Notes under the pieces: model-generated | Told to the model about the DNA's origin: nothing | Databases searched by the model: none | Seen by the model: the letters and a program-made list of their open reading frames with translations, nothing else | Shown here: positions 1-64,000 of the stretch, piece after piece | Layout: every line of letters starts with the position of its first letter | Numbering within the stretch: position 1 is the stretch's first letter | Position numbers and translations under genes: made by a program | Assembly (NCBI GenBank): GCA_002269645.1 | Contig: NIVC01001510.1 | Span: 1-64,000 of the forward strand | Length of the DNA: 64,000 nt | Origin: Macrostomum lignano | Lineage: Eukaryota | Direction of reading: 5' to 3'

Positions 1-319
1 TTATCCTTCTGGCTCTTCGCAAGCGCTTCAGTGCCGCTGAAAAATCCACAGAATTCAGCATCTCGCCTAGGTGAATTGATTGACAGGTTGGAAAGTAAAA
101 ACTGAAATTCTACATGCATTAATGAGTTGTAATTTGGAAATTCGAGCAGACTTGGAATTAAAATGCTCTGCTAAGATGAATAGGTAATCTTGCGCTAGTA
201 TGGCTTGGAAATCATTGGTTAGAAAACTGAATGAGACGGTACGCTGGGCTCTCTGGTACTTAAACGCATGTGAGCTGACTTTGAAAGAGAAGTGCTGTTC
301 TGAGAAGAGCCGTCGGTAT

Positions 320-2598
320 GACACTGGAGTGACTCACAACCACAGAGATGAGCGAAACTGGAGTGACTCACAACCACAGAGATGAGTGACACTGGAGTGA
401 CTCAACCACAGAGATGAGTGACACTGGAGTGACTCACAACCACAGAGATGAGTGACACTGGAGTGACTCATAACCACAGAGATGAGCGACACTGGAGTGA
501 CTCATAACCACAGAGATGAGTGACACTGGAGTGACTCACAACCACAGAGATGAGTGACACTAGAGTGACTCAAACCACAGAGATGAGTGACACTGGAGTG
601 ACTCATAACCACAGAGATGAGCGACACTGGAGTGACTCATAACCACAGAGATGACTGACACTGGAGTGACTCACAACCACAGAGATGAGCGACACTGGAG
701 TGACTCATAACCACAGAGATGAGCGACACTGGAGTGACTCACAACCACAGAGATGAGCGACACTGGAGTGACTCATAACCACAGAGATGACTGACACTGG
801 AGTGACTCATAACCACAGAGATGAGCGACACTGGAGTGACTCATAACCACAGAGATGAGTGACACTGGAGTGACTCACAACCACAGAGATGAGTGACACT
901 GGAGTGACTCATAACCACAGTGATGACTGACACTGGAGTGACTCATAACCACAGAGATGAGTGACACTGGAGTGACTCATAACCACAGAGATGACTGACA
1001 CTGGAGTGACTCACAACCACAGAGATGAGTGACACTGGAGTGACTCATAACCACAGAGATGAGTGACACTGGAGTGACTCATAACCACAGAGATGACTGA
1101 CACTGGAGTGACTCACAGCTACAGAGATGAGTGACACTGGAGTGACTCACAGCTACAGAGATGAGTGACACTGGAGTGACTCACAACCACAGAGATGAGC
1201 GACACTGGAGTGACTCACAACCACAGAGATGAGCGACACTGGAGTGACTCATAACCACAGAGATGAGCGACACTGCAGTGGCTCATAACCACAGAGATGA
1301 GTGACACTGGAGTGACTCACAACCACAGAGATGAGTGACACTGGAGTGACTCATAACCACAGAGATGACTGACACTGGAGTGACTCATAACCACAGAGAT
1401 GACTGACACTGGAGTGACTCATAACCACAGAGATGACTGACACTGGAGTGACTCACAACTACAGAGATGAGTGACACTGGAGTGACTCATAACCACAGAG
1501 ATGAGCGACACTGGAGTGACTCACAACCACAGAGATGAGCGACACTGGTTTGACTCATAACCACAGAGATGAGCGACACTGCAGTGGCTCATAACCACAG
1601 AGATGAGTGACACTGGAGTGACTCACAACCACAGAGATGAGTGACACTGGAGTGGCTCATAACCACAGAGATGACTGACACTGGAGTGACTCATAACCAC
1701 AGAGATGACTGACACTGGAGTGACTCATAACCACAGAGATGAGTGACACTGGAGTGACTCACAACCACAGAGATGAGCGACACTGGAGTGACTCATAACC
1801 ACAGAGATGACTGACACTGGAGTGACTCACAACCACAGAGATGAGCGACACTGGAGTGACTCATAACCACAGAGATGAGTGACACTGGAGTGACTCACAA
1901 CCACAGAGATGAGCGACACTGGAGTGACTCATAACCACAGTGATGACTGACACTGGAGTGACTCATAACCACAGAGATGAGTGACACTGGAGTGACTCAT
2001 AACCACAGAGATGAGTGACACTGGAGTGACTCACAACCACAGAGATGAGTGACACTGGAGTGACTCATAACCACAGAGATGACTGACACTGGAGTGACTC
2101 ATAACCACAGAGATGACTGACACTGGAGTGACTCACAACTACAGAGATGAGTGACACTGGAGTGACTCACAACCACAGAGATGAGTGACACTGGAGTGAC
2201 TCACAACCACAGAGATGAGTGACACTGGAGTGACTCATAACCACAGAGATGAGTGACACTGGAGTGACTCATAATCACAGAGATGACTGACACTGGAGTG
2301 ACTCACAACTACAGAGATGTGACACTGGAGTGACTCACAACTACAGAGATGACTGACACTGGAGTGACTCATAACCACAGAGATGACTGACACTGGAGTG
2401 ACTCACAACTACAGAGATGAGTGACACTGGAGTGACTCACAACTACAGAGATGTGACACTGGAGTGACTCACAACTACAGAGATGACTGACACTGGAGTG
2501 ACTCATAACCACAGAGATGACTGACACTGGAGTGACTCACAACTACAGAGATGAGTGACACTGGAGTGACTCACAACCACAGAGATGAGTGACACTGG
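320..2598. repeat. 34-bp minisatellite, about 67 units (GACACTGGAGTGACTCATAACCACAGAGATGAGT), probably intronic
   Basis: Direct tandem periodicity of 34 nt with no spacers; ends just upstream of the ankyrin exon. Confidence 0.97.
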
Positions 2599-2636
2599 TG
2601 TATCCAAAGGCATAAGCCACTCTGAACCGTTGTCAG

Positions 2637-3169
2637 CAATGGCACCAATTCACCACCACAAACGCCGCAGGCAAGACCGCCCTCATGCTGGTGGCCTACA
2701 AGGGCATCCAGGACAGCGTGGAGTTCCTGCTCGACCGCGGCGCCTCAGTGCAGCAGCGCGATCGCAAGGGCATGTCGGCTCTGCACTACGCCGTTGACGG
2801 CGAGAAGGTCGATGTCATCAAGGCGCTGCTCGCCCACGGCGCTGACGTCGCCAGCCGGGACACGACCGGCTGCAGCCCGCTGGTCCGCTGCGCCATGCTG
2901 AAGAACAACGGCAACGCCAACGTCGCCAAAGTACTGCTGGGCGCCGGCGCCAATCCCGACGACTCCGACGACACGAGGCAGTGCGCGCTGTTTTACTGCA
3001 CCCTGCACCGGCACGCCAAGATGGCGGAGCTGCTGCTGGAGGCCGGCGCGGACCCGAGGCTCAGACAGAGTCGGGCGTGACGGCCATGTCGGTGGCCGAG
3101 GGCCAGGACAGTCGCGTGATGCGCACCCTGCTGGAGAAGTACATCGAGAAGCGGAAGCGGGCGCAATGA
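2637..3169 (+). CDS. FANK1: Terminal exon of an ankyrin-repeat protein, FANK1-like; one 1-nt deletion near 3057-3059
   Basis: Frame GKTALMLVAYKG..GASVQQRDRKGMSALHYAVDG..GCSPLVRC..NVAKVLLGAGAN..LLEAGADPR continues in the -1 frame as AQTESGVTAMSVAEGQDSRVMRTLLEKYIEKRKRAQ* (TGA 3167-3169). From memory this is colinear with the C-terminal ankyrin repeats of FANK1. Acceptor at CAG 2636 or 2670. Symbol is tentative because no upstream FN3 exon was found. Confidence 0.75.
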
Positions 3170-3372
3170 CCCCTTGATACGAGCTATTGCATATAAAAAT
3201 ATCGATTCTCGAAATCAAATATTGAAAAGTTCATATTGCGTATATTCTTACGAGTCCGTTACCGTCGCAAGGTTGAGCCTGGAGATGTTTGTGTAACATA
3301 GGGCGCTTTCGAGTAGCTGCTAATGTGTTACTGTTTTATTTTAATACTGATTGACAATTAAGAACTTAATCA

Positions 3373-3745
3373 AGGGGGGGCGTAGCCCAGCGGTAGCGCA
3401 GCTGCTCTGGTGTGCCAGCGACCCAGGCTCGATTCCAAGTGCAGTCACATTAATTTGGGGCTGAATTGGAATCTCGGCTTGGCTCTGCTCGTGCAATTAA
3501 CGGCCTTGAGAGCCAACCCCCCAAGGCGCAGTGAAGTGTACATGCCTAACGATAAAATAACATGCCTAACGGGCCGCTGTACACTCCTGTGTGAGTGTGT
3601 GCCTGCGTACGTATCCGCGCGCTTGTATGCCTGTTCAGGGGAGTCGGCGGAATGGGCAGTAATGCCTCTCGCCGGTTGTGTGACAATGTCGCTTAAAGTG
3701 CGCCAGGGTGCACACAACCCCCCTGCCTCTAATAAAATAATAATA
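3373..3745 (+). mobile_element. tRNA-derived SINE family 1, full-length copy with 13-bp TSD
   Basis: Head GGGGCGTAGCCCAGCGGTAG (A box) and GGCTCGATTCC (B box), A-rich tail AATAAAATAATAATA, flanked by AAGAACTTAATCA at 3360-3372 and 3746-3758; further copies at 7640 and 62191. Confidence 0.9.
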
Positions 3746-4802
3746 AAGAACTTAATCACAAGCATGGATCACTGCTGCTATCCATAAAGGCTTTGATAGT
3801 ACAGAGGCTACTCGATCGCGCCCTAGATCTCATTTTAATTTGCTCTTTATAACCAAGCACAGGGATGTATTTCGATGACGTGGAACTGAATTTTCTGGAA
3901 CTGTGTCTATGGTCGAATTGGGCAGTTATGGCCATAGACAGTTGGGCATTGGGGACAGAAAGTTTTGCAGGAACTTCGGCTAATTTTGCCAAAATTCATG
4001 CAAACATTCCAGCTCTGTTATATTTGATACTGTTGAATTGTGACTAAGTGACCTCCGATCTGCAAGATTTTGCCCTTGAAATATCTAGAATTAAAATTTC
4101 AGCCATATCTATGAATTCTCAGTTAACGAATAATTTCCCATAGGTTAATCCATCAGTCCGTTTGTCATCCCATAATTCAAGCACAATGCCGAGGTACTTT
4201 ACGATCTAGATGTCAATATAAAGTAAGATACCCTTTTCACTTTTCAATGCAACCATACTGATGTCACCTGACTAAGCACACTCATACTTGATACTCAGAA
4301 AAACCGAAACCTATGCTTTAAATACAGTTTTGCTGTAATTTACTGCTTAGCTACTTTCAGTAGCCAATAAGTGCACGGTTGCCCGACCCAGCAACAAAAA
4401 AGCAAAAGTGTAAAACTAAACCGTCGAAAGATGACTGACTGACAAACAGAATATGACTGGGAAAGCAGAAGCAAACACAAATTACAGAAAGGACACCGGG
4501 ACACCCTGCGGCTGTGGAGACTGGCAGACCGCAGACAGACAGCAGAGGGTGAGGGGGGGGGCAGCAGCTCCAGCTGGCAGTGCAAATATGAAACGAATCT
4601 ATGAGGCCAGCTTCTCATGATAGGCCAGCAACCAAACACTGCTCTGCACTCGTGCTGCGCGTGAGAGCCATGCAGAGCCCTCAGCCCGCAAACAGAGCCC
4701 GCCACTTGCAGTGCGATCTGCACAGAGTTAAAAGGGCAAACACCAGCTCGATGGGAGGGAAGGTGCAGCTTAGCGAAGTTCGACCCGGTTTCTGCCCAGG
4801 CA

Positions 4803-7037
4803 ATGTCGTCGGCCTTAGCGAGCGCTCGCAGCCGCCGCAGTCGCAGCGCCTCGGCCTTGGCCTCGCGTCAACGTCGTCGAGTCTTTGAAATCCGGCGAGA
4901 CGAATCAACAGGCGGCGGCGTGGATAGCGCAGACCGACGCGGCGACAAAGGAGGCCCCTCAGAGTCCGCCACGGTGGAGACGGGCAGCGCGCGCTACCGA
5001 CTGGCAGCGCAGATCGGCGAGGGCGCCTTCGGTCGGACCTACCTGGCCAGCCGGCTCTCCGCCAAGGACGACACCGCCAACAGCCGCAGACACCGCCAGG
5101 TGGTCATCAAGGCGATGAAATTGCCGGATCGCGACGATGGACTTGGCGGCGGATTCGATCTGCACCGGCGCAGCCTGGCCTCCATGGACATTGTGCGGAG
5201 CATCGCCCACGCCGACACCTGCCAGCACCCGTTCATCGCCAAGCTGCTGGATTGGCGCTTTGCCCTGCGGCCGGACGAGGCCCCGCTGGAGGTGTACGAG
5301 TATTGCCAGGCCGGCGACGCCCTCGGGCTGCTGGATCACGTGGGCGCCGCCGACGAACCGCATAGAGAGGCCGTCAACCTGCAGGTCCACGTGCTCTACT
5401 TGGGAGTGCAGGTTCGCCTTCTACTCCTGTCTCTCCCTCAAACTCCTGTCTGTCCCCAAACTCCTGTCTCTCCCTCAAACTCCTGTCTCTCCCCCAAACT
5501 CCTGTCTCTCCCCCAAACTCCTGTCTCTCCCTCAAACTCCTGTCTCTCCCCCAAACTCCTGTCTCTCCCTCAAACTCCTGTCTCTCCCTCAAACTCCTGT
5601 CTCTCCCTCAAACTTCTGTCTCTCCCTCAAACTCCTGTCTCTCCCTCAAACTCCTGTCTCTCCCTCAAACTCCTGTCTCTCCCTCAAACTCCTGTCTCTC
5701 CCCCAAACTCCTGTCTCTCCCCCAAACTCCTGTCTCTCCCTCAAACTCCTGTCTCTCCCTCAAACTTCTGTCTCTCCCTCAAACTCCTGTCTCTCCCCCA
5801 AACTCCTGTCTCTCCCCCAAACTCCTGTCTCTCCCCCAAACTCCTGTCTCTCCCCCAAACTCCTGTCTCTCCCTCAAACTCCTGTCTCTCCCCCAAACTC
5901 CTGTCTCTCCCCCAAACTCCTGTCTCTCCCTCACACTCCTGTCTCTCCCTCAAACTCCTGTCTCTCCCTCAAACTCCTGTCTCTCCCCCAAACTCCTGTC
6001 TCTCCCCCAAACTCCTGTCTCTCCCTCACACTCCTGTCTCTCCCTCAAACTCCTGTCTCTCCCCCAAACTCCTGTCTCTCCCCCAAACTCCTGTCTCTCC
6101 CCCAAACTCCTGTCTCTCCCCCAAACTCCTGTCTCTCCCCCAAACTCCTGTCTCTCCCTCACACTCCTGTCTCTCCCTCAAACTCCTGTCTCTCCCTCAA
6201 ACTCCTGTCTCTCCCTCAAACTCCTGTCTCTCCCTCAAACTCCTGTCTCTCCCTCAAACTCCTGTCTCTCCCTCACACTCCTGTCTCTCCCTCAAACTCC
6301 TGTCTCTCCCTTCGCCCTAGGTGGCGGAGGCCATCAGCTACCTGCACGAGAGCGGCTTCATTCACTTTGATTTGAAGCTGGACAATGTCTTTATCGACGC
6401 TCTCGGAGACGCGAAATTGGGCGACTTCGGCCTCGCCCAGCCCTGCAGACTGGGCGGCCGCCTGCGAAATCCCTACAGCTACTGGCGCTCCTGCCGCGAC
6501 GCCGCCTCGTTCACCGCCGTCCGCTGGGTGCCGCCGGAGCAGCTGACTGAGTCGTCGGCAACTCTAGTGGACCACACGGTGGACTGGTTCAGCCTGGGCG
6601 CCCTGCTCTTCCACCTGGCCTACAGGCGGCTGCCCTTCGAGGAGCACCGAACTCGAGCCCTAGCCGGCGTCGACGATCTCGACGACGATGGAGCCGGAAA
6701 AGAAGAGGACGACAATATTAGGAAGAAGCGTCGCTACCTACGACTTTGGCGGGCCGAGCCGCGACCCCGGGTCGACGAGCGGCCCAAACTGAACCAGAGA
6801 TTCAAGAACCTGCTGTACAACCTGCTGGCGCACGATCCCAGCCGTCGCCTCGGCGGCTGCGACGCCGTGTTCCAACATTTGCACCGACTTTGCAGCGCCC
6901 TCCAGCTAGGCTGGTTCGACTCGGCCTCTTGCGACGATGTGGACAGAATGCGCCGTCTGGTGCGCAGCCGCGCCATCAGCCGGCCCTACCGGCTGCGCCT
7001 CGTGCAGATCGGCGCCGCGGTGGGAGAATCTCGCTGA
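4803..7037 (+). CDS. Ser/Thr protein kinase, AGC-like C-lobe; exons 4803-5411 and 6321-7037 (about 441 aa)
   Basis: IGEGAFG glycine loop, VVIK, HPFIAKL, HFDLKLDN, DFG, VPPE, DWFSLG, LLAHDPSRRLG. Phase-0 intron CAG|gttcgc...ccctag|GTG joins VHVLYLGVQ to VAEAISYLH. Confidence 0.92.
5424..6310. repeat. 19-bp minisatellite (CTCCTGTCTCTCCC[T/C]CAAA) making up almost the whole kinase intron
   Basis: Direct periodicity inside intron 5412-6320. Confidence 0.97.
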
Positions 7038-7198
7038 GAATCTCATCGAGTGATGACGCCACTCAGACTCTCATTAAGAATCTCGCTGAGAATCTCATCG
7101 AGTGATGACGCCACTCAGACTCTCATTAAGAATCTCGCTGAGAATCTCATCGAGTGATGACGCCACTCAGACTCTCATTAAGAATCTCGCTGAAAATC
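7026..7198. repeat. 52-bp tandem repeat, about 3 copies, first copy contains the kinase stop codon
   Basis: GAATCTCGCTGAGAATCTCATCGAGTGATGACGCCACTCAGACTCTCATTAA at 7026, 7078 and 7130. Confidence 0.9.
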
Positions 7199-7639
7199 TT
7201 CTTCAGAAACCTACTGAGAATTCAATTAAGAATGCTACTAAAAACTTTCTGGGAATCTCACTGAGAATCTTAATGAAAATTTGAATGAGAAAATCAATGA
7301 GAATCTCACTAAGAACCTTTTGAAGGCCATTTATGAGGATTTGACAGACCTCAATTAGGGTTAGCGAGCTTCAGAAAAAAGCAACTCAAAAAGCGTCTGA
7401 TGTAGCAAATTTTATACATGTTTTCCCAAATCCGACAATCAAAAAACATCAAAGCTATGATAACAATCGGCCTTCAAAAGCAACCCACATCTGTTCATTT
7501 TCTGTGTTCTGGGGTCCAGTTAGTTGCATGACGGCCAAAGCAAAGAACAGCAACAGCCGCTAGTGCCAGGCGGTCATGGGCGGGCAGATCCTTCGATTCC
7601 TTGGTTTCTGCATAATTTTTGTTTGAGTTTAGTCAGTCG

Positions 7640-7965
7640 GAGACAGGGGGGGGGCTGTGTGCACCCTGGCGCACTTTAAGCGACATTGTCACACAACCGG
7701 CGAGAGGCATTGCTGCCCATTCCACCGACTCCCCTGATGCACACAAGCGCGCGGATACGTACGCAGTCATACGCACAGGCACACACTCACACAAGAGTGT
7801 ACAGCGGCCCTAACTTTATTTATAGTTGGACATGTACACTTCATTGCTTGTGCAGTGCCAAGCCGAGATTCAAATTTAGCCCCAAATTAATCTGACAGCA
7901 CTTGGAATCGAGCCTGGGCCGCTGGCACATCAGAGCGCCGCGCCAGACCACTGGGCTACGGCCTC
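7640..7965 (-). mobile_element. tRNA-derived SINE family 1 copy
   Basis: Reverse complement begins GAGGCCGTAGCCCAGTGGTC..GGCTCGATTCCAAGTGC and ends AAAGTGCGCCAGGGTGCACACAGCCCC, matching 3373-3745. Confidence 0.88.
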
Positions 7966-8344
7966 TGTTTCTGTACAGTAACTTAAATGTTTTTAATATA
8001 CGGTAACATTTTTTGTTTTTTTTCAAGCGCCATTCGATTTTTAAAGTGTAACAGGCTTGTATTTTGTGATGGATAAATCTTATAAAATAAACTTGTAGTC
8101 TCTCGTACACGTACTCGCAACCTCCGAATACTTTTTTGACTACTTTTAATGTTAACGCACTATGTGTGATTTTTAGAAACCTACATGTACAGATTCGCTT
8201 CTATTAGTATTTTTTTAATTTAGCACTACAGCCAATTTGTTGGCTTGGATCAGGAGCTTTGGGCGCTGCCACAGATCAAGGCGACAGCTGGCCCGCAGCC
8301 AGCGAGCAAGCAAGCAGTCAGGCCCATTCCGCTGGCACCTGAGC

Positions 8345-8465
8345 ACACGCAGGCTCACGGATACGTTTGCAGGCACACGCCCACACAGGGTGTACAGCAG
8401 CCCTGACTTTCGCATCGAAGGGCGTCGTGTACACTCTCTCTGTGACTTGAGGATTGGCCTTCATG
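8345..8465 (-). mobile_element. Diverged fragment related to the 3' part of SINE family 1
   Basis: CACACAGGGTGTACAGCAGCCCTGACTTT..GTCGTGTACACT resembles 32410-32510 and the family 1 body. Confidence 0.5.
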
Positions 8466-8473
8466 ATGTACAA

Positions 8474-8852
8474 CGAACTCGGGTTGCAACGAACTCAGGT
8501 TGCAAAGAACTCGGGTTGCAACGAACTCAGGTTGCAAAGAACTCAGGTTGCAAAGAACTCGGGTTGCAAAGAACTCGGGTTGCAAAGAACTCGGGTTGCA
8601 AAGAACTCAGGTTGCAAAGAACTCGGGTTGCAACGAACTCAGGTTGCAAAAAACTCAGGTTGCAAAGAACTCGGGTTGCAAAGAACTCGGGTTGCAAAGA
8701 ACTCAGGTTGCAAAGAACTCGGGTTGCAACGAACTCAGGTTGCAAAGAACTCAGGTTGCAACGAACTCAGGTTGCAAAGAACTCAGGTTGCAAAGAACAC
8801 AGGTTGCAAAGAACTCGGGTTGCAAAGAACTCGGGTTGCAACGAACTCGGGT
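8474..8852. repeat. 16-bp minisatellite (GAACTC[G/A]GGTTGCAA[A/C])
   Basis: Direct periodicity. Confidence 0.96.
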
Positions 8853-9007
8853 TAACAAAGGGCCTGTCATTTCGAGTTCGACAAAAATGTATTAGTCGGA
8901 TCTCTTTGCCTTAATTTAGCTTCACTGACAGCTCTGACTCATGAAAGTTTTTTAATCGGACTGACACATTAGAAAGTTGATTACTGTACTGAAAAAGCGT
9001 TTCAATA

Positions 9008-9021
9008 GTTGCCATGGAAGC
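9008..9021. promoter_or_regulatory. RFX X-box-like motif GTTGCCATGGAAGC upstream of the Ly6-like gene
   Basis: One mismatch to GTNRCC-AT-RGNAAC, about 235 nt before ATG 9256. Confidence 0.4.
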
Positions 9022-9255
9022 TCTTATCTCAGTGTGTCGAAGCTAACTCAATTGATTTAAGTAAAGCAAAATCTAGCAGATCTCAACTTTAGGCTGCTCC
9101 GAATTTCAGATATCTTATCGCCCACTACAGGGGGGGGGGGTGGGTCAGAGACCCTTGAATTGCACTATTTAACCACTAGCGGACTGCAGCAGTACCAATG
9201 TTAAACAAAATCTGAATCCAATAATTGCTAATTCACCTGGGAAAGATCATTAATT

Positions 9256-10660
9256 ATGCAGTCTGCTTTGTTCAACACTCTGCTGCTCTCTCTGTGCGCT
9301 CTCTGCCTCGCTAGCAGGCCGGCTGTCGGGAAGCAGGGAGTCAACACTGACATCCAGCAGGCGGAGTCAACCTGCCTGCCAGAGATGCCACCGGGGTCTG
9401 ACCCCCTGACAGCTCGGCCCCCGACCTGCTACTGCAGATGCACCAGTGGGTGTGGATTGAGAACATGACGGATCCCAGCTGGGCGCCCAGGAGCGAGCAA
9501 AATTTGCATTCATATTATTTTCTTCGTCAAGGCCAAATTGTGAACGCTTCTATTAGTTTAATTGCGCTTTCTAACAGCGTGGTAAGTGTCCTTTTGATAT
9601 TAGCTAATGGTTATACACTCGTAGAAGGGGGCATAGATATAGACAGAGAGGCTATAGAGCCATAGGCCATAGAGAGAGAGGCCATACAGATAGAGAAACC
9701 AAAGAGATAGAGTAGCCATAGAAAAGGAGAGGCCATAGACTCATAGAGATAGTAATAGGCCAAAGAGAGGCCATAGAGACCAGAGAGAGGGCCATATGGA
9801 TTGAGAGAAGTCACAAAGCTGAAGAGAGGCCATGGGGATGGAGATAGAACCCGTAGAGATAGATAGAGAGGCCATAAAGGCCATAGAGATAGGGAGACCA
9901 CAGAGAGATGCTCTATTTTCTCCTCTCTCTCTCTCTCTCAGCCCCGCCAGTCCATAAAAGGACAGTGAGGAGCAGAAATAAGAAAAGTTTCTGACCTAAT
10001 CAATCAAAGCGGAAAGCATTGAATACGTATTCCAACATCCGTTTAACTTTCCAGTCAGTCAGAGTCGGAATTCTGACCAACGGCAAGACGTTGTGCATGT
10101 CAGCCATGACTCTCACCAGAAACGAGACCAACAATGGCACCGAGCAGAGCCAGTCCTGCAACAAGGTCTGCTTCGCCAACATTACCAGCCATGGCAAGCC
10201 CATGAATTTGCCGATTCTGGTGCGCAATCAGGAGCGGATTTTGAGAAGATTGACGGAGTACCTGGTCGTGGACAGCCTGGACCCGAGAGAGCGAGACTCG
10301 TATAAGTGTCTGGGCCTGTTCACCAACCGATTGCTCATTGATCTGCCCCGCCTCAACAACTACCGACAGTGCCCGGCCGGTGACATGTGCCTGTTTAACT
10401 ACGACGGCTCCGTGATCGATGCCGGATGCAAGAGCAGCTTCCGGTTTGACTGGTGCGTTGGCAACTTCAGCCTGTGCGACTACAGCAGCGGCCGAGACTG
10501 CCCGATCTGCTGCCGCGGCGACTACTGCAACCGGGCGGTGGCCAATGAGATCTACCGGCTGAATCGGGGCATCGCCGACTGCAGCGCCTCCTTACTGACT
10601 GTATTGACGGCCGCCGCGACGGTGCTGAGTCTGCTGCGACTGCGACAGTCCGAGCTGTGA
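9256..10660 (+). CDS. Secreted, probably GPI-anchored Cys-rich protein with a Ly6/uPAR (three-finger)-like C-terminal domain; exons 9256-9581 and 10055-10660; 1-nt deletion in the C run at 9402-9406
   Basis: Signal peptide MQSALFNTLLLSLCALCLAS; donor GTG|gtaagt at 9582; acceptor tttaactttccag|TCA at 10054, both phase 0; C-terminal CPICCRGDYCN motif followed by hydrophobic tail SLLTVLTAAATVLSLL. Confidence 0.75.
9640..9905. repeat. AG-rich degenerate repeat (GAGAGGCCATAG-like) in the Ly6-like intron
   Basis: Recurrent GGCCATAG/AGAGAG words. Confidence 0.7.
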
Positions 10661-10932
10661 CCCACTGGATCCAAGGATTCTTCTTTGGGAAACTCGTGTT
10701 TGGCTAATTTATGCCGTTTGACGCGACGTGTGCAAAATTATTTTATTTAAAAAGGCCCTTCTTTGAAAGTCTGGAATCAGAATAATTTTTATAAATCCAT
10801 AGACATGCTGTTTCTTAAATAATTTCATATGCAAAAAATCTGGTTGCAAAAGCTTCTTAGATGGGACTTGACGATATAATTTGTTTGTTTGTTGTGGTGA
10901 AAGTCAGGTGTGCAGGCACACTCAGTCTCAGG

Positions 10933-11028
10933 TGTGTGCGTATGTGCGTGTGTGTGTGTGTGTGTGTGCGTGTGTGTGTGTGTGTGTGTGTGCGTGTGTG
11001 TGTGTGTGTGTTTGGGTGTGTGTGTGTG
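10933..11028. repeat. (GT)n microsatellite
   Basis: Direct observation. Confidence 0.97.
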
Positions 11029-11550
11029 CATCTTCCCTGACTTTCTCAGCCTCAAATGGTGCACATGCCTTGTAAATCCCCAAGCACAACCCACATGCCT
11101 TCATTCTAAATCAATGTGACCGCACCCAAGGAATCGAACTCAAGAGCTTTGATGCAAACTTCACTCTTGCCTCATCCGCTTGTGTGCTAGGCGTCGAGCT
11201 GTAGCAATGCACAACTCTTGTTTTTGTCTAACTACGGCATCAATACGAGCTGGATGTGTAGGAAGACACTGACTCCGTCTTATCGCTATATTCCCTTTTG
11301 TGATGCCTCTGTAGTCTTATCCTTATCCGCATTGTCCTTTGAAGCTGCTGCTGTGTCGCGTGCCTCGTACGCCACTCACTGACATACACAGTGTAGTAGA
11401 TGAGAAATATTCGAGTTGACTGCGGGGCATGATGCTGGCTCAATGAAAGGCTGCTATGGATGCAGTATGCATCGCTTTTTGGCGATCTAACAAAACCAGA
11501 CTTCATATGCTGCCCATACAAACCAGCACGAGAGATGTTTAGAAAGAATG

Positions 11551-12110
11551 GCCATAGACTACGCCCGTATAAGCCATAGACTACGCCCGTATAAGCCATT
11601 GACTACGCCCATGTAAGCCATTGACTACGTCCGTATAAGCCATTGACTACGCCCGTGTAAGCCATAGACTACGCCCGTATAAGCCATAGACTACGCCCGT
11701 GTAAGCCATAGACTACGCCCGTATAAGCCATAGACTACGCCCGTGTAAGCCATAGACTACGCCCGTGTAAGCCATTGACTAGGCCCGTATAAGCCATAGA
11801 CTACGCCCGTGTAAGCCATGGACTACGCCCGTATAAGCCATAGACTACGCCCGTATAAGCCATAGACTACGCCCGTATAAGCCATAGACTACGCCCGTGT
11901 AAGCCATAGACTACGCCCGTATAAGCCATAGACTACGCCCGTGTAAGCCATAGACTACGTCCGTATAAGCCATTGACTAGGCCCGTGTAAGCCATTGACT
12001 AGGCCCGTGTAAGCCATTGACTACGCCCGTGTAAGCCATTGACTACGCCCGTGTAAGCAATAGACTACGCCCGTATAAGCCATGGACTACGCCCGTATAA
12101 GCCATGGACT
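11551..12110. repeat. 22-bp minisatellite (GCCATAGACTACGCCCGT[A/G]TAA)
   Basis: Direct periodicity. Confidence 0.96.
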
Positions 12111-13235
12111 ATACGACGTAAATGGAGAATCAAACTGAGCCGCAGCCTTTCAATACAAGAACGAGTCCCTCAGCCTGTCTCTATTTCAATCTGAAACATG
12201 TGAGCTTCAATTGCACACTGACACTGTTATGGCTCCACCGATTCCGACAGAAGACCACCAACACCAAATCAACCAGTCAATATCGGATCATCATTTCTAG
12301 CTAAACGCAAATATATGAGTTTCTTTCCATTCAGTCTCGTTCTGGTTTGTATGGGGAGCATATGAAGTCTCATTTAGGTTGGCAAAAGCGATACTATTCC
12401 TTGATATCTGCTCTGAATGGTTGGAGTATTAGCTTGCAATCTTGGATCTTGAGCAGTGCCCCCAAGCCACACTAAATAGCCGCTTGTTATCGATTAGAAA
12501 CTGGAAACTTGACAACAGATATATGGGTATTGTTTGTATAAGATATTCGAGAACCCCCTCCAAGGTTTCTGCTAAGCTGCCCTTGGTTAATTTTTTTTCT
12601 TTTCCCCAGATGGCACTACAACACAAAATGTGCTTTTTACTTTACTAGTTCCTACTCTGCATCTTCAGCTAGAGATGTCGCTAACTCAGTACAAGCTAAC
12701 GCATTTTCCGCTAGTGGCGTAAGTTAAGAAGACTTGACCATGGTTAGTACGCATCTGAATACGTTTGAGCGAGCAATAAAGCTGAGCTGAAATACAATGT
12801 TGCAGCTGCAACCCCCAAGCTTGTCAGACACATTTCAACATCTAAATTTCTTAGACTTTTTTTCACAGCACAGCCCAAACAATTGACTTTCCACACACAG
12901 TTGAATAAACTTTTGCGACTTTAGCAAAACATGCTTTAAGATGAATTTCAGTTCTTTAAGTTTTGCAGCAGAGCGGGCGTACCGGATGTGGTGGAACGAA
13001 AAAGAGACGGAGTCAGCATCAATCAGAAAGACTTCGATCTCCAGCATGGTTGGGTGGTCCGATTTTGTCTCTGCGGTCCGAAAGCCGCCGAGTCCAACTA
13101 ATGGAATGCACTTTTAATGTTGCGTTTTTTCTCACGGCCGTCTGTGATCTGTCATTCATGGGCGTCTTACAGAAATTTTTGTCAGCTGAAGGGTTTTAGC
13201 AGAGGGTAGAGGCGACAAGATTAGAAGAGAACAAT

Positions 13236-13450
13236 GGAGGAGAGAGGAGAGGAGAGGAGAGGAGAGGAGAGGAGAGGAGAGAAGAGGAGAGGAGAGGAGA
13301 GGAGAGGAGAGGAGAGGAGAGGAGAGGAGAGGAGAGGAGAGGAGAGGAGAGGAGAGGAGAGGAGAGGAGAGGAGAGGAGAGGAGAGGAGAGGAGAGGAGA
13401 GGAGAGGAGAGGAGAGGAGAGGAGAGGAGAGGAGAGGAGAGGAGAGGAGG
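13236..13450. repeat. (GGAGA)n pentanucleotide microsatellite
   Basis: Direct observation. Confidence 0.97.
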
Positions 13451-13969
13451 AGAATGACTAAGCAGCGAAAGCCAAGTGAAAAGCAACTCTTGCTGCCCCT
13501 TTTGGCCAAGAGAAACATGCTGTCCGACTGGAACTGCAGCCGCCCCGAATCGGCAGCGCTATGCAAACATGCTATCCATGCTATCGAATTCCGTCATTCG
13601 CAGGCCCCGGGGGGCGGAGAGGAAATTAGCGAGATGTGCTTCATACGCGGTCACTTCGCAAAAAATAAGGAATGGACAACAAACCAGAAGAGAGGGAGGC
13701 GGAAACCTAAACAGTAAGTAATGAAAGCGGGGCACATCCGTGTCTGCATGTTTGCCCAATGCAGAACTATTCTTGCTTTTTCCAAGGCTTTTTGTAACGA
13801 AACGCCAGAAAACAGCTGTGACAGTCTTCCATCTTTTGTCTGGCTTTGGATTCTAATATAAGGAGTCTGGGTGAGCGATTTACCTTTTTTGCAAATTCAG
13901 TTGCGGTTAAGTACAAATTTATCTAAGCAATATCTGATATGGGATTCGTGTCTTGTAGTAGCCTTAAGA

Positions 13970-16900
13970 ATGGAGAAGCAGATTCAATCAATGGAGCAGT
14001 GGAGAGGCAGATTCAAGCAATGGAGCAGCGGAGAAGCAGATTCAAGCAATGAAGCAGCGGAGAAGCAGATTCAAGCAATGGAGCAGCGGAGAAGCAGATT
14101 CAAGCAATGAAGCAGCGGAGAAGCAGATTCAAGCAATGGAGCAGTGGAGAGGCAGATTCAAGCAATGGAGCAGCGGAGAAGCAGATTCAATCAATGGAGC
14201 AGTGGTGAGACAGATTCAATCAATGGAGCAGTGGTGAGACAGATTCAATCAATGGAGCAGCGGAGAAGCAGATTCAAGCAATTGAACAGTGGAGAGGCAG
14301 ATTCAAGCAATGGAGCAGCGGAGAAGCAGATTCAAGCAATTGAACAGTGGAGAGGCAGATTCAAGCAATTGAACAGTGGAGAGGCAGATTCAAGCAATTG
14401 AACAGTGGAGAGGCAGATTCAAGCAATGGAGCAGTGGTGAGACAGATTCAATCAATGGAGCAGCGGAGAAGCAGATTCAAGCAATGAAGCAGCGGAGAAG
14501 CAGATTCAAGCAATGAAGCAGCGGAGAAGCAGATTCAAGCAATGAAGCAGCGGAGAAGCAGATTCAATCAATGGAGCAGCGGAGAAGCAGATTCAATCAA
14601 TGGAGCAGCGGAGAAGCAGATTCAAGCAATGAAGCAGCGGAGAAGCAGATTCAATCAATGGAGCAGCGGAGAAGCAGATTCAATCAATGGAGCAGCGGAG
14701 AAGCAGATTCAAGCAATTGAACAGTGGAGAGGCAGATTCAATCAATGGAGCAGCGGAGAAGCAGATTCAAGCAATGGAGCAGCGGAGAAGCAGATTCAAT
14801 CAATGGAGCAGCGGAGAAGCAGATTCAAGCAATTGAACAGTGGAGAAGCAGATTCAATCAATGGAGCAGCGGAGAAGCAGATTCAAGCAATGAAGCAGCG
14901 GAGAAGCAGATTCAAGCAATGGAGCAGCGGAGAAGCAGATTCAATCAATGGAGCAGCGGAGAAGCAGATTCAAGCAATGAAGCAGCGGAGAAGCAGATTC
15001 AAGCAATGAAGCAGCGGAGAAGCAGATTCAAGCAATGGAGCAGTGGAGAGGCAGATTCAAGCAATTGAACAGTGGAGAGGCAGATTCAATCAATGGAGCA
15101 GCGGAGAAGCAGATTCAAGCAATTGAACAGTGGAGAAGCAGATTCAATCAATGGAGCAGCGGAGAAGCAGATTCAAGCAATGAAGCAGCGGAGAAGCAGA
15201 TTCAAGCAATGGAGCAGTGGAGAGGCAAATTCAAGCAATTGAACAGTGGAGAGGCAGATTCAATCAGTGGAGCAGCGGAGAAGCAGATTCAAGCAATTGA
15301 ACAGTGGAGAAGCAGATTCAATCAATGGAGCAGCGGAGAAGCAGATTCAATCAATGGAGCAGCGGAGAAGCAGATTCAAGCAATGAAGCAGCGGAGAAGC
15401 AGATTCAATCAATGGAGCAGCGGAGAAGCAGATTCAAGCAATTGAACAGTGGAGAAGCAGATTCAATCAATGGAGCAGCGGAGAAGCAGATTCAATCAAT
15501 GGAGCAGCGGAGAAGCAGATTCAAGCAATGAAGCAGCGGAGAAGCAGATTCAATCAATGGAGCAGCGGAGAAGCAGATTCAAGCAATGGAGCAGCGGAGA
15601 AGCAGATTCAATCAATGGAGCAGCGGAGAAGCAGATTCAAGCAATTGAACAGTGGAGAAGCAGATTCAATCAATGGAGCAGCGGAGAAGCAGATTCAAGC
15701 AATGAAGCAGCGGAGAAGCAGATTCAAGCAATGGAGCAGCGGAGAAGCAGATTCAATCAATGGAGCAGCGGAGAAGCAGATTCAAGCAATGAAGCAGCGG
15801 AGAAGCAGATTCAAGCAATGAAGCAGCGGAGAAGCAGATTCAAGCAATGGAGCAGTGGAGAAGCAGATTCAAGCAATGAAGCAGCGGAGAAGCAGATTCA
15901 AGCAATGGAGCAGCGGAGAAGCAGATTCAAGCAATTGAACAGTGGAGAAGCAGATTCAATCAATGGAGCAGCGGAGAAGCAGATTCAAGCAATGGAGCAG
16001 CGGAGAAGCAGATTCAAGCAATGGAGCAGTGGAGAGGCAGATTCAAGCAATTGAACAGTGGAGAGGCAGATTCAATCAATGGAGCAGCGGAGAAGCAGAT
16101 TCAAGCAATTGAACAGTGAAGAAGCAGATTCAATCAATGGAGCAGCGGAGAAGCAGATTCAAGCAATGAAGCAGCGGAGAAGCAGATTCAATCAATGGAG
16201 CAGCGGAGAAGCAGATTCAATCAATGGAGCAGCGGAGAAGCAGATTCAAGCAATTGAACAGTGGAGAGGCAGATTCAATCAATGGAGCAGTGGAGAAGCA
16301 GATTCAATCAATGGAGCAGCGGAGAAGCAGATTCAAGCAATGGAGCAGCGGAGAAGCAGATTCAAGCAATGGAGCAGTGGAGAGGCAGATTCAAGCAATG
16401 GAGCAGTGGAGAGGCAGATTCAAGCAATGAAGCAGCGGAGAAGCAGATTTAATCAATGGAGCAGCGGAGAAGCAGATTCAATCAATGGAGCAGCGGAGAA
16501 GCAGATTCAATCAATGGAGCAGCGGAGAAGCAGATTCAAGCAATTGAACAGTGGAGAGGCAGATTCAATCAATGGAGCAGTGGAGAAGCAGATTCAATCA
16601 ATGGAGCAGCGGAGAAGCAGATTCAAGCAATGGAGCAGCGGAGAAGCAGATTCAAGCAATGGAGCAGTGGAGAGGCAGATTCAAGCAATGGAGCAGTGGA
16701 GAGGCAGATTCAAGCAATGAAGCAGCGGAGAAGCAGATTTAATCAATGGAGCAGCGGAGAAGCAGATTCAAGCAATTGAACAGTGGAGAGGCAGATTCAA
16801 GCAATGGAGCAGTGGTGAGACAGATTCAATCAATGGAGCAGCGGAGAGGCAGATTCAAGCAATGGAGCAGTGGTGAGACAGATTCAATCAATGGAGCAGC

Positions 16901-18748
16901 GGAGAAGCAGATTCAAGCAATGAAGCAGCGGAGAAGCAGATTCAAGCAATGGAGCAGCGGAGAAGCAGATTCAATCAATGGAGCAGCGGAGAAGCAGATT
17001 CAAGCAATGAAGCAGCGGAGAAGCAGATTCAAGCAATGAAGCAGCGGAGAAGCAGATTCAAGCAATGGAGCAGTGGAGAGGCAGATTCAAGCAATTGAAC
17101 AGTGGAGAGGCAGATTCAATCAATGGAGCAGCGGAGAAGCAGATTCAATCAATGGAGCAGTGGTGAGACAGATTCAATCAATGGAGCAGCGGAGAAGCAG
17201 ATTCAAGCAATGAAGCAGCGGAGAAGCAGATTCAAGCAATGGAGCAGTGGAGAGGCAGATTCAAGCAATTGAACAGTGGAGAGGCAGATTCAATCAATGG
17301 AGCAGCGGAGAAGCAGATTCAAGCAATGAAGCAGCGGAGAAGCAGATTCAATCAATGGAGCAGTGGAGAGGCAGATTCAAGCAATGGAGCAGCGGAGAAG
17401 CAGATTCAAGCAATGAAGCAGCGGAGAAGCAGATTCAAGCAATGAAGCAGCGGAGAAGCAGATTCAAGCAATGAAGCAGCGGAGAAGCAGATTCAATCAA
17501 TGGAGCAGCGGAGAAGCAGATTCAAGCAATGAAGCAGCGGAGAAGCAGATTCAATCAATGGAGCAGTGGAGAGGCAGATTCAAGCAATGGAGCAGCGGAG
17601 AAGCAGATTCAAGCAATGAAGCAGCGGAGAAGCAGATTCAAGCAATGAAGCAGCGGAGAAGCAGATTCAAGCAATGAAGCAGCGGAGAAGCAGATTCAAG
17701 CAATGGAGCAGTGGAGAGGCAGATTCAAGCAATGGAGCAGTGGAGAGGCAGATTCAAGCAATGGAGCAGCGGAGAAGCAGATTCAAGCAATGGAACAGCG
17801 GAGAGGCAGATTCAAGCAATGGAGCAGTGGAGAGGCAGATTCAAGCAATGGAGCAGCGGAGAAGCAGATTCAAGCAATGGAGCAGTGGAGAGGCAGATTC
17901 AAGCAATGGAGCAGCGGAGAAGCAGATTCAATCAATGGAGCAGCGGAGAAGCAGATTCAAGCAATGAAGCAGCGGAGAAGCAGATTCAATCAATGGAGCA
18001 GTGGAGAGGCAGATTCAAGCAATGGAGCAGCGGAGAAGCAGATTCAAGCAATGGAGCAGTGGAGAGGCAGATTCAATCAATGGAGCAGTGGAGAGGCAGA
18101 TTCAATCAATGGAGCAGCGGAGAAGCAGATTCAAGCAATGGAGCAGTGGAGAGGCAGATTCAATCAATGGAGCAGTGGAGAGGCAGATTCAATCAATGGA
18201 GCAGCGGAGAAGCAGATTCAAGCAATGAAGCAGCGGAGAAGCAGATTCAAGCAATGGAGCAGTGGAGAGGCAGATTCAATCAATGGAGCAGTGGAGAGGC
18301 AGATTCAATCAATGGAGCAGCGGAGAAGCAGATTCAAACAATGGAGCAGCGGAGAAGCAGATTCAAGCAATGGAGCAGTGGAGAGGCAGATTCAAGCAAT
18401 GGAGCAGCGGAGAAGCAGATTCAAGCAATGGAGCAGTGGAGAGGCAGATTCAAGCAATGGAGCAGTGGAGAGGCAGATTCAAGCAATGGAGCAGTGGAGA
18501 GGCAGATTCAAGCAATGGAGCAGTGGAGAAGCAGATTCAAGCAATGGAGCAGTGGAGAGGCAGATTCAAGCAATGGAGCAGTGGAGAGGCAGATTCAATC
18601 AATGGAGCAGCGGAGAAGCAGATTCAATCAATGGAGCAGCGGAGAAGCAGATTCAAGCAATGGAGCAGTGGAGAAGCAGATTCAAGCAATGGAGCAGTGG
18701 AGAGGCAGATTCAAGCAATGGAGCAGCGGAGAAGCAGATTCAAGCAAA
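13970..18748. repeat. 29-bp minisatellite, about 165 units (GGAGCAGCGGAGAAGCAGATTCAAGCAAT)
   Basis: Direct periodicity; long ORFs in several frames are repeat artefacts. Confidence 0.97.
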
Positions 18749-18899
18749 GGCCAACTTTCAAGCGCAACTGATGCAGTGCACTGTCAGTTTCTTTTTTAGT
18801 ATTTTTACCGACAAGATTTGATAATACTGGCTTACCATCAGCTTTCTATTGAAGTACTTTCGCGTGCAGATGCCTGTTCAGTAGCAAAATAATTCCCAG

Positions 18900-19629
18900 G
18901 AAGTACTCTAGAAGCAGATTCAGTCGTGACACGGTCGTTTCAGACCTTCAGTAGGTGAGTTTCCGATTGAAGTAAAAAAGGATTGATCTCATTTTCCATC
19001 TCTCATATAGCGAATTCAAGAAGACAGGAGAAATTCACAGCAGTTTTGCAAGCAAAATTAAAGACTCGCTGTGTGACAAATATAGCCCAGAAATGTAACT
19101 AAACAATGCCTATTAATCTCTTCTTTGAAGCAGAAAGCCAGACAGAAACTCTCTGCCGCTGCGCTGTTCAAGCAAAAAGCAACTCTCTTCAATCGAGGCC
19201 AAACTGAAGCCAGCTCAGCACAAAGAGATTTAAAAAGGTAAAGAGCAGATGAAAACGTGTCACCCGGAAGTTCCTCGAGGCAGTTAGGGACTGCAGTGCA
19301 CTCCCCGCAGCCTTTGCTTCCGCTTGTTGGCTCCGCTCTCCCCCTCCCTTACATCCGCCGTGTTGTAAATCTTCACTTTGGAAACGATTTCCATGCTGCC
19401 AGTTTCTCCCAAGCTTTACTGATCTCCCGGCTCTCGTTGACAGGCGAGGAAGGCTGCCATTTTTTGTGCGACGCGTTCAGCCAATCCGTCGCTGTCCAAT
19501 GAGAGGCTCCAGCCAGACCAGATCTTCGTCAAGTTCTTCGAAGCCAGATATAAACTCTCGTACTCCCATTCGAATTCGCAGCTCAGCAATAATTTTATAA
19601 TATTCCCTAATAGTCGCATGCGTCACTGA
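18900..19629 (+). CDS. Candidate small exons of an unidentified plus-strand gene (18900-18954, 19011-19094, about 19135-19237, about 19444-19629)
   Basis: cccag|GA..AG|gtgagt and atatag|C..AT|gtaact join in phase (STLEADSVVTRSFQTFSSEFKKTGEIHSSFASKIKDSLCDKYSPE); last candidate exon ..LSNERLQPDQIFVKFFEARYKLSY..* has coding-like codon use. The third exon does not join cleanly and no family was recognised. Confidence 0.3.
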
Positions 19630-19655
19630 TCCTCAGATCCCGCCGCGCTGCCGCC

Positions 19656-22600
19656 ATGAAAACGGACTCATCTGAGTCGGCCTGGCTGCTCGAGTTTGCC
19701 TGGTACGCAGCCATGATTCCGGCGTGTGCGGCAGCCACCGCGGCCTTCGCATTCGCCGCCTGCGTGTTCTACCAGCTGGGCCGCCGGTCAGCGGACGACC
19801 GGCTTGGCGCACTGCGCGGCTTCTGCGTCCTGCTGGCCACGGAGACGCTGGTCTGCGCCAGCGCCGGCGTCTGCCTTGTCTTCAAGCTTCAACTGCTGCT
19901 GCTGGTCAGGCCGATCGCCATCTCCGAGGACAGATCGGCCATCAGCGGAAATTCGACAATTGTGACGACGCAAACGCCGCCGTTGCACAGCGTGCAGCAT
20001 CACATCTCCCCCATCCCGCTGCTTGTGTCCTTCTACCTGACCAACTACCTGCTGTTCGTGCGCAATTATTGCATAGTGGCCAAGACCAGCCTGACCCTGC
20101 ATCACGTGGCCGCGCCGATTACCGCTCGAGTTCGATTAACGAAAACTCGAGTACTGTTGGCTTACCTGGCCTGCTATGCGCTGGCGCTGGCGCCTGTGTG
20201 CGCCCGGTGAGATTCGGTTTCTGGTAGAGTTGCACTGGGCGATGACCATTGTAGGCTGGTGGTAGTCTTATGCAGTACTTCAGATTCTTTTGGTGTGATT
20301 AAGGCCTCATTTCAGTCAGTCTGGGGGGTTGCAGCCTAGTGATTAGAACGTTGGATTCACAACTTGAAGGTCGGGGGTTCGATTCTCGTCCCCCTCGGAA
20401 CAATTTGTGTCCTTGAACAAGACAATTAACTCCGCATTGCTTCAGTTCACCCAGCTGTAAAATGGGTGCCAGCATTAGCTGGGGTAATTGAGGGTGTGTG
20501 GCGACCCCCAGTCCTTGGACTGAACAGCCGTACGCAGCCTTCAGATGCGCCGCGCAATAGCTGCGGCTGAGCTGTCGGTTGCACATCTGGCCATTGGGGC
20601 AGTTATTCAGTCAATTATTATTATTAGTATATTGAGTCAGTCAACAGGATCTTTAGATGTCAGCGTAAACTCTACCGCACAAAGGACACTCAATCATTCT
20701 CATGGTCAGGCATGTACAAACTCAGGGAACTCAGCTGAGCAGTTCTTGGTTTCTGAGGTCTTTTGGTGCCGGTGCAAATTTATCGGTCGGTGATGACATT
20801 GCTTGACTTCTGTGCCACGGGGGCGGTGGGGAGATGGGATGTGAACTGCTGTCTGCCTTGACGGTTGGCCGAAATTAATGGGTGGCTTGCTGTTGCCTAC
20901 AGAATGGCCACCTCTATGCTGCGCTAATTAGGGCAATACGACATTTTGCTTTCTAAGAAAAATCGCATCCTGCCTCGGAGACAAACGGACAAGGGAATAA
21001 GTATCATCTTCATGCGTGCGCACGGATGCGAGGCAGAAAGTCAGGGGAAGCGACTTGAGGAAGCGGACAGCCGGGAAGAGGTCAGCGCAGGACTTTGGCA
21101 ATGAAGATTTTCTTGAATTCAAATGCGAAGTCCAGCTCGGAGGTTGGGACTTTTTCAGGACCGTGCTTCATCCTCTCTCGATACCTACTCGGCTTCGATA
21201 ATCCCCCATCTCCCATGGAGTTGTAACTCCCCTGGGCCAGGAGGGGAAGCGGATGAGCAGACAAACCATTTTCCCCCAGTGTCGAAGTGTCCGTCATCAG
21301 TTTATTATTCTCGCATCAATAAGCCCTGAGGGCGGAGGTCAGAGGGATCAGTAGGGCTTAATCTGCTATGCTAATGCGATTCCCTGAGCTGACTGGAGCC
21401 TCGATATTGAGTTGTCTTAAAGACAGGCCCATTGCAGCATTTCAAGTGATGGACAGGGTGACGAGGCGTTGCGAGTGAATTTTAATGTGGTATGTTTTTT
21501 TCAACTTTCGCGATTCAATTAGTTAAGGCGCGACACGTCAGCTCAGAGCGGAGCTGCTCGGCAGCCCGTCTTTGACAATAGCAGTAATGCCAGATTGTTT
21601 GGCATAAATTAATACTTTGGTTTCAGTTAAGCATATTCTGCTCAGCAGTGACCGCTATTTTACCCTGGTAAATCTCCCTGTAGATGTAGGAGTAGAACTC
21701 AGATCTCCCTGTAGATGTAGGAGTGGAACGCAGATCTCCCTGTAGATGTAGGAGTGGAACGCAGATCTCCCTGTAGATGTAGGAGTAGAACGCAGATCTC
21801 CCTGTAGATGTAGGAGTAGAACACAGATCTCCCTGTAGATGTAGGAGTAGAACGCAGATCTCCCTGTAGATGTAGGAGTAGAACTTAGATCTCCCAGTAG
21901 ATGTAGGAGTAGAACTTAGATCTCCCAGTAGATGTAGGAGTGGAACGCAGATCTCCCTGTAGATGTAGGAGTGGAACGCAGATCTCCCTGTAGATGTAGG
22001 AGTGGAACGCAGATCTCCCTTTAGATGTGGCAATGGACTTCAAGTACCTTTGGGAAGAATAAAAAAGGATACTTAGAAATATCAATTTTAGGAAATAGAA
22101 ATGGAGCCAAGAAAATAGAAAAAAAACAGTTTTTACTGGCACAGGTAAGATAAACTGACCAGATAAAAACCATTAAAGTTATAGAAAATTCATGTCTGCA
22201 TTCAAACTTTCTGAATGCTGAAGCTACGTCGTAAATTCAGTTTTGGATTACATGCAGATGGACCAACTGCCAAAAAAGGTCGTCAATGGACTTTGAAACG
22301 CAGTCCCCATGCGGATTCTAAAGAGAAGTTCCCCTTCGCTTGACGCTGATTGATTTAGTTGGCCAGCAGAATTAATTATGCAACGCGTCCACACTTGACT
22401 GTGCCAGTAAAGTTTCTGCGAATAGTTTGCATTTTTCGTTAGTAAATACAGACTCTAGTGTGGCCTTATACTTTTTAACTTTAACTCTAGTATCAGGTTT
22501 GAGTCAATATCAGAGCTCTAGTATCAGGTTTGAGTCAGTATCAGAGCTCTAGTATCAGGTTTGAGTCAGTATCAGAGCTCTAGTATCAGGTTTGAGTCAG

Positions 22601-25563
22601 TATCAGAGCTCTAGTATCAGGTTTGAGTCAGTATCAGAGCTCTAGTATCAGGTTTGAGTCAGTATCAGAGCTCTAGTATCAGGTTTGAGTCAGTATCAGA
22701 GCTCTAGTATCAGGTTTGAGTCAGTATCAGAGCTGTAGTATCAGGTTTAAGTCGATATCGGAGCTCTAGTATCAGGTTTGAGTCAATATTAGAGCTCTAG
22801 TATCAGGTTTGAGTCAGTATCAGAGCTCTAGTATCAGGTTTGAGTCAATATCAGAGCTGTAGTATCAGGTTTGAGTCGATATCAGAGCTCTAGTGTCAGT
22901 TTTGAGTCAATATCAGAGCTGTAGTATCAGGTTTGAGTCGATATCAGAGCTCTAGTATCAGGTTTGAGTCGATATCAGAGCTCTAGTGTCAGATTTGAGT
23001 GGATATCAGAGCTCTAGTGTCAGTTTTGAGTGGATATCAGAGCTCTAGTGTCAGATTTGAGTGGATATCAGAGCTCTAGTGTCAGGTTTGAGTGGATATC
23101 AGAGCTCTAGTGTCAGGTTTGAGTCAATATCAGAGCTCTAGTGTCAGGTTTGAGTCGATATCAGAGCTCTAGTATCAGGTTTGAGTCAATATTAGAGCTC
23201 TAGTATCAGGTTTGAGTCGGTATCAGAGCTCTAGTATCAGGTTTGAGTCAATATTAGAGCTCTAGTATCAGGTTTGAGTCGGTATCAGAGCTCTAGTGTC
23301 AGGTTTGAGTGGATATCAGAGCTCTAGTATCAGGTTTGAGTCAATATTAGAGCTCTAGTATCAGGTTTGAGTCGGTATCAGAGCTCTAGTGTCAGGTTTG
23401 AGTCGATATCAGAGCTCTAGTATCAGGTTTGAGTCAATATTAGAGCTCTAGTATCAGGTTTGAGTCGGTATCAGAGCTCTAGTATCAGGTTTGAGTCAAT
23501 ATTAGAGCTCTAGTATCAGGTTTGAGTCGGTATCAGAGCTCTAGTGTCAGGTTTGAGTGGATATCAGAGCTCTAGTGTCAGGTTGGAGTGGATATCAGAG
23601 CTCTAGTGTCAGGTTTGAGTCGGTATCAGAGCTCTAGTGTCAGGTTTGAGTGGATATCAGAGCTCTAGTGTCAGGTTTGAGTCGGTATCAGAGCTCTAGT
23701 GCTGTGGCTCTGAGTCGGAGCCAGATCTACAGTACAGTTCATGCAACAGCACGTAACCTGGGCCATCTTTCATAATCCTGGGCCTAATCCGTTTTCATAA
23801 TCAATTTGTTGTTCGACCGATGAAGCATCAGATAGTGGAGCACTCTCAGTTTTTAGTTTAGAAAATACGTCGCCTGCAGGCATAACTTGCGGCCTTGATG
23901 GACCGGCCTGGACTCTTGACGCTGCTCTGCCCCATCAATCACGCGCGCTACAGGACGCGATCTCAAATCATACTCCGCTTGACAGCTGATATGGGCTAGC
24001 CAGTTCCACTGAAGCCATGCCTGTGCCTGGTCAGGGTGCCAAATAATTCTGTAGCTAGCCGGGGTGTTGATTCCGCTGATACTATGAGCATTGCATTGTA
24101 ATGGGCATTAGCGCATATAATTCCTGCATACTAATTATGGAAATCTGAGCTCTGATAGCACTCTGCGTCAGAGTGTCAGTTCTGATTCGCGCATCATGGG
24201 CTCAAACTGATCGTGATTTGGCTAATAAATTAGCAACTTATGATTACATAGCTTGAAGAGTAAACGCATTGCTTTGCAATCAATTTCGATTTTTATCAAT
24301 TGATTTTTAACTGCTAAGCCACCTCACCCCCTGCCCAGCCACCTCACCCCCTGCCCAGCCACCTCACTTCCTGCCCAACCACCTCACTCCCTGCCCAACC
24401 ACCTCACTCCCTGCCCAACCACCTCACTCCCTGCCCAACCACCTCACCCCCTGCCCAGCCACCTCACTCCCTGCCCAACCACCTCACTCCCTGCTCAACC
24501 ACCTCACTCCCTGCCCAACCACCTCACCCCCTGCCCAGCCACCTCACCCCCTGCCCAGCCACCTCACTTCCTGCCCAAACACCTCACTCCCTGCCCAACC
24601 ACCTCACCCCCTGCCCAACCACCTCACCCCCTGCCCAACCACCTCACCCCCTGCCCAACCACCTCACTCCCTGCCCAACCACCTCGCTCCCTGCCCAACC
24701 ACCTCACTCCCTTCAGAAATACATGCTCAGGGATCAACTTTCGTAATGAAAACTCTACATAGACACGGCAACACAGACGCACACCAATAGCACACGCACT
24801 GCCGCTACCCCACTGCCAAAATCGCAGCTTCTCAGCGGAGAACATCAGCGACTACGTGACCGCCGACGCTCTACCCGCCTACGCCCGGCTGCTGTCGGCC
24901 AACCACGCCCTGGTGCACACAATCGTCTTCGCACTGCAGGGTCCCCTACCGGCCGGTCTGGCGCTGCTGCTCTCGCTGATCATCGCCGTCCACCTCGTGT
25001 TCCTGCGCCGCAGCCCGCAGGCCTGGTCAGTCAGCGACGCCGCCGATGCCGCGCCAGCGCAGCCAGCGTCGACGCCGAGCGACCGGCTGTCGAGACGCGC
25101 CGCCGGCCGAGTCCTACTTGTTGCCATCGCCTTCGCCGCCTGCGAGCTGCCGACGGCCACCCTGGCCGTGCTGGACATCAACGGCGAGGAGACCAGCGGC
25201 GTGGTGCTGACCAGACTGCTCGGCAACCTGCTGGTACTGGCGGACTCCTACTGCAACCTGGCCCTCATCGCCCTGACCAACAGGAAGTTCCTGCGCCAGG
25301 CCGGCAGAATCCTGAGCTGCCGGTGCCGCAGGCGAGTCGAAGAGCCGCGCGGCCGCGGAGCCACCCGCAGCGAAGCCAACGGCGGCGCCGACGCACCGGT
25401 TTGGCTTCGTCAGCGGAGGCGCTGGTCGGCGGCCGTCGACGGTCACGACGCTGACAATCCAGGAGGTCTCGAAGGCGGAGCTGCTGTACCGATGGTGGCG
25501 AGGGAATCCGCGGCGCCAATGATTGGCTCGTCTCTGCGAGGCACCATCGTGTGCCGGGTCTGA
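19656..25563 (+). CDS. Orphan rhodopsin-class (peptide-receptor-like) 7TM GPCR; exons 19656-20206 and 24828-25563 (428 aa)
   Basis: Seven hydrophobic segments; TM3 FVRNYCIV, TM4 end PVCARF, TM5 ALQGPLP, TM6 AFAACELP, TM7 NLLVLADSYCN..NRKF; phase-2 intron CG|gtgag...atcgcag|C. Confidence 0.85.
20323..20630 (+). mobile_element. tRNA-derived SINE family 2 with CORE-like domain
   Basis: A box GCAGCCTAGTGATTAG, B box GGTTCGATTC, then CCTTGAACAAGACAATTAAC..CTGTAAAATGGG resembling the MIR CORE; (ATT)n tail; candidate TSD AGTCAGTC at 20314-20321 and 20635-20642; second copy at 34032. Confidence 0.85.
21672..22025. repeat. 31-bp minisatellite (GATCTCCCTGTAGATGTAGGAGT[A/G]GAACGCA) in GPCR intron
   Basis: Direct periodicity. 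Confidence 0.95.
22483..23700. repeat. 31-bp minisatellite (GAGCTCTAGTATCAGGTTTGAGTCAGTATCA) in GPCR intron
   Basis: Direct periodicity. Confidence 0.96.
24318..24712. repeat. 20-bp minisatellite (CCACCTCAC[C/T]CCCTGCCCA[A/G]) in GPCR intron
   Basis: Direct periodicity. Confidence 0.95.
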
Positions 25564-25719
25564 CTGGCTGTCCAGTCCCTGTTTACCGGTTTCAATTTGC
25601 ACATTTGCATCACCCTGCAAAATTTTGCATTCCAATGCCGCTCTGTAAGAAGGTGAATTTTATGCTTTGTGGATCGCGAGTCGTAAAGCGTGATGCTGTC
25701 GATGAAAAACTGTCAATAT

Positions 25720-27490
25720 CCTGAATTCTCTATGACTCAAGCTGCCTATTACATGAACTTTCTATGACCTGAACTGTCTATGACTAAAACTGTCTATGAC
25801 TCAAACTGTCTATCACCCAAACTGTCTATCACCCAAACTGTCTATCACCCAAACTGTCTATCACCCAAACTGTCTATCACCCAAACTGCCTATGAGACCC
25901 AAACTGTCTATGAGACCCAAACTGTCTATGAGACCCAAACTGTCTATGAGACCCAAACTGTCTATGAGACCTAAACTGCCTATCACCCAAACTGTCTATG
26001 ACCCAAACTGTCTATCACCCAAACTGTCTATGAGACCCAAACTGTCTATGAGACCCAAACTGTCTATGAGACCCAAACTTTCTATGACCCAAACTGCCTA
26101 TCACCCAAACTGTCTATCACCCAAACTGTCTATGGGAACCAAACTGTCTATGAGACCCAAACTGTCTATGAGATCCAAACTGTCTATGAGACCTAAACTG
26201 CCTATCACCCAAACTGTCTATCACCCAAACTGTCTATCACCCAAACTGTCTATGACCCAAACTGTCTATGACTCAAACTGTCTATGAGATCCAAACTGTC
26301 TATGAGATCCAAACTGTCTATGAGACCCAAACTTTCTATGAGACCCAAACTGTCTATGACCCAAACTGCCTATGACCCAAACTGCCTATCACCCAAACTG
26401 TCTATGACCCAAACTGTCTATCACCCAAACTGTCTATGAGACCCAAACTGTCTATGACCCAAACTGCCTATCACCCAAACTGTCTATGGGACCCAAACTG
26501 TCTATGAGACCCAAACTGTCTATGAGACCCAAACTGTCTATGACCCAAACTGCCTATCACCCAAACTGTCTATCACCCAAACTGTCTATGGGAACCAAAC
26601 TGTCTATGAGACCCAAACTTTCTATGAGATCCAAACTGTCTATGAGACCTAAACTGCCTATCACCCAAACTGTCTATCACCCAAACTGTCTATGACCCAA
26701 ACTGTCTATGACTCAAACTGTCTATGAGATCCAAACTGTCTATGAGACCCAAACTGTCTATGAGACCCAAACTGTCTATGAGACCCAAACTGTCTATGAC
26801 TCAAACTGTCTATGAGATCCAAACTGTCTATGAGACCCAAACTGTCTATGAGATCCAAACTGTCTATGACCCAAACTGTCTATGAGACCCAAACTGTCTA
26901 TGACTCAAACTGTCTATGAGATCCAAACTGTCTATGACCCAAACTGTCTATGAGACCCAAACTGTCTATGACTCAAACTGTCTATGAGATCCAAACTGTC
27001 TATGAGACCCAAACTGTCTATGAGACCCAAACTGTCTATGAGACTCAAACTGTCTATGACCCAAACTGCCTATGACCCAAACTGCCTATCACCCAAACTG
27101 TCTATGACCCAAACTGTTTATGACCCAAACTGTCTATGAGACCCAAACTGTCTATGAGATCCAAACTGTCTATGAGACCTAAACTGTCTATGAACCAAAC
27201 TGTCTATGAGACCCAAACTGTCTATGACGCAAACTGTCTATGAGACCTAAACTGTCTATGAACCAAACTGTCTATGAGATCCAAACTGTCTATGACGCAA
27301 ACTGTCTATGAACCAAACTGTCTATGAGATCCAAACTGTCTATGAGACCCAAACTGTCTATGACGCAAACTGTCTATGAACCAAACTGTCTATGAGATCC
27401 AAACTGTCTATGAGACCCAAACTGTCTATGACCTAAACTGTTTATCCCCCAAACTGTGCATGGCGCAAACTATCGATGACCCGAACTGGC
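25720..27490. repeat. Mixed 16/18-bp minisatellite (CCAAACTGTCTAT[GAGAC/CAC/GAC])
   Basis: Direct periodicity with length variants. Confidence 0.95.
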
Positions 27491-28239
27491 TAGCGCTATG
27501 ACCCAAACTACTTCAAGTATGTATGTTTCAAATTGACTTTACCCTGAAATGTATCGTAGTCTATACGTCGTATATATCTACAAATGTATATATAGATTTC
27601 AAGTTATCTCTGACCCGAACTATGTATTACGACTCAAACTACCTATGACTGAATCAAAATTTAAAGGACACAAACTTTATCGTTATAAATTTAAACTGAT
27701 GCATCAACAAACACTACTGTACATCTACGATCTCCACTTTCTGGTTATCAATTTTCAATTTACGCTATTTTGACGGAAGAGAAACATTTCTGCTAAAATG
27801 ATCAGCCTACATGTTGCATTTCCGCATGCAAAAACCTCACTCACTCAGCCGCAGATATCTGATAGGGATTTGTGCAAGAATTCTGATCCCGGCACTGGAT
27901 AGCAGAAAGTACTTCCTTCCCCCGCTGCCAGGAGACCGCTCTTGCATAATCTAATCAGGGTGGGGTGGAGGACGACCGAGATCCCATTTGGGATTTCCAG
28001 AACGCCAGCAATCCTTCTCGAGGACAGAAGCTTTCAAGAGTGAGAGCAGAGCCGCGCCCGAATCCAATTTTCTGCAACATTTATTGCACAGCCGGCTTGA
28101 AGTATCGCTACAGTGGATGCAGGTGACGCTGCTTGGTGCAGCTGGGTAATTATTGATTCCTAACATTTGATTCCTAACCACTGCCTCTTCGATATTCTGC
28201 GTGCTCGGTTGATTTAGGCTAAAAACACCTGGACTTGCT

Positions 28240-29895
28240 ATGGGCTTCTGATCAACTCCCTGACACCTCTACTATTGCTCCTGATCAACTCCCTGACACC
28301 TCTACTATTGCTCCTGATCAACTCCCTGACACCTCTACTATTGCTCCTGATCAACTCCCTGACACCTCTACTATGGCTCCTGATCAACTCCCTGACACCT
28401 CTACTATGGCTCCTGATCAACTCCCTGACACCTCTACTATGGCTCCTGATCAACTCCCTGACACCTCTACTATTGCTCCTGATAAACTCCCTGACACCTC
28501 TACTATGGCTCCTGATCAACTCCCTGACACCTCTACTATGGCTCCTGATCAACTCCCTGACACCTCTACTATGGCTCCTGATCAACTCCCTGACACCTCT
28601 ACTATGGCTCCTGATCAACTCCCTGACACCTCTACTATTGCTCCTGATCAACTACCTGACACCCCTACTATGGGCTCCTGATCAACTCCCTGACACCCCT
28701 GCTATGGCTCCTGATCAACTCCCTGACACCTCTACTATGGCTCCTGATCAACTCCCTGACACCTCTACTATGGCTCCTGATCAACTCCCTGACACCTCTA
28801 CTATGGCTCCTGATCAACTCCCTGACACCCCTACTATGGCTCCTGATAAACTCCCTGACACCTCTACTATGGCTCCTGATCAACTCCCTGACACCTCTAC
28901 TATTGCTCCTGATCAACTCCCTGACACCTCTACTATGGCTCCTGATCAACTCCCTGACACCTCTACTATGGCTCCTGATCAACTCCCTGACACCCCTACT
29001 ATGGCTCCTGATCAACTCCCTGACACCTCTACTATGGCTCCTGATCAACTCCCTGACACCTCTACTATGGCTCCTGATCAACTCCCTGACACCTCTACTA
29101 TGGCTCCTGATCAACTCCCTGACACCCCTGCTATGGCTCCTGATCAACTCCCTGACACCCCTACTATGGCTCCTGATCAACTCCCTGACACCCCTACTAT
29201 GGCTCCTGATCAACTCCCTGACACCTCTACTATGGCTCCTGATCAACTCCCTGACACCTCTACTATGGCTCCTGATCAACTCCCTGACACCCCTACTATG
29301 GCTCCTGATCAACTCCCTGACACCTCTACTATGGCTCCTGATCAACTCCCTGACACCCCTACTATGGCTCCTGATATACTCCCTGACATTTCTACTATGG
29401 CTCCTGATCAACTCCCTGACACCTCTACTATGGCTCCTGATCAACTCCCTGACACCTCTACTATTGCTCCTGATCAACTCCCTGACACCCCTGCTATGGC
29501 TCCTGATCAACTCCCTGACACCCCTACTATGGCTCCTGATCAACTCCCTGACACCCCTACTATGGCTCCTGATCAACTCCCTGACACCTCTACTATGGCT
29601 CCTGATCAACTCCCTGACACCTCTACTATGGCTCCTGATCAACTCCCTGACACCCCTACTATGGCTCCTGATCAACTCCCTGACACCTCTACTATGGCTC
29701 CTGATCAACTCCCTGACACCCCTACTATGGCTCCTGATATACTCCCTGACATTTCTACTATGGCTCCTGATCAACTCCCTGACACCTCTACTATGGCTCC
29801 TGATCAACTCCCTGACACCTCTACTATTGCTCCTGATCAACTCCCTGACACCCCTACTATGGCTCCTGATATACTCCCTGACACCCCTACTGACA
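28240..29895. repeat. 33-bp minisatellite (TGGCTCCTGATCAACTCCCTGACACCTCTACTA)
   Basis: Direct periodicity; open in several frames on both strands. Confidence 0.96.
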
Positions 29896-30087
29896 CCTAA
29901 TCATGTAAAATCGACCTTTAAATTAATCAACACATTGTCTGCAGTATAATATTATGCCAATATATAATATTAAATAACGGTGTTTTGTGAGCTCAATAAG
30001 CGCGGTGTGCAGTTTAACATCGGTTTGAAAAGTTCACAAACTTTTGAGATCGCATACATCCTCAGGGAGACACGCCCGGTTCTTCGG

Positions 30088-30580
30088 TGTGCTGCCCCTC
30101 TCCCCCAGTCTCTCTGTGGGCTGCCCCTCTCCCCCAGCCTCTGTAGGGCTGCCCCTCTCCCCCAGTCTCTCTGTGGGCTGCCCCTCTCCCCCAGTCTCTC
30201 TGTGGGCTGCCCCTCTCCCCCAGTCTCTCTGTGTGCTGCCCCTCTCCCCCAGTCTCTCTGTGGGCTGCCCCTCTCCCCCAGTCTCTCTGTGGGCTGCCCC
30301 TCTCCCCCAGTCTCTCTGTGGGTGCCCCTCTCCCCCAGCCTCTGTAGGGCTGCCCCTCTCCCCCAGTCTCTCTGTGTGCTGCCCCTCTCCCCCAGTCTCT
30401 CTGTGGGCTGCCCCTCTCCCCCAGTCTCTCTGTGGGCTGCCCCTCTCCCCCAGTCTCTCTGTGTGCTGCCCCTCTCCCCAGTCTCTCTGTGGGCTGCCCC
30501 TCTCCCCCAGTCTCTCTGTGGGCTGCCCCTCTCCCCCAGTCTCTCTGTGTGCTGCCCCTCTCCCCCAGTCTCTGTAGGCT
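30088..30580. repeat. 29-bp C-rich minisatellite (GCTGCCCCTCTCCCCCAGTCTCTCTGTGG)
   Basis: Direct periodicity. Confidence 0.95.
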
Positions 30581-30868
30581 GCCGCATTCATTCTATAAAG
30601 TCGTGAAAAATTGAGGATAATTAAAAAATCCTGATTGCGTAATTGCTGTAGTATCTAAGGCACTAATTAAATTGCATAAATAGACAGTTTTGAATAATAT
30701 AAGAATACACTGACATACGAGCTACACAAGCCTACTCAGCAATAGCTAAAACTCCCAAACTCAGGCACAAAACTTTAACAATGCCAATGGTGATTGGGTA
30801 GCCTGTGAAGAAACTACCAGAATTCAATTTGAGTGGCGTCACTCATTGTAGCATCAGGGTGCAAAAAC

Positions 30869-30972
30869 ACCAGAGGCGCCAGCACCAGAGGCGCCAGCAC
30901 CAGAGGCGCCAGCACCAGAGGCGCCAGCACCAGAGGCGCCAGCACCAGAGGCGCCAGCACCAGAGGCGCCAG
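30869..30972. repeat. 15-bp repeat (CACCAGAGGCGCCAG), about 7 copies
   Basis: Direct periodicity. Confidence 0.95.
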
Positions 30973-31193
30973 AGACCTTTGTCCGCCGAATGGAGGGAAG
31001 AGACTGATCCTGTGTGGCATACTGATCAGCCAGCTTGATAAACTAATGTGCAGCTGAGTCACCAATAATGGCATTGCTCAGCTTCTGCGCCAAGCTAAGA
31101 GTGGATAGTTTAGCAATTGCAAAATTCCAATATTTTAAGTTTCGACTTTCCAAGTTCACATTGCAAAAATCGCAGGCCAATGAGTCTCTCTCT

Positions 31194-34100
31194 CTAAAAG
31201 ATGACCGCATCCAGCGGCGACTTCTTCAGGCCGCGAGTCCAAAGCAGCTCAAGCAGCAGGATTAGCAGGCCGCAGGTGTACAGGCAGCCGGTCACAATGT
31301 ACGCTCCGGTGACTCCGTCCATTTTAATGGGGTCCGCCTCGGCTGTGACGTCAGAAAACACGCATTCGGGATTCCTGCGCGGAAAGTACTTCAGGTTGAG
31401 TAAATTTAGGATACCAGATTCCTGGGATTTTTCCAGCCTGCGAGGTTTGGGGTAGGGAGATTTGATTTAGTATAGATCAGACTGGCAATCCTAATTATAT
31501 TCCCACTAAGTAACTCCTTCCTCGAGTCTTAGAGGACAAACGGATAGAGTGTTGTAGCTTTATCTAGAGCTCAGATTATTGTTAAACAAAATAAGCAATA
31601 CGTAGCATAGACAATCATTTACGAAGACGAGAGCCAGACGAATTCAAAGGAACGGAGCGCTCCACGATGTCATAAACAGCTGAGTAGGACTCCAGCGAGG
31701 CAGGCTCAAGGCTCAGCAGAGACGTAAATCATGACAGATACGATGGCACGAAAAGGCCGCTATTAAATCAGGGCAGACAGAAATTGGGTCCAGACTTTTC
31801 ATTTGCCCGAGCAATCATTGCTTGAGAGCTTGGGTGTGAATTAATGAGAAGGGCAAATCAGATTGGGATGCGGTAAGTGAGTACGGAGAGTAAAGAGAAC
31901 TTATGCGACTCAGTATGATGCCTCAATAACAGTGCCTTTTTTCCTTGATTGTATGATTGTATGAGCGATGTATGATTAATTCAGCCAGAAACATGCTCAG
32001 AGACAATCTGATAAGACCGCCAGTATGTCCTGATGATATCTTTATCGCCAAGCCAATCACTGACTCCCGTCGGATGGAAATGGATAGAACTTGGAATTCC
32101 TCGTCACAGCCAATCAGTGACTGGAGAGGGACAGGAGTTGAACTTATTCTACAGCCAAGCAGCGACTGGAGAGGGACAGGAGTCGAACTTATTCGTCAGC
32201 CAATCAGCGACTGGAAGGGGACAGGAGTTGAATTTATTCGTCGGCCAATCAGCGACTGGAAGGGGACAGGAGTTGAATCTCTTCGTCAGCCAATCAGCGC
32301 TAATCACCTAAAAGCCATTAGACTATACGCAGGATGGCTGTGGGCACCCTGGCGCAACACCATCGTCCCACAACCAGCACTGAGAGCAATTCTGAGCACA
32401 TACGAACTATACAAGCTCACACAGGGTGTACCACGGCCCTGACTTTCTAATCGTCAGTCGTGTACACTTTCTGCGTCTTGGGGGTTGGTCCTCATATGTG
32501 TGAATCGGCAAAGTTTTCATGCATACGTTCTAAATGAATATGTTTGCGCATTCGAAACATGGGGGGTCGTGGCGCGAGAGTCAGACGCGTTTACAGAAAA
32601 TTTCGCGTAAAAATTTTCCAAATGTACTTTTATTCCAATGCAGGCGGAGACTTACATAAAATCGAAGGCCCGACCGTAGAATGCGTCCTTAGGGTAGGCG
32701 AAGCTGAGAAAGTACGGACTGAACACTTCATCTGCTACATACAGCTCATTGCAATAGTTATTGTAATAGTACGAGTTCACGTTCTGGTCAGTGATGCACA
32801 CCTTGTAGGGATCGGGGTCGTCAAGCAGCTGAAATATCGGAGGGCAAGGTGCTAATTATATTCTCTGCCTCACTGTGAGATTCTCATATCTAACAGCTCA
32901 ATCTCAGCTGTGAGATTCTCATATCTACCAGCTGAATCTCAGCTGTGAGATTCTCATATTTACCCGCTGAATCTCAGCTGTGGGATTCTCATATCTACCC
33001 GCTGAATCTTAGCTGTGAGATTCTCATATTTACCCGCTGAATCTCAGCTGTGAGATTCTCATATCTAACAGCCCAATCTCAGCTGTGAGATTCTCATATC
33101 TAACGGCCCAATCTCAGCTGTGGGATTCTCATATCTACCCGCTGAATCTTAGCTGTGAGATTCTCATATTTACCCGCTGAATCTCAGCTGTGAGATTCTC
33201 ATATCTAACAGCCCAATCTCAGCTGTGAGATTCTCATATCTAACGGCCCAATCTCAGCTGTGGGATTCTCATATCTACCCGCTGAATCTTAGCTGTGAGA
33301 TTCTCATATTTACCCGCTGAATCTTAGCTGTGAGATTCTCATATTTACCCGCTGAATCTTAGCTGTGAGATTCTCATATCTACCCGCTGAATCTTAGCTG
33401 TGAGATTCTCATATTTACCCGCTGAATCTCAGCTGTGAGATTCTCATATTTACCCGCTGAATCTCAGCTGTGAGATTCTCATATTTACCCGCTGAATCTC
33501 AGCTGTGGGATTCTCATATTTACCCGCTGAATCTCAGCTGTGAGATTCCCATCCCATCGCACTGAAGAACCCACACCACTCACAGTTCGAGCGCAGATCT
33601 GCATGGTGTCCACCGCCACCATTTGACGCTGCAGCTCAAAGTATGGCCCAGAAGTTGACAACGTAATGAGCGCGTGGATGTTGGTTCCCTTGGCAACCAG
33701 CACCTTGTACTGCGGATTAGCCACCAAGTCGTTTAAGCCACGGATTTTCACTGGAGTCACCGAGACGGTCAGGTAGGCGGTAAGGTTGCCTGAAAAGAAA
33801 TTTTGCACTAATAATAAAAAACTAGCTGTTTTACTAATAGTAGCAAACGCAGGTACAGAATGCTACGGTAGTCCGGCGGGCAGGCAAAGTTCTGGCGAAA
33901 TTCCAGCTGTTCCTGTCTGTAGCGCATCTTTCCTAAGTAGTATTTCATGACTTTGTCTCTGGCGAAACCTCATTCAGCGCTGTGCAAAATAGCCAATCTT
34001 TTTATTTGAAATGAATTTGATTTCAATCACAAGGGGTTGTAGCCTAGGGGTTAGTGCGTCGGACTCACGACTTGGAAGGTCGTGGGTTCGATTCTTGTCA

Positions 34101-37100
34101 TACTGGAACAATTTGTATCCTTGAGCAAGACACTTAACTCTGCATTGCTTCAGTTCACCCAGCTGTAAAATGAGTGCCAGCATTAGCTGGGGTAATTGAG
34201 GGTGCGTGTGGCGACCCCCCCGTCCTTGGACTGAACAGCCGTACGCAGCATTCAGATGCGCCGCGCAATAGCTGCGGCTGAGCTGTCGGTTGCTCATCTG
34301 CCCACTAGCAGTTTTAGCATATTATAATCCATAAGGAGGACCTATTCAACATTTTCTACACAGGAGACTGACTCATGGCCCAGCAAGCATTTGGTGAGAT
34401 GCATACACGAGACTACATACGCTGCATGCGTCCCCTGCAACCCCAATCGACATACCGGTATAGGAGCCAAACACGATGACGGTAAACATCCACCAGAAGG
34501 CCATAACAGTTCTCGGGCTCATCGCGAACGGATAGAAGTCCTGGCCCTGCTGCAGGAAGCTGCCAACAGCCGACCAGATGTACTCCTGCAGCCAGATCTC
34601 ATCGGCGATGGCATACTCCAGCTGCAGGGTGTAGGCGGTGAAGGGGCTATAGTAAGCCAGCACGAAGGTGATGAAGGCCACAGCGAAAAGCGTCACTCCC
34701 AGCATGGCCCACAGGTCGATGGTGAACGGAGCGAAGATGTTCCACATGCGCGAGGCGGGCGGCGGCCGTTTGGCCAGGATGGTGAGGCCCGATGACGTAA
34801 TGGGGACTGAGAAGTCCATGGCTGGGATGCGCAGAGTTGTGATTGCGTAAACCAGCGATATGTCCGCGTTCTGGAAGCGGGTTGCGGTGGGGATGCGGCA
34901 GTTAGAGCTGGCAAGTGACAGGGTGCAGTGCGCGTCCTGGGATCACATTGAAGCATATGATTAACAGGTGTCAGTACTGTTTCTCACCCCTTTCTGCAGC
35001 TCCCCAACGCAGCCAGTGAACAGGGTGGAGTTGGGAACCGGGCCACCAAACTGCAGGTCGGGCGCCTGCTTGAATATCGATCTGAAGCGCAAATCGATTG
35101 AGAAGTAGCTGAGATTGTAGGCTACCGGATGCTCGACTTTCATCAGCTTACCGAAAGTTTAAATTGCGCATCAGGAAAGTGAACACGTCTACAATCTCGC
35201 CAGTCACATTGCCGCTCATGTCGGGGTTCACATTGGTATATGCGGTGAACGGTGGCACCTGCCGTAGGGTGTGTTAATGCGCATTTTGCATGCCTCTGAC
35301 TACATCACCTCATCCCGCATCAAGGAATCCGACAGTGGACCATCATACATCAGGAATCAGACAGAGGACCATCATACATCAGACATCAGGGAATTCCCTG
35401 ATATCAGGGAATCAGACAGTGGACCATCATACATCAGGGAATCAGACAGTGGACCATCATACATCAGGGAATCAGACAGTGGACCATCATACATCAGGGA
35501 ATCAGACAGTGGACCATCATACATCAGGGAATCAGACAGTGGACCATCATACATCAGGGAATCAGACAGTGGACCATCATACATCAGGGAATCAGACAGT
35601 GGACCATCATACATCAGGGAATCAGACAGTGACCATCATACATCAGGGAATCAGACAGTGGACCATCATACATCAGGGAATCAGACAGTGGACCATCATA
35701 CATCAGGGAATCAGACAGTGGACCATCATACATCAGGGAAACAGACAGTGGACCATCATACATCAGGGAATCAGACAGTGGACCATCATACACCAGGGAA
35801 TCAGACAGTGACGATCATACATTATCAGGGAATCAGACAGTGACCATCATACATCAGGGAATCAGACAGTGACCATCATACATCAGGGAATCAGACAGTG
35901 GACCATCATACACCAGGGAATCAGACAGTGACGATCATACATTATCAGGGAATCAGACAGTGGACCATCATACATCAGGGAATCAGACAGTGGACCATCA
36001 TACATCAGGGAATCAAACATATTTTCGCGCACAAGCCAGGAACGAAAGTGGTGGCGCGCGAAATTAAAACCAGTGATTGTGGCACGAGACTGCAGTACTC
36101 CAGCAGTCTAAACTTACTGAAGGTGCACAAACGGTCAGAGTCCGATTCTTGAAGTCCACAAAGGCGTTGGAGAAGACGAGACTCCGGCCGGACACTGTCC
36201 GAAGCACTCGCAGGCTGGCGTTGGCCGGGTAGAACCGGGCGCTCTCTACAAAGTCGACTGGCTGATCGGCCAGCTCGTTGAAGGTGGCCGCGAACTCAAC
36301 GTAGGGAGCCTCGAGACGGTTCGAGCTTGCGTTGTAGCTGATCACCGAGCGGAAGGTGTCCAGGCCTCGCAGCTGCGGATGAAGCATTTCATCTATTTCT
36401 TGATTTTTTTCAACAATGAAGTACCTTCGTTTAATATGGGAGCTTCTTTCTCTGCACGCGAGTCCGAAAGAGAGATTCAAAAGGCCTGGACCGACTGAAA
36501 GAAGACGTGTGGAATAGAAAGACTGATCGAAGCCATTGTACAAAAACGGGTCTTTTTGACCTCTACAAAGGGAAGTTTTTTTACAATTATGTAGCAAGTA
36601 TTTAAGTTCCAGGTACAAACGATACGAACAAATATGTATGCTAAACTTCCATTGAATTACCGAACTGATGAAGCCGGACACGGAGTTGCCACCGATCCAC
36701 GGCTGCAAGGGCAGGCAGGTAGCGTTGCTAGCTGGATGCGAGTCGCCTGTGCTGTTGGCGAAGTCGTTGAATGCTTTGCCAAGAGCAGTCAAGGCGTCCG
36801 TAAACCGGTACTCTAGGCTCTGGGGTAATGAGGACAATGCGAGGAAGCTTCGGCATCACGTCATCGTCAGCATGCGTAATTTACAAACATGAAATGTCAT
36901 CCTCTCGTAGCAATAGACAGCCGTTCCGAGGCCATAGACAATCGCTCACAACATGCCAGGAGTTCCGAGGCCATAGACAATCGCTCACAACATGCCAGGA
37001 GTTCCGAGGCCATAGACAATCGCTCACAACATGCCAAGAGTTCTGAGGCCATAGACAATCTCTCAAAACATGCCAGGAGTTCTGAGGCCATAGACAATCT

Positions 37101-40100
37101 CTCAAAACATGCCAAGAGTTCCGAGGCCATAGACAATCTCTCAAAACATGCCAGGAGTTCTGAGGCCATAGACAATCTCTCAAAACATGCCAAGAGTTCC
37201 GAGGCCATAGACAATCTCTCAAAACATGCCAGGAGTTCTGAGGCCATAGACAATCTCTCAAAACATGCCAGGAGTTCTGAGGCCATAGACAATCTCTCAA
37301 AACATGCCAGGAGTTCTGAGGCCATAGACAATCTCTCAAAACATGCCAGGAGTTTTGAGGCCATAGACAATCTCTCAAAACATGCCAGGAGTTCTGAGGC
37401 CATAGACAATCTCTCAAAACATGCCAGGAGTTCTGAGGCCATAGACAATCTCTCAAAACATGCCAGGAGTTCTGAGGCCATAGACAATCTCTCAAAACAT
37501 GCCAGGAGTTCTGAGGCCATAGACAATCTCTCAAAACATGCCAGGAGTTTTGAGGCCATAGACTATCTCTCAAAACATGCCAGGAGTTTTGAGGCCATAG
37601 ACAATCTCTCAAAACATGCCAGGAGTTTTGAGGCCATAGACAATCTCTCAAAACATGCCAGGAGTTTTGAGGCCATAGACAATCTCTCAAAACATGCCAG
37701 GAGTTCTGAGGCCATAGACAATCTCTCAAAACATGCCAGGAGTTTTGAGGCCATAGACAATCTCTCAAAACATGCCAGGAGTTTTGAGGCCATAGACAAT
37801 CTCTCAAAACATGCCAGGAGTTTTGAGGCCATAGACAATCTCTCAAAACATGCCAGGAGTTTTGAGGCCATAGACAATCTCTCAAAACATGCCAGGAGTT
37901 TTGAGGCCATAGACAATCTCTCAAAACATGCCAGGAGTTCTGAGGCCATATACAATCTCTCAAAACATGCCAGGAGTTTTGAGGCCATAGACAATCGCTC
38001 AAAGCACGCCATTTAAATCTCTATTTATTTGGCAACTCCCCCCAGATTATAAATGAAACGCATCTATAAAACGAACTGAGCCAACTCACCGTCACGTGAC
38101 TCTTGTCACACTCAGGAAATATGTCTTGCACAGCCGAAATACAGCGATCAGTCATGCCTAGCAACCCGTAGGTGGGGTCCCTGACAACCAGCAGATTGGA
38201 GGAAGCACCGGCTGGGGCGATGGGTTTCAGGCTGAAGAGACTCAAGCCGAAGCTCAAGAGTAGCCAGTGATAGTTCTGCTGCAGCAGCGTCGCGTTTCGC
38301 GCCTGCGTAACACAAGGGCTAGTAATGGCTATCAAGAATTTCGGCGTAATCTTAGTGCTTTTTCATTTTTATCCACTCTGATCCCATTTGCATCATCCAA
38401 CTGAACCATGATCCCATATTCTCGACTCTGATTCCATACTATAATGTTAATAATACAATCCTTATTTTTTAACCCCCATCATTCAAGTACTCAGCCATTG
38501 ATAATGAAGTACACGCTGTTTGCTTCCCGTATTAGGCCCTTGCGGATTACCTTAAACCTCGAGCCTCTTCAGTGGGAAGTCCTTTCAGCGCGCAGTAGCG
38601 TAGGTAGTGCTGCCACCAGTTCCTTCAGGTCTCGGCCTTCGATGAGGTGAGCTTCCCGTCGGAACGAAATAAACAAGTCAACGAACTCAGCACAGCGTGC
38701 AGATTTGCAGATTAATGAACAAGGCGTCCTGATCAGCAGATCCCCGCCGGGCTCAGGGGTGACTGGGAAGGCAGTGTTAGCCTCCCTTAGGCTTGGGCTT
38801 TAGTGGGGTCTCAGTCAGACCAGTACAAACGGATTCAGTACGCAAAGGGCACTTAGTTAGACACTGACGCACACGGGTTCTTAGTGAATTCTCCGCAGAT
38901 AAGAAGCCAATCATTGACGGAAACAAGGGGAGAGGGGTCCTATTTATAGCCGGGAAACACCCACGCACAAGACCTCGTGACTTGTTCTATTTTTAGAACT
39001 GACGTCACTTGAGGTCTCGGGGCAGGGTCTCAGTGCGCGCAAGACCTCGTGACTCGTTCTATTTTTAGAACTGACGTCACTTAAGGTCTCCGGCCAGAGT
39101 ACACGCGGCTGTGACTCAGTTGCTATTTTTAGCAACATGAGTCACTCCTCTCCTTAGAGAAGGGAGGGGTCCGAAAGCACGTGATTCTCCCGGTAAACAG
39201 GGCCAACGAGTGCAGTAAACATGTTTACTGCACTTTAGGACTCGAAGAACGCAGAGTCTGTCATGTGACTTGCTCACATGACAGAGGAAAACGGGACGGG
39301 AACGAAACAGAGACAGCCCACAGCAGAGAAGCTGAGGGCTGAGAACAGAGACGCAGAAGGGCAGAACAGGCCAAGGGCAGCAACAGACGGGCCAAGGGGG
39401 CGGGAAGCTGACCAGCGGCAGACAGCAACCCAGGGCGAGGGCGAGGGAGACTGCTGACAAAGTGGGACGCCTAACACCAACTAGCGGATCACTACACTCT
39501 CCCCGTTCAAATGAAGAGGCGGAGTGAGAGCGAAGCGCGCTTTATTTAATAAACGAAATAGTGATTTTACTAAATAAAATTATTACAAATGCCTGGCAAA
39601 AGGATGGCAGTGTCACAAGGCATGCAAATTATTACACGGCTGGGCCAAGGTCAGGATTGTGACCCAAAATGGCGAAGCACCAATAGCACCGGTGGGTTGC
39701 CCACGCCAAGGCAGAGCCCTAGAAAATCATAAAATCGGAGGGGCTGGCAAGTCCCTCGGGCGTACGCAGAATCAGGACCTCAGTCCAACAGCGGTTTGGG
39801 GGCGCCGGCCCGGAAAATGGGCGCCTAAATATACGGGATACCATAGACAGCCGGCAGAGCCCGTCACTGTGGAGAAGGGGGATGCAGAACTGCATCAGAG
39901 CAACAGCTCACGGGAAGATAAAAGAGTACGCATTGCGGGGGCGCTGGCCCGCTATTGAGGCGCCACATAAAGTAGAGCAGGGAAAAATCAGAGGGTGCCT
40001 GTCAGCACCAAGTCCACAGAGTCAGAGTTAATCGCTGCGTTGGGTTGATCGGTGCACGCAGATGCGGGCAGTGCGACTAACATACGTCTTGGCCCTAGGA

Positions 40101-43100
40101 TTAATAATTAGCCTCTCAGGCTGCCTACGATTCCTAGCCGGCCTACCGACATCTACAGACCCTAATGACGCTTCCACCGGAGTGGTGCATAACGACGGCC
40201 CAGGGGTCTGGACCACAGAAAAAGCAGCACTGGGAGCGGGAGCAGAAACGGGCGGAAAAGAAACAGCAGGCATAGACGCATCAAGAACAGGCTTATGCAG
40301 ATGACATTCACCATACGGCACTGGCTCACGCCGAAGTGCACTTGCCTGGTTCGCTGGTGTCGTGACCGGTCCACCTCCTGGCTGCACCTCCGGGATCGCC
40401 AAAGGCCGGAAGTGCCATCGGAAGGCCGGCCTTGCGTCGTAGCCGTCATCATCGTCATCGTCGGGGTCGTCCTGGTCGTCCTCGGGATTGGCGTCAGGGT
40501 CGCGGGTCCTGCGCCGTCGGGGACGTCGGGCGGCCGCCGGCGTTTCTTCGGTTTGTCGACTTCAGGGTCCGAAGTTCTCGTGTAGTCAGCGTCAGGCACG
40601 AGCAGAAGGTTCCGGCGATGGACGACTAGTTCGTCTCGTCTGGCTCTCGGGTTGGGCAGTCTCCGTCGAATCTTGTAGACGACCTCGCCCTTGGGCTCGA
40701 CGACTTCGTATAGGGCTTTGCGAGGTCGATGAAACTTCGCCGCCTCATCCGGTTCGAGTACCGGGTTGTTGAGGAAGACCAGATCACCGGGTTGAAGCTT
40801 CTTGGCGGCGGGCAGGTTCGAATAGTGCTCGTCTCGCAGTTGCTGGTGCAGATGCAGGCGCTCCTTGGCTAGCTCAGTCGCCTCGTCCAGGCGACGTTGG
40901 AAGTCCTTGACGTAGTCGGGCAGGTCGGCGTACTCGGGCAGCTTCTTCAGCGCGTTGTCGATCGGGAGTCGGAAATCACGGCCGAACACCAGGTAGTGAG
41001 GCGTGAAGCCGGTCACCGGGTGCACGCTGGAGCGGAGAGCCATCAGACAGGCCGGGAGGAAGGTGTCCCAGTCGTTGTGGTTGCGCTCGAGCAGACAGGT
41101 GAGGACACTCTTCAGCTGTTTGTTGAGGTTCTCGACTTGTCCGTTGGAAGCTGGATTGTACGGTGTTGTTGTCGTATGCCGAATGCCAAACAGGTCGCAG
41201 AACTTCTTGAAGGCCGAGCCGGTGAAGTTGGTGCCTTGGTCGGTGTGGATCCAGCATGGTACACCGAACTCAGGGATGAAGCGCTCCTGCAGAAGCTTGA
41301 TGACTGTTTTGGCTTTCTGGTTTCTCATCGGGTAGGCGAATGGATACTTCGACGTCGCATCGCACAAGGTCAGGATGTAGCGGTTGCCGCTCTTGCTCTT
41401 CTGCGCGATTGGTCCTACTACATCACAGTGGATTCTACCCAGAACTTCGCAGACTGGGAAGCTCTGGACCGGAACTCTCTCTCGCCGTCGCGATTTACTT
41501 TCAAGGCAGGTGCGGCACTTACTGATGAAGGTCTTGGTAGCACGGGCTAATCCGGGTCTCCAGAACCGTTCTCGTAGCCGCAGTAACGTCTTCGTCTCGC
41601 CAAGGTGTCCACACAGTGGCGAACTGTGGAGCTCCTGGAGCACCTGGGCGTCAAGGGCCTCAGGCAGAACAACCTTTGGCGGCTGCTGGCCATCGGACAG
41701 GTCAATCAGCAGCAGGCCGTTGTCCTCCTGCAGGTTTTCGTAGTATCCGAGCAGGTTCCGCTGCTCCTTCGTCAGGCGCAACCGGGCGTCGAACTCAGGC
41801 TTCGGGGCTTCGTCCTTGACCAGGTTGAGCACGTAGCTGATGGCTCGGTCAGCGCGCTGGGCTTCAACGAACTGTTGGCGAGTCATCGGCAGCTTCAGAA
41901 AATCAGTGAGCACAGCGCGGCATGGCTGAGGGGTCCGGATTCCCGCAGTCTCCGCTTTAATGGCTCCAGGTCGATCACACGGCACCGTCTTGTCGGCGTC
42001 AGGATTAGGTCGCTCCGAGGGACTTTGTCTCACGACGTCGGCGTACGTCCGTTGATCTCGAATCGAAGTTCTCTTCATCGCTCTCATGACAGAAGATTCC
42101 GCAGATGGAGCAGCGCGCATGCCTCCACTGCATAGCACAGGCGACTCTTGGCTGTAGGGCGGGACGCAACACGTGAAGCACGCCTCGTCGCAGGCAGCCG
42201 TAGCCGTCGGCTCAGTCGTCGTCAAAATTGGGTGAGTCTTCTCCAGCACTGGGCGGTGTCGCAAAGGGGGACTCGACTTTCCGCACAGGCGATGAGCAGC
42301 TGTCTGTCGGCCCGGGGGACAGAGCTTCGACCTTGCAGCTGGCGCGAGATTCTGGCCCCTGTCAACATGGCGAGAGATCTCAGCGAAAGGCTCAGGAGGG
42401 TTGTACTTAAGTTGCTGTCCTGGAGTTGCGTTGCGGGCCGTCATCAGAAGGGCTGCCGGCGCGGTGGCCTTTGAATCTTGGTCCGTGGGCGTCTCCAGAT
42501 TCCGAGACCTGAGGTCTTGGGCGTCGTCAAGGAGGTCTGTGTTCACAGTGGCCTCAAGGTCTTCGTCCAGGTTGGTCTCCAAGTTGCGGTAGGCGGCATG
42601 GGCATCGCGGCAGAGGGCTGTTGTCGCAGTGGCCTCTGAGTTGTCGTCCAGGCCGGTCTCCAGGCGTTGACTGCAGCGGTGGGCGTCGTGCTGGAAGGCT
42701 GCTGGCGCAGTGGCTTCCAGGTCTTCGTCCAGGTCAGTCTTGGCCTCCAAGCAGCGAGAGTGGACTGTCTTCTGGAGGCTGCTCTGGCAGTGGCCTCGGG
42801 TGTCGGGTCCAAATCCGGTTCCAGGTCGTGGTCGTCACCGGGTCGGGCGGTAGAACCAGGTTGCTCTAGCAGTCGGCCATGCTCGAAGAAGATCGGCGGG
42901 CCCTCCGGTCTTCTTGACAGGGCATCAGCGTTGGCGTGGTCCTTGCCTTTGCGGTGGTTGAGCTGGAAGCGGAACTCGCTTAGGCGCTCGATCCAGCGGC
43001 CTAAAATACCTGTGGCCTGAGTTTGGTTCAGTAACCACAGTAAGGCCCGATGATCGGATCGAACTTCAAACTTCTTGCCGATTAAGTAATGACGGAAATG

Positions 43101-46100
43101 TCGCATAGCGTCCACAATTGCAAGCAGCTCTTTCTTCGTGACCGTGTAGCGCTTCTCAGGATCGCGAAGTTTACGGCTAAAGAATGCAATTGGACGTTCG
43201 ACGCCGTCGGATTGCAGTTGTCCAAGACAAGCGCCTATTCGAATATCAGAGGCATCCGTGTCGAGGACAAACTTCACAGCAGGATCAGAATTAAATTCAG
43301 GCAGAGCGAGAACTTCAGTAGAACACAATTTCTTCTTCAAAGTGTCGAACGCTACCTGATGCTCGGGAGTCCAATGCTGCCGCAGGCTGCCAATGTCCTT
43401 TCGCGTCAGGGCATGCAGCGGCGCAGCCACTCCAGCGTAGCCGTCGACAAACTTGTGGTAGTAATTGGCGAGGCCTAGGAATTGTCTCAGTTGAGTAACG
43501 GACTGTGGCACGGGCCAATCACGGATCTGCGCAATCTTGTCCTCACAGGTCTTCAGGCCGTCGGGAGTCACGACGTGACCTAAATAATGCAGCTCCTTGA
43601 GGAACAAATGACACTTCTTCGGTTTCACTTTGAGGTTGGCTGCGATGATGCGCTGAAGTACAGTTCGCAAGTTATCCAGCTGTTCCTCGAAAGTCACTGA
43701 GTGCACCACGATGTCGTCCATGTAGCCAAGCGCAGTCTTTGGCGTCAGGCCGTCCAGGAGCTTATTGATGCAACGCTGAAAGCTGCCAGGACTGTCGTGG
43801 AGACCCATCGGTAGAACGTTGAAACAGAATTGGCCGCGGTCGATTACTGAGAATGCCGTCAAGTGCTGGTCGCAGTCGCGCAGCGGGATCTGCCAGAATC
43901 CTTGAGCAAGGTCCAAGCTAGAATACCACTGAGCACCACGAAGCTTCGCGAAGGTTTCCTGGATGTGCGGGAGCGGATACGGGTGATACACACACCTGTC
44001 GTTGAGAGCTCTGAAGTCGTGGACTAGTCGGATGTTGCCGTCCTTCTTGGGCACGATGAGCATTGGCGAATTGTAGCTCGAGTAGGCAGGGCGAATGATG
44101 TGCTTCGCCAGCATCTCGTCTAGCAGGGCGTCGAGTTTGTCCTTCAGATGAGGCGGGATTCGGCGCGGTGGTAGCGCGACTGGTGTCCGGTCCTTCAAGA
44201 TGATCTCGTGGGTCACCAGGTGAGTCAGGCCGGCGTCTAGCGAGTGCTTGGAGAAGGCCGCTTGACATTCGACTAGTAGATCTCGCACTCTTTGATGTTG
44301 TTCTTTGGACAATTCGCTGTTGATCTCGACTTCATCTAGCCATGCTGTGCTGGACTCTTCAGAGTTCTTCGGGAGGTGTCGCACTTCAGGTTCGGGCGTC
44401 TCGCTCAAGTACATCAGGTCGGCAGTTCGGAGTGGCGTCGCAACACCAACACGGATACCGGCTTGCAGGAACACCTCGCTGTCGGCGGTGTTGACGACCT
44501 CAATGTAGCCGCGACCTTCAGGCATCGTCATCAGAGCAGGCGCTGCTTCCAGAGCGTTGCAGCTGGGATGCAGCCTCGACTTAACCAGCTCGACAATTGA
44601 TGGCGATCCTCGATTCTCAGGGTGGCCGTCATCCAGTCTGACGGCAAGCAGCGCTGAACTTCTAGGCGGCAGGGTGCACTTCTCAGAGGTGTACACTCGG
44701 CAGTTCTGAAGCTCACGCCGCGAATAACGAACAGGGATGCACGTGCCATTGTTGAACGTTAGCATTCCTTGAGCGAAGTCCAAGTTCTGGCAGTGCTCTC
44801 GCATAAACGATACGCCAAGCAAATTTTCACAATCGGAGACCGTAACGAGGAATTCGGTGTCCGCGACGACATCACCGAACTCCACCGGGATGGTCACCTT
44901 ACAAGCAAGCGGGAGCTGCGTCCCATCATACATAGTTACGCAATCGGGAATAGCATGCGATATAATACAACGAGGCATCCGGCGTCTAATAGCGGCCCAG
45001 GTTGACGAACCGAGGAAGTTTTTCCGGCTGCCGCTGTCTAGCAAGAAAGGGACCTCTCGACTCGCCACTCGACCTGTGACGTACGGATCGGCCTCACGCG
45101 CATGGATTTTTTGATTCGGGGAGGTGTCCACGAAACCTCCGCACTCAGCGTCGCTTACTGACGAGCGACTGTCGGACTGGGCATTGGCGCCTGCGCAGCC
45201 GACATCCTCTTCTTCTCGCGACCGTTCTGAATCTGCCAAGTAGCCTGGGCTTGGACCTCGCGGAGGGCGGTGCCGTTGTCGCTCTCCGCCTGGCCGTTTC
45301 CCTGGTTCTGGCGCATCGGGCACTGGGTGTTGCGATGACCGGGCTGTCCGCAGCTATAGCAGATTATAGCTCTCTTTGGCGGGCTGGCTACCTGCTGTTG
45401 GTCACGCTGCACCAGGTGATCCAGCATTCGCTGCTGCTTCTCAATCAAGTCGGTTAGAGTCAGCAAGGCTTGGGCGGTGACGTCGGGTTTCGGGTCGCCG
45501 TCCTCCTCCCCGTCCAACATCCTAACCGGGGGTTGAGCGGTTCGCTGCGCCAATTCTTTGGCGCCTTCTAATCGTCGTAGTTCTCGAATCGCAGCAAGAA
45601 GATTATTTGGGCGGACCCAGTACAGCCGTTCACGCAGATCTGGAGTCGTCCGGATACCAGCAAGAAATTGATCAGCAATCTCCTTCTCGCGGTCTTCAGG
45701 GTGCATTCGAGGATACGCACGTTCACCAAGAGTTCTCAGGGCGTCAGCGAACTCTTCTGCTGACTCATTCTTGCCTTGTTGACGACGCCTCAACAGTTCT
45801 CGATACTCATCAGCACCACCATGACGGGCAAATCGCTCAATCAGACGCTGCTTGACCTCCTCGTAGCTGGCGAAACGCGGAAGATTCATACTAAGCAAAG
45901 AAGGATATGCAGTAGCCAAATCAAGACTCGCGATGAGGTGTTGCTTCATCTCGAACGGGTCGACTATGCGCTCCATCTCGCAACGCTGCTCGAACGCGGC
46001 AAGCCAGACATGAATGTCCTGACTTGGAGTAAACTTCACAATTTTAACTTGTTTACTCACGGGCCGCTCCATCTGCTGCTGCAGAGCTGCCATCATGGTC

Positions 46101-47624
46101 CTCACGTCCTGGTGCGTGATGTTCCGGCCGATGTTGTCCAGGCCTTGCAGAAGCTCGTCTGGCGGGTCGTCGGACACGTCGCTTCTGGCACCTCGCCTCG
46201 GCGTCGGCTGCTGACCAAGGTCGTTGATCGCTGCTGCTGCTGCGGCGTCCGCTGCCGCAGGCCTCGCACTGCTGATGTGCTGATCCAGCCGGCTGCTGCA
46301 CCGGCTCTCGTCTCGTTCGTTGAACATGTTGAACTCGTAGTAGTTACTGGCCGATGTCGTTCTCGAAAGAGCGGTTGGCTTGGGTGTGTCGTAGTCGGAT
46401 CTCACCGCTGCGTCACCAGTGAAGTACACGCTGTTTGCTTCCCGTATTAGGCCCTTGCGGATTACCTTAAACCTCGAGCCTCTTCAGTGGGAAGTCCTTT
46501 CAGCGCGCAGTAGCGTAGGTAGTGCTGCCACCAGTTCCTTCAGGTCTCGGCCTTCGATGAGGTGAGCTTCCCGTCGGAACGAAATAAACAAGTCAACGAA
46601 CTCAGCACAGCGTGCAGATTTGCAGATTAATGAACAAGGCGTCCTGATCAGCAGATCCCCGCCGGGCTCAGGGGTGACTGGGAAGGCAGTGTTAGCCTCC
46701 CTTAGGCTTGGGCTTTAGTGGGGTCTCAGTCAGACCAGTACAAACGGATTCAGTACGCAAAGGGCACTTAGTTAGACACTGACGCACACGGGTTCTTAGT
46801 GAATTCTCCGCAGATAAGAAGCCAATCATTGACGGAAACAAGGGGAGAGGGGTCCTATTTATAGCCGGGAAACACCCACGCACAAGACCTCGTGACTTGT
46901 TCTATTTTTAGAACTGACGTCACTTGAGGTCTCGGGGCAGGGTCTCAGTGCGCGCAAGACCTCGTGACTCGTTCTATTTTTAGAACTGACGTCACTTAAG
47001 GTCTCCGGCCAGAGTACACGCGGCTGTGACTCAGTTGCTATTTTTAGCAACATGAGTCACTCCTCTCCTTAGAGAAGGGAGGGGTCCGAAAGCACGTGAT
47101 TCTCCCGGTAAACAGGGCCAACGAGTGCAGTAAACATGTTTACTGCACTTTAGGACTCGAAGAACGCAGAGTCTGTCATGTGACTTGCTCACATGACAGA
47201 GGAAAACGGGACGGGAACGAAACAGAGACAGCCCACAGCAGAGAAGCTGAGGGCTGAGAACAGAGACGCAGAAGGGCAGAACAGGCCAAGGGCAGCAACA
47301 GACGGGCCAAGGGGGCGGGAAGCTGACCAGCGGCAGACAGCAACCCAGGGCGAGGGCGAGGGAGACTGCTGACAAAGTGGGACGCCTAACACCAACTAGC
47401 GGATCACTACAATAACTTACAGTTTCCAGTGTCTGAATCACATTGGCCGCAGTGGCGAAGATCACATTAAATCGCACCTGGCCTTTTATTAGCACCGTGA
47501 GAATCTCGCTGAGATTTTTACCCTCGTCCAACTGGAAGGCCATCACGCTGATGCCGCTGGCTGAGAGGTCGTTCTGGAAGGCCTCGAGCAGCGGCAGACC
47601 TGTGAGGCGGTGAAAAAATATGAT

Positions 47625-47684
<60 letters not shown>

Positions 47685-50089
47685 CTCACTCTGGAACCGG
47701 TCATAAAAGATAGCCACGGTCGGAGCTAGGTGGAATCGCAGCGCCTCCACGGCTGCCCTCAGCAGCTGGCTCGGGTCTCCGGCGCCGATGAATTCAAAGA
47801 CTGCAGATCATTGATGGAAAATTGGGGGCGCGTTTAGATGTCTTTCTCTTCCCCTCTTCCCTATTCTTTTCCTCCTCTCCCTTCTCTTCCTTCTCTCCTT
47901 CCCCTTGAACTTCATCTTTTTCTCTACCTGCTTCTCTCCTTTTCTTTTCTTTCTGGCTCCCTTATCTCCACCTGTGCTTTTCAATCTTGCTCTTATCTCC
48001 CTCTACTCTCCCCTCTTTGCTCCGTCATTTCCCACTATCTTTCACGAGCATATCTCTGCATGTAAGAACAGCTCAAAAAATCTCCCTTCAAATCCTTCAA
48101 ATGCTCACCGGACTCGGAGGCAAGGCTGCAGAAGTCGTTCGGTATAACAATAGTCGGCAGGGTCAGAGTTTTGCCCAGCTTCTGCAGGCTCTCCATCAGT
48201 GCGCAGCCTCCTACGCCTATGATGCCGCTAAGGCCCACCTCCTGGCAGACTTTGGAAGAAGGGCGAGATGGGAGAGAATGTGACATAGGGATCTCACCTT
48301 AACACTTTCACATGTGAAATCTTGGTGCTTTCAGTGGTGAAATCTTGATGCTTTGAGAGGTGAAATCTTGATGCTTTGAGAGGTGAAATCTTGGTGCTTT
48401 CAGTGGTGAAATCTTGATGCTTTGAGAGGTGAGATCTTGATGCTTTGAGAGGTGAAATCTTGGTGCTTTCAGAGGTGAAATCTTGATGCTTTGAGAGGTG
48501 AGATCTTGATGCTTTGAGAGGTGAGATCTTGATGCTTTGAGAGGTGAAATCTTGATGCTTTGAGAGGTGAGATCTTGATGCTTTGAGAGGTGAAATCTTG
48601 GTGCTTTGAGAGGTGAAATCTTGGTGCTTTGAGAGGTGAAATCTTGGTGCTTTGAGAGGTGAAATCTTGATGCTTTGAGAGGTGAAATCTTGATGCTTTG
48701 AGAGGTGAAATCTTGGTGCTTTGAGAGGTGAAATCTTGATGCTTTGAGAGGTGAAATCTTGATGCTTTGAGAGGTGAAATCTTGGTGCTTTGAGAGGTGA
48801 AATCTTGATGCTTTGAGAGGTGAAATCTTGATGCTTTGAGAGGTGAAATCTTGATGCTTTGAGAGGTGAAATCTTGATGCTTTGAGAGGTGAAATCTTGT
48901 GCTTTCAGAGGTGAAATCTTGATGCTTTGAGAGGTGAAATCTTGGTGCTTTGAGAGGTGAAATCTTGATGCTTTGAGAGGTGAAATCTTGGTGCTTTGAG
49001 AGGTGAAATCTTGGTGCTTTGAGAGGTGAAATCTTGGTGCTTTGAGAGGTGAAATCTTGTGCTTTCAGAGGTGAAATCTTGGTGCTTTGAGAGGTGAAAT
49101 CTTGGTGCTTTGAGAGGTGAAATCTTGATGCTTTGAGAGGTGAAATCTTGATGCTTTGAGAGGTGAAATCTTGGTGCTTTGAGAGGTGAAATCTTGATGC
49201 TTTGAGAGGTGAAATCTTGATGCTTTCAGAGGTGAAATTTTGATGCTTTGAGAGGTGAAATCTTGATGCTTTGAGAGGTGAAATCTTGATGCTTTGAGAG
49301 GTGAAATCTTGGTGCTTTGAGAGGTGAAATCTTGATGCTTTGAGAGGTGAAATCTTGATGCTTTGAGAGGTGAAATCTTGATGCTTTGAGAGGTGAAATC
49401 TTGATGCTTTGAGAGGTGAAATCTTGATGCTTTGAGAGGTGAGATCTTGATGCTTTCAGAGGTGAGATCTTGATGCTTTGAGAGGTGAGATCTTGATGCT
49501 TTGAGAGGTGAAATCTTGATGCTTTGAGAGGTGAGATCTTGATGCTTTGAGAGGTGAAATCTTGGTGCTTTGAGAGGTGAGATCTTGATGCTTTGAGAGG
49601 TGAGATCTTGGTGCTTTCAGAGGTGAAATCTTGAGGTAAATTATAGTAGGAAGAGATTTTCATTACAGTTCCTTCATTACTTCATCACGATTTCATTTGC
49701 AGGTATCAAAACTGCAAAGTTACGTAACAATTACTCAAATCAAAGCGTGCTAACTGATACCCAAATTAGGCAAATTAGGATTGCATGGCGAGTTAACGAG
49801 CTCAGCTGTCAGGTCAATCAGTGCAATTCTCACTCTCACCTTTCCTAACAGCTTCCACCGACTGGCACCGGGATGCATTGACCAGCCGGAAATCGACCCT
49901 GCGACCCGAGCCCGATGGGAAAATCCTATAATTATTATTTACGGCCCTGGCGACGGCCAAATTTACCGTCTCGGCGGATATTGTAGTGTCTTCAATCACT
50001 ATGGCAACCTTGAATGTTGAGCAGCGCAGCGGAGAAGGCTGCGCCAGAAGCAGCAACAGCAGAAGCAGCGGCGGCAGGAAGTTGTTCAT
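31194..50089 (-). CDS. Ionotropic glutamate receptor-like channel subunit, paralogue A, 13 exons, about 848 aa (signal peptide, ATD, S1, M1-M3, S2, M4)
   Basis: Exons 50089-49840, 48249-48109, 47800-47690, 47599-47421, 38302-38090, 36819-36661, 36372-36118, 35258-35152, 35081-34988, 34870-34456, 33789-33584, 32828-32656, 31437-31194; all GT-AG, phases consistent, 2547 nt, no internal stop. Motifs YHWLL, GCVGEL, DFSVP, SFLQQG, WWMFT, SYTGNLTAYLTV, ESGIL, M4 ILLLELLW. Confidence 0.93.
32100..32300. repeat. 45-bp tandem repeat, 4-5 copies, mostly with GCCAATCAG (CCAAT box)
   Basis: AGCGACTGG recurs at 32161 and 32206. Confidence 0.85.
32330..32510 (-). mobile_element. Diverged relative of SINE family 1 (shared 3' region)
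   Basis: Reverse strand has AAGTGTACA, GGGCCG..TACACCCTGTGTGAG, GGTTGTGGGAC and GCGCCAGGGTGCCCACAGCC in the same order as family 1. Confidence 0.6.
32872..33548. repeat. 35-bp minisatellite (TGAGATTCTCATATTTACCCGCTGAATCTCAGCTG), gene A intron 11
   Basis: Direct periodicity; internal inverted TGAGATTC/GAATCTCA. Confidence 0.96.
34032..34315 (+). mobile_element. CORE-like SINE family 2 copy in gene A intron 10
   Basis: Colinear with 20323-20630; contains CCTTGAGCAAGACACTTAAC and CTGTAAAATG. Confidence 0.85.
35320..36016. repeat. 30-bp minisatellite (ATCAGGGAATCAGACAGTGGACCATCATAC), gene A intron 7
   Basis: Direct periodicity. Confidence 0.96.
36922..38000. repeat. 39-bp minisatellite (TCTGAGGCCATAGACAATCTCTCAAAACATGCCAGGAGT), gene A intron 5
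   Basis: Direct periodicity. Confidence 0.96.
38505..39496 (-). repeat. 3' LTR (992 bp)
   Basis: Matches 46420-47411 with no difference seen by eye; TATAAATA on minus strand at 38941-38948. Confidence 0.96.
39497..39508 (-). other. Polypurine tract GAACGGGGAGAG
   Basis: Purine-rich run abutting the 3' LTR on the element strand. Confidence 0.8.
40028..45296 (-). CDS. pol: Pol polyprotein (protease, RT, RNase H, long repeat-containing linker, integrase); apparent 1-nt deletions near 42776 and 40505
   Basis: FLLDSGS protease; LVHDFRALN, LDLAQGFWQ, YMDD RT; DTDAS..NADALSR RNase H; GHLG..CRTC, HCDVVGP, HTDQG, NGQVEN integrase (DDE intact); tail ..RPARNRRQPERL. Pieces in ORFs 42543-45323, 40162-42750 and 40028-40402, each a -1 step from the previous. 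Confidence 0.93.
45155..46327 (-). CDS. gag: Gag (capsid-like region plus one CX2CX4HX4C zinc knuckle)
   Basis: WLAAFEQRC, YEEVKQRLIERF, RRQQGKNESAEEFADAL, CYSCGQPGHRNTQC; first ATG after the PBS at 46327. Confidence 0.92.
   Translation of the reverse strand: MFNERDESRCSSRLDQHISSARPAAADAAAAAAINDLGQQPTPRRGARSDVSDDPPDELLQGLDNIGRNITHQDVRTMMAALQQQMERPVSKQVKIVKFTPSQDIHVWLAAFEQRCEMERIVDPFEMKQHLIASLDLATAYPSLLSMNLPRFASYEEVKQRLIERFARHGGADEYRELLRRRQQGKNESAEEFADALRTLGERAYPRMHPEDREKEIADQFLAGIRTTPDLRERLYWVRPNNLLAAIRELRRLEGAKELAQRTAQPPVRMLDGEEDGDPKPDVTAQALLTLTDLIEKQQRMLDHLVQRDQQQVASPPKRAIICYSCGQPGHRNTQCPMRQNQGNGQAESDNGTALREVQAQATWQIQNGREKKRMSAAQAPMPSPTVARQ
45260..45302 (-). promoter_or_regulatory. -1 programmed ribosomal frameshift signal (G GGA AAC plus stem-loop)
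   Basis: Slippery heptamer 45302-45296 in gag frame, 6-nt spacer, stem GCGGAGAGCG/CGCCCTCCGC (45289-45260); a -1 shift enters the pol frame. Confidence 0.8.
46396..46418 (-). other. Primer-binding site TGGTGACGCAGCGGTGAGATCCG, tRNA-Leu-like with a 2-nt bulge
   Basis: Starts 1 nt after the 5' LTR with TGG; resembles the complement of the eukaryotic tRNA-Leu(AAG/UAG) 3' end ..AATCCCACCGCTGCCACCA. Confidence 0.7.
46420..47411 (-). repeat. 5' LTR (992 bp)
   Basis: TGTAG...CTTCA on the element strand; TATAAATA at 46856-46863. Confidence 0.96.
47625..47684. repeat. (GATA)n microsatellite in gene A intron 3
   Basis: Direct observation. Confidence 0.96.
48310..49635. repeat. 23-bp minisatellite (TGAAATCTTG[A/G]TGCTTTGAGAGG), gene A intron 1
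   Basis: Direct periodicity. Confidence 0.97.
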
Positions 50090-50212
50090 GCTTTCGGCGG
50101 TGGGTGCCTGTCGTCGCAGCTCTGGTATCAACTCAAAACTTTGGGTGGCAAAAATTTATTCAACTAAACAGGCCAATGGGGATCCTTTTTTGTATATAAT
50201 CTCCATTTGCTA

Positions 50213-50226
50213 GTTTCCATGACAAC
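50213..50226. promoter_or_regulatory. RFX X-box GTTTCCATGACAAC in the gene A promoter, next to CCAAT words and a TATA-like element
   Basis: Full match to the invertebrate X-box consensus GTHNYY-AT-RRNAAC, 124 nt upstream of ATG 50089. Confidence 0.65.
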
Positions 50227-50585
50227 CAATCAAAGCAGACAGACTTCGGTCGTTTGATCCGAGATGAAGTTTCAACCGAAAACTCGCATTTTGATGATTG
50301 AGAAGAAAGCTAACTGGCAGCAGTTGAAAGCATTGATGCCAGTTCGGATTGCTTCATGTTCGATTTTGGTTGCTAGGCCAAAACTTTGGTTGCTGTGCCT
50401 GCAGTATCAGCTTTCACTGAGCACAAACACTTTTGCTTTTGTAGCTTTGTGCGGCCTGGCTCTCAGTTTAATTGACTCAGTAATTGCCTAATTAGCCTGC
50501 ACAAATTGATGCTAAACTAATTTTAATTGTGCTTTGCATGCGGCAGGGGAATTCAAATATGCTCGTAGCTTATGTGGGGGGCAGT

Positions 50586-50835
50586 GGGAGACAGAGGGAG
50601 ACAGAGGGAGACAGAGGGAGACAGAGGGAGATAGAGGGAGACAGAGGGAGACAGCGGGAGACAGAGGGAGACAGAGGGAGACAGAGGGAGACAGAGGGAG
50701 ACAGCGGGAGACAGAGGGAGACAGAGGGAGACAGAGGGAGACAGAGGGAGACAGAGGGAGACAGAGGGAGACAGAGGGAGACAGAGGGAGATAGAGGGAG
50801 ACAAAGGGAGACAGAGGGAGACAGCGGGAGACAGC
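50586..50835. repeat. 10-bp repeat (GAGGGAGACA)
   Basis: Direct periodicity. Confidence 0.96.
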
Positions 50836-51349
50836 GTGGCAGGAGCCAGGTTAGGGGCAGCGGGACCCACAGGCTGACTGGGTGAGGTCACAGTCACTAA
50901 TTAATAAAAAATATATTTCAAGGCGCTTTATTTCAAGGAGCTTTTCAGAAACGTTAAGCCGGGATTAAACGGCAGATCAAATCTGTTTTCGCAGAGACTG
51001 AGTTCTTATTTTACACGAGAACCTAGAAAAGAAACATTGAAATCGGTGTGCAAGGTCACATGGTTGTAAAAAAACAATTTGCAGAGGAAAAATAGACGTA
51101 CTTACATACAGTACTGTAGATAGATGGCTAACTAATTGCAAGTAGAATGACTGCAGTGTTTACACCATTAGTGTTGTTTCTACTGAAGTAATTAAGAAAC
51201 AGAAATATGTATGTAAAGGTATGCTTAAGTGCAAAAATATGTAAAGTACTCAAGTGCACAACATACGCTCGTGTCAAATTACGAAAACATTTTAATACCG
51301 TTTTATTGCTTTAGAGTGATAAGACTTAAATGGATAGATGCTAGCATAC

Positions 51350-51520
51350 TAGAGTACTAAAGAAATAGATTACTAAAGTACTAGAGTACTAAAGTACTAG
51401 AGTACTAAAGTACTAGACTACTAGAGTAATATGGTATTAGAGTACTGGAATACTAGAGTACTAGCGTACTAGTGTACTAGAGTGCTAGAGTGCTAGAGTG
51501 CTAGAGTTCTAGAGTACTGG
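51350..51520. repeat. Degenerate 9-bp repeat (TACTAGAG[T])
   Basis: Direct observation. Confidence 0.8.
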
Positions 51521-51600
51521 AGTACGGAGGTACCAGCGCGACAAGGTGCTCAGAGTGCGAAAATGTTTTCCTCCAGTCAAAGGTAATTTCATTCTCTGCT

Positions 51601-54600
51601 TCAGTAGCAAGGCAGCCTATTAGGAGACTGTTTACAGCAAAAGGTCCACAGCAGCTCCAGCAGCAGAAGCAGAATGCCGCAGACGTACAGCCCGCCTGTG
51701 ACGATGAAAGCTCCAGCGACGCCCTCGATGGTGATGGGGTCGGCCTCGGCCGTGACGGCTGACACTTCGCACTCGGCGTTCGAGCGCGGGAAGTATTTGT
51801 ACTCGAGCCACTGGCTCAGGCCGGAGTCCTGCGACTTTTCCAGACTGCGAGGGTTTGGATAATTGGGGAAGTCAGTGCGAAAGTCTGAGAATGGTAGTGG
51901 AGAAGGGTAAAGAGCGGCAGAGAGCGGCAGAGTGACAGGGAGTGGCAGGGAACAGCAGGGAGTGACGGGGAGTGGCAGGGAGTGACGGGGAGTGGCAGGG
52001 AGTGACAGGGAGTGACAGGGAGTAACAGGGAGTGACAGGGAATGACAGGGAGTTACAGGGAATGACAGGGAGTTACAGGGAGTGACAGGGAGTGACAGGG
52101 AGTGACGGAGTGACAGGGAGTGACGGAGTAACAGGGAGTGACAGGGAGTGACAGGGAATGACAGGGAGTGACAGGGAGTGACAGGGAATGACAGGAAGCG
52201 ACATGTAGTGACAGGGAGTGATAGGGAGTGACAGGGAGTGATATGGAGTGACAGGGAGTGACAGGGAGTGACAGGGAGTGACAGGGAGTGACAGGGAGTG
52301 AGTGGCAGAAAGCTGGAGTAAAAGGTAAGGATGAGGCCAGCGTTGGGGCTCACAGGAAGCTGAAGGCAGGCAGGTAGAAGGCGCCCTTAGGAAAGGCGAC
52401 TCCAAGCGAGTAGGCGTTGAACGTCTGGTCGGCGATGTACACTTTGTTGCAGTAGGCGTTGTAGAAGTGAATATTGATGTTCTGGTCCACGATGCACACC
52501 TGGTAGGGGTTCGAATCCACGGCTACCTTCAATGCAGAGTAATGTGTTAGGTGCGCTAGTGTTAGATGTGTTACAGACTTCTACATTGAAAAGCAGCCAT
52601 TGGGACATCGGCTCACGGTCTGGGAGCAGATCGGCATGGAGTCCACAACCTTCATCTGCTTTCTCAGCTCGTAATAGGGCCCGGACGTGTCGAGCAGGAT
52701 TTGCGCGTATATGTTGGTTCCCTTGGAGACCAGGACTTTGTAGTGCGGGTTGGCGAGCACATCTTCCAGGGTTCTGATTGGAAGCTGCGTCACGGACACG
52801 GTCAGGTAGGCGGTCAGGTTTCCTTCAATGGTGGCGGGGTCTGTTAGATTCGATTCTGTTCTATTTTATTCTATTCTACTCATTATGAAACTTCTCATCT
52901 GCACTACTGTAAGTAGTAGATATAAGCGAATCACACCTGTGTACGCGGCAAGCAAAATGACGGTGAGAAACCACCAGAACGCCAAAATGCTTCTCGGGCT
53001 CATCGCGAACGGATAGAAATCCTGGCCCTGCTGCAACAGGCTGCCAAGAAAGGACCAGATGTACTCTTGAAGCCAGACCTCGTCGGCAAACGAGTAGTTC
53101 ACTCCTAGATTCCAGGCGGTGAACGGGCTGAAGTAGGCGAGCAGGTAAGTGAAGAAGGCAGCGGTGCACAGGACACCGAGCAGCAGCAGCCACACGTCGT
53201 AGCTGAGTGGAGCGAAAATGTTCCACATCCGGGTTGAGGGCGGCGGCCGGCGCACCAAGATGGTATTGCCAGATGAGGCCAGGGGGAAGGAAAAGTCCAC
53301 AACCTGACTGCGCAGTGTGGTGATTGCGTACGGCATCGACAGGTGCGCGTTCTGCGGGAAGGAGCGGATCGATTTGCGGCATTCCGTTCTAACCACTCCG
53401 CCCTTATCTCTAACCACTCCACCCTTATCTCTAACCACTCCACCCTTATCTCTAACCACTCCGCCCTTATCTATCTATATTTATAATCACTCTGCGCTCT
53501 TATCTCCAATCACTCTGCTCTTATCCCCAACCACTCTGTTCTATCTCTTACCAAAGTAGATTTTTACCTCGAAGCAATTCGCCCTCATCTCTATTCACTT
53601 TACCCTTCCTCAAACGTCTCATCTCATCACTTCATCCTGAACTGTTCCAGCAGCTGCTCACCCACCCCTTTCTGAACTTCGCCAATGCAGCCGCTGAACA
53701 AGTCTGAGCCGGGAATCGGGGCACCGAACTGGCGGTCCGGCGCCTGCCTGAAAATCGATCTGGAACGGTCGGTGGCGGCTTGTTAAGTAGTTCAGTTAAG
53801 TTAAGTAGTCCTTGTGTGCAGCATTGTCATTCTCTAGTACGAATCATTTAATTCCAACCCGCCAGGCGTACCGAAACTTCAGCTTCGGCTCGAATATTTT
53901 AAACCATTCGGCGATCTCGCCGGTGACATTGCCGGTCAGGTCATCGTTGACATTCGTGTACTCCGTGAACGGCGGGATCTGGAATGATGAGGATCTATTC
54001 ACGTTTGGAGAAGTCCAGTCTCAGTTCTACATGTCTACATATCAATGCTATAGATTAGCAATCCATAAGATACAGATTGGCAATCCATTAACTATAGTTT
54101 AGCAATCCATTAGCTATAGTTTAGCAATCCATTAACTATAGATTAGCAATCGATGGGCTATAGATTAGCAATCCATTAGCTATAGTTTAGCAATCCATTA
54201 GCTATAGATTAGCAATCCATTAGCTATAGATTAGCAATCCATTAGCTATAGATTAGCAATCCATAGACTGTATTCATGGTCTGTAAATTTAGTGCCATCG
54301 ATCAGAGATTAATTTCTATGTCGAGGTTAATTGCTGAGATGTCAAGGCTGAAAGTTCGAAAGCTATTTTTAGTTTATTCAAAAAATATCCCATTCTTCTT
54401 TGGCTTTCCAACGGGGGGGCGCCGATTGCTGGTTTAATTTCTGTTTTTATGAGCAATTCATGAGCATTAATAGTCAGGTATCCATGGCTGCATTCCAGTC
54501 ACTCACAATCGGTGCACAAACGGTCAGAGTCCGATTCTTGAAGTCCACAAAGGCGTTGGAGAAGACGAGACTCCGGCCGGACACTGTCCGAAGCACTCGC

Positions 54601-57600
54601 AGGCTGGCGTTGGCCGGGTAGAACCGCGCGCTCTCTACAAATTCGACTGGCTGATCGGCCTGCTCGTTGAAGGTGGCCGCGAACTCAACGTAGGGAGCCT
54701 CGAGACGGTTCGAGCTGGCGTTGAAGCTGATCACCGAGCGGAAGGTGTCCAGGCCTCGCAGCTGCGGATGACGCGTTTTAGATTAGCAATCAATTGATCT
54801 ATAGATTAGCAATCAATTGATCTATAGATTAGCAATCAATTGATCTATAGATTAGCAATCCATTGATCTATAGATTAGCAATCCATTGATCTATAGATTA
54901 GCAATCCAGTTGTCTATAGATTAGCAATCCACTGGTCTATAGATTAGCAATCCAGTTGTCTATAGATTAGCAATCCATTGGTCTATAGATTAGCAATCCA
55001 GTTGTCTATAGATTAGCAATCCAGTAGTCTATAGATTAGCAATCCATTGGTCTATAGATTAGCAATCCAGTTGTCTATAGATTAGCAATCCAGTAGTCTA
55101 TAGATTAGCAATCCATCGGTCTATAGATTAGCAATCCATCGGTCTATAGATTAGCAATCCATCGGTCTATAGATTAGCAATCCATTAGTCTATAGATTAG
55201 CAATCCAGTTGTCTATAGATTAGCAATCCAGTAGTCTATAGATTAGCAATCCAGTTGTCTATAGATTAGCAATCCATCGGTCTATAGATTAGCAATCCAT
55301 CGGTCTATAGATTAGCAATCCATTGGTCTATAGATTAGCAATCCAGTTGTCTATAGATTAGCAATCCAGTAGTCTATAGATTAGCAATCCAGTTGTCTAT
55401 AGATTAGCAATCCAGTAGTCTATAGATTAGCAATCCAGTAGTCTATAGATTAGCAATCCATTGGTCTATAGATTAGCAATTCATTGGTCTATAGATTAGC
55501 AATCCATTGGTCTATAGATTAGCTTTCCACCTGCTATTAAATACGATTTGGCCCTAGAGTCAACAGTCAAGCCTTATAAGACATTATGACAGCATTTTAT
55601 CCCTATTTTCCCCAGCTTCCCCAATACTTACCGACTTGATAAAGCGGGCCACTGATCCCCCGCTGGTCCATGGCTGCAGCGGGTTGCAGCTGGAGTTGCT
55701 TTCACTGAAGGTCACCGCAGCCGATGCGCTTGTCAAGTTTTTGTACGCTTCAGACACGGCTAACAGAGCCTCCGTGAATCGCATTTCTATGCTCTGGAAA
55801 TGCGAGCAAGTGGTTAAAGTTGGACTAGTTGTGCTGATTATTAAACTAATAGACTAGTTGATGTAAACAGTCATTAGTCTAATCCTGCGTAAATTGAGAA
55901 GTCATTAGATCATAATCCAAATTAATATGGGATCCGAATACCTACTAATCTGGGATCAGAATCCCCACTTATATGAAATCAGAATCCTCACTAATCTGGG
56001 ATCAAAATCCCAACTAATCTGGGATCAGAATCCTTACTAATCTGGGATTAGAATCCTTAATAATCTGGGATTAGAATCCCTACTAATCTGGGATTAGAAT
56101 CCCTACTAATCTGGGATCAGAATCCTCACTAATCTGGGATAAGAATCCCTACTAATCTGGGATCAGAATCCTCACCAATCTGGGATTAGAATCCTCAATA
56201 ATCTGGGATTAGAATCCCTACTAATCTGGGATTAGATTCCCCACTAATCTGGGATAAGAATCCCTACTAATCTGGGATCAGAATCCTCACCAATCTGGGA
56301 TTAGAATCCCCACTAATCTGGGATTAGAATCCCCAGTAATCTGGGATTAGAATCCTCAATAATCTGGGATTAGAATTCTCAATAATCTGGGATTAGAATC
56401 CTTAATAATCTGGGATTAGAATCCCTACTAATCTGGGATTAGAATCCCTACTAATCTGGGATCAGAATCCTCACTAATCTGGGATAAGAATCCCTACTAA
56501 TCTGGGATCAGAATCCTCACCAATCTGGGATTAGAATCCTCAATAATCTGGGATTAGAATCCCTACTAATCTGGGATCAGAATCCCTACTAATCTGGGAT
56601 CAGAATCCCCACTAATCTGGGATCAGAATCCCTACTAATCTGGGATCAGAATCCCTACTAATCTGGGATCAGAATCCCTACTAATCTGGGATCAGAATCC
56701 CTACTAATCTGGGATCAGAATCCCTACTAATCTGGGATCAGAATCCCTACTAATATGGGATCAGAATCCCCACTAATCTGGGATCAGAATCCCAACTAAT
56801 CTGGGATCAGAATCCCTACTAATCTGGGATCAGAATCCCAACTAACACACGATCACTTCCTCCTTACCGTGACGCCGTCCCTGCCGCAGTGGGGGAAGAC
56901 GTCCCGCAGAGGCGGCGGGCACAGTGCAGCCCCCGTCAGCCCGGCTGTGGGGCTCCGAGCCACCAGGATGTTGGCGGCTCCCCAGGCGTCCAGCCGAGCG
57001 ATGGAGGTCAGCGCGGCCAGGCTGAGACCCGGTGAGTCCGGCAGCAGCCAGTGGAAGTCCTGGCGCAGCAGGCCTGCAGCCAGCGCCTGCGGGACGGGTG
57101 GGCAGGATGGGTTCGCAGGTGGGGCTTCGGGTGCTGCCGAAAGTCCATACAGATAGGCTGGACCATAGATCTCTGACAAGCGATCTTAAGAATTGGCATC
57201 ACAATAACAAAATTTAAGTTACGAGTAACATTGGGAACTCACTGTCTCCAGGATCTGAATCACGTTGTCCGCAGTGGCGAAGACCACATTGAATCGTACT
57301 CGACTTTTGCTCAGCCCGGTGAGAATATCGCTGAGATTTTTACCTGCCTCGAACTGGAAGGCCATAACGCTGATGCCGCTGGCTGAGAGGTCGTTCTGGA
57401 AGGCCTCGAGCAGCGGCAGACCTGTGAGGCGGTTGGAACGGCGTCAGAGTTCTTTGAGATTCCCTGAAGGCGAGTGACATACTGGACAGAGGAGTGAAAA
57501 TCTGTATATAAATCTCAAGGATGAGATTCTCAACTCGCATCTCAGGGATGAGATTCTCAAACTGGCATCTCAGGGGTGAGATTCTCGACTGGCATCTCAG

Positions 57601-60600
57601 GGATGAGATTCTCGACTGGCATCTCAGGGATGAGATTCTCAAACTGGCATCTCAGGGGTGAGATTCTCGACTGGCATCTCAGGGTTGAGATTCTTGACTT
57701 GCACCTCAGGGTTAAGATTCTTGACTTGCACCTCAGGGTTAAGATTCTTGACTTGCACCTCAGGGTTAAGATTCTTGACTTGCACCTCAGGGTTAAGATT
57801 CTTGACTTGCACCTCAGGGTTAAGATTCTTGACTCGCATCTCAGGGTTGAGACTATTGACTCGCATCTTAGGGGTGAGATTCTCGAATCATCGCATCTCA
57901 GGGTTGAGATTCTTCACTCATTTCTACGCCGGAACTCACTCTGGAATTTGTCGTAGAAGATGGCGGCGTCTGAAACCCGATGATACTTCAATGCCTCAAC
58001 GGATGCTCGAAGCAGCAGGCGGGGTTCCACAGCGCCGATAAGCTCGAACTCTGTGAACAGGTAAAGTAAACAGGCGGAATGCCGTTTGGGCAAATTCGCG
58101 CATTGCTCTGCTTAAATAATACCGGAAGAATCTACACACTACCGGAAGAAACTAATGGAAGAATCTACACACTCCAGGAAGAAAATACCGGAAGAAACTA
58201 CCAAAAGAATCTACACACTACAGGAAGAAACTACCAAAAGAATCTACACACTCCAGGAAGAAACTACCGGAAGAAACTACCAAAAGAATCTACACACTAC
58301 AGGAAGAAAATACCGGAAGAATCTACACACTCCAGGAAGAAACTACCAAAAGAATCTACACACTACAGGAAGAAACTACCAAAAGAATCTACACACTCCA
58401 GGAAGAAACTACCAAAAGAATCTACACACTCCAGGAAGAAACTACCAAAAGAATCTACACACTACAGGAAGAAACTACCAAAAGAATCTACACACTACAG
58501 GAAGAAACTACCAAAAGAATCTACACACTACAGGAAGAAACTACCAAAAGAATCTACACAATACAGGAAGAAACTACCGGAAGAAACTACCAAAAGAATC
58601 TACACACTACAGGAAGAAACTACCAAAAGAATCTACACACTCCAGGAAGAAACTACCAAAAGAATCTACACACTACAGGAAGAAACTACCAAAAGAATCT
58701 ACACACTACAGGAAGAAACTACCAAAAGAATCTACACACTACAGGAAGAAACTACCAAAAGAATCTACACAATACAGGAAGAAACTACCGGAAGAAACTA
58801 CCAAAAGAATCTACACACTACAGGAAGAAACTACCAAAAGAATCTACACACTACAGGAAGAAACTACCAAAAGAATCTACACAATACAGGAAGAAACTAC
58901 CAAAAGAATCTACACACTACAGGAAGAAACTACCAAAAAAATCTACACACTCCAGGAAGAAAATACCGACAGAATCTCTAGCTACTCGTACATGAAGCTA
59001 CAAACATATTGGACAAACCTGACTTGGATGTTGCGTCGCACAGGTCGTTAGGGATGACAATTGTTGGCAGTTCGAGGCTCCTGCCCAACCTCATCAGAGT
59101 CTCCATCAGCGAGCAGCTTCCAACCCCGATGATGCCGCTGAGACCGGTTTCTTGACAGACTGAATTAAAACAGAAATATTTTTTCGATATAGTTAAGAAT
59201 TCGAGCTTATACCAGCCGGCTTGTGACAGGAAAATGCTGGAAATTTGAACTGCCAACTAGATGAAGGATTTGGGTCACTCAATTACAGCATTGGAATGGG
59301 TCAGTAGAGAATGGGTCAGTAGGGGATGGGTCAGTAGGGAATCGGTCAGTAGGGGATCGGGGGATGAGTCAGTATGGGATGGGTCAGTAGGGGATCGGGG
59401 GATGAGTCAGTATGGGATGGGTCAGTAGGGGATCGGGGGATGAGTCAGTATGGGATGGGTCAGTAGGGGATCGGGGGATGAGTCAGTAGAGGATGGGTCA
59501 GTAGGGGATCGGGGGATGAGTCAGTATGGGATGGGTCAGTAGGGGATCGGGGGATGAGTCAGTATGGGATGGGTCAGTAGGGGATCGGGGGATGAGTCAG
59601 TATGGGATGGGTCAGTAGGGGATCGGGGGATGAGTCAGTATGGGATGGGTCAGTAGGGGATCGGGGGATGAGTCAGTATGGGATGGGTCAGTAGGGGATC
59701 GGGGGATGAGTCAGTATGGGATGGGTCAGTAGGGGATCGGGGGATGAGTCAGTATGGGATGGGTCAGTAGGGGATCGGGGGATGAGTCAGTATGGGATGG
59801 GTCAGTAGGGGATCGGGGGATGAGTCAGTAGAGGATGGGTCAGTAGGGGATCGGGGGATGAGTCAGTAGAGGATGGGTCAGTAGGGGATCGGGGGATGAG
59901 TCAGTAGAGGATGGGTCAGTAGGGGATCGGTCAGTAGGGGATCGGGGGATGAGTCAGTAGGGGATGGGTCAGTAGGGGATCGGGGGATGAGTCAGTAGAG
60001 GATGGGTCAGTAGGGGATCGGTCAGTAGGGGATCGGGGGATGAGTCAGTATGGGATGGGTCAGTAGGGGATCGGGGGATGAGTCAGTAGAGGATGGGTCA
60101 GTAGGGGATCGGTCAGTAGGGGATCGGGGGATGAGTCAGTATGGGATGGGTCAGTAGGGGATCGGGGGATGAGTCAGTATGGGATGGGTCAGTAGGGGAT
60201 CGGGGGATGAGTCAGTATGGGATGGGTCAGTAGGGGATCGGGGGATGAGTCAGTAGAGGATGGGTCAGTAGGGATCGGTCAGTAGGGGATCGGGGGATGA
60301 GTCAGTATGGGATGGGTCAGTAGGGGATCGGGGGATGAGTCAGTAGAGGATGGGTCAGTAGGGGATCGGGGGATGAGTCAGTATGGGATGGGTCAGTAGG
60401 GGATCGGGGGATGAGTCAGTATGGGATGGGTCAGTAGGGGATCGGGGGATGAGTCAGTAGAGGATGGGTCAGTAGGGGATCGGTCAGTAGGGGATCGGGG
60501 GATGAGTCAGTAGAGGATGGGTCAGTAGGGGATCGGGGGATGAGTCAGTAGAGGATGGGTCAGTAGGGGATCGGGGGATGAGTCAGTATGGGATGGGTCA

Positions 60601-61158
60601 TTAAGGGAATGGGTCAGTAGAATAACCATCAGGAGGTGGGTCATCTACAGGCACTGTGTTCGTGAAGGCCTAAATGCAGTCATGATTGCCTGTTTACCCC
60701 GTACAATCGCGCACCTAGATAAAGTTGATGAAGTCTTTATTTTGCTATCGACATGCAATTATCCCCAGATTAATTGAGGCCAATACTCCATAAAGTGTCA
60801 TTCAAGGCCTAACACACGACACCCGAACTGTAAGCAAATACCACCCGAGTTTTGTCTCAGATTAATGAGGATTATCGACTAGCGGATGCCCTTCCTCTGA
60901 CTCACCCAGTCTCGCCGCTGTCAAAGCGAGGCCCCTGCTGGCGTTAATTAGCCGATAATCCAGCGACTGGCCGGATCCCCGGGGCAAGACTCGCCAATTA
61001 TTGTTCACTAATCGGCTGACGGCCCGCTGGATCGTGTCGGGCGGCAGCGCCTCGTCCTCTATCACCATGGCAACCTTGAAGGCGGCGCAGTCAATGGGCG
61101 GAGCTGCCGACCAGAGCGACAAGAGGAGCAGCGAAATTGCAACCTGCCGGCTGTCCAT
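51601..61158 (-). CDS. Ionotropic glutamate receptor-like channel subunit, paralogue B, 13 exons, about 852 aa
   Basis: Exons 61158-60906, 59159-59019, 58050-57940, 57421-57243, 57086-56868, 55793-55632, 54761-54507, 53978-53872, 53759-53666, 53351-52937, 52822-52617, 52526-52354, 51844-51601; same intron positions and phases as A, 2559 nt. Motifs DFHWLL, GCIGEV, VVDFSFP, SLLQQG, AYTGNLTAYL, DSGL. Confidence 0.93.
51930..52300. repeat. 10-bp repeat (GGGAGTGACA), gene B intron 12
   Basis: Direct periodicity. Confidence 0.94.
53385..53470. repeat. 21-bp repeat (CTCTAACCACTCC[A/G]CCCTTAT), gene B intron 9
   Basis: 3-4 copies. Confidence 0.88.
54048..54265. repeat. 22-bp minisatellite (CTATAGATTAGCAATCCATTAG), gene B intron 7
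   Basis: Direct periodicity; same core as the intron 6 array. Confidence 0.93.
54778..55522. repeat. 23-bp minisatellite (TCTATAGATTAGCAATCCA[TTGG/GTTG]), gene B intron 6
   Basis: Direct periodicity. Confidence 0.96.
55930..56842. repeat. 23-bp minisatellite (CTACTAATCTGGGATCAGAATCC), gene B intron 5
   Basis: Direct periodicity. Confidence 0.96.
57518..57912. repeat. 27-bp minisatellite (GGGATGAGATTCTCGACTGGCATCTCA), gene B intron 3
   Basis: Direct periodicity. Confidence 0.93.
58110..58975. repeat. 33-bp A-rich minisatellite (GAAGAAACTACCAAAAGAATCTACACACTACAG), gene B intron 2
   Basis: Direct periodicity. Confidence 0.96.
59295..60620. repeat. 38-bp G-rich minisatellite (GGGATGGGTCAGTAGGGGATCGGGGGATGAGTCAGTAT), gene B intron 1
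   Basis: Direct periodicity built from shorter GG[G/A]TCAGTA subunits. Confidence 0.96.
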
Positions 61159-61409
61159 CTTCTAGCGATCAAAGCTGAGTGGGATAGCAGTTTCCCCGGG
61201 GCATTTTTATCCCCACAACGGGACCAATCGAAATAGAGACAGGCCGGATTGGCTCGCCAGATAATTAGCGATAGAACTAATGAGCGACACTTTTTTGAAT
61301 CTCAAAACAGATTTTTTTTTCATGAGAAGTTTAAAATATCATCTGCTTGTAGTGGAAATTCCTTGACCAGATCATAAGAATAAGATCAACTCTCTGCTAT
61401 ATCTAAGCT

Positions 61410-61770
61410 TGATTATATTCTCAACCCCACACTCACACACAACCCCAATTATATCCTCAACCCCACCCTCACACACAACCCCAATTATATCCTCAACCCC
61501 ACCCTCACACACAACCCCAATTATATCCTCAACCCCACCCTCACACACAACCCCAATTATATCCTCAACCCCAAACTCGATTCCAACCTTAATCCCGTCT
61601 TCAACCCCATCCTCAACCCCATCTTCGACCCCATCCTCGATCCCATCCTCAACCCCATACTGAACCCCATCCTCAACCCCATCCTCAGCCCCATCCTCAG
61701 CCCCATCCTCAACCCCATCCTCAACTCCATCCTCAACCTCATCCTCAGCCCCATCCTCAGCCCCATCTTC
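61410..61770. repeat. 36-bp then 12-bp (CCCCATCCTCAA) C-rich repeats between gene B and the mucin-like gene
   Basis: Direct periodicity. Confidence 0.9.
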
Positions 61771-62022
61771 AAAATATTTCCAATGACTAGATCAAGCAAC
61801 GCGTGAGTCACGCCATCTCCAGCCACCACAATTGACATTGGGCAGGTCTGTGCGTCACCTCAGGCGCCTGATTGTTCTCAGAGCTGAGCTATTCATAAAT
61901 AATTCAGCGACTGTCCAGTAGCTATTGGCATTGCCGCGACTCACAGCCTGGCAATATATAACGCAGTTGTGCACTCTCAGAATCAGGTTTGAGCATTTCA
62001 GATCTGAGACCTACTGGCTGAC

Positions 62023-64000
62023 ATGCTGACTGCAAAGCTGCTTGCTGTACAGGTGATCTTCTGCGTAGTTACCGGTGAGAGAAGACAATTGTCTAAACTT
62101 TCTCACCTTAGGTTGACTGTTGCTCAAAAACATTCAAGAAACCATGTAGAAACGTTTAAAGCTCGAACACTCGCATAAAAGTAACTTTATGAGGCCGTAG
62201 CCTAGTTGTCTAGCACGGCACTCTGATGTGCCAGCGGCCCAGGCTCGATTCCAAGTGCAGTCACATTAATTTGGGGCTAAATTGGAATGTCGGCTTGGGT
62301 CTGCTTGTGCAATGAACGCAATGGCACAGTGATGTGTACATGCTCAGTGCTTAGCCTAATTATAAATAAAGTTAGGGCCGCTGTGCACTCCTGTGTCAGT
62401 GTGTGCCTGTGCGTATGACTGCGTACGTATCCGCGCGCTTGTGTGTCTGCTCAGGGGATTCGGCAGAATGGGGCAGTAATGCCTCTCGCCGGTTGTGTGA
62501 CAATGTCGCTTAAAGTGCGCCAGGGTGCACACAGCCTCCTGCCTCCAACTGAAAATACAATTGTAACCTTCAAAAGTTCAATGACTGCGAGATAGGCGAG
62601 CTAAAAGCTTGTTAACACCGCCATCAAGTGAGCCATCAAACAAAGCCGCTGATGCAAACGACGGAGTTATATTTGCAGGCTGCGTGTGTGACATCGAGCA
62701 AGTTGGCCTCAATTGATGGCGGTGCGCCCTACTGTGAACGAGTCTTAAGCTGGTCACGAATAAACTCAGCGAAATGTTAAAGTTTCCACTCAGAAACCAC
62801 TGGTCAACTTTTCTCAGATCTCAGCCCCAAGTGACGCAATTCACACCGCACCCGCTGTTCTCGTCTCAACTGTTTTCGGGTGGAAACTTTGACACGTTGC
62901 CGAGTTCTCAAAATTTACTGCACACGTACATGTATTGCACATATTGTATCAGCGAATTAATGTCAAAACTGTAACGCACAGTCAACGCAGACTTCCTGCG
63001 CCTGGAGGCTAATGTGAGCATTCCCGGCGCGATGCAGCTACTCCTGAGCTACAACAGCACCGTCAATATTGCTCCTGCGACCATCGACCAGCTGACTGAG
63101 GCGCTGCTTCCGGCTGACCAGGGCGGCAAAAGCCAAGCCGCAGGCTGGCTGAGCCTATCGCGTCTGCTCACGGTCGGCCCCTATAATGTGTCACAAGTAG
63201 GTACATATTCAGCCTCTGATTTTAGCTCGCAGCTTACTCATAATTCTTCTAATGATTATGTGTTCATCAGCTGAAATTAATTTAACGGATAGGTTATAAG
63301 TGACACGTTGGAAACGACAACTAGTACGACGACCACCACTACCACAACGACTCAGACGACGACCACCATCACCACCACGACTCCAACCACCACCACCACA
63401 ACGACTCCAACGACGACGACGACCACAACGACTCCAACGACAACCACCACCACCACAACTCCAACGACGACGACCACAACGACTCCAACGACAACCACCA
63501 CCACCACAACTCCAACGACGACGACCATCACCACGACTCCAACGACGACGACCACCACGACTCCTACGCCGACCATGACCACGACTCCAACGACCACCAG
63601 GACTCCAACGACAACCACCACAACCACGACTCCAACGACGACCACGACCACAACGACTCCAACGACAACCACCACCACGACTCCAACGACAACCACCACA
63701 ACCACGACTCCAACGACAACCACCACAACCACGACTCCAACGACAACCACCACCACGACTCCAACGACAACCACCACAACCACGACTCCAACGACAACCA
63801 CCACAACCACGACTCCAACGACAACCACCACCACCACGACTCCAACGACAACCACAACCACGGCTCCAACGACAACCACCACAACCACGACTCCAATGAC
63901 AACCACCACAACCACGACTCCAACGACGACCAACACAACCACGACTCCAACAACCACCACCACGACTCCAACGACAGCCACCACAACCACGACTCCAACG
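62023..64000 (+). CDS. Mucin-like secreted or membrane protein, partial: candidate signal exon 62023-62074, exon 62991-63196, Thr/Pro-rich exon from about 63293 running off the window
   Basis: MLTAKLLAVQVIFCVVT G|gtgaga; cag|AC FLRLEANVSIPGAMQLLLSYNSTV..NVSQ|gtaggt; more than 230 codons of (T)nP with varied ACN codons in one unbroken frame. Intermediate exons not resolved. Confidence 0.65.
62191..62555 (+). mobile_element. tRNA-derived SINE family 1 copy
   Basis: GAGGCCGTAGCCTAGTTG..GGCTCGATTCCAAGTGCAGTCACATTAATTTGGGGCT..AAAGTGCGCCAGGGTGCACACAGCC. Confidence 0.88.

Follow-up and report, generated by a model that had tools for sequence, protein, structure and literature searches.

A tandem pair of divergent iGluR genes in Macrostomum lignano, members of a Macrostomum-expanded subfamily within a flatworm clade

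Two 13-exon genes, here called gene B and gene A, lie head-to-tail on the minus strand of the window, the whole 64,000-nucleotide stretch of Macrostomum lignano DNA that was analyzed. Both were reconstructed from six-frame open reading frames and enumerated splice sites.

51601-61158, minus strand: gene B, 13 coding exons, 852 aa (splice model, GT-AG introns, open frame, Pfam)
61158-60906, 59159-59019, 58050-57940, 57421-57243, 57086-56868, 55793-55632, 54761-54507, 53978-53872, 53759-53666, 53351-52937, 52822-52617, 52526-52354, 51844-51601, minus strand: exons of gene B
31194-50089, minus strand: gene A, 13 coding exons, 848 aa (splice model, Pfam, PDB alignment to GluK1/2 over residues 34-834)
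50089-49840, 48249-48109, 47800-47690, 47599-47421, 38302-38090, 36819-36661, 36372-36118, 35258-35152, 35081-34988, 34870-34456, 33789-33584, 32828-32656, 31437-31194, minus strand: exons of gene A

GT-AG boundaries were found in 24/24 introns, the intron phases are the same in A and B, exon lengths agree in 10 of the 13 exons, and neither gene model contains an in-frame stop. The first-pass annotation, made from the letters alone, had claimed two complete 13-exon genes, and the open frames, splice sites, matching phases and the presence of ATD, LBD and pore bear this out. Its end coordinates were exact, as 31194 is the stop codon of gene A and 61158 the ATG of gene B. The two proteins are 63% identical. 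A0A1I8IN61, the UniProt model of the locus, derives from a different M. lignano assembly and is a B/A chimera whose residues 1-335 match the C-terminal half of gene B; its best local alignment to gene A shows 97% identity, and it concurs with the exon 4/5 and 5/6 junctions of our gene A model. Further six-frame matches to 'DRQFG' at 25.8-27.1 kb were rejected, as they are translated minisatellite and not genes.

Both genes had also been described as intact. This is correct for the coding sequence of A and B, but the 9.1-kb intron 4 of gene A holds an LTR retrotransposon. Stretches of gene conversion between the two loci were delimited by per-exon dS and blastn.

38505-47411, minus strand: Ty3/gypsy-type LTR retrotransposon in intron 4 of gene A, same orientation as gene A
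38505-39496 and 46420-47411: LTRs of this element, 992 bp, 100% identical, with TG..CA ends
36122-36389, minus strand: gene-conversion tract over exon 7 of gene A (ATD end and ATD-LBD linker), 97.4% to gene B 54511-54778
47414-47611 (gene A) against 57236-57433 (gene B): weaker conversion tract over exon 4, 88%

The element is 8,907 bp long, starts 9 nt past the exon-4 donor GTAAGT and has a 4-bp target duplication, ATAA. Its ORFs encode, in minus-strand order, zf-CCHC, RVT_1 with RT_RNaseH, and Integrase_H2C2 with rve, which together with the LTRs and the duplication gives the gag - RT - RNase H - integrase layout of Ty3/gypsy elements. The insertion is young, and a sense element this near the donor may shorten or reduce gene A transcripts. 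Genes A and B are under purifying selection (dN/dS = 0.26, dS ~1). Per-exon dS drops to 0.06 in exon 7 and 0.38 in exon 4, the other exons ranging from ~0.7 to saturation. The retrotransposon and the exon 7 conversion had both been overlooked in the first reading of this DNA.

ANF_receptor, Lig_chan-Glu_bd and Lig_chan exceed the curated Pfam cut-offs in both translations, and the domains follow the iGluR order ATD (periplasmic-binding-protein type I fold) - S1 - M1 - pore loop - M3 - S2 - M4. In a phmmer comparison with PDB, gene A gave one continuous end-to-end alignment with GluK1/GluK2 chains (E ~1e-34), a match far beyond chance. An M3 gate motif, canonical at 6/9 positions, and a re-entrant pore loop with the tip QQGQD are present. 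Both proteins also have the equivalents of Arg485 (Arg517/521 in A/B), of the acidic residue 705 (Asp724/728) and of the lobe-2 disulfide Cys718-Cys773 (Cys736/793 in A, Cys740/797 in B). All motifs quoted in the first-pass annotation were recovered from the translations (YAITTLR; DLQFG/DRQFG; KGTN; ITDQ/IVDQ; QQGQD; S/A-YTGNLTAY; VCAP; GC[V/I]G; IC[A/S]; VCI).

Only paralogues from M. lignano itself (41-52% identity) stand closest to A and B, and further flatworm sequences come next; A and B are thus confirmed as divergent iGluR-family genes. Plant-rooted NJ trees were built from BLOSUM62 score distances with 100 bootstraps and references from the Ramos-Vicente 2018 alignment, among them GluA1_Hsa, GluK_Bbe, GluD2_Hsa and GluN1_Hsa/Cte, with Lambda, Drosophila IR and mollusc GluF/Zeta sequences left out. 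A and B were placed in a Macrostomum-expanded subfamily (bootstrap 100) within a flatworm clade (73-77) that is sister to 19 spiralian sequences (70-75), which agrees with the earlier proposal of a lineage-specific family. The same trees put the A/B family outside the AMPA (93-96%), delta (90-91%) and NMDA1 (100%) clades and, weakly, outside the kainate core (55-60%). It likewise fell outside Epsilon, compared through amphioxus sequences only, where GluE1/7/8 form a clade of their own (75-76%); their profile scores 114/91 bits, that of the spiralian sequences 199. Phi was likewise represented by amphioxus references only; GluF1_Bbe and GluF2_Bla cluster (100%) near AMPA/kainate and apart from the flatworm/spiralian clade, score 109/104 bits and have unlike pocket motifs.

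Two-sequence profiles scored against gene A gave 199 bits for the spiralian group, 154 for an IR-like protostome group, 126 for delta, 122 for kainate, 114 for Epsilon, 109 for Phi, 99 for AMPA and 93 for NMDA1. As to the AKDF subfamily (AMPA/kainate/delta/Phi), similarity and trees point in different directions: by similarity, kainate, delta and AMPA rank above Epsilon and NMDA1 for the A/B family, but in the trees it does not group with them. The protostome group, which has the gate YSGNLIAF, joins the flatworm and spiralian clade with bootstrap 84-85. In the plant-rooted trees this whole assemblage branches outside a weak cluster (41-46%) of all other metazoan references; deep nodes are weak throughout (16-46%), and the deep position is probably a long-branch effect. 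A and B are members of a real flatworm-expanded iGluR branch that is so far unnamed.

The M. lignano paralogues (UniProt A0A1I8FU98, A0A1I8JJ64, A0A1I8I4V2 and A0A1I8HR46; NCBI BOX15_Mlig017883g2) share with A and B the segment FLQQGQDFYPFAMSPR, the gate YTG[N/D][L/M]TA, G-T-N, C-I-x-D, the extra cysteines and the tail ...PLDxx[IV][FY]. Gate position 5 is the canonical Asn in A/B only and Asp in the others. Several of the paralogue models in the databases are fragments or fusions of adjacent genes, and none is characterized. The spiralian sisters, automatically named 'delta-1-like / kainate-like', include sequences from Pecten maximus (XP_033737179.1), Haliotis asinina (XP_067672970.1), Lineus longissimus (XP_064635760.1), Mytilus californianus (XP_052069391.1), Owenia and Tubulanus. 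They share with A/B G-[T/S]-N, [T/S]-D before helix I, the Arg, an ATD and a length of ~840 aa, at 25-31% identity over the LBD-pore region. They differ in having a mostly canonical gate ([ST][TY]TANLAA[FY]), P-F-T-I-T in S1, a pore tip that is usually xQGG/xQGA rather than QQGQD, and no extra cysteine pairs. Among molluscs, receptors of AKDF type outside AMPA, kainate and delta have expanded in tandem within the lineage as Phi (GluF) and 'Zeta', with non-canonical residues at 653/655 (PMC8437780), and by that description resemble A/B as spiralian-phylum tandem expansions; the spiralian sister clade may overlap these classes of Zeng et al. 2021.

Vertebrate GluK1/2/5, GluD1 and GluA2-4 share with A/B the full-length architecture, Gln at the Q/R site, Asp at +4, Arg485 and the LBD disulfide, and in GluK2 the residue at Thr480 is Ala too. 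Kainate, delta and AMPA structures match A/B weakly and about equally (E 1e-34 to 1e-31); 3/9 gate positions are different, helix F reads GTN versus GST/GAT/SAV, and the C-tail is very short. Insect and protostome IRs are, like A/B, a protostome lineage-specific iGluR-derived radiation in tandem arrays, and the YSGNLIAF group (spider, gastropod, nemertean), next-closest after the spiralian sisters, has Gly at gate position 4 as in A/B. Most divergent IRs lack the ATD and the Arg/Asp binding residues. Unlike them, A and B keep both. Variant IRs are marked by loss of the ATD (co-receptors excepted), loss of one or more of the Arg/Thr/Asp contacts and chemosensory expression; here the ATD is present and Arg and Asp are retained in all close paralogues, so that a design typical of divergent IRs is not favored. 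Plant GLRs were the most distant group compared (57 bits) and have a different pore loop, although Arabidopsis GLR2.7 and GLR5 share Thr at gate position 7 (SYTANLTS).

Four short motifs make up the predicted ligand pocket.

34829-34849 (gene A) and 53310-53330 (gene B), minus strand: S1 motif Y-A-I-T-T-L-R (HMMER alignment to GluK2 PLAITYVR, MAFFT columns)
35045-35059 (gene A, DLQFG) and 53723-53737 (gene B, DRQFG), minus strand: cap motif, Phe at the GluA2 Tyr450 position
33680-33691 (gene A) and 52713-52724 (gene B), minus strand: K-G-T-N, equivalent of helix-F 'GST'
32787-32801 (gene A, V-C-I-T-D) and 52485-52499 (gene B, VCIVD), minus strand: Asp724 (A) at GluA2 Glu705

In the alignment, Arg517 of gene A corresponds to GluA2 Arg485 and Ala512 to GluA2 Thr480. 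The pocket had been read as non-glutamate-type, a reading that is unsupported or at least overstated, since the residues that look odd are mostly normal for the wider clade. The Arg/Asp pair, G-T-N and the Ala are kept throughout the five closest paralogues, and G-[T/S]-N with [T/S]-D is the rule among the 19 mollusc, annelid and nemertean sisters; these are therefore clade features and no rewrite specific to A/B. Judged by sequence, the A/B pocket (Gly-Thr-Asn, Thr/Val-Asp, Phe cap, Ala at Thr480) is that of the whole spiralian sister clade. Ala in place of Thr480 is shared with glutamate-gated GluK2/3 (PLAITYVR). Asp at 705 had been likened to that of glycine/D-serine-binding GluN1 and GluD, but it also occurs in glutamate-selective receptors, in YD, ED and TD motifs (PMC13648236). 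In that 2026 functional survey the first helix-F Gly is present in all aligned glutamate-selective receptors, missing from all glycine- or other-ligand-selective ones, and described as 'unsuitable for glycine activity'. The first 'GST' residue is still Gly in A and B, so the suggested analogy to GluN1 and GluD fails: A/B have G-T-N and T/V-D versus S-S-V/W-D in GluN1 and S-A-V/W-D in GluD2 (reference sequences), and lack the Ser first, non-polar third and, often, Trp before Asp of glycine/D-serine pockets. We found no characterized precedent for Asn at the Thr655 position. The retained Gly argues against glycine or D-serine selectivity, and the pocket, a poor fit to a glycine/D-serine site, could accommodate glutamate, aspartate or some different polar amino acid, bearing in mind the published warning that sequence-based ligand prediction is unreliable (PMC13648236).

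Gate, pore tip and cysteines are located as follows.

33773-34462 (gene A, S-YTGNLTAY) and 52806-52943 (gene B, A-YTGNLTAY), minus strand: M3 gate, interrupted by intron 10
34538-34552 (gene A) and 53019-53033 (gene B), minus strand: pore-loop tip QQGQD, Gln at the Q/R site and Asp at +4
36121-36129 (gene A) and 54510-54518 (gene B equivalent), minus strand: VCAP, extra cysteine Cys433
35003-35014 (gene A) and 53681-53692 (gene B equivalent), minus strand: GCVG, Cys496, proposed partner of Cys433
33590-33598 (gene A, Cys707) and 52623-52631 (gene B equivalent), minus strand: second extra pair Cys707-Cys721, Cys721 lying in VCITD
32748-32756 and 31359-31367 (gene A, Cys736 and Cys793), 52446-52454 and 51766-51774 (gene B equivalents), minus strand: canonical LBD pair

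In gene A, exon 10 ends with ...SYT-G and exon 11 starts with G-NLTAY. Among seven Macrostomum paralogues the pore segment FLQQGQDFYPFAMSPR is nearly invariant, and no other segment is as well conserved as the pore loop (83% pairwise identity, 19/28 positions invariant; LBD 36-41%). The gate signature YTG[N/D][L/M]TA[Y/H/K] is confined to the Macrostomum subfamily among the aligned iGluRs. The first-pass annotation had called the gate rewritten; G4, T7 and Y9 are indeed subfamily-specific, but the other six of the nine residues are canonical, and every one of the three is known from elsewhere in the superfamily: the YSGNLIAF protostomes have G4, the Arabidopsis GLRs T7 and several spiralian relatives Y9. 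The constitutively open Lurcher-type gate has Thr in place of the third Ala of SYTANLAAF, at position 8; A, B and every paralogue keep Ala there and carry their Thr at 7. Fixed in the subfamily, YTGNLTAY is expected to tune gating and not to abolish it. The two extra cysteine pairs are present in both copies, as had been noted, and co-occur solely in the Macrostomum subfamily; nearly all aligned iGluRs, by contrast, have the canonical pair.

How A and B work can be read in several ways. The first-pass annotation favored receptors for small amino acids or external chemicals, analogous to insect IRs, possibly heteromeric and with altered gating. Spelled out as ligands such as glycine, D-serine and small neutral amino acids of other kinds, with A+B as possibly obligate heteromers, we consider this reading unlikely. 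Asn in place of the Thr contact to the glutamate gamma-carboxylate, and Asp in place of Glu705, would suit such ligands, 'TD' also occurring in an alanine-selective Epsilon receptor (PMC13648236); the second-best profile belongs to the group with the IR-like gate, and lineage-specific tandem expansion is typical of chemoreceptor families. This is countered by the first helix-F Gly, where S->G mutations lower glycine potency (PMC13648236), by the missing Trp before Asp and the missing Ser/non-polar pair, by the full ATD, and by pocket residues that are constant in the five closest paralogues and variable in divergent IRs. The altered gate is the basis for a reading of A/B as something other than classical agonist-opened channels: GluD-like trans-synaptic organizers, silent auxiliary subunits or leaky ligand-closed channels. 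SYTANLAAF carries three substitutions, including Thr at A7 beside the Lurcher position, delta has the best profile score among the classical classes, and in Trichoplax one AKDF receptor is, in its wild-type form, active constitutively and inhibited by ligands (PMC13648236). However, a pore loop conserved so strongly among the paralogues would be difficult to account for if no ions were conducted, Ala stands unaltered at the Lurcher position A8, and Thr at 7 is wild-type in GLR2.7 and GLR5, plant GLRs being known to gate normally. We regard this reading as very improbable.

It is also conceivable, if somewhat doubtful, that only gene B works on this haplotype and that gene A, silenced or truncated by its retrotransposon, is on the way to becoming a pseudogene, which is compatible with our preferred explanation for gene B. 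Sense-oriented intronic LTR insertions often cause premature polyadenylation or aberrant splicing, and here an 8.9-kb sense element with identical LTRs sits right behind the exon-4 donor. Donor and acceptor are nevertheless intact and 13/13 exons open, A0A1I8IN61 joins exons 4-5 as modelled, and an insertion as recent as this one, with 0 differences in 992 bp, would have left no time for visible decay.

The explanation that we find quite likely is that A and B are functional-looking tandem paralogues, subunits of a flatworm-lineage, Macrostomum-expanded iGluR subfamily with a standard iGluR mechanism, although the three substitutions in SYTANLAAF, the most conserved iGluR motif, count against it. 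Each subunit comprises a signal peptide, an ATD, a bilobed S1S2 LBD, the segments M1, M3 and M4 with a re-entrant pore loop between M1 and M3, and a tail that is short. An alpha-amino acid would be held between the lobes by the Arg of ITTLR and the Asp of I[T/V]DQ, and the closing lobes would pull on M3 and open a tetrameric cation pore with the tip QQGQD. As this tip is like that of unedited AMPA/kainate receptors, the pore is probably Ca2+-permeable and polyamine-sensitive. A more far-reaching reading, which we hold to be decidedly unlikely, is that A, B and the Macrostomum paralogues form an undescribed flatworm-specific iGluR class, sister to an unnamed spiralian class and related to the protostome IR stock, with a G-T-N/T-D pocket for an agonist that is neither glutamate nor glycine, and a fixed G4/T7 gate and two extra LBD disulfides that would set its gating apart from that of any characterized iGluR.

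Splice models were built by joining stop-to-stop open reading frames through frame-keeping GT...AG pairs enumerated between anchor peptides, and they resolved the locus into two complete 13-exon iGluR-like genes, A and B, arranged head to tail with 1.5 kb between them. The first-pass annotation had described such a tandem pair, and its two end coordinates coincide exactly with the A stop codon and the B start codon; six-frame translation likewise recovered every motif it had quoted, all on the minus strand. All 24 introns of the two genes are GT-AG, intron phases match between the copies, 10 exons are of equal length and the proteins are 63% identical. ANF_receptor, Lig_chan-Glu_bd and Lig_chan were found in both proteins above the curated Pfam thresholds, and residues 34-834 of gene A form a single alignment to the full-length GluK1/GluK2 structures (E about 1e-34). 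Additional six-frame matches to DRQFG at 25.8-27.1 kb are not genes and derive from translation of a minisatellite (array 25729-27479).

Features of the two genes and of the surrounding DNA
61158 (ATG) to 51601 (stop), minus strand: gene B, 852 aa, 13 coding exons, splice model
50089 (ATG) to 31194 (stop), minus strand: gene A, 848 aa, 13 coding exons, splice model
36389-36122 (A) and 54778-54511 (B), minus strand: exon 7 tract, blastn identity 97.4%, reaching 17 bp into intron 6
47414-47611 (A) and 57236-57433 (B): exon 4 tract, 86-88% identity
38505-47411, minus strand, sense to gene A: Ty3/gypsy-type LTR retrotransposon of 8,907 bp in gene A intron 4
31197-31238 (A) and 51604-51645 (B), minus strand: C-termini
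48314-49634, 36923-38011, 35318-36019 and 32869-33552: examples of minisatellites in gene A introns
59322-60483, 58118-58977, 55908-56845, 54779-55523 and 51930-52301: examples of minisatellites in gene B introns
13972-18747, 28238-29891 and 319-2598: further minisatellites
2616-7034, plus strand: unrelated gene; ankyrin repeats at 2616-3077, protein kinase domain at 6321-7034
5423-6311: 19-bp minisatellite in the open frame between the ankyrin repeats and the kinase domain

Long minisatellite arrays, with periods of 10-39 bp and up to 165 copies, occur in many introns (at least five per gene) and over much of the intergenic sequence.

The locus is misannotated in the public gene models. The best database match, UniProt A0A1I8IN61 from M. 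lignano (handle P0001), is 97% identical to gene A in its best local alignment and is a chimera that joins exons 10-13 of gene B to exons 1-7 of gene A via the intergenic region, and two further database models of the locus (P0002 and P0003) are garbled. For gene A, A0A1I8IN61 is concordant with our model at exon junctions 4/5 and 5/6; it takes another acceptor at junction 1/2, where the paralogues back our version. Neighbour-paralogue chimeras and frame-shifted fragments are frequent among the public M. lignano models of the family (these three, P0152, which is A0A1I8HR46, and P0006, which is A0A1I8I4V2).

Both genes had been called intact, which is shown for the reading frame. Intron 4 measures 9.1 kb in gene A vs. 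156 bp in gene B, and it carries a complete-looking retrotransposon with 100% identical LTRs of 992 bp, TG...CA ends, a 4-bp target duplication (ATAA) and, on the gene A strand, open frames for a gag with zinc knuckle, for RT-RNase H and for integrase. The element starts 9 nt past the exon-4 donor GTAAGT and leaves the coding sequence and splice signals undisturbed, but a young sense LTR element so near the donor may reduce or truncate gene A transcripts, and the intactness of gene A is therefore shown at the reading-frame level only.

Comparison of A with B by the Nei-Gojobori method gave dN = 0.27, dS of about 1.0 and dN/dS = 0.26, which indicates an old duplication with both copies under purifying selection. 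Two exons depart from this picture, as exon 7 (the end of the amino-terminal domain and the linker) shows 96.5% DNA identity with dS = 0.06 and exon 4 shows 86-88%, whereas the other exons are 55-77% identical. Because exons 4 and 7 are far more alike than the rest, we attribute both tracts to gene conversion within the tandem pair.

HMMER was run exhaustively over 1.84 billion representatives with the chimeric model A0A1I8IN61 as query and returned 2,885 relatives at E ≤ 1e-3 and just 46 at E ≤ 1e-30. Among the matches looked up, the best were M. lignano proteins of 42-52% identity, followed by an M. lignano protein that is further removed (34%) and then by a cestode (Spirometra) protein, unnamed assembly-derived proteins and a set from molluscs, nemerteans and annelids that are auto-named 'delta-1-like' or 'kainate-like' at NCBI. 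Since some of the M. lignano matches fuse adjacent paralogues, the family forms tandem arrays at other loci as well. Word-indexed protein searches with full-length gene A, a 15-sequence alignment and a trimmed 11-sequence alignment spanning the ligand-binding domain (LBD) and pore returned nearly exclusively M. lignano models; the poly-Leu signal peptide probably overwhelmed the first two of these searches.

Neighbor-joining (NJ) trees with 100 bootstraps were made from BLOSUM62 score distances over the 400 columns left after trimming a MAFFT alignment of LBD and pore. References were taken from the alignment of Ramos-Vicente et al. 2018 (PMC6307864, Figure 1-source data 3) and comprised Arabidopsis GLR2.7 and GLR5, amphioxus GluE1, GluE7 and GluE8 (Epsilon), human GluA1 and a centipede AMPA receptor, human GluD2, an amphioxus kainate receptor, human and Capitella GluN1, and amphioxus GluF1_Bbe and GluF2_Bla (Phi). 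For the comparison of gene A with family profiles, the profile HMMs were made equal-sized before scoring.

Bootstrap support for nested groups (NJ)
Macrostomum subfamily: 100%
Subfamily with the distant M. lignano protein: 81-84%
Flatworm clade, with the Spirometra and unnamed sequences: 73-77%
Flatworm clade with 19 spiralian sequences: 70-75%
Flatworm and spiralian sequences with a small protostome group (spider, gastropod, nemertean): 84-85%

Profile scores against gene A
Spiralian: 199 bits
IR-like protostome group: 154 bits
Delta: 126 bits
Kainate: 122 bits
Epsilon: 114 bits
Phi: 109 bits
AMPA: 99 bits
NMDA1: 93 bits

The proposal of a lineage-specific family stands, as the closest matches looked up are all from M. 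lignano and the Macrostomum subfamily is fully supported. The phylogeny, suggested earlier as a check, places the family outside the AMPA (93-96%), delta (90-91%), NMDA1 (100%), Epsilon (75-76%) and amphioxus Phi (100%) reference clades, and the order of the profile scores agrees with the trees. Membership in Epsilon would have been notable, since this subfamily is reported as lost in protostomes; both Epsilon and Phi membership were rejected on the basis of trees and profile scores with the amphioxus references. A Pecten relative (XP_033737179.1) lies at the same distance from kainate, delta and AMPA structures. When rooted on the plant sequences the flatworm and spiralian group takes a basal metazoan position, in which we do not believe given the crude distances, the NJ method, the long branches and the weak support of the deep nodes (16-46%); this placement is most likely long-branch attraction. 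Our conclusion from these comparisons with the references named above is that A and B would belong to an AKDF-like lineage distinct from A, from K, from D and from F of the amphioxus type. The spiralian sister sequences may overlap with the mollusc 'Phi/Zeta' classes of Zeng et al. 2021. The small protostome group consists of database proteins P0134 (Uloborus), P0067 (Gigantopelta), P0073 (Lineus) and P0054, has the gate ATY[ST]GNLIAFL[TA]V and may represent IR-type receptors.

Column-by-column comparison of the alignments bore out the pocket residues mapped by the first-pass annotation (GluA2 positions are used here). The Arg485 equivalent is retained in A and B, and position 480 is Ala, as in GluK2/3 (PLAITYVR), which are themselves glutamate receptors. 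Position 478 is Pro in B and Val in A, and the aromatic cap is Phe, where relatives show Y, F or W. Helix F reads G-T-N and helix I is preceded by T-D or V-D; G-[T/S]-N is usual in the 19 spiralian sisters and other M. lignano members, and [T/S]-D is the clade norm. As evidence of a glycine-type site the pocket thus fails, its residues being inherited clade characters. In the survey of Wang et al. 2026 (PMC13648236), Gly at helix-F position 1 was present in all aligned glutamate-selective receptors and in no glycine- or other-ligand-selective receptor, and was called 'unsuitable for glycine activity', while TD was found in glutamate-selective and alanine-selective receptors alike. Set beside the A and B residues, these rules argue against a GluN1/GluD-like glycine/D-serine site and would be compatible with glutamate. 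The same study found upper-lobe Tyr471, Pro499 and Thr501 (its full-length numbering) non-predictive of selectivity and agonist prediction from such motifs unreliable. Arg, Ala, G-T-N and Asp are constant over the five closest paralogues, which speaks for one agonist class common to all of them and not for IR-like diversification of the pocket. Asn at the Thr655 position is truly atypical, and our search for a characterised precedent found none.

Conservation among seven paralogues peaks in the pore loop (pairwise identity averaging 83%, with 19 of its 28 positions invariant), far above the two LBD segments at 36-41%, which is good evidence for selection acting on ion conduction in the subfamily. 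The pore tip of A and B is QQGQD, with Gln occupying the Q/R site and Asp standing at +4, the arrangement of unedited AMPA/kainate receptors. In the M3 gate (canonical SYTANLAAF) A and B have [S/A]YTGNLTAY and the paralogues [YF][TN]GD[LM]TA[HK]; since Gly4 and Thr7 occur in all of them, they are fixed subfamily characters. To call the gate rewritten is nevertheless too strong, and a variant specific to the subfamily is the accurate description, as Gly4 is also found in the protostome YSGNLIAF group, Thr7 in Arabidopsis GLRs (SYTANLTS) and Tyr9 in several spiralian relatives, and Ala8, the Lurcher position, is unchanged.

The canonical lobe-2 cysteine pair is retained, and the extra pairs noticed earlier in both copies are supported by their co-occurrence within the subfamily. 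Cys433/Cys496 and Cys707/Cys721 (gene A numbering) are present together in A, B and two paralogues, P0005 and P0170 (the latter by pairwise alignment); P0006 has the Cys707/Cys721 pair only, and P0008 has Cys496, Cys707 and Cys721 in a model that misses the N-terminal strand bearing Cys433. None of the extra cysteines was seen in any aligned sequence outside the Macrostomum subfamily. This co-occurrence is consistent with two putative added disulfides. The C-tail is very short, ending in ...[KR]xPLDxx[IV][FY] in A and paralogues (P0170, P0007) and in SPNRLPCY in B, and the hydrophobic C-terminus might be a candidate trafficking or PDZ-type signal.

Full-text literature searches returned no description of a flatworm iGluR subfamily like A and B. 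The main metazoan iGluR phylogeny (Ramos-Vicente et al. 2018) contains no flatworm terms, and one loosely defined 'IR' is described from Schistosoma mansoni (PMC5080760). Taken as a whole, A and B are a real finding, a lineage-specific branch, as yet uncharacterised, of a family that is otherwise very well known; the gate signature and the extra cysteines are true novelties of the subfamily. Should this placement be right, Platyhelminthes and other Spiralia would have a protostome-only branch of full-length iGluRs, separate from AMPA, kainate, delta, NMDA, Epsilon and amphioxus Phi, with its own pocket signature of G-[T/S]-N and [T/S]-D. This signature would lend itself well to testing the rules that relate LBD residues to agonists, which are still unreliable, and in the Macrostomum subfamily the most conserved gating motif is found in naturally varied forms. 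Although not surprising in kind, the finding is of use for iGluR evolution and for ligand-selectivity rules, and because M. lignano is a laboratory flatworm capable of transgenesis, functional follow-up in vivo is possible.
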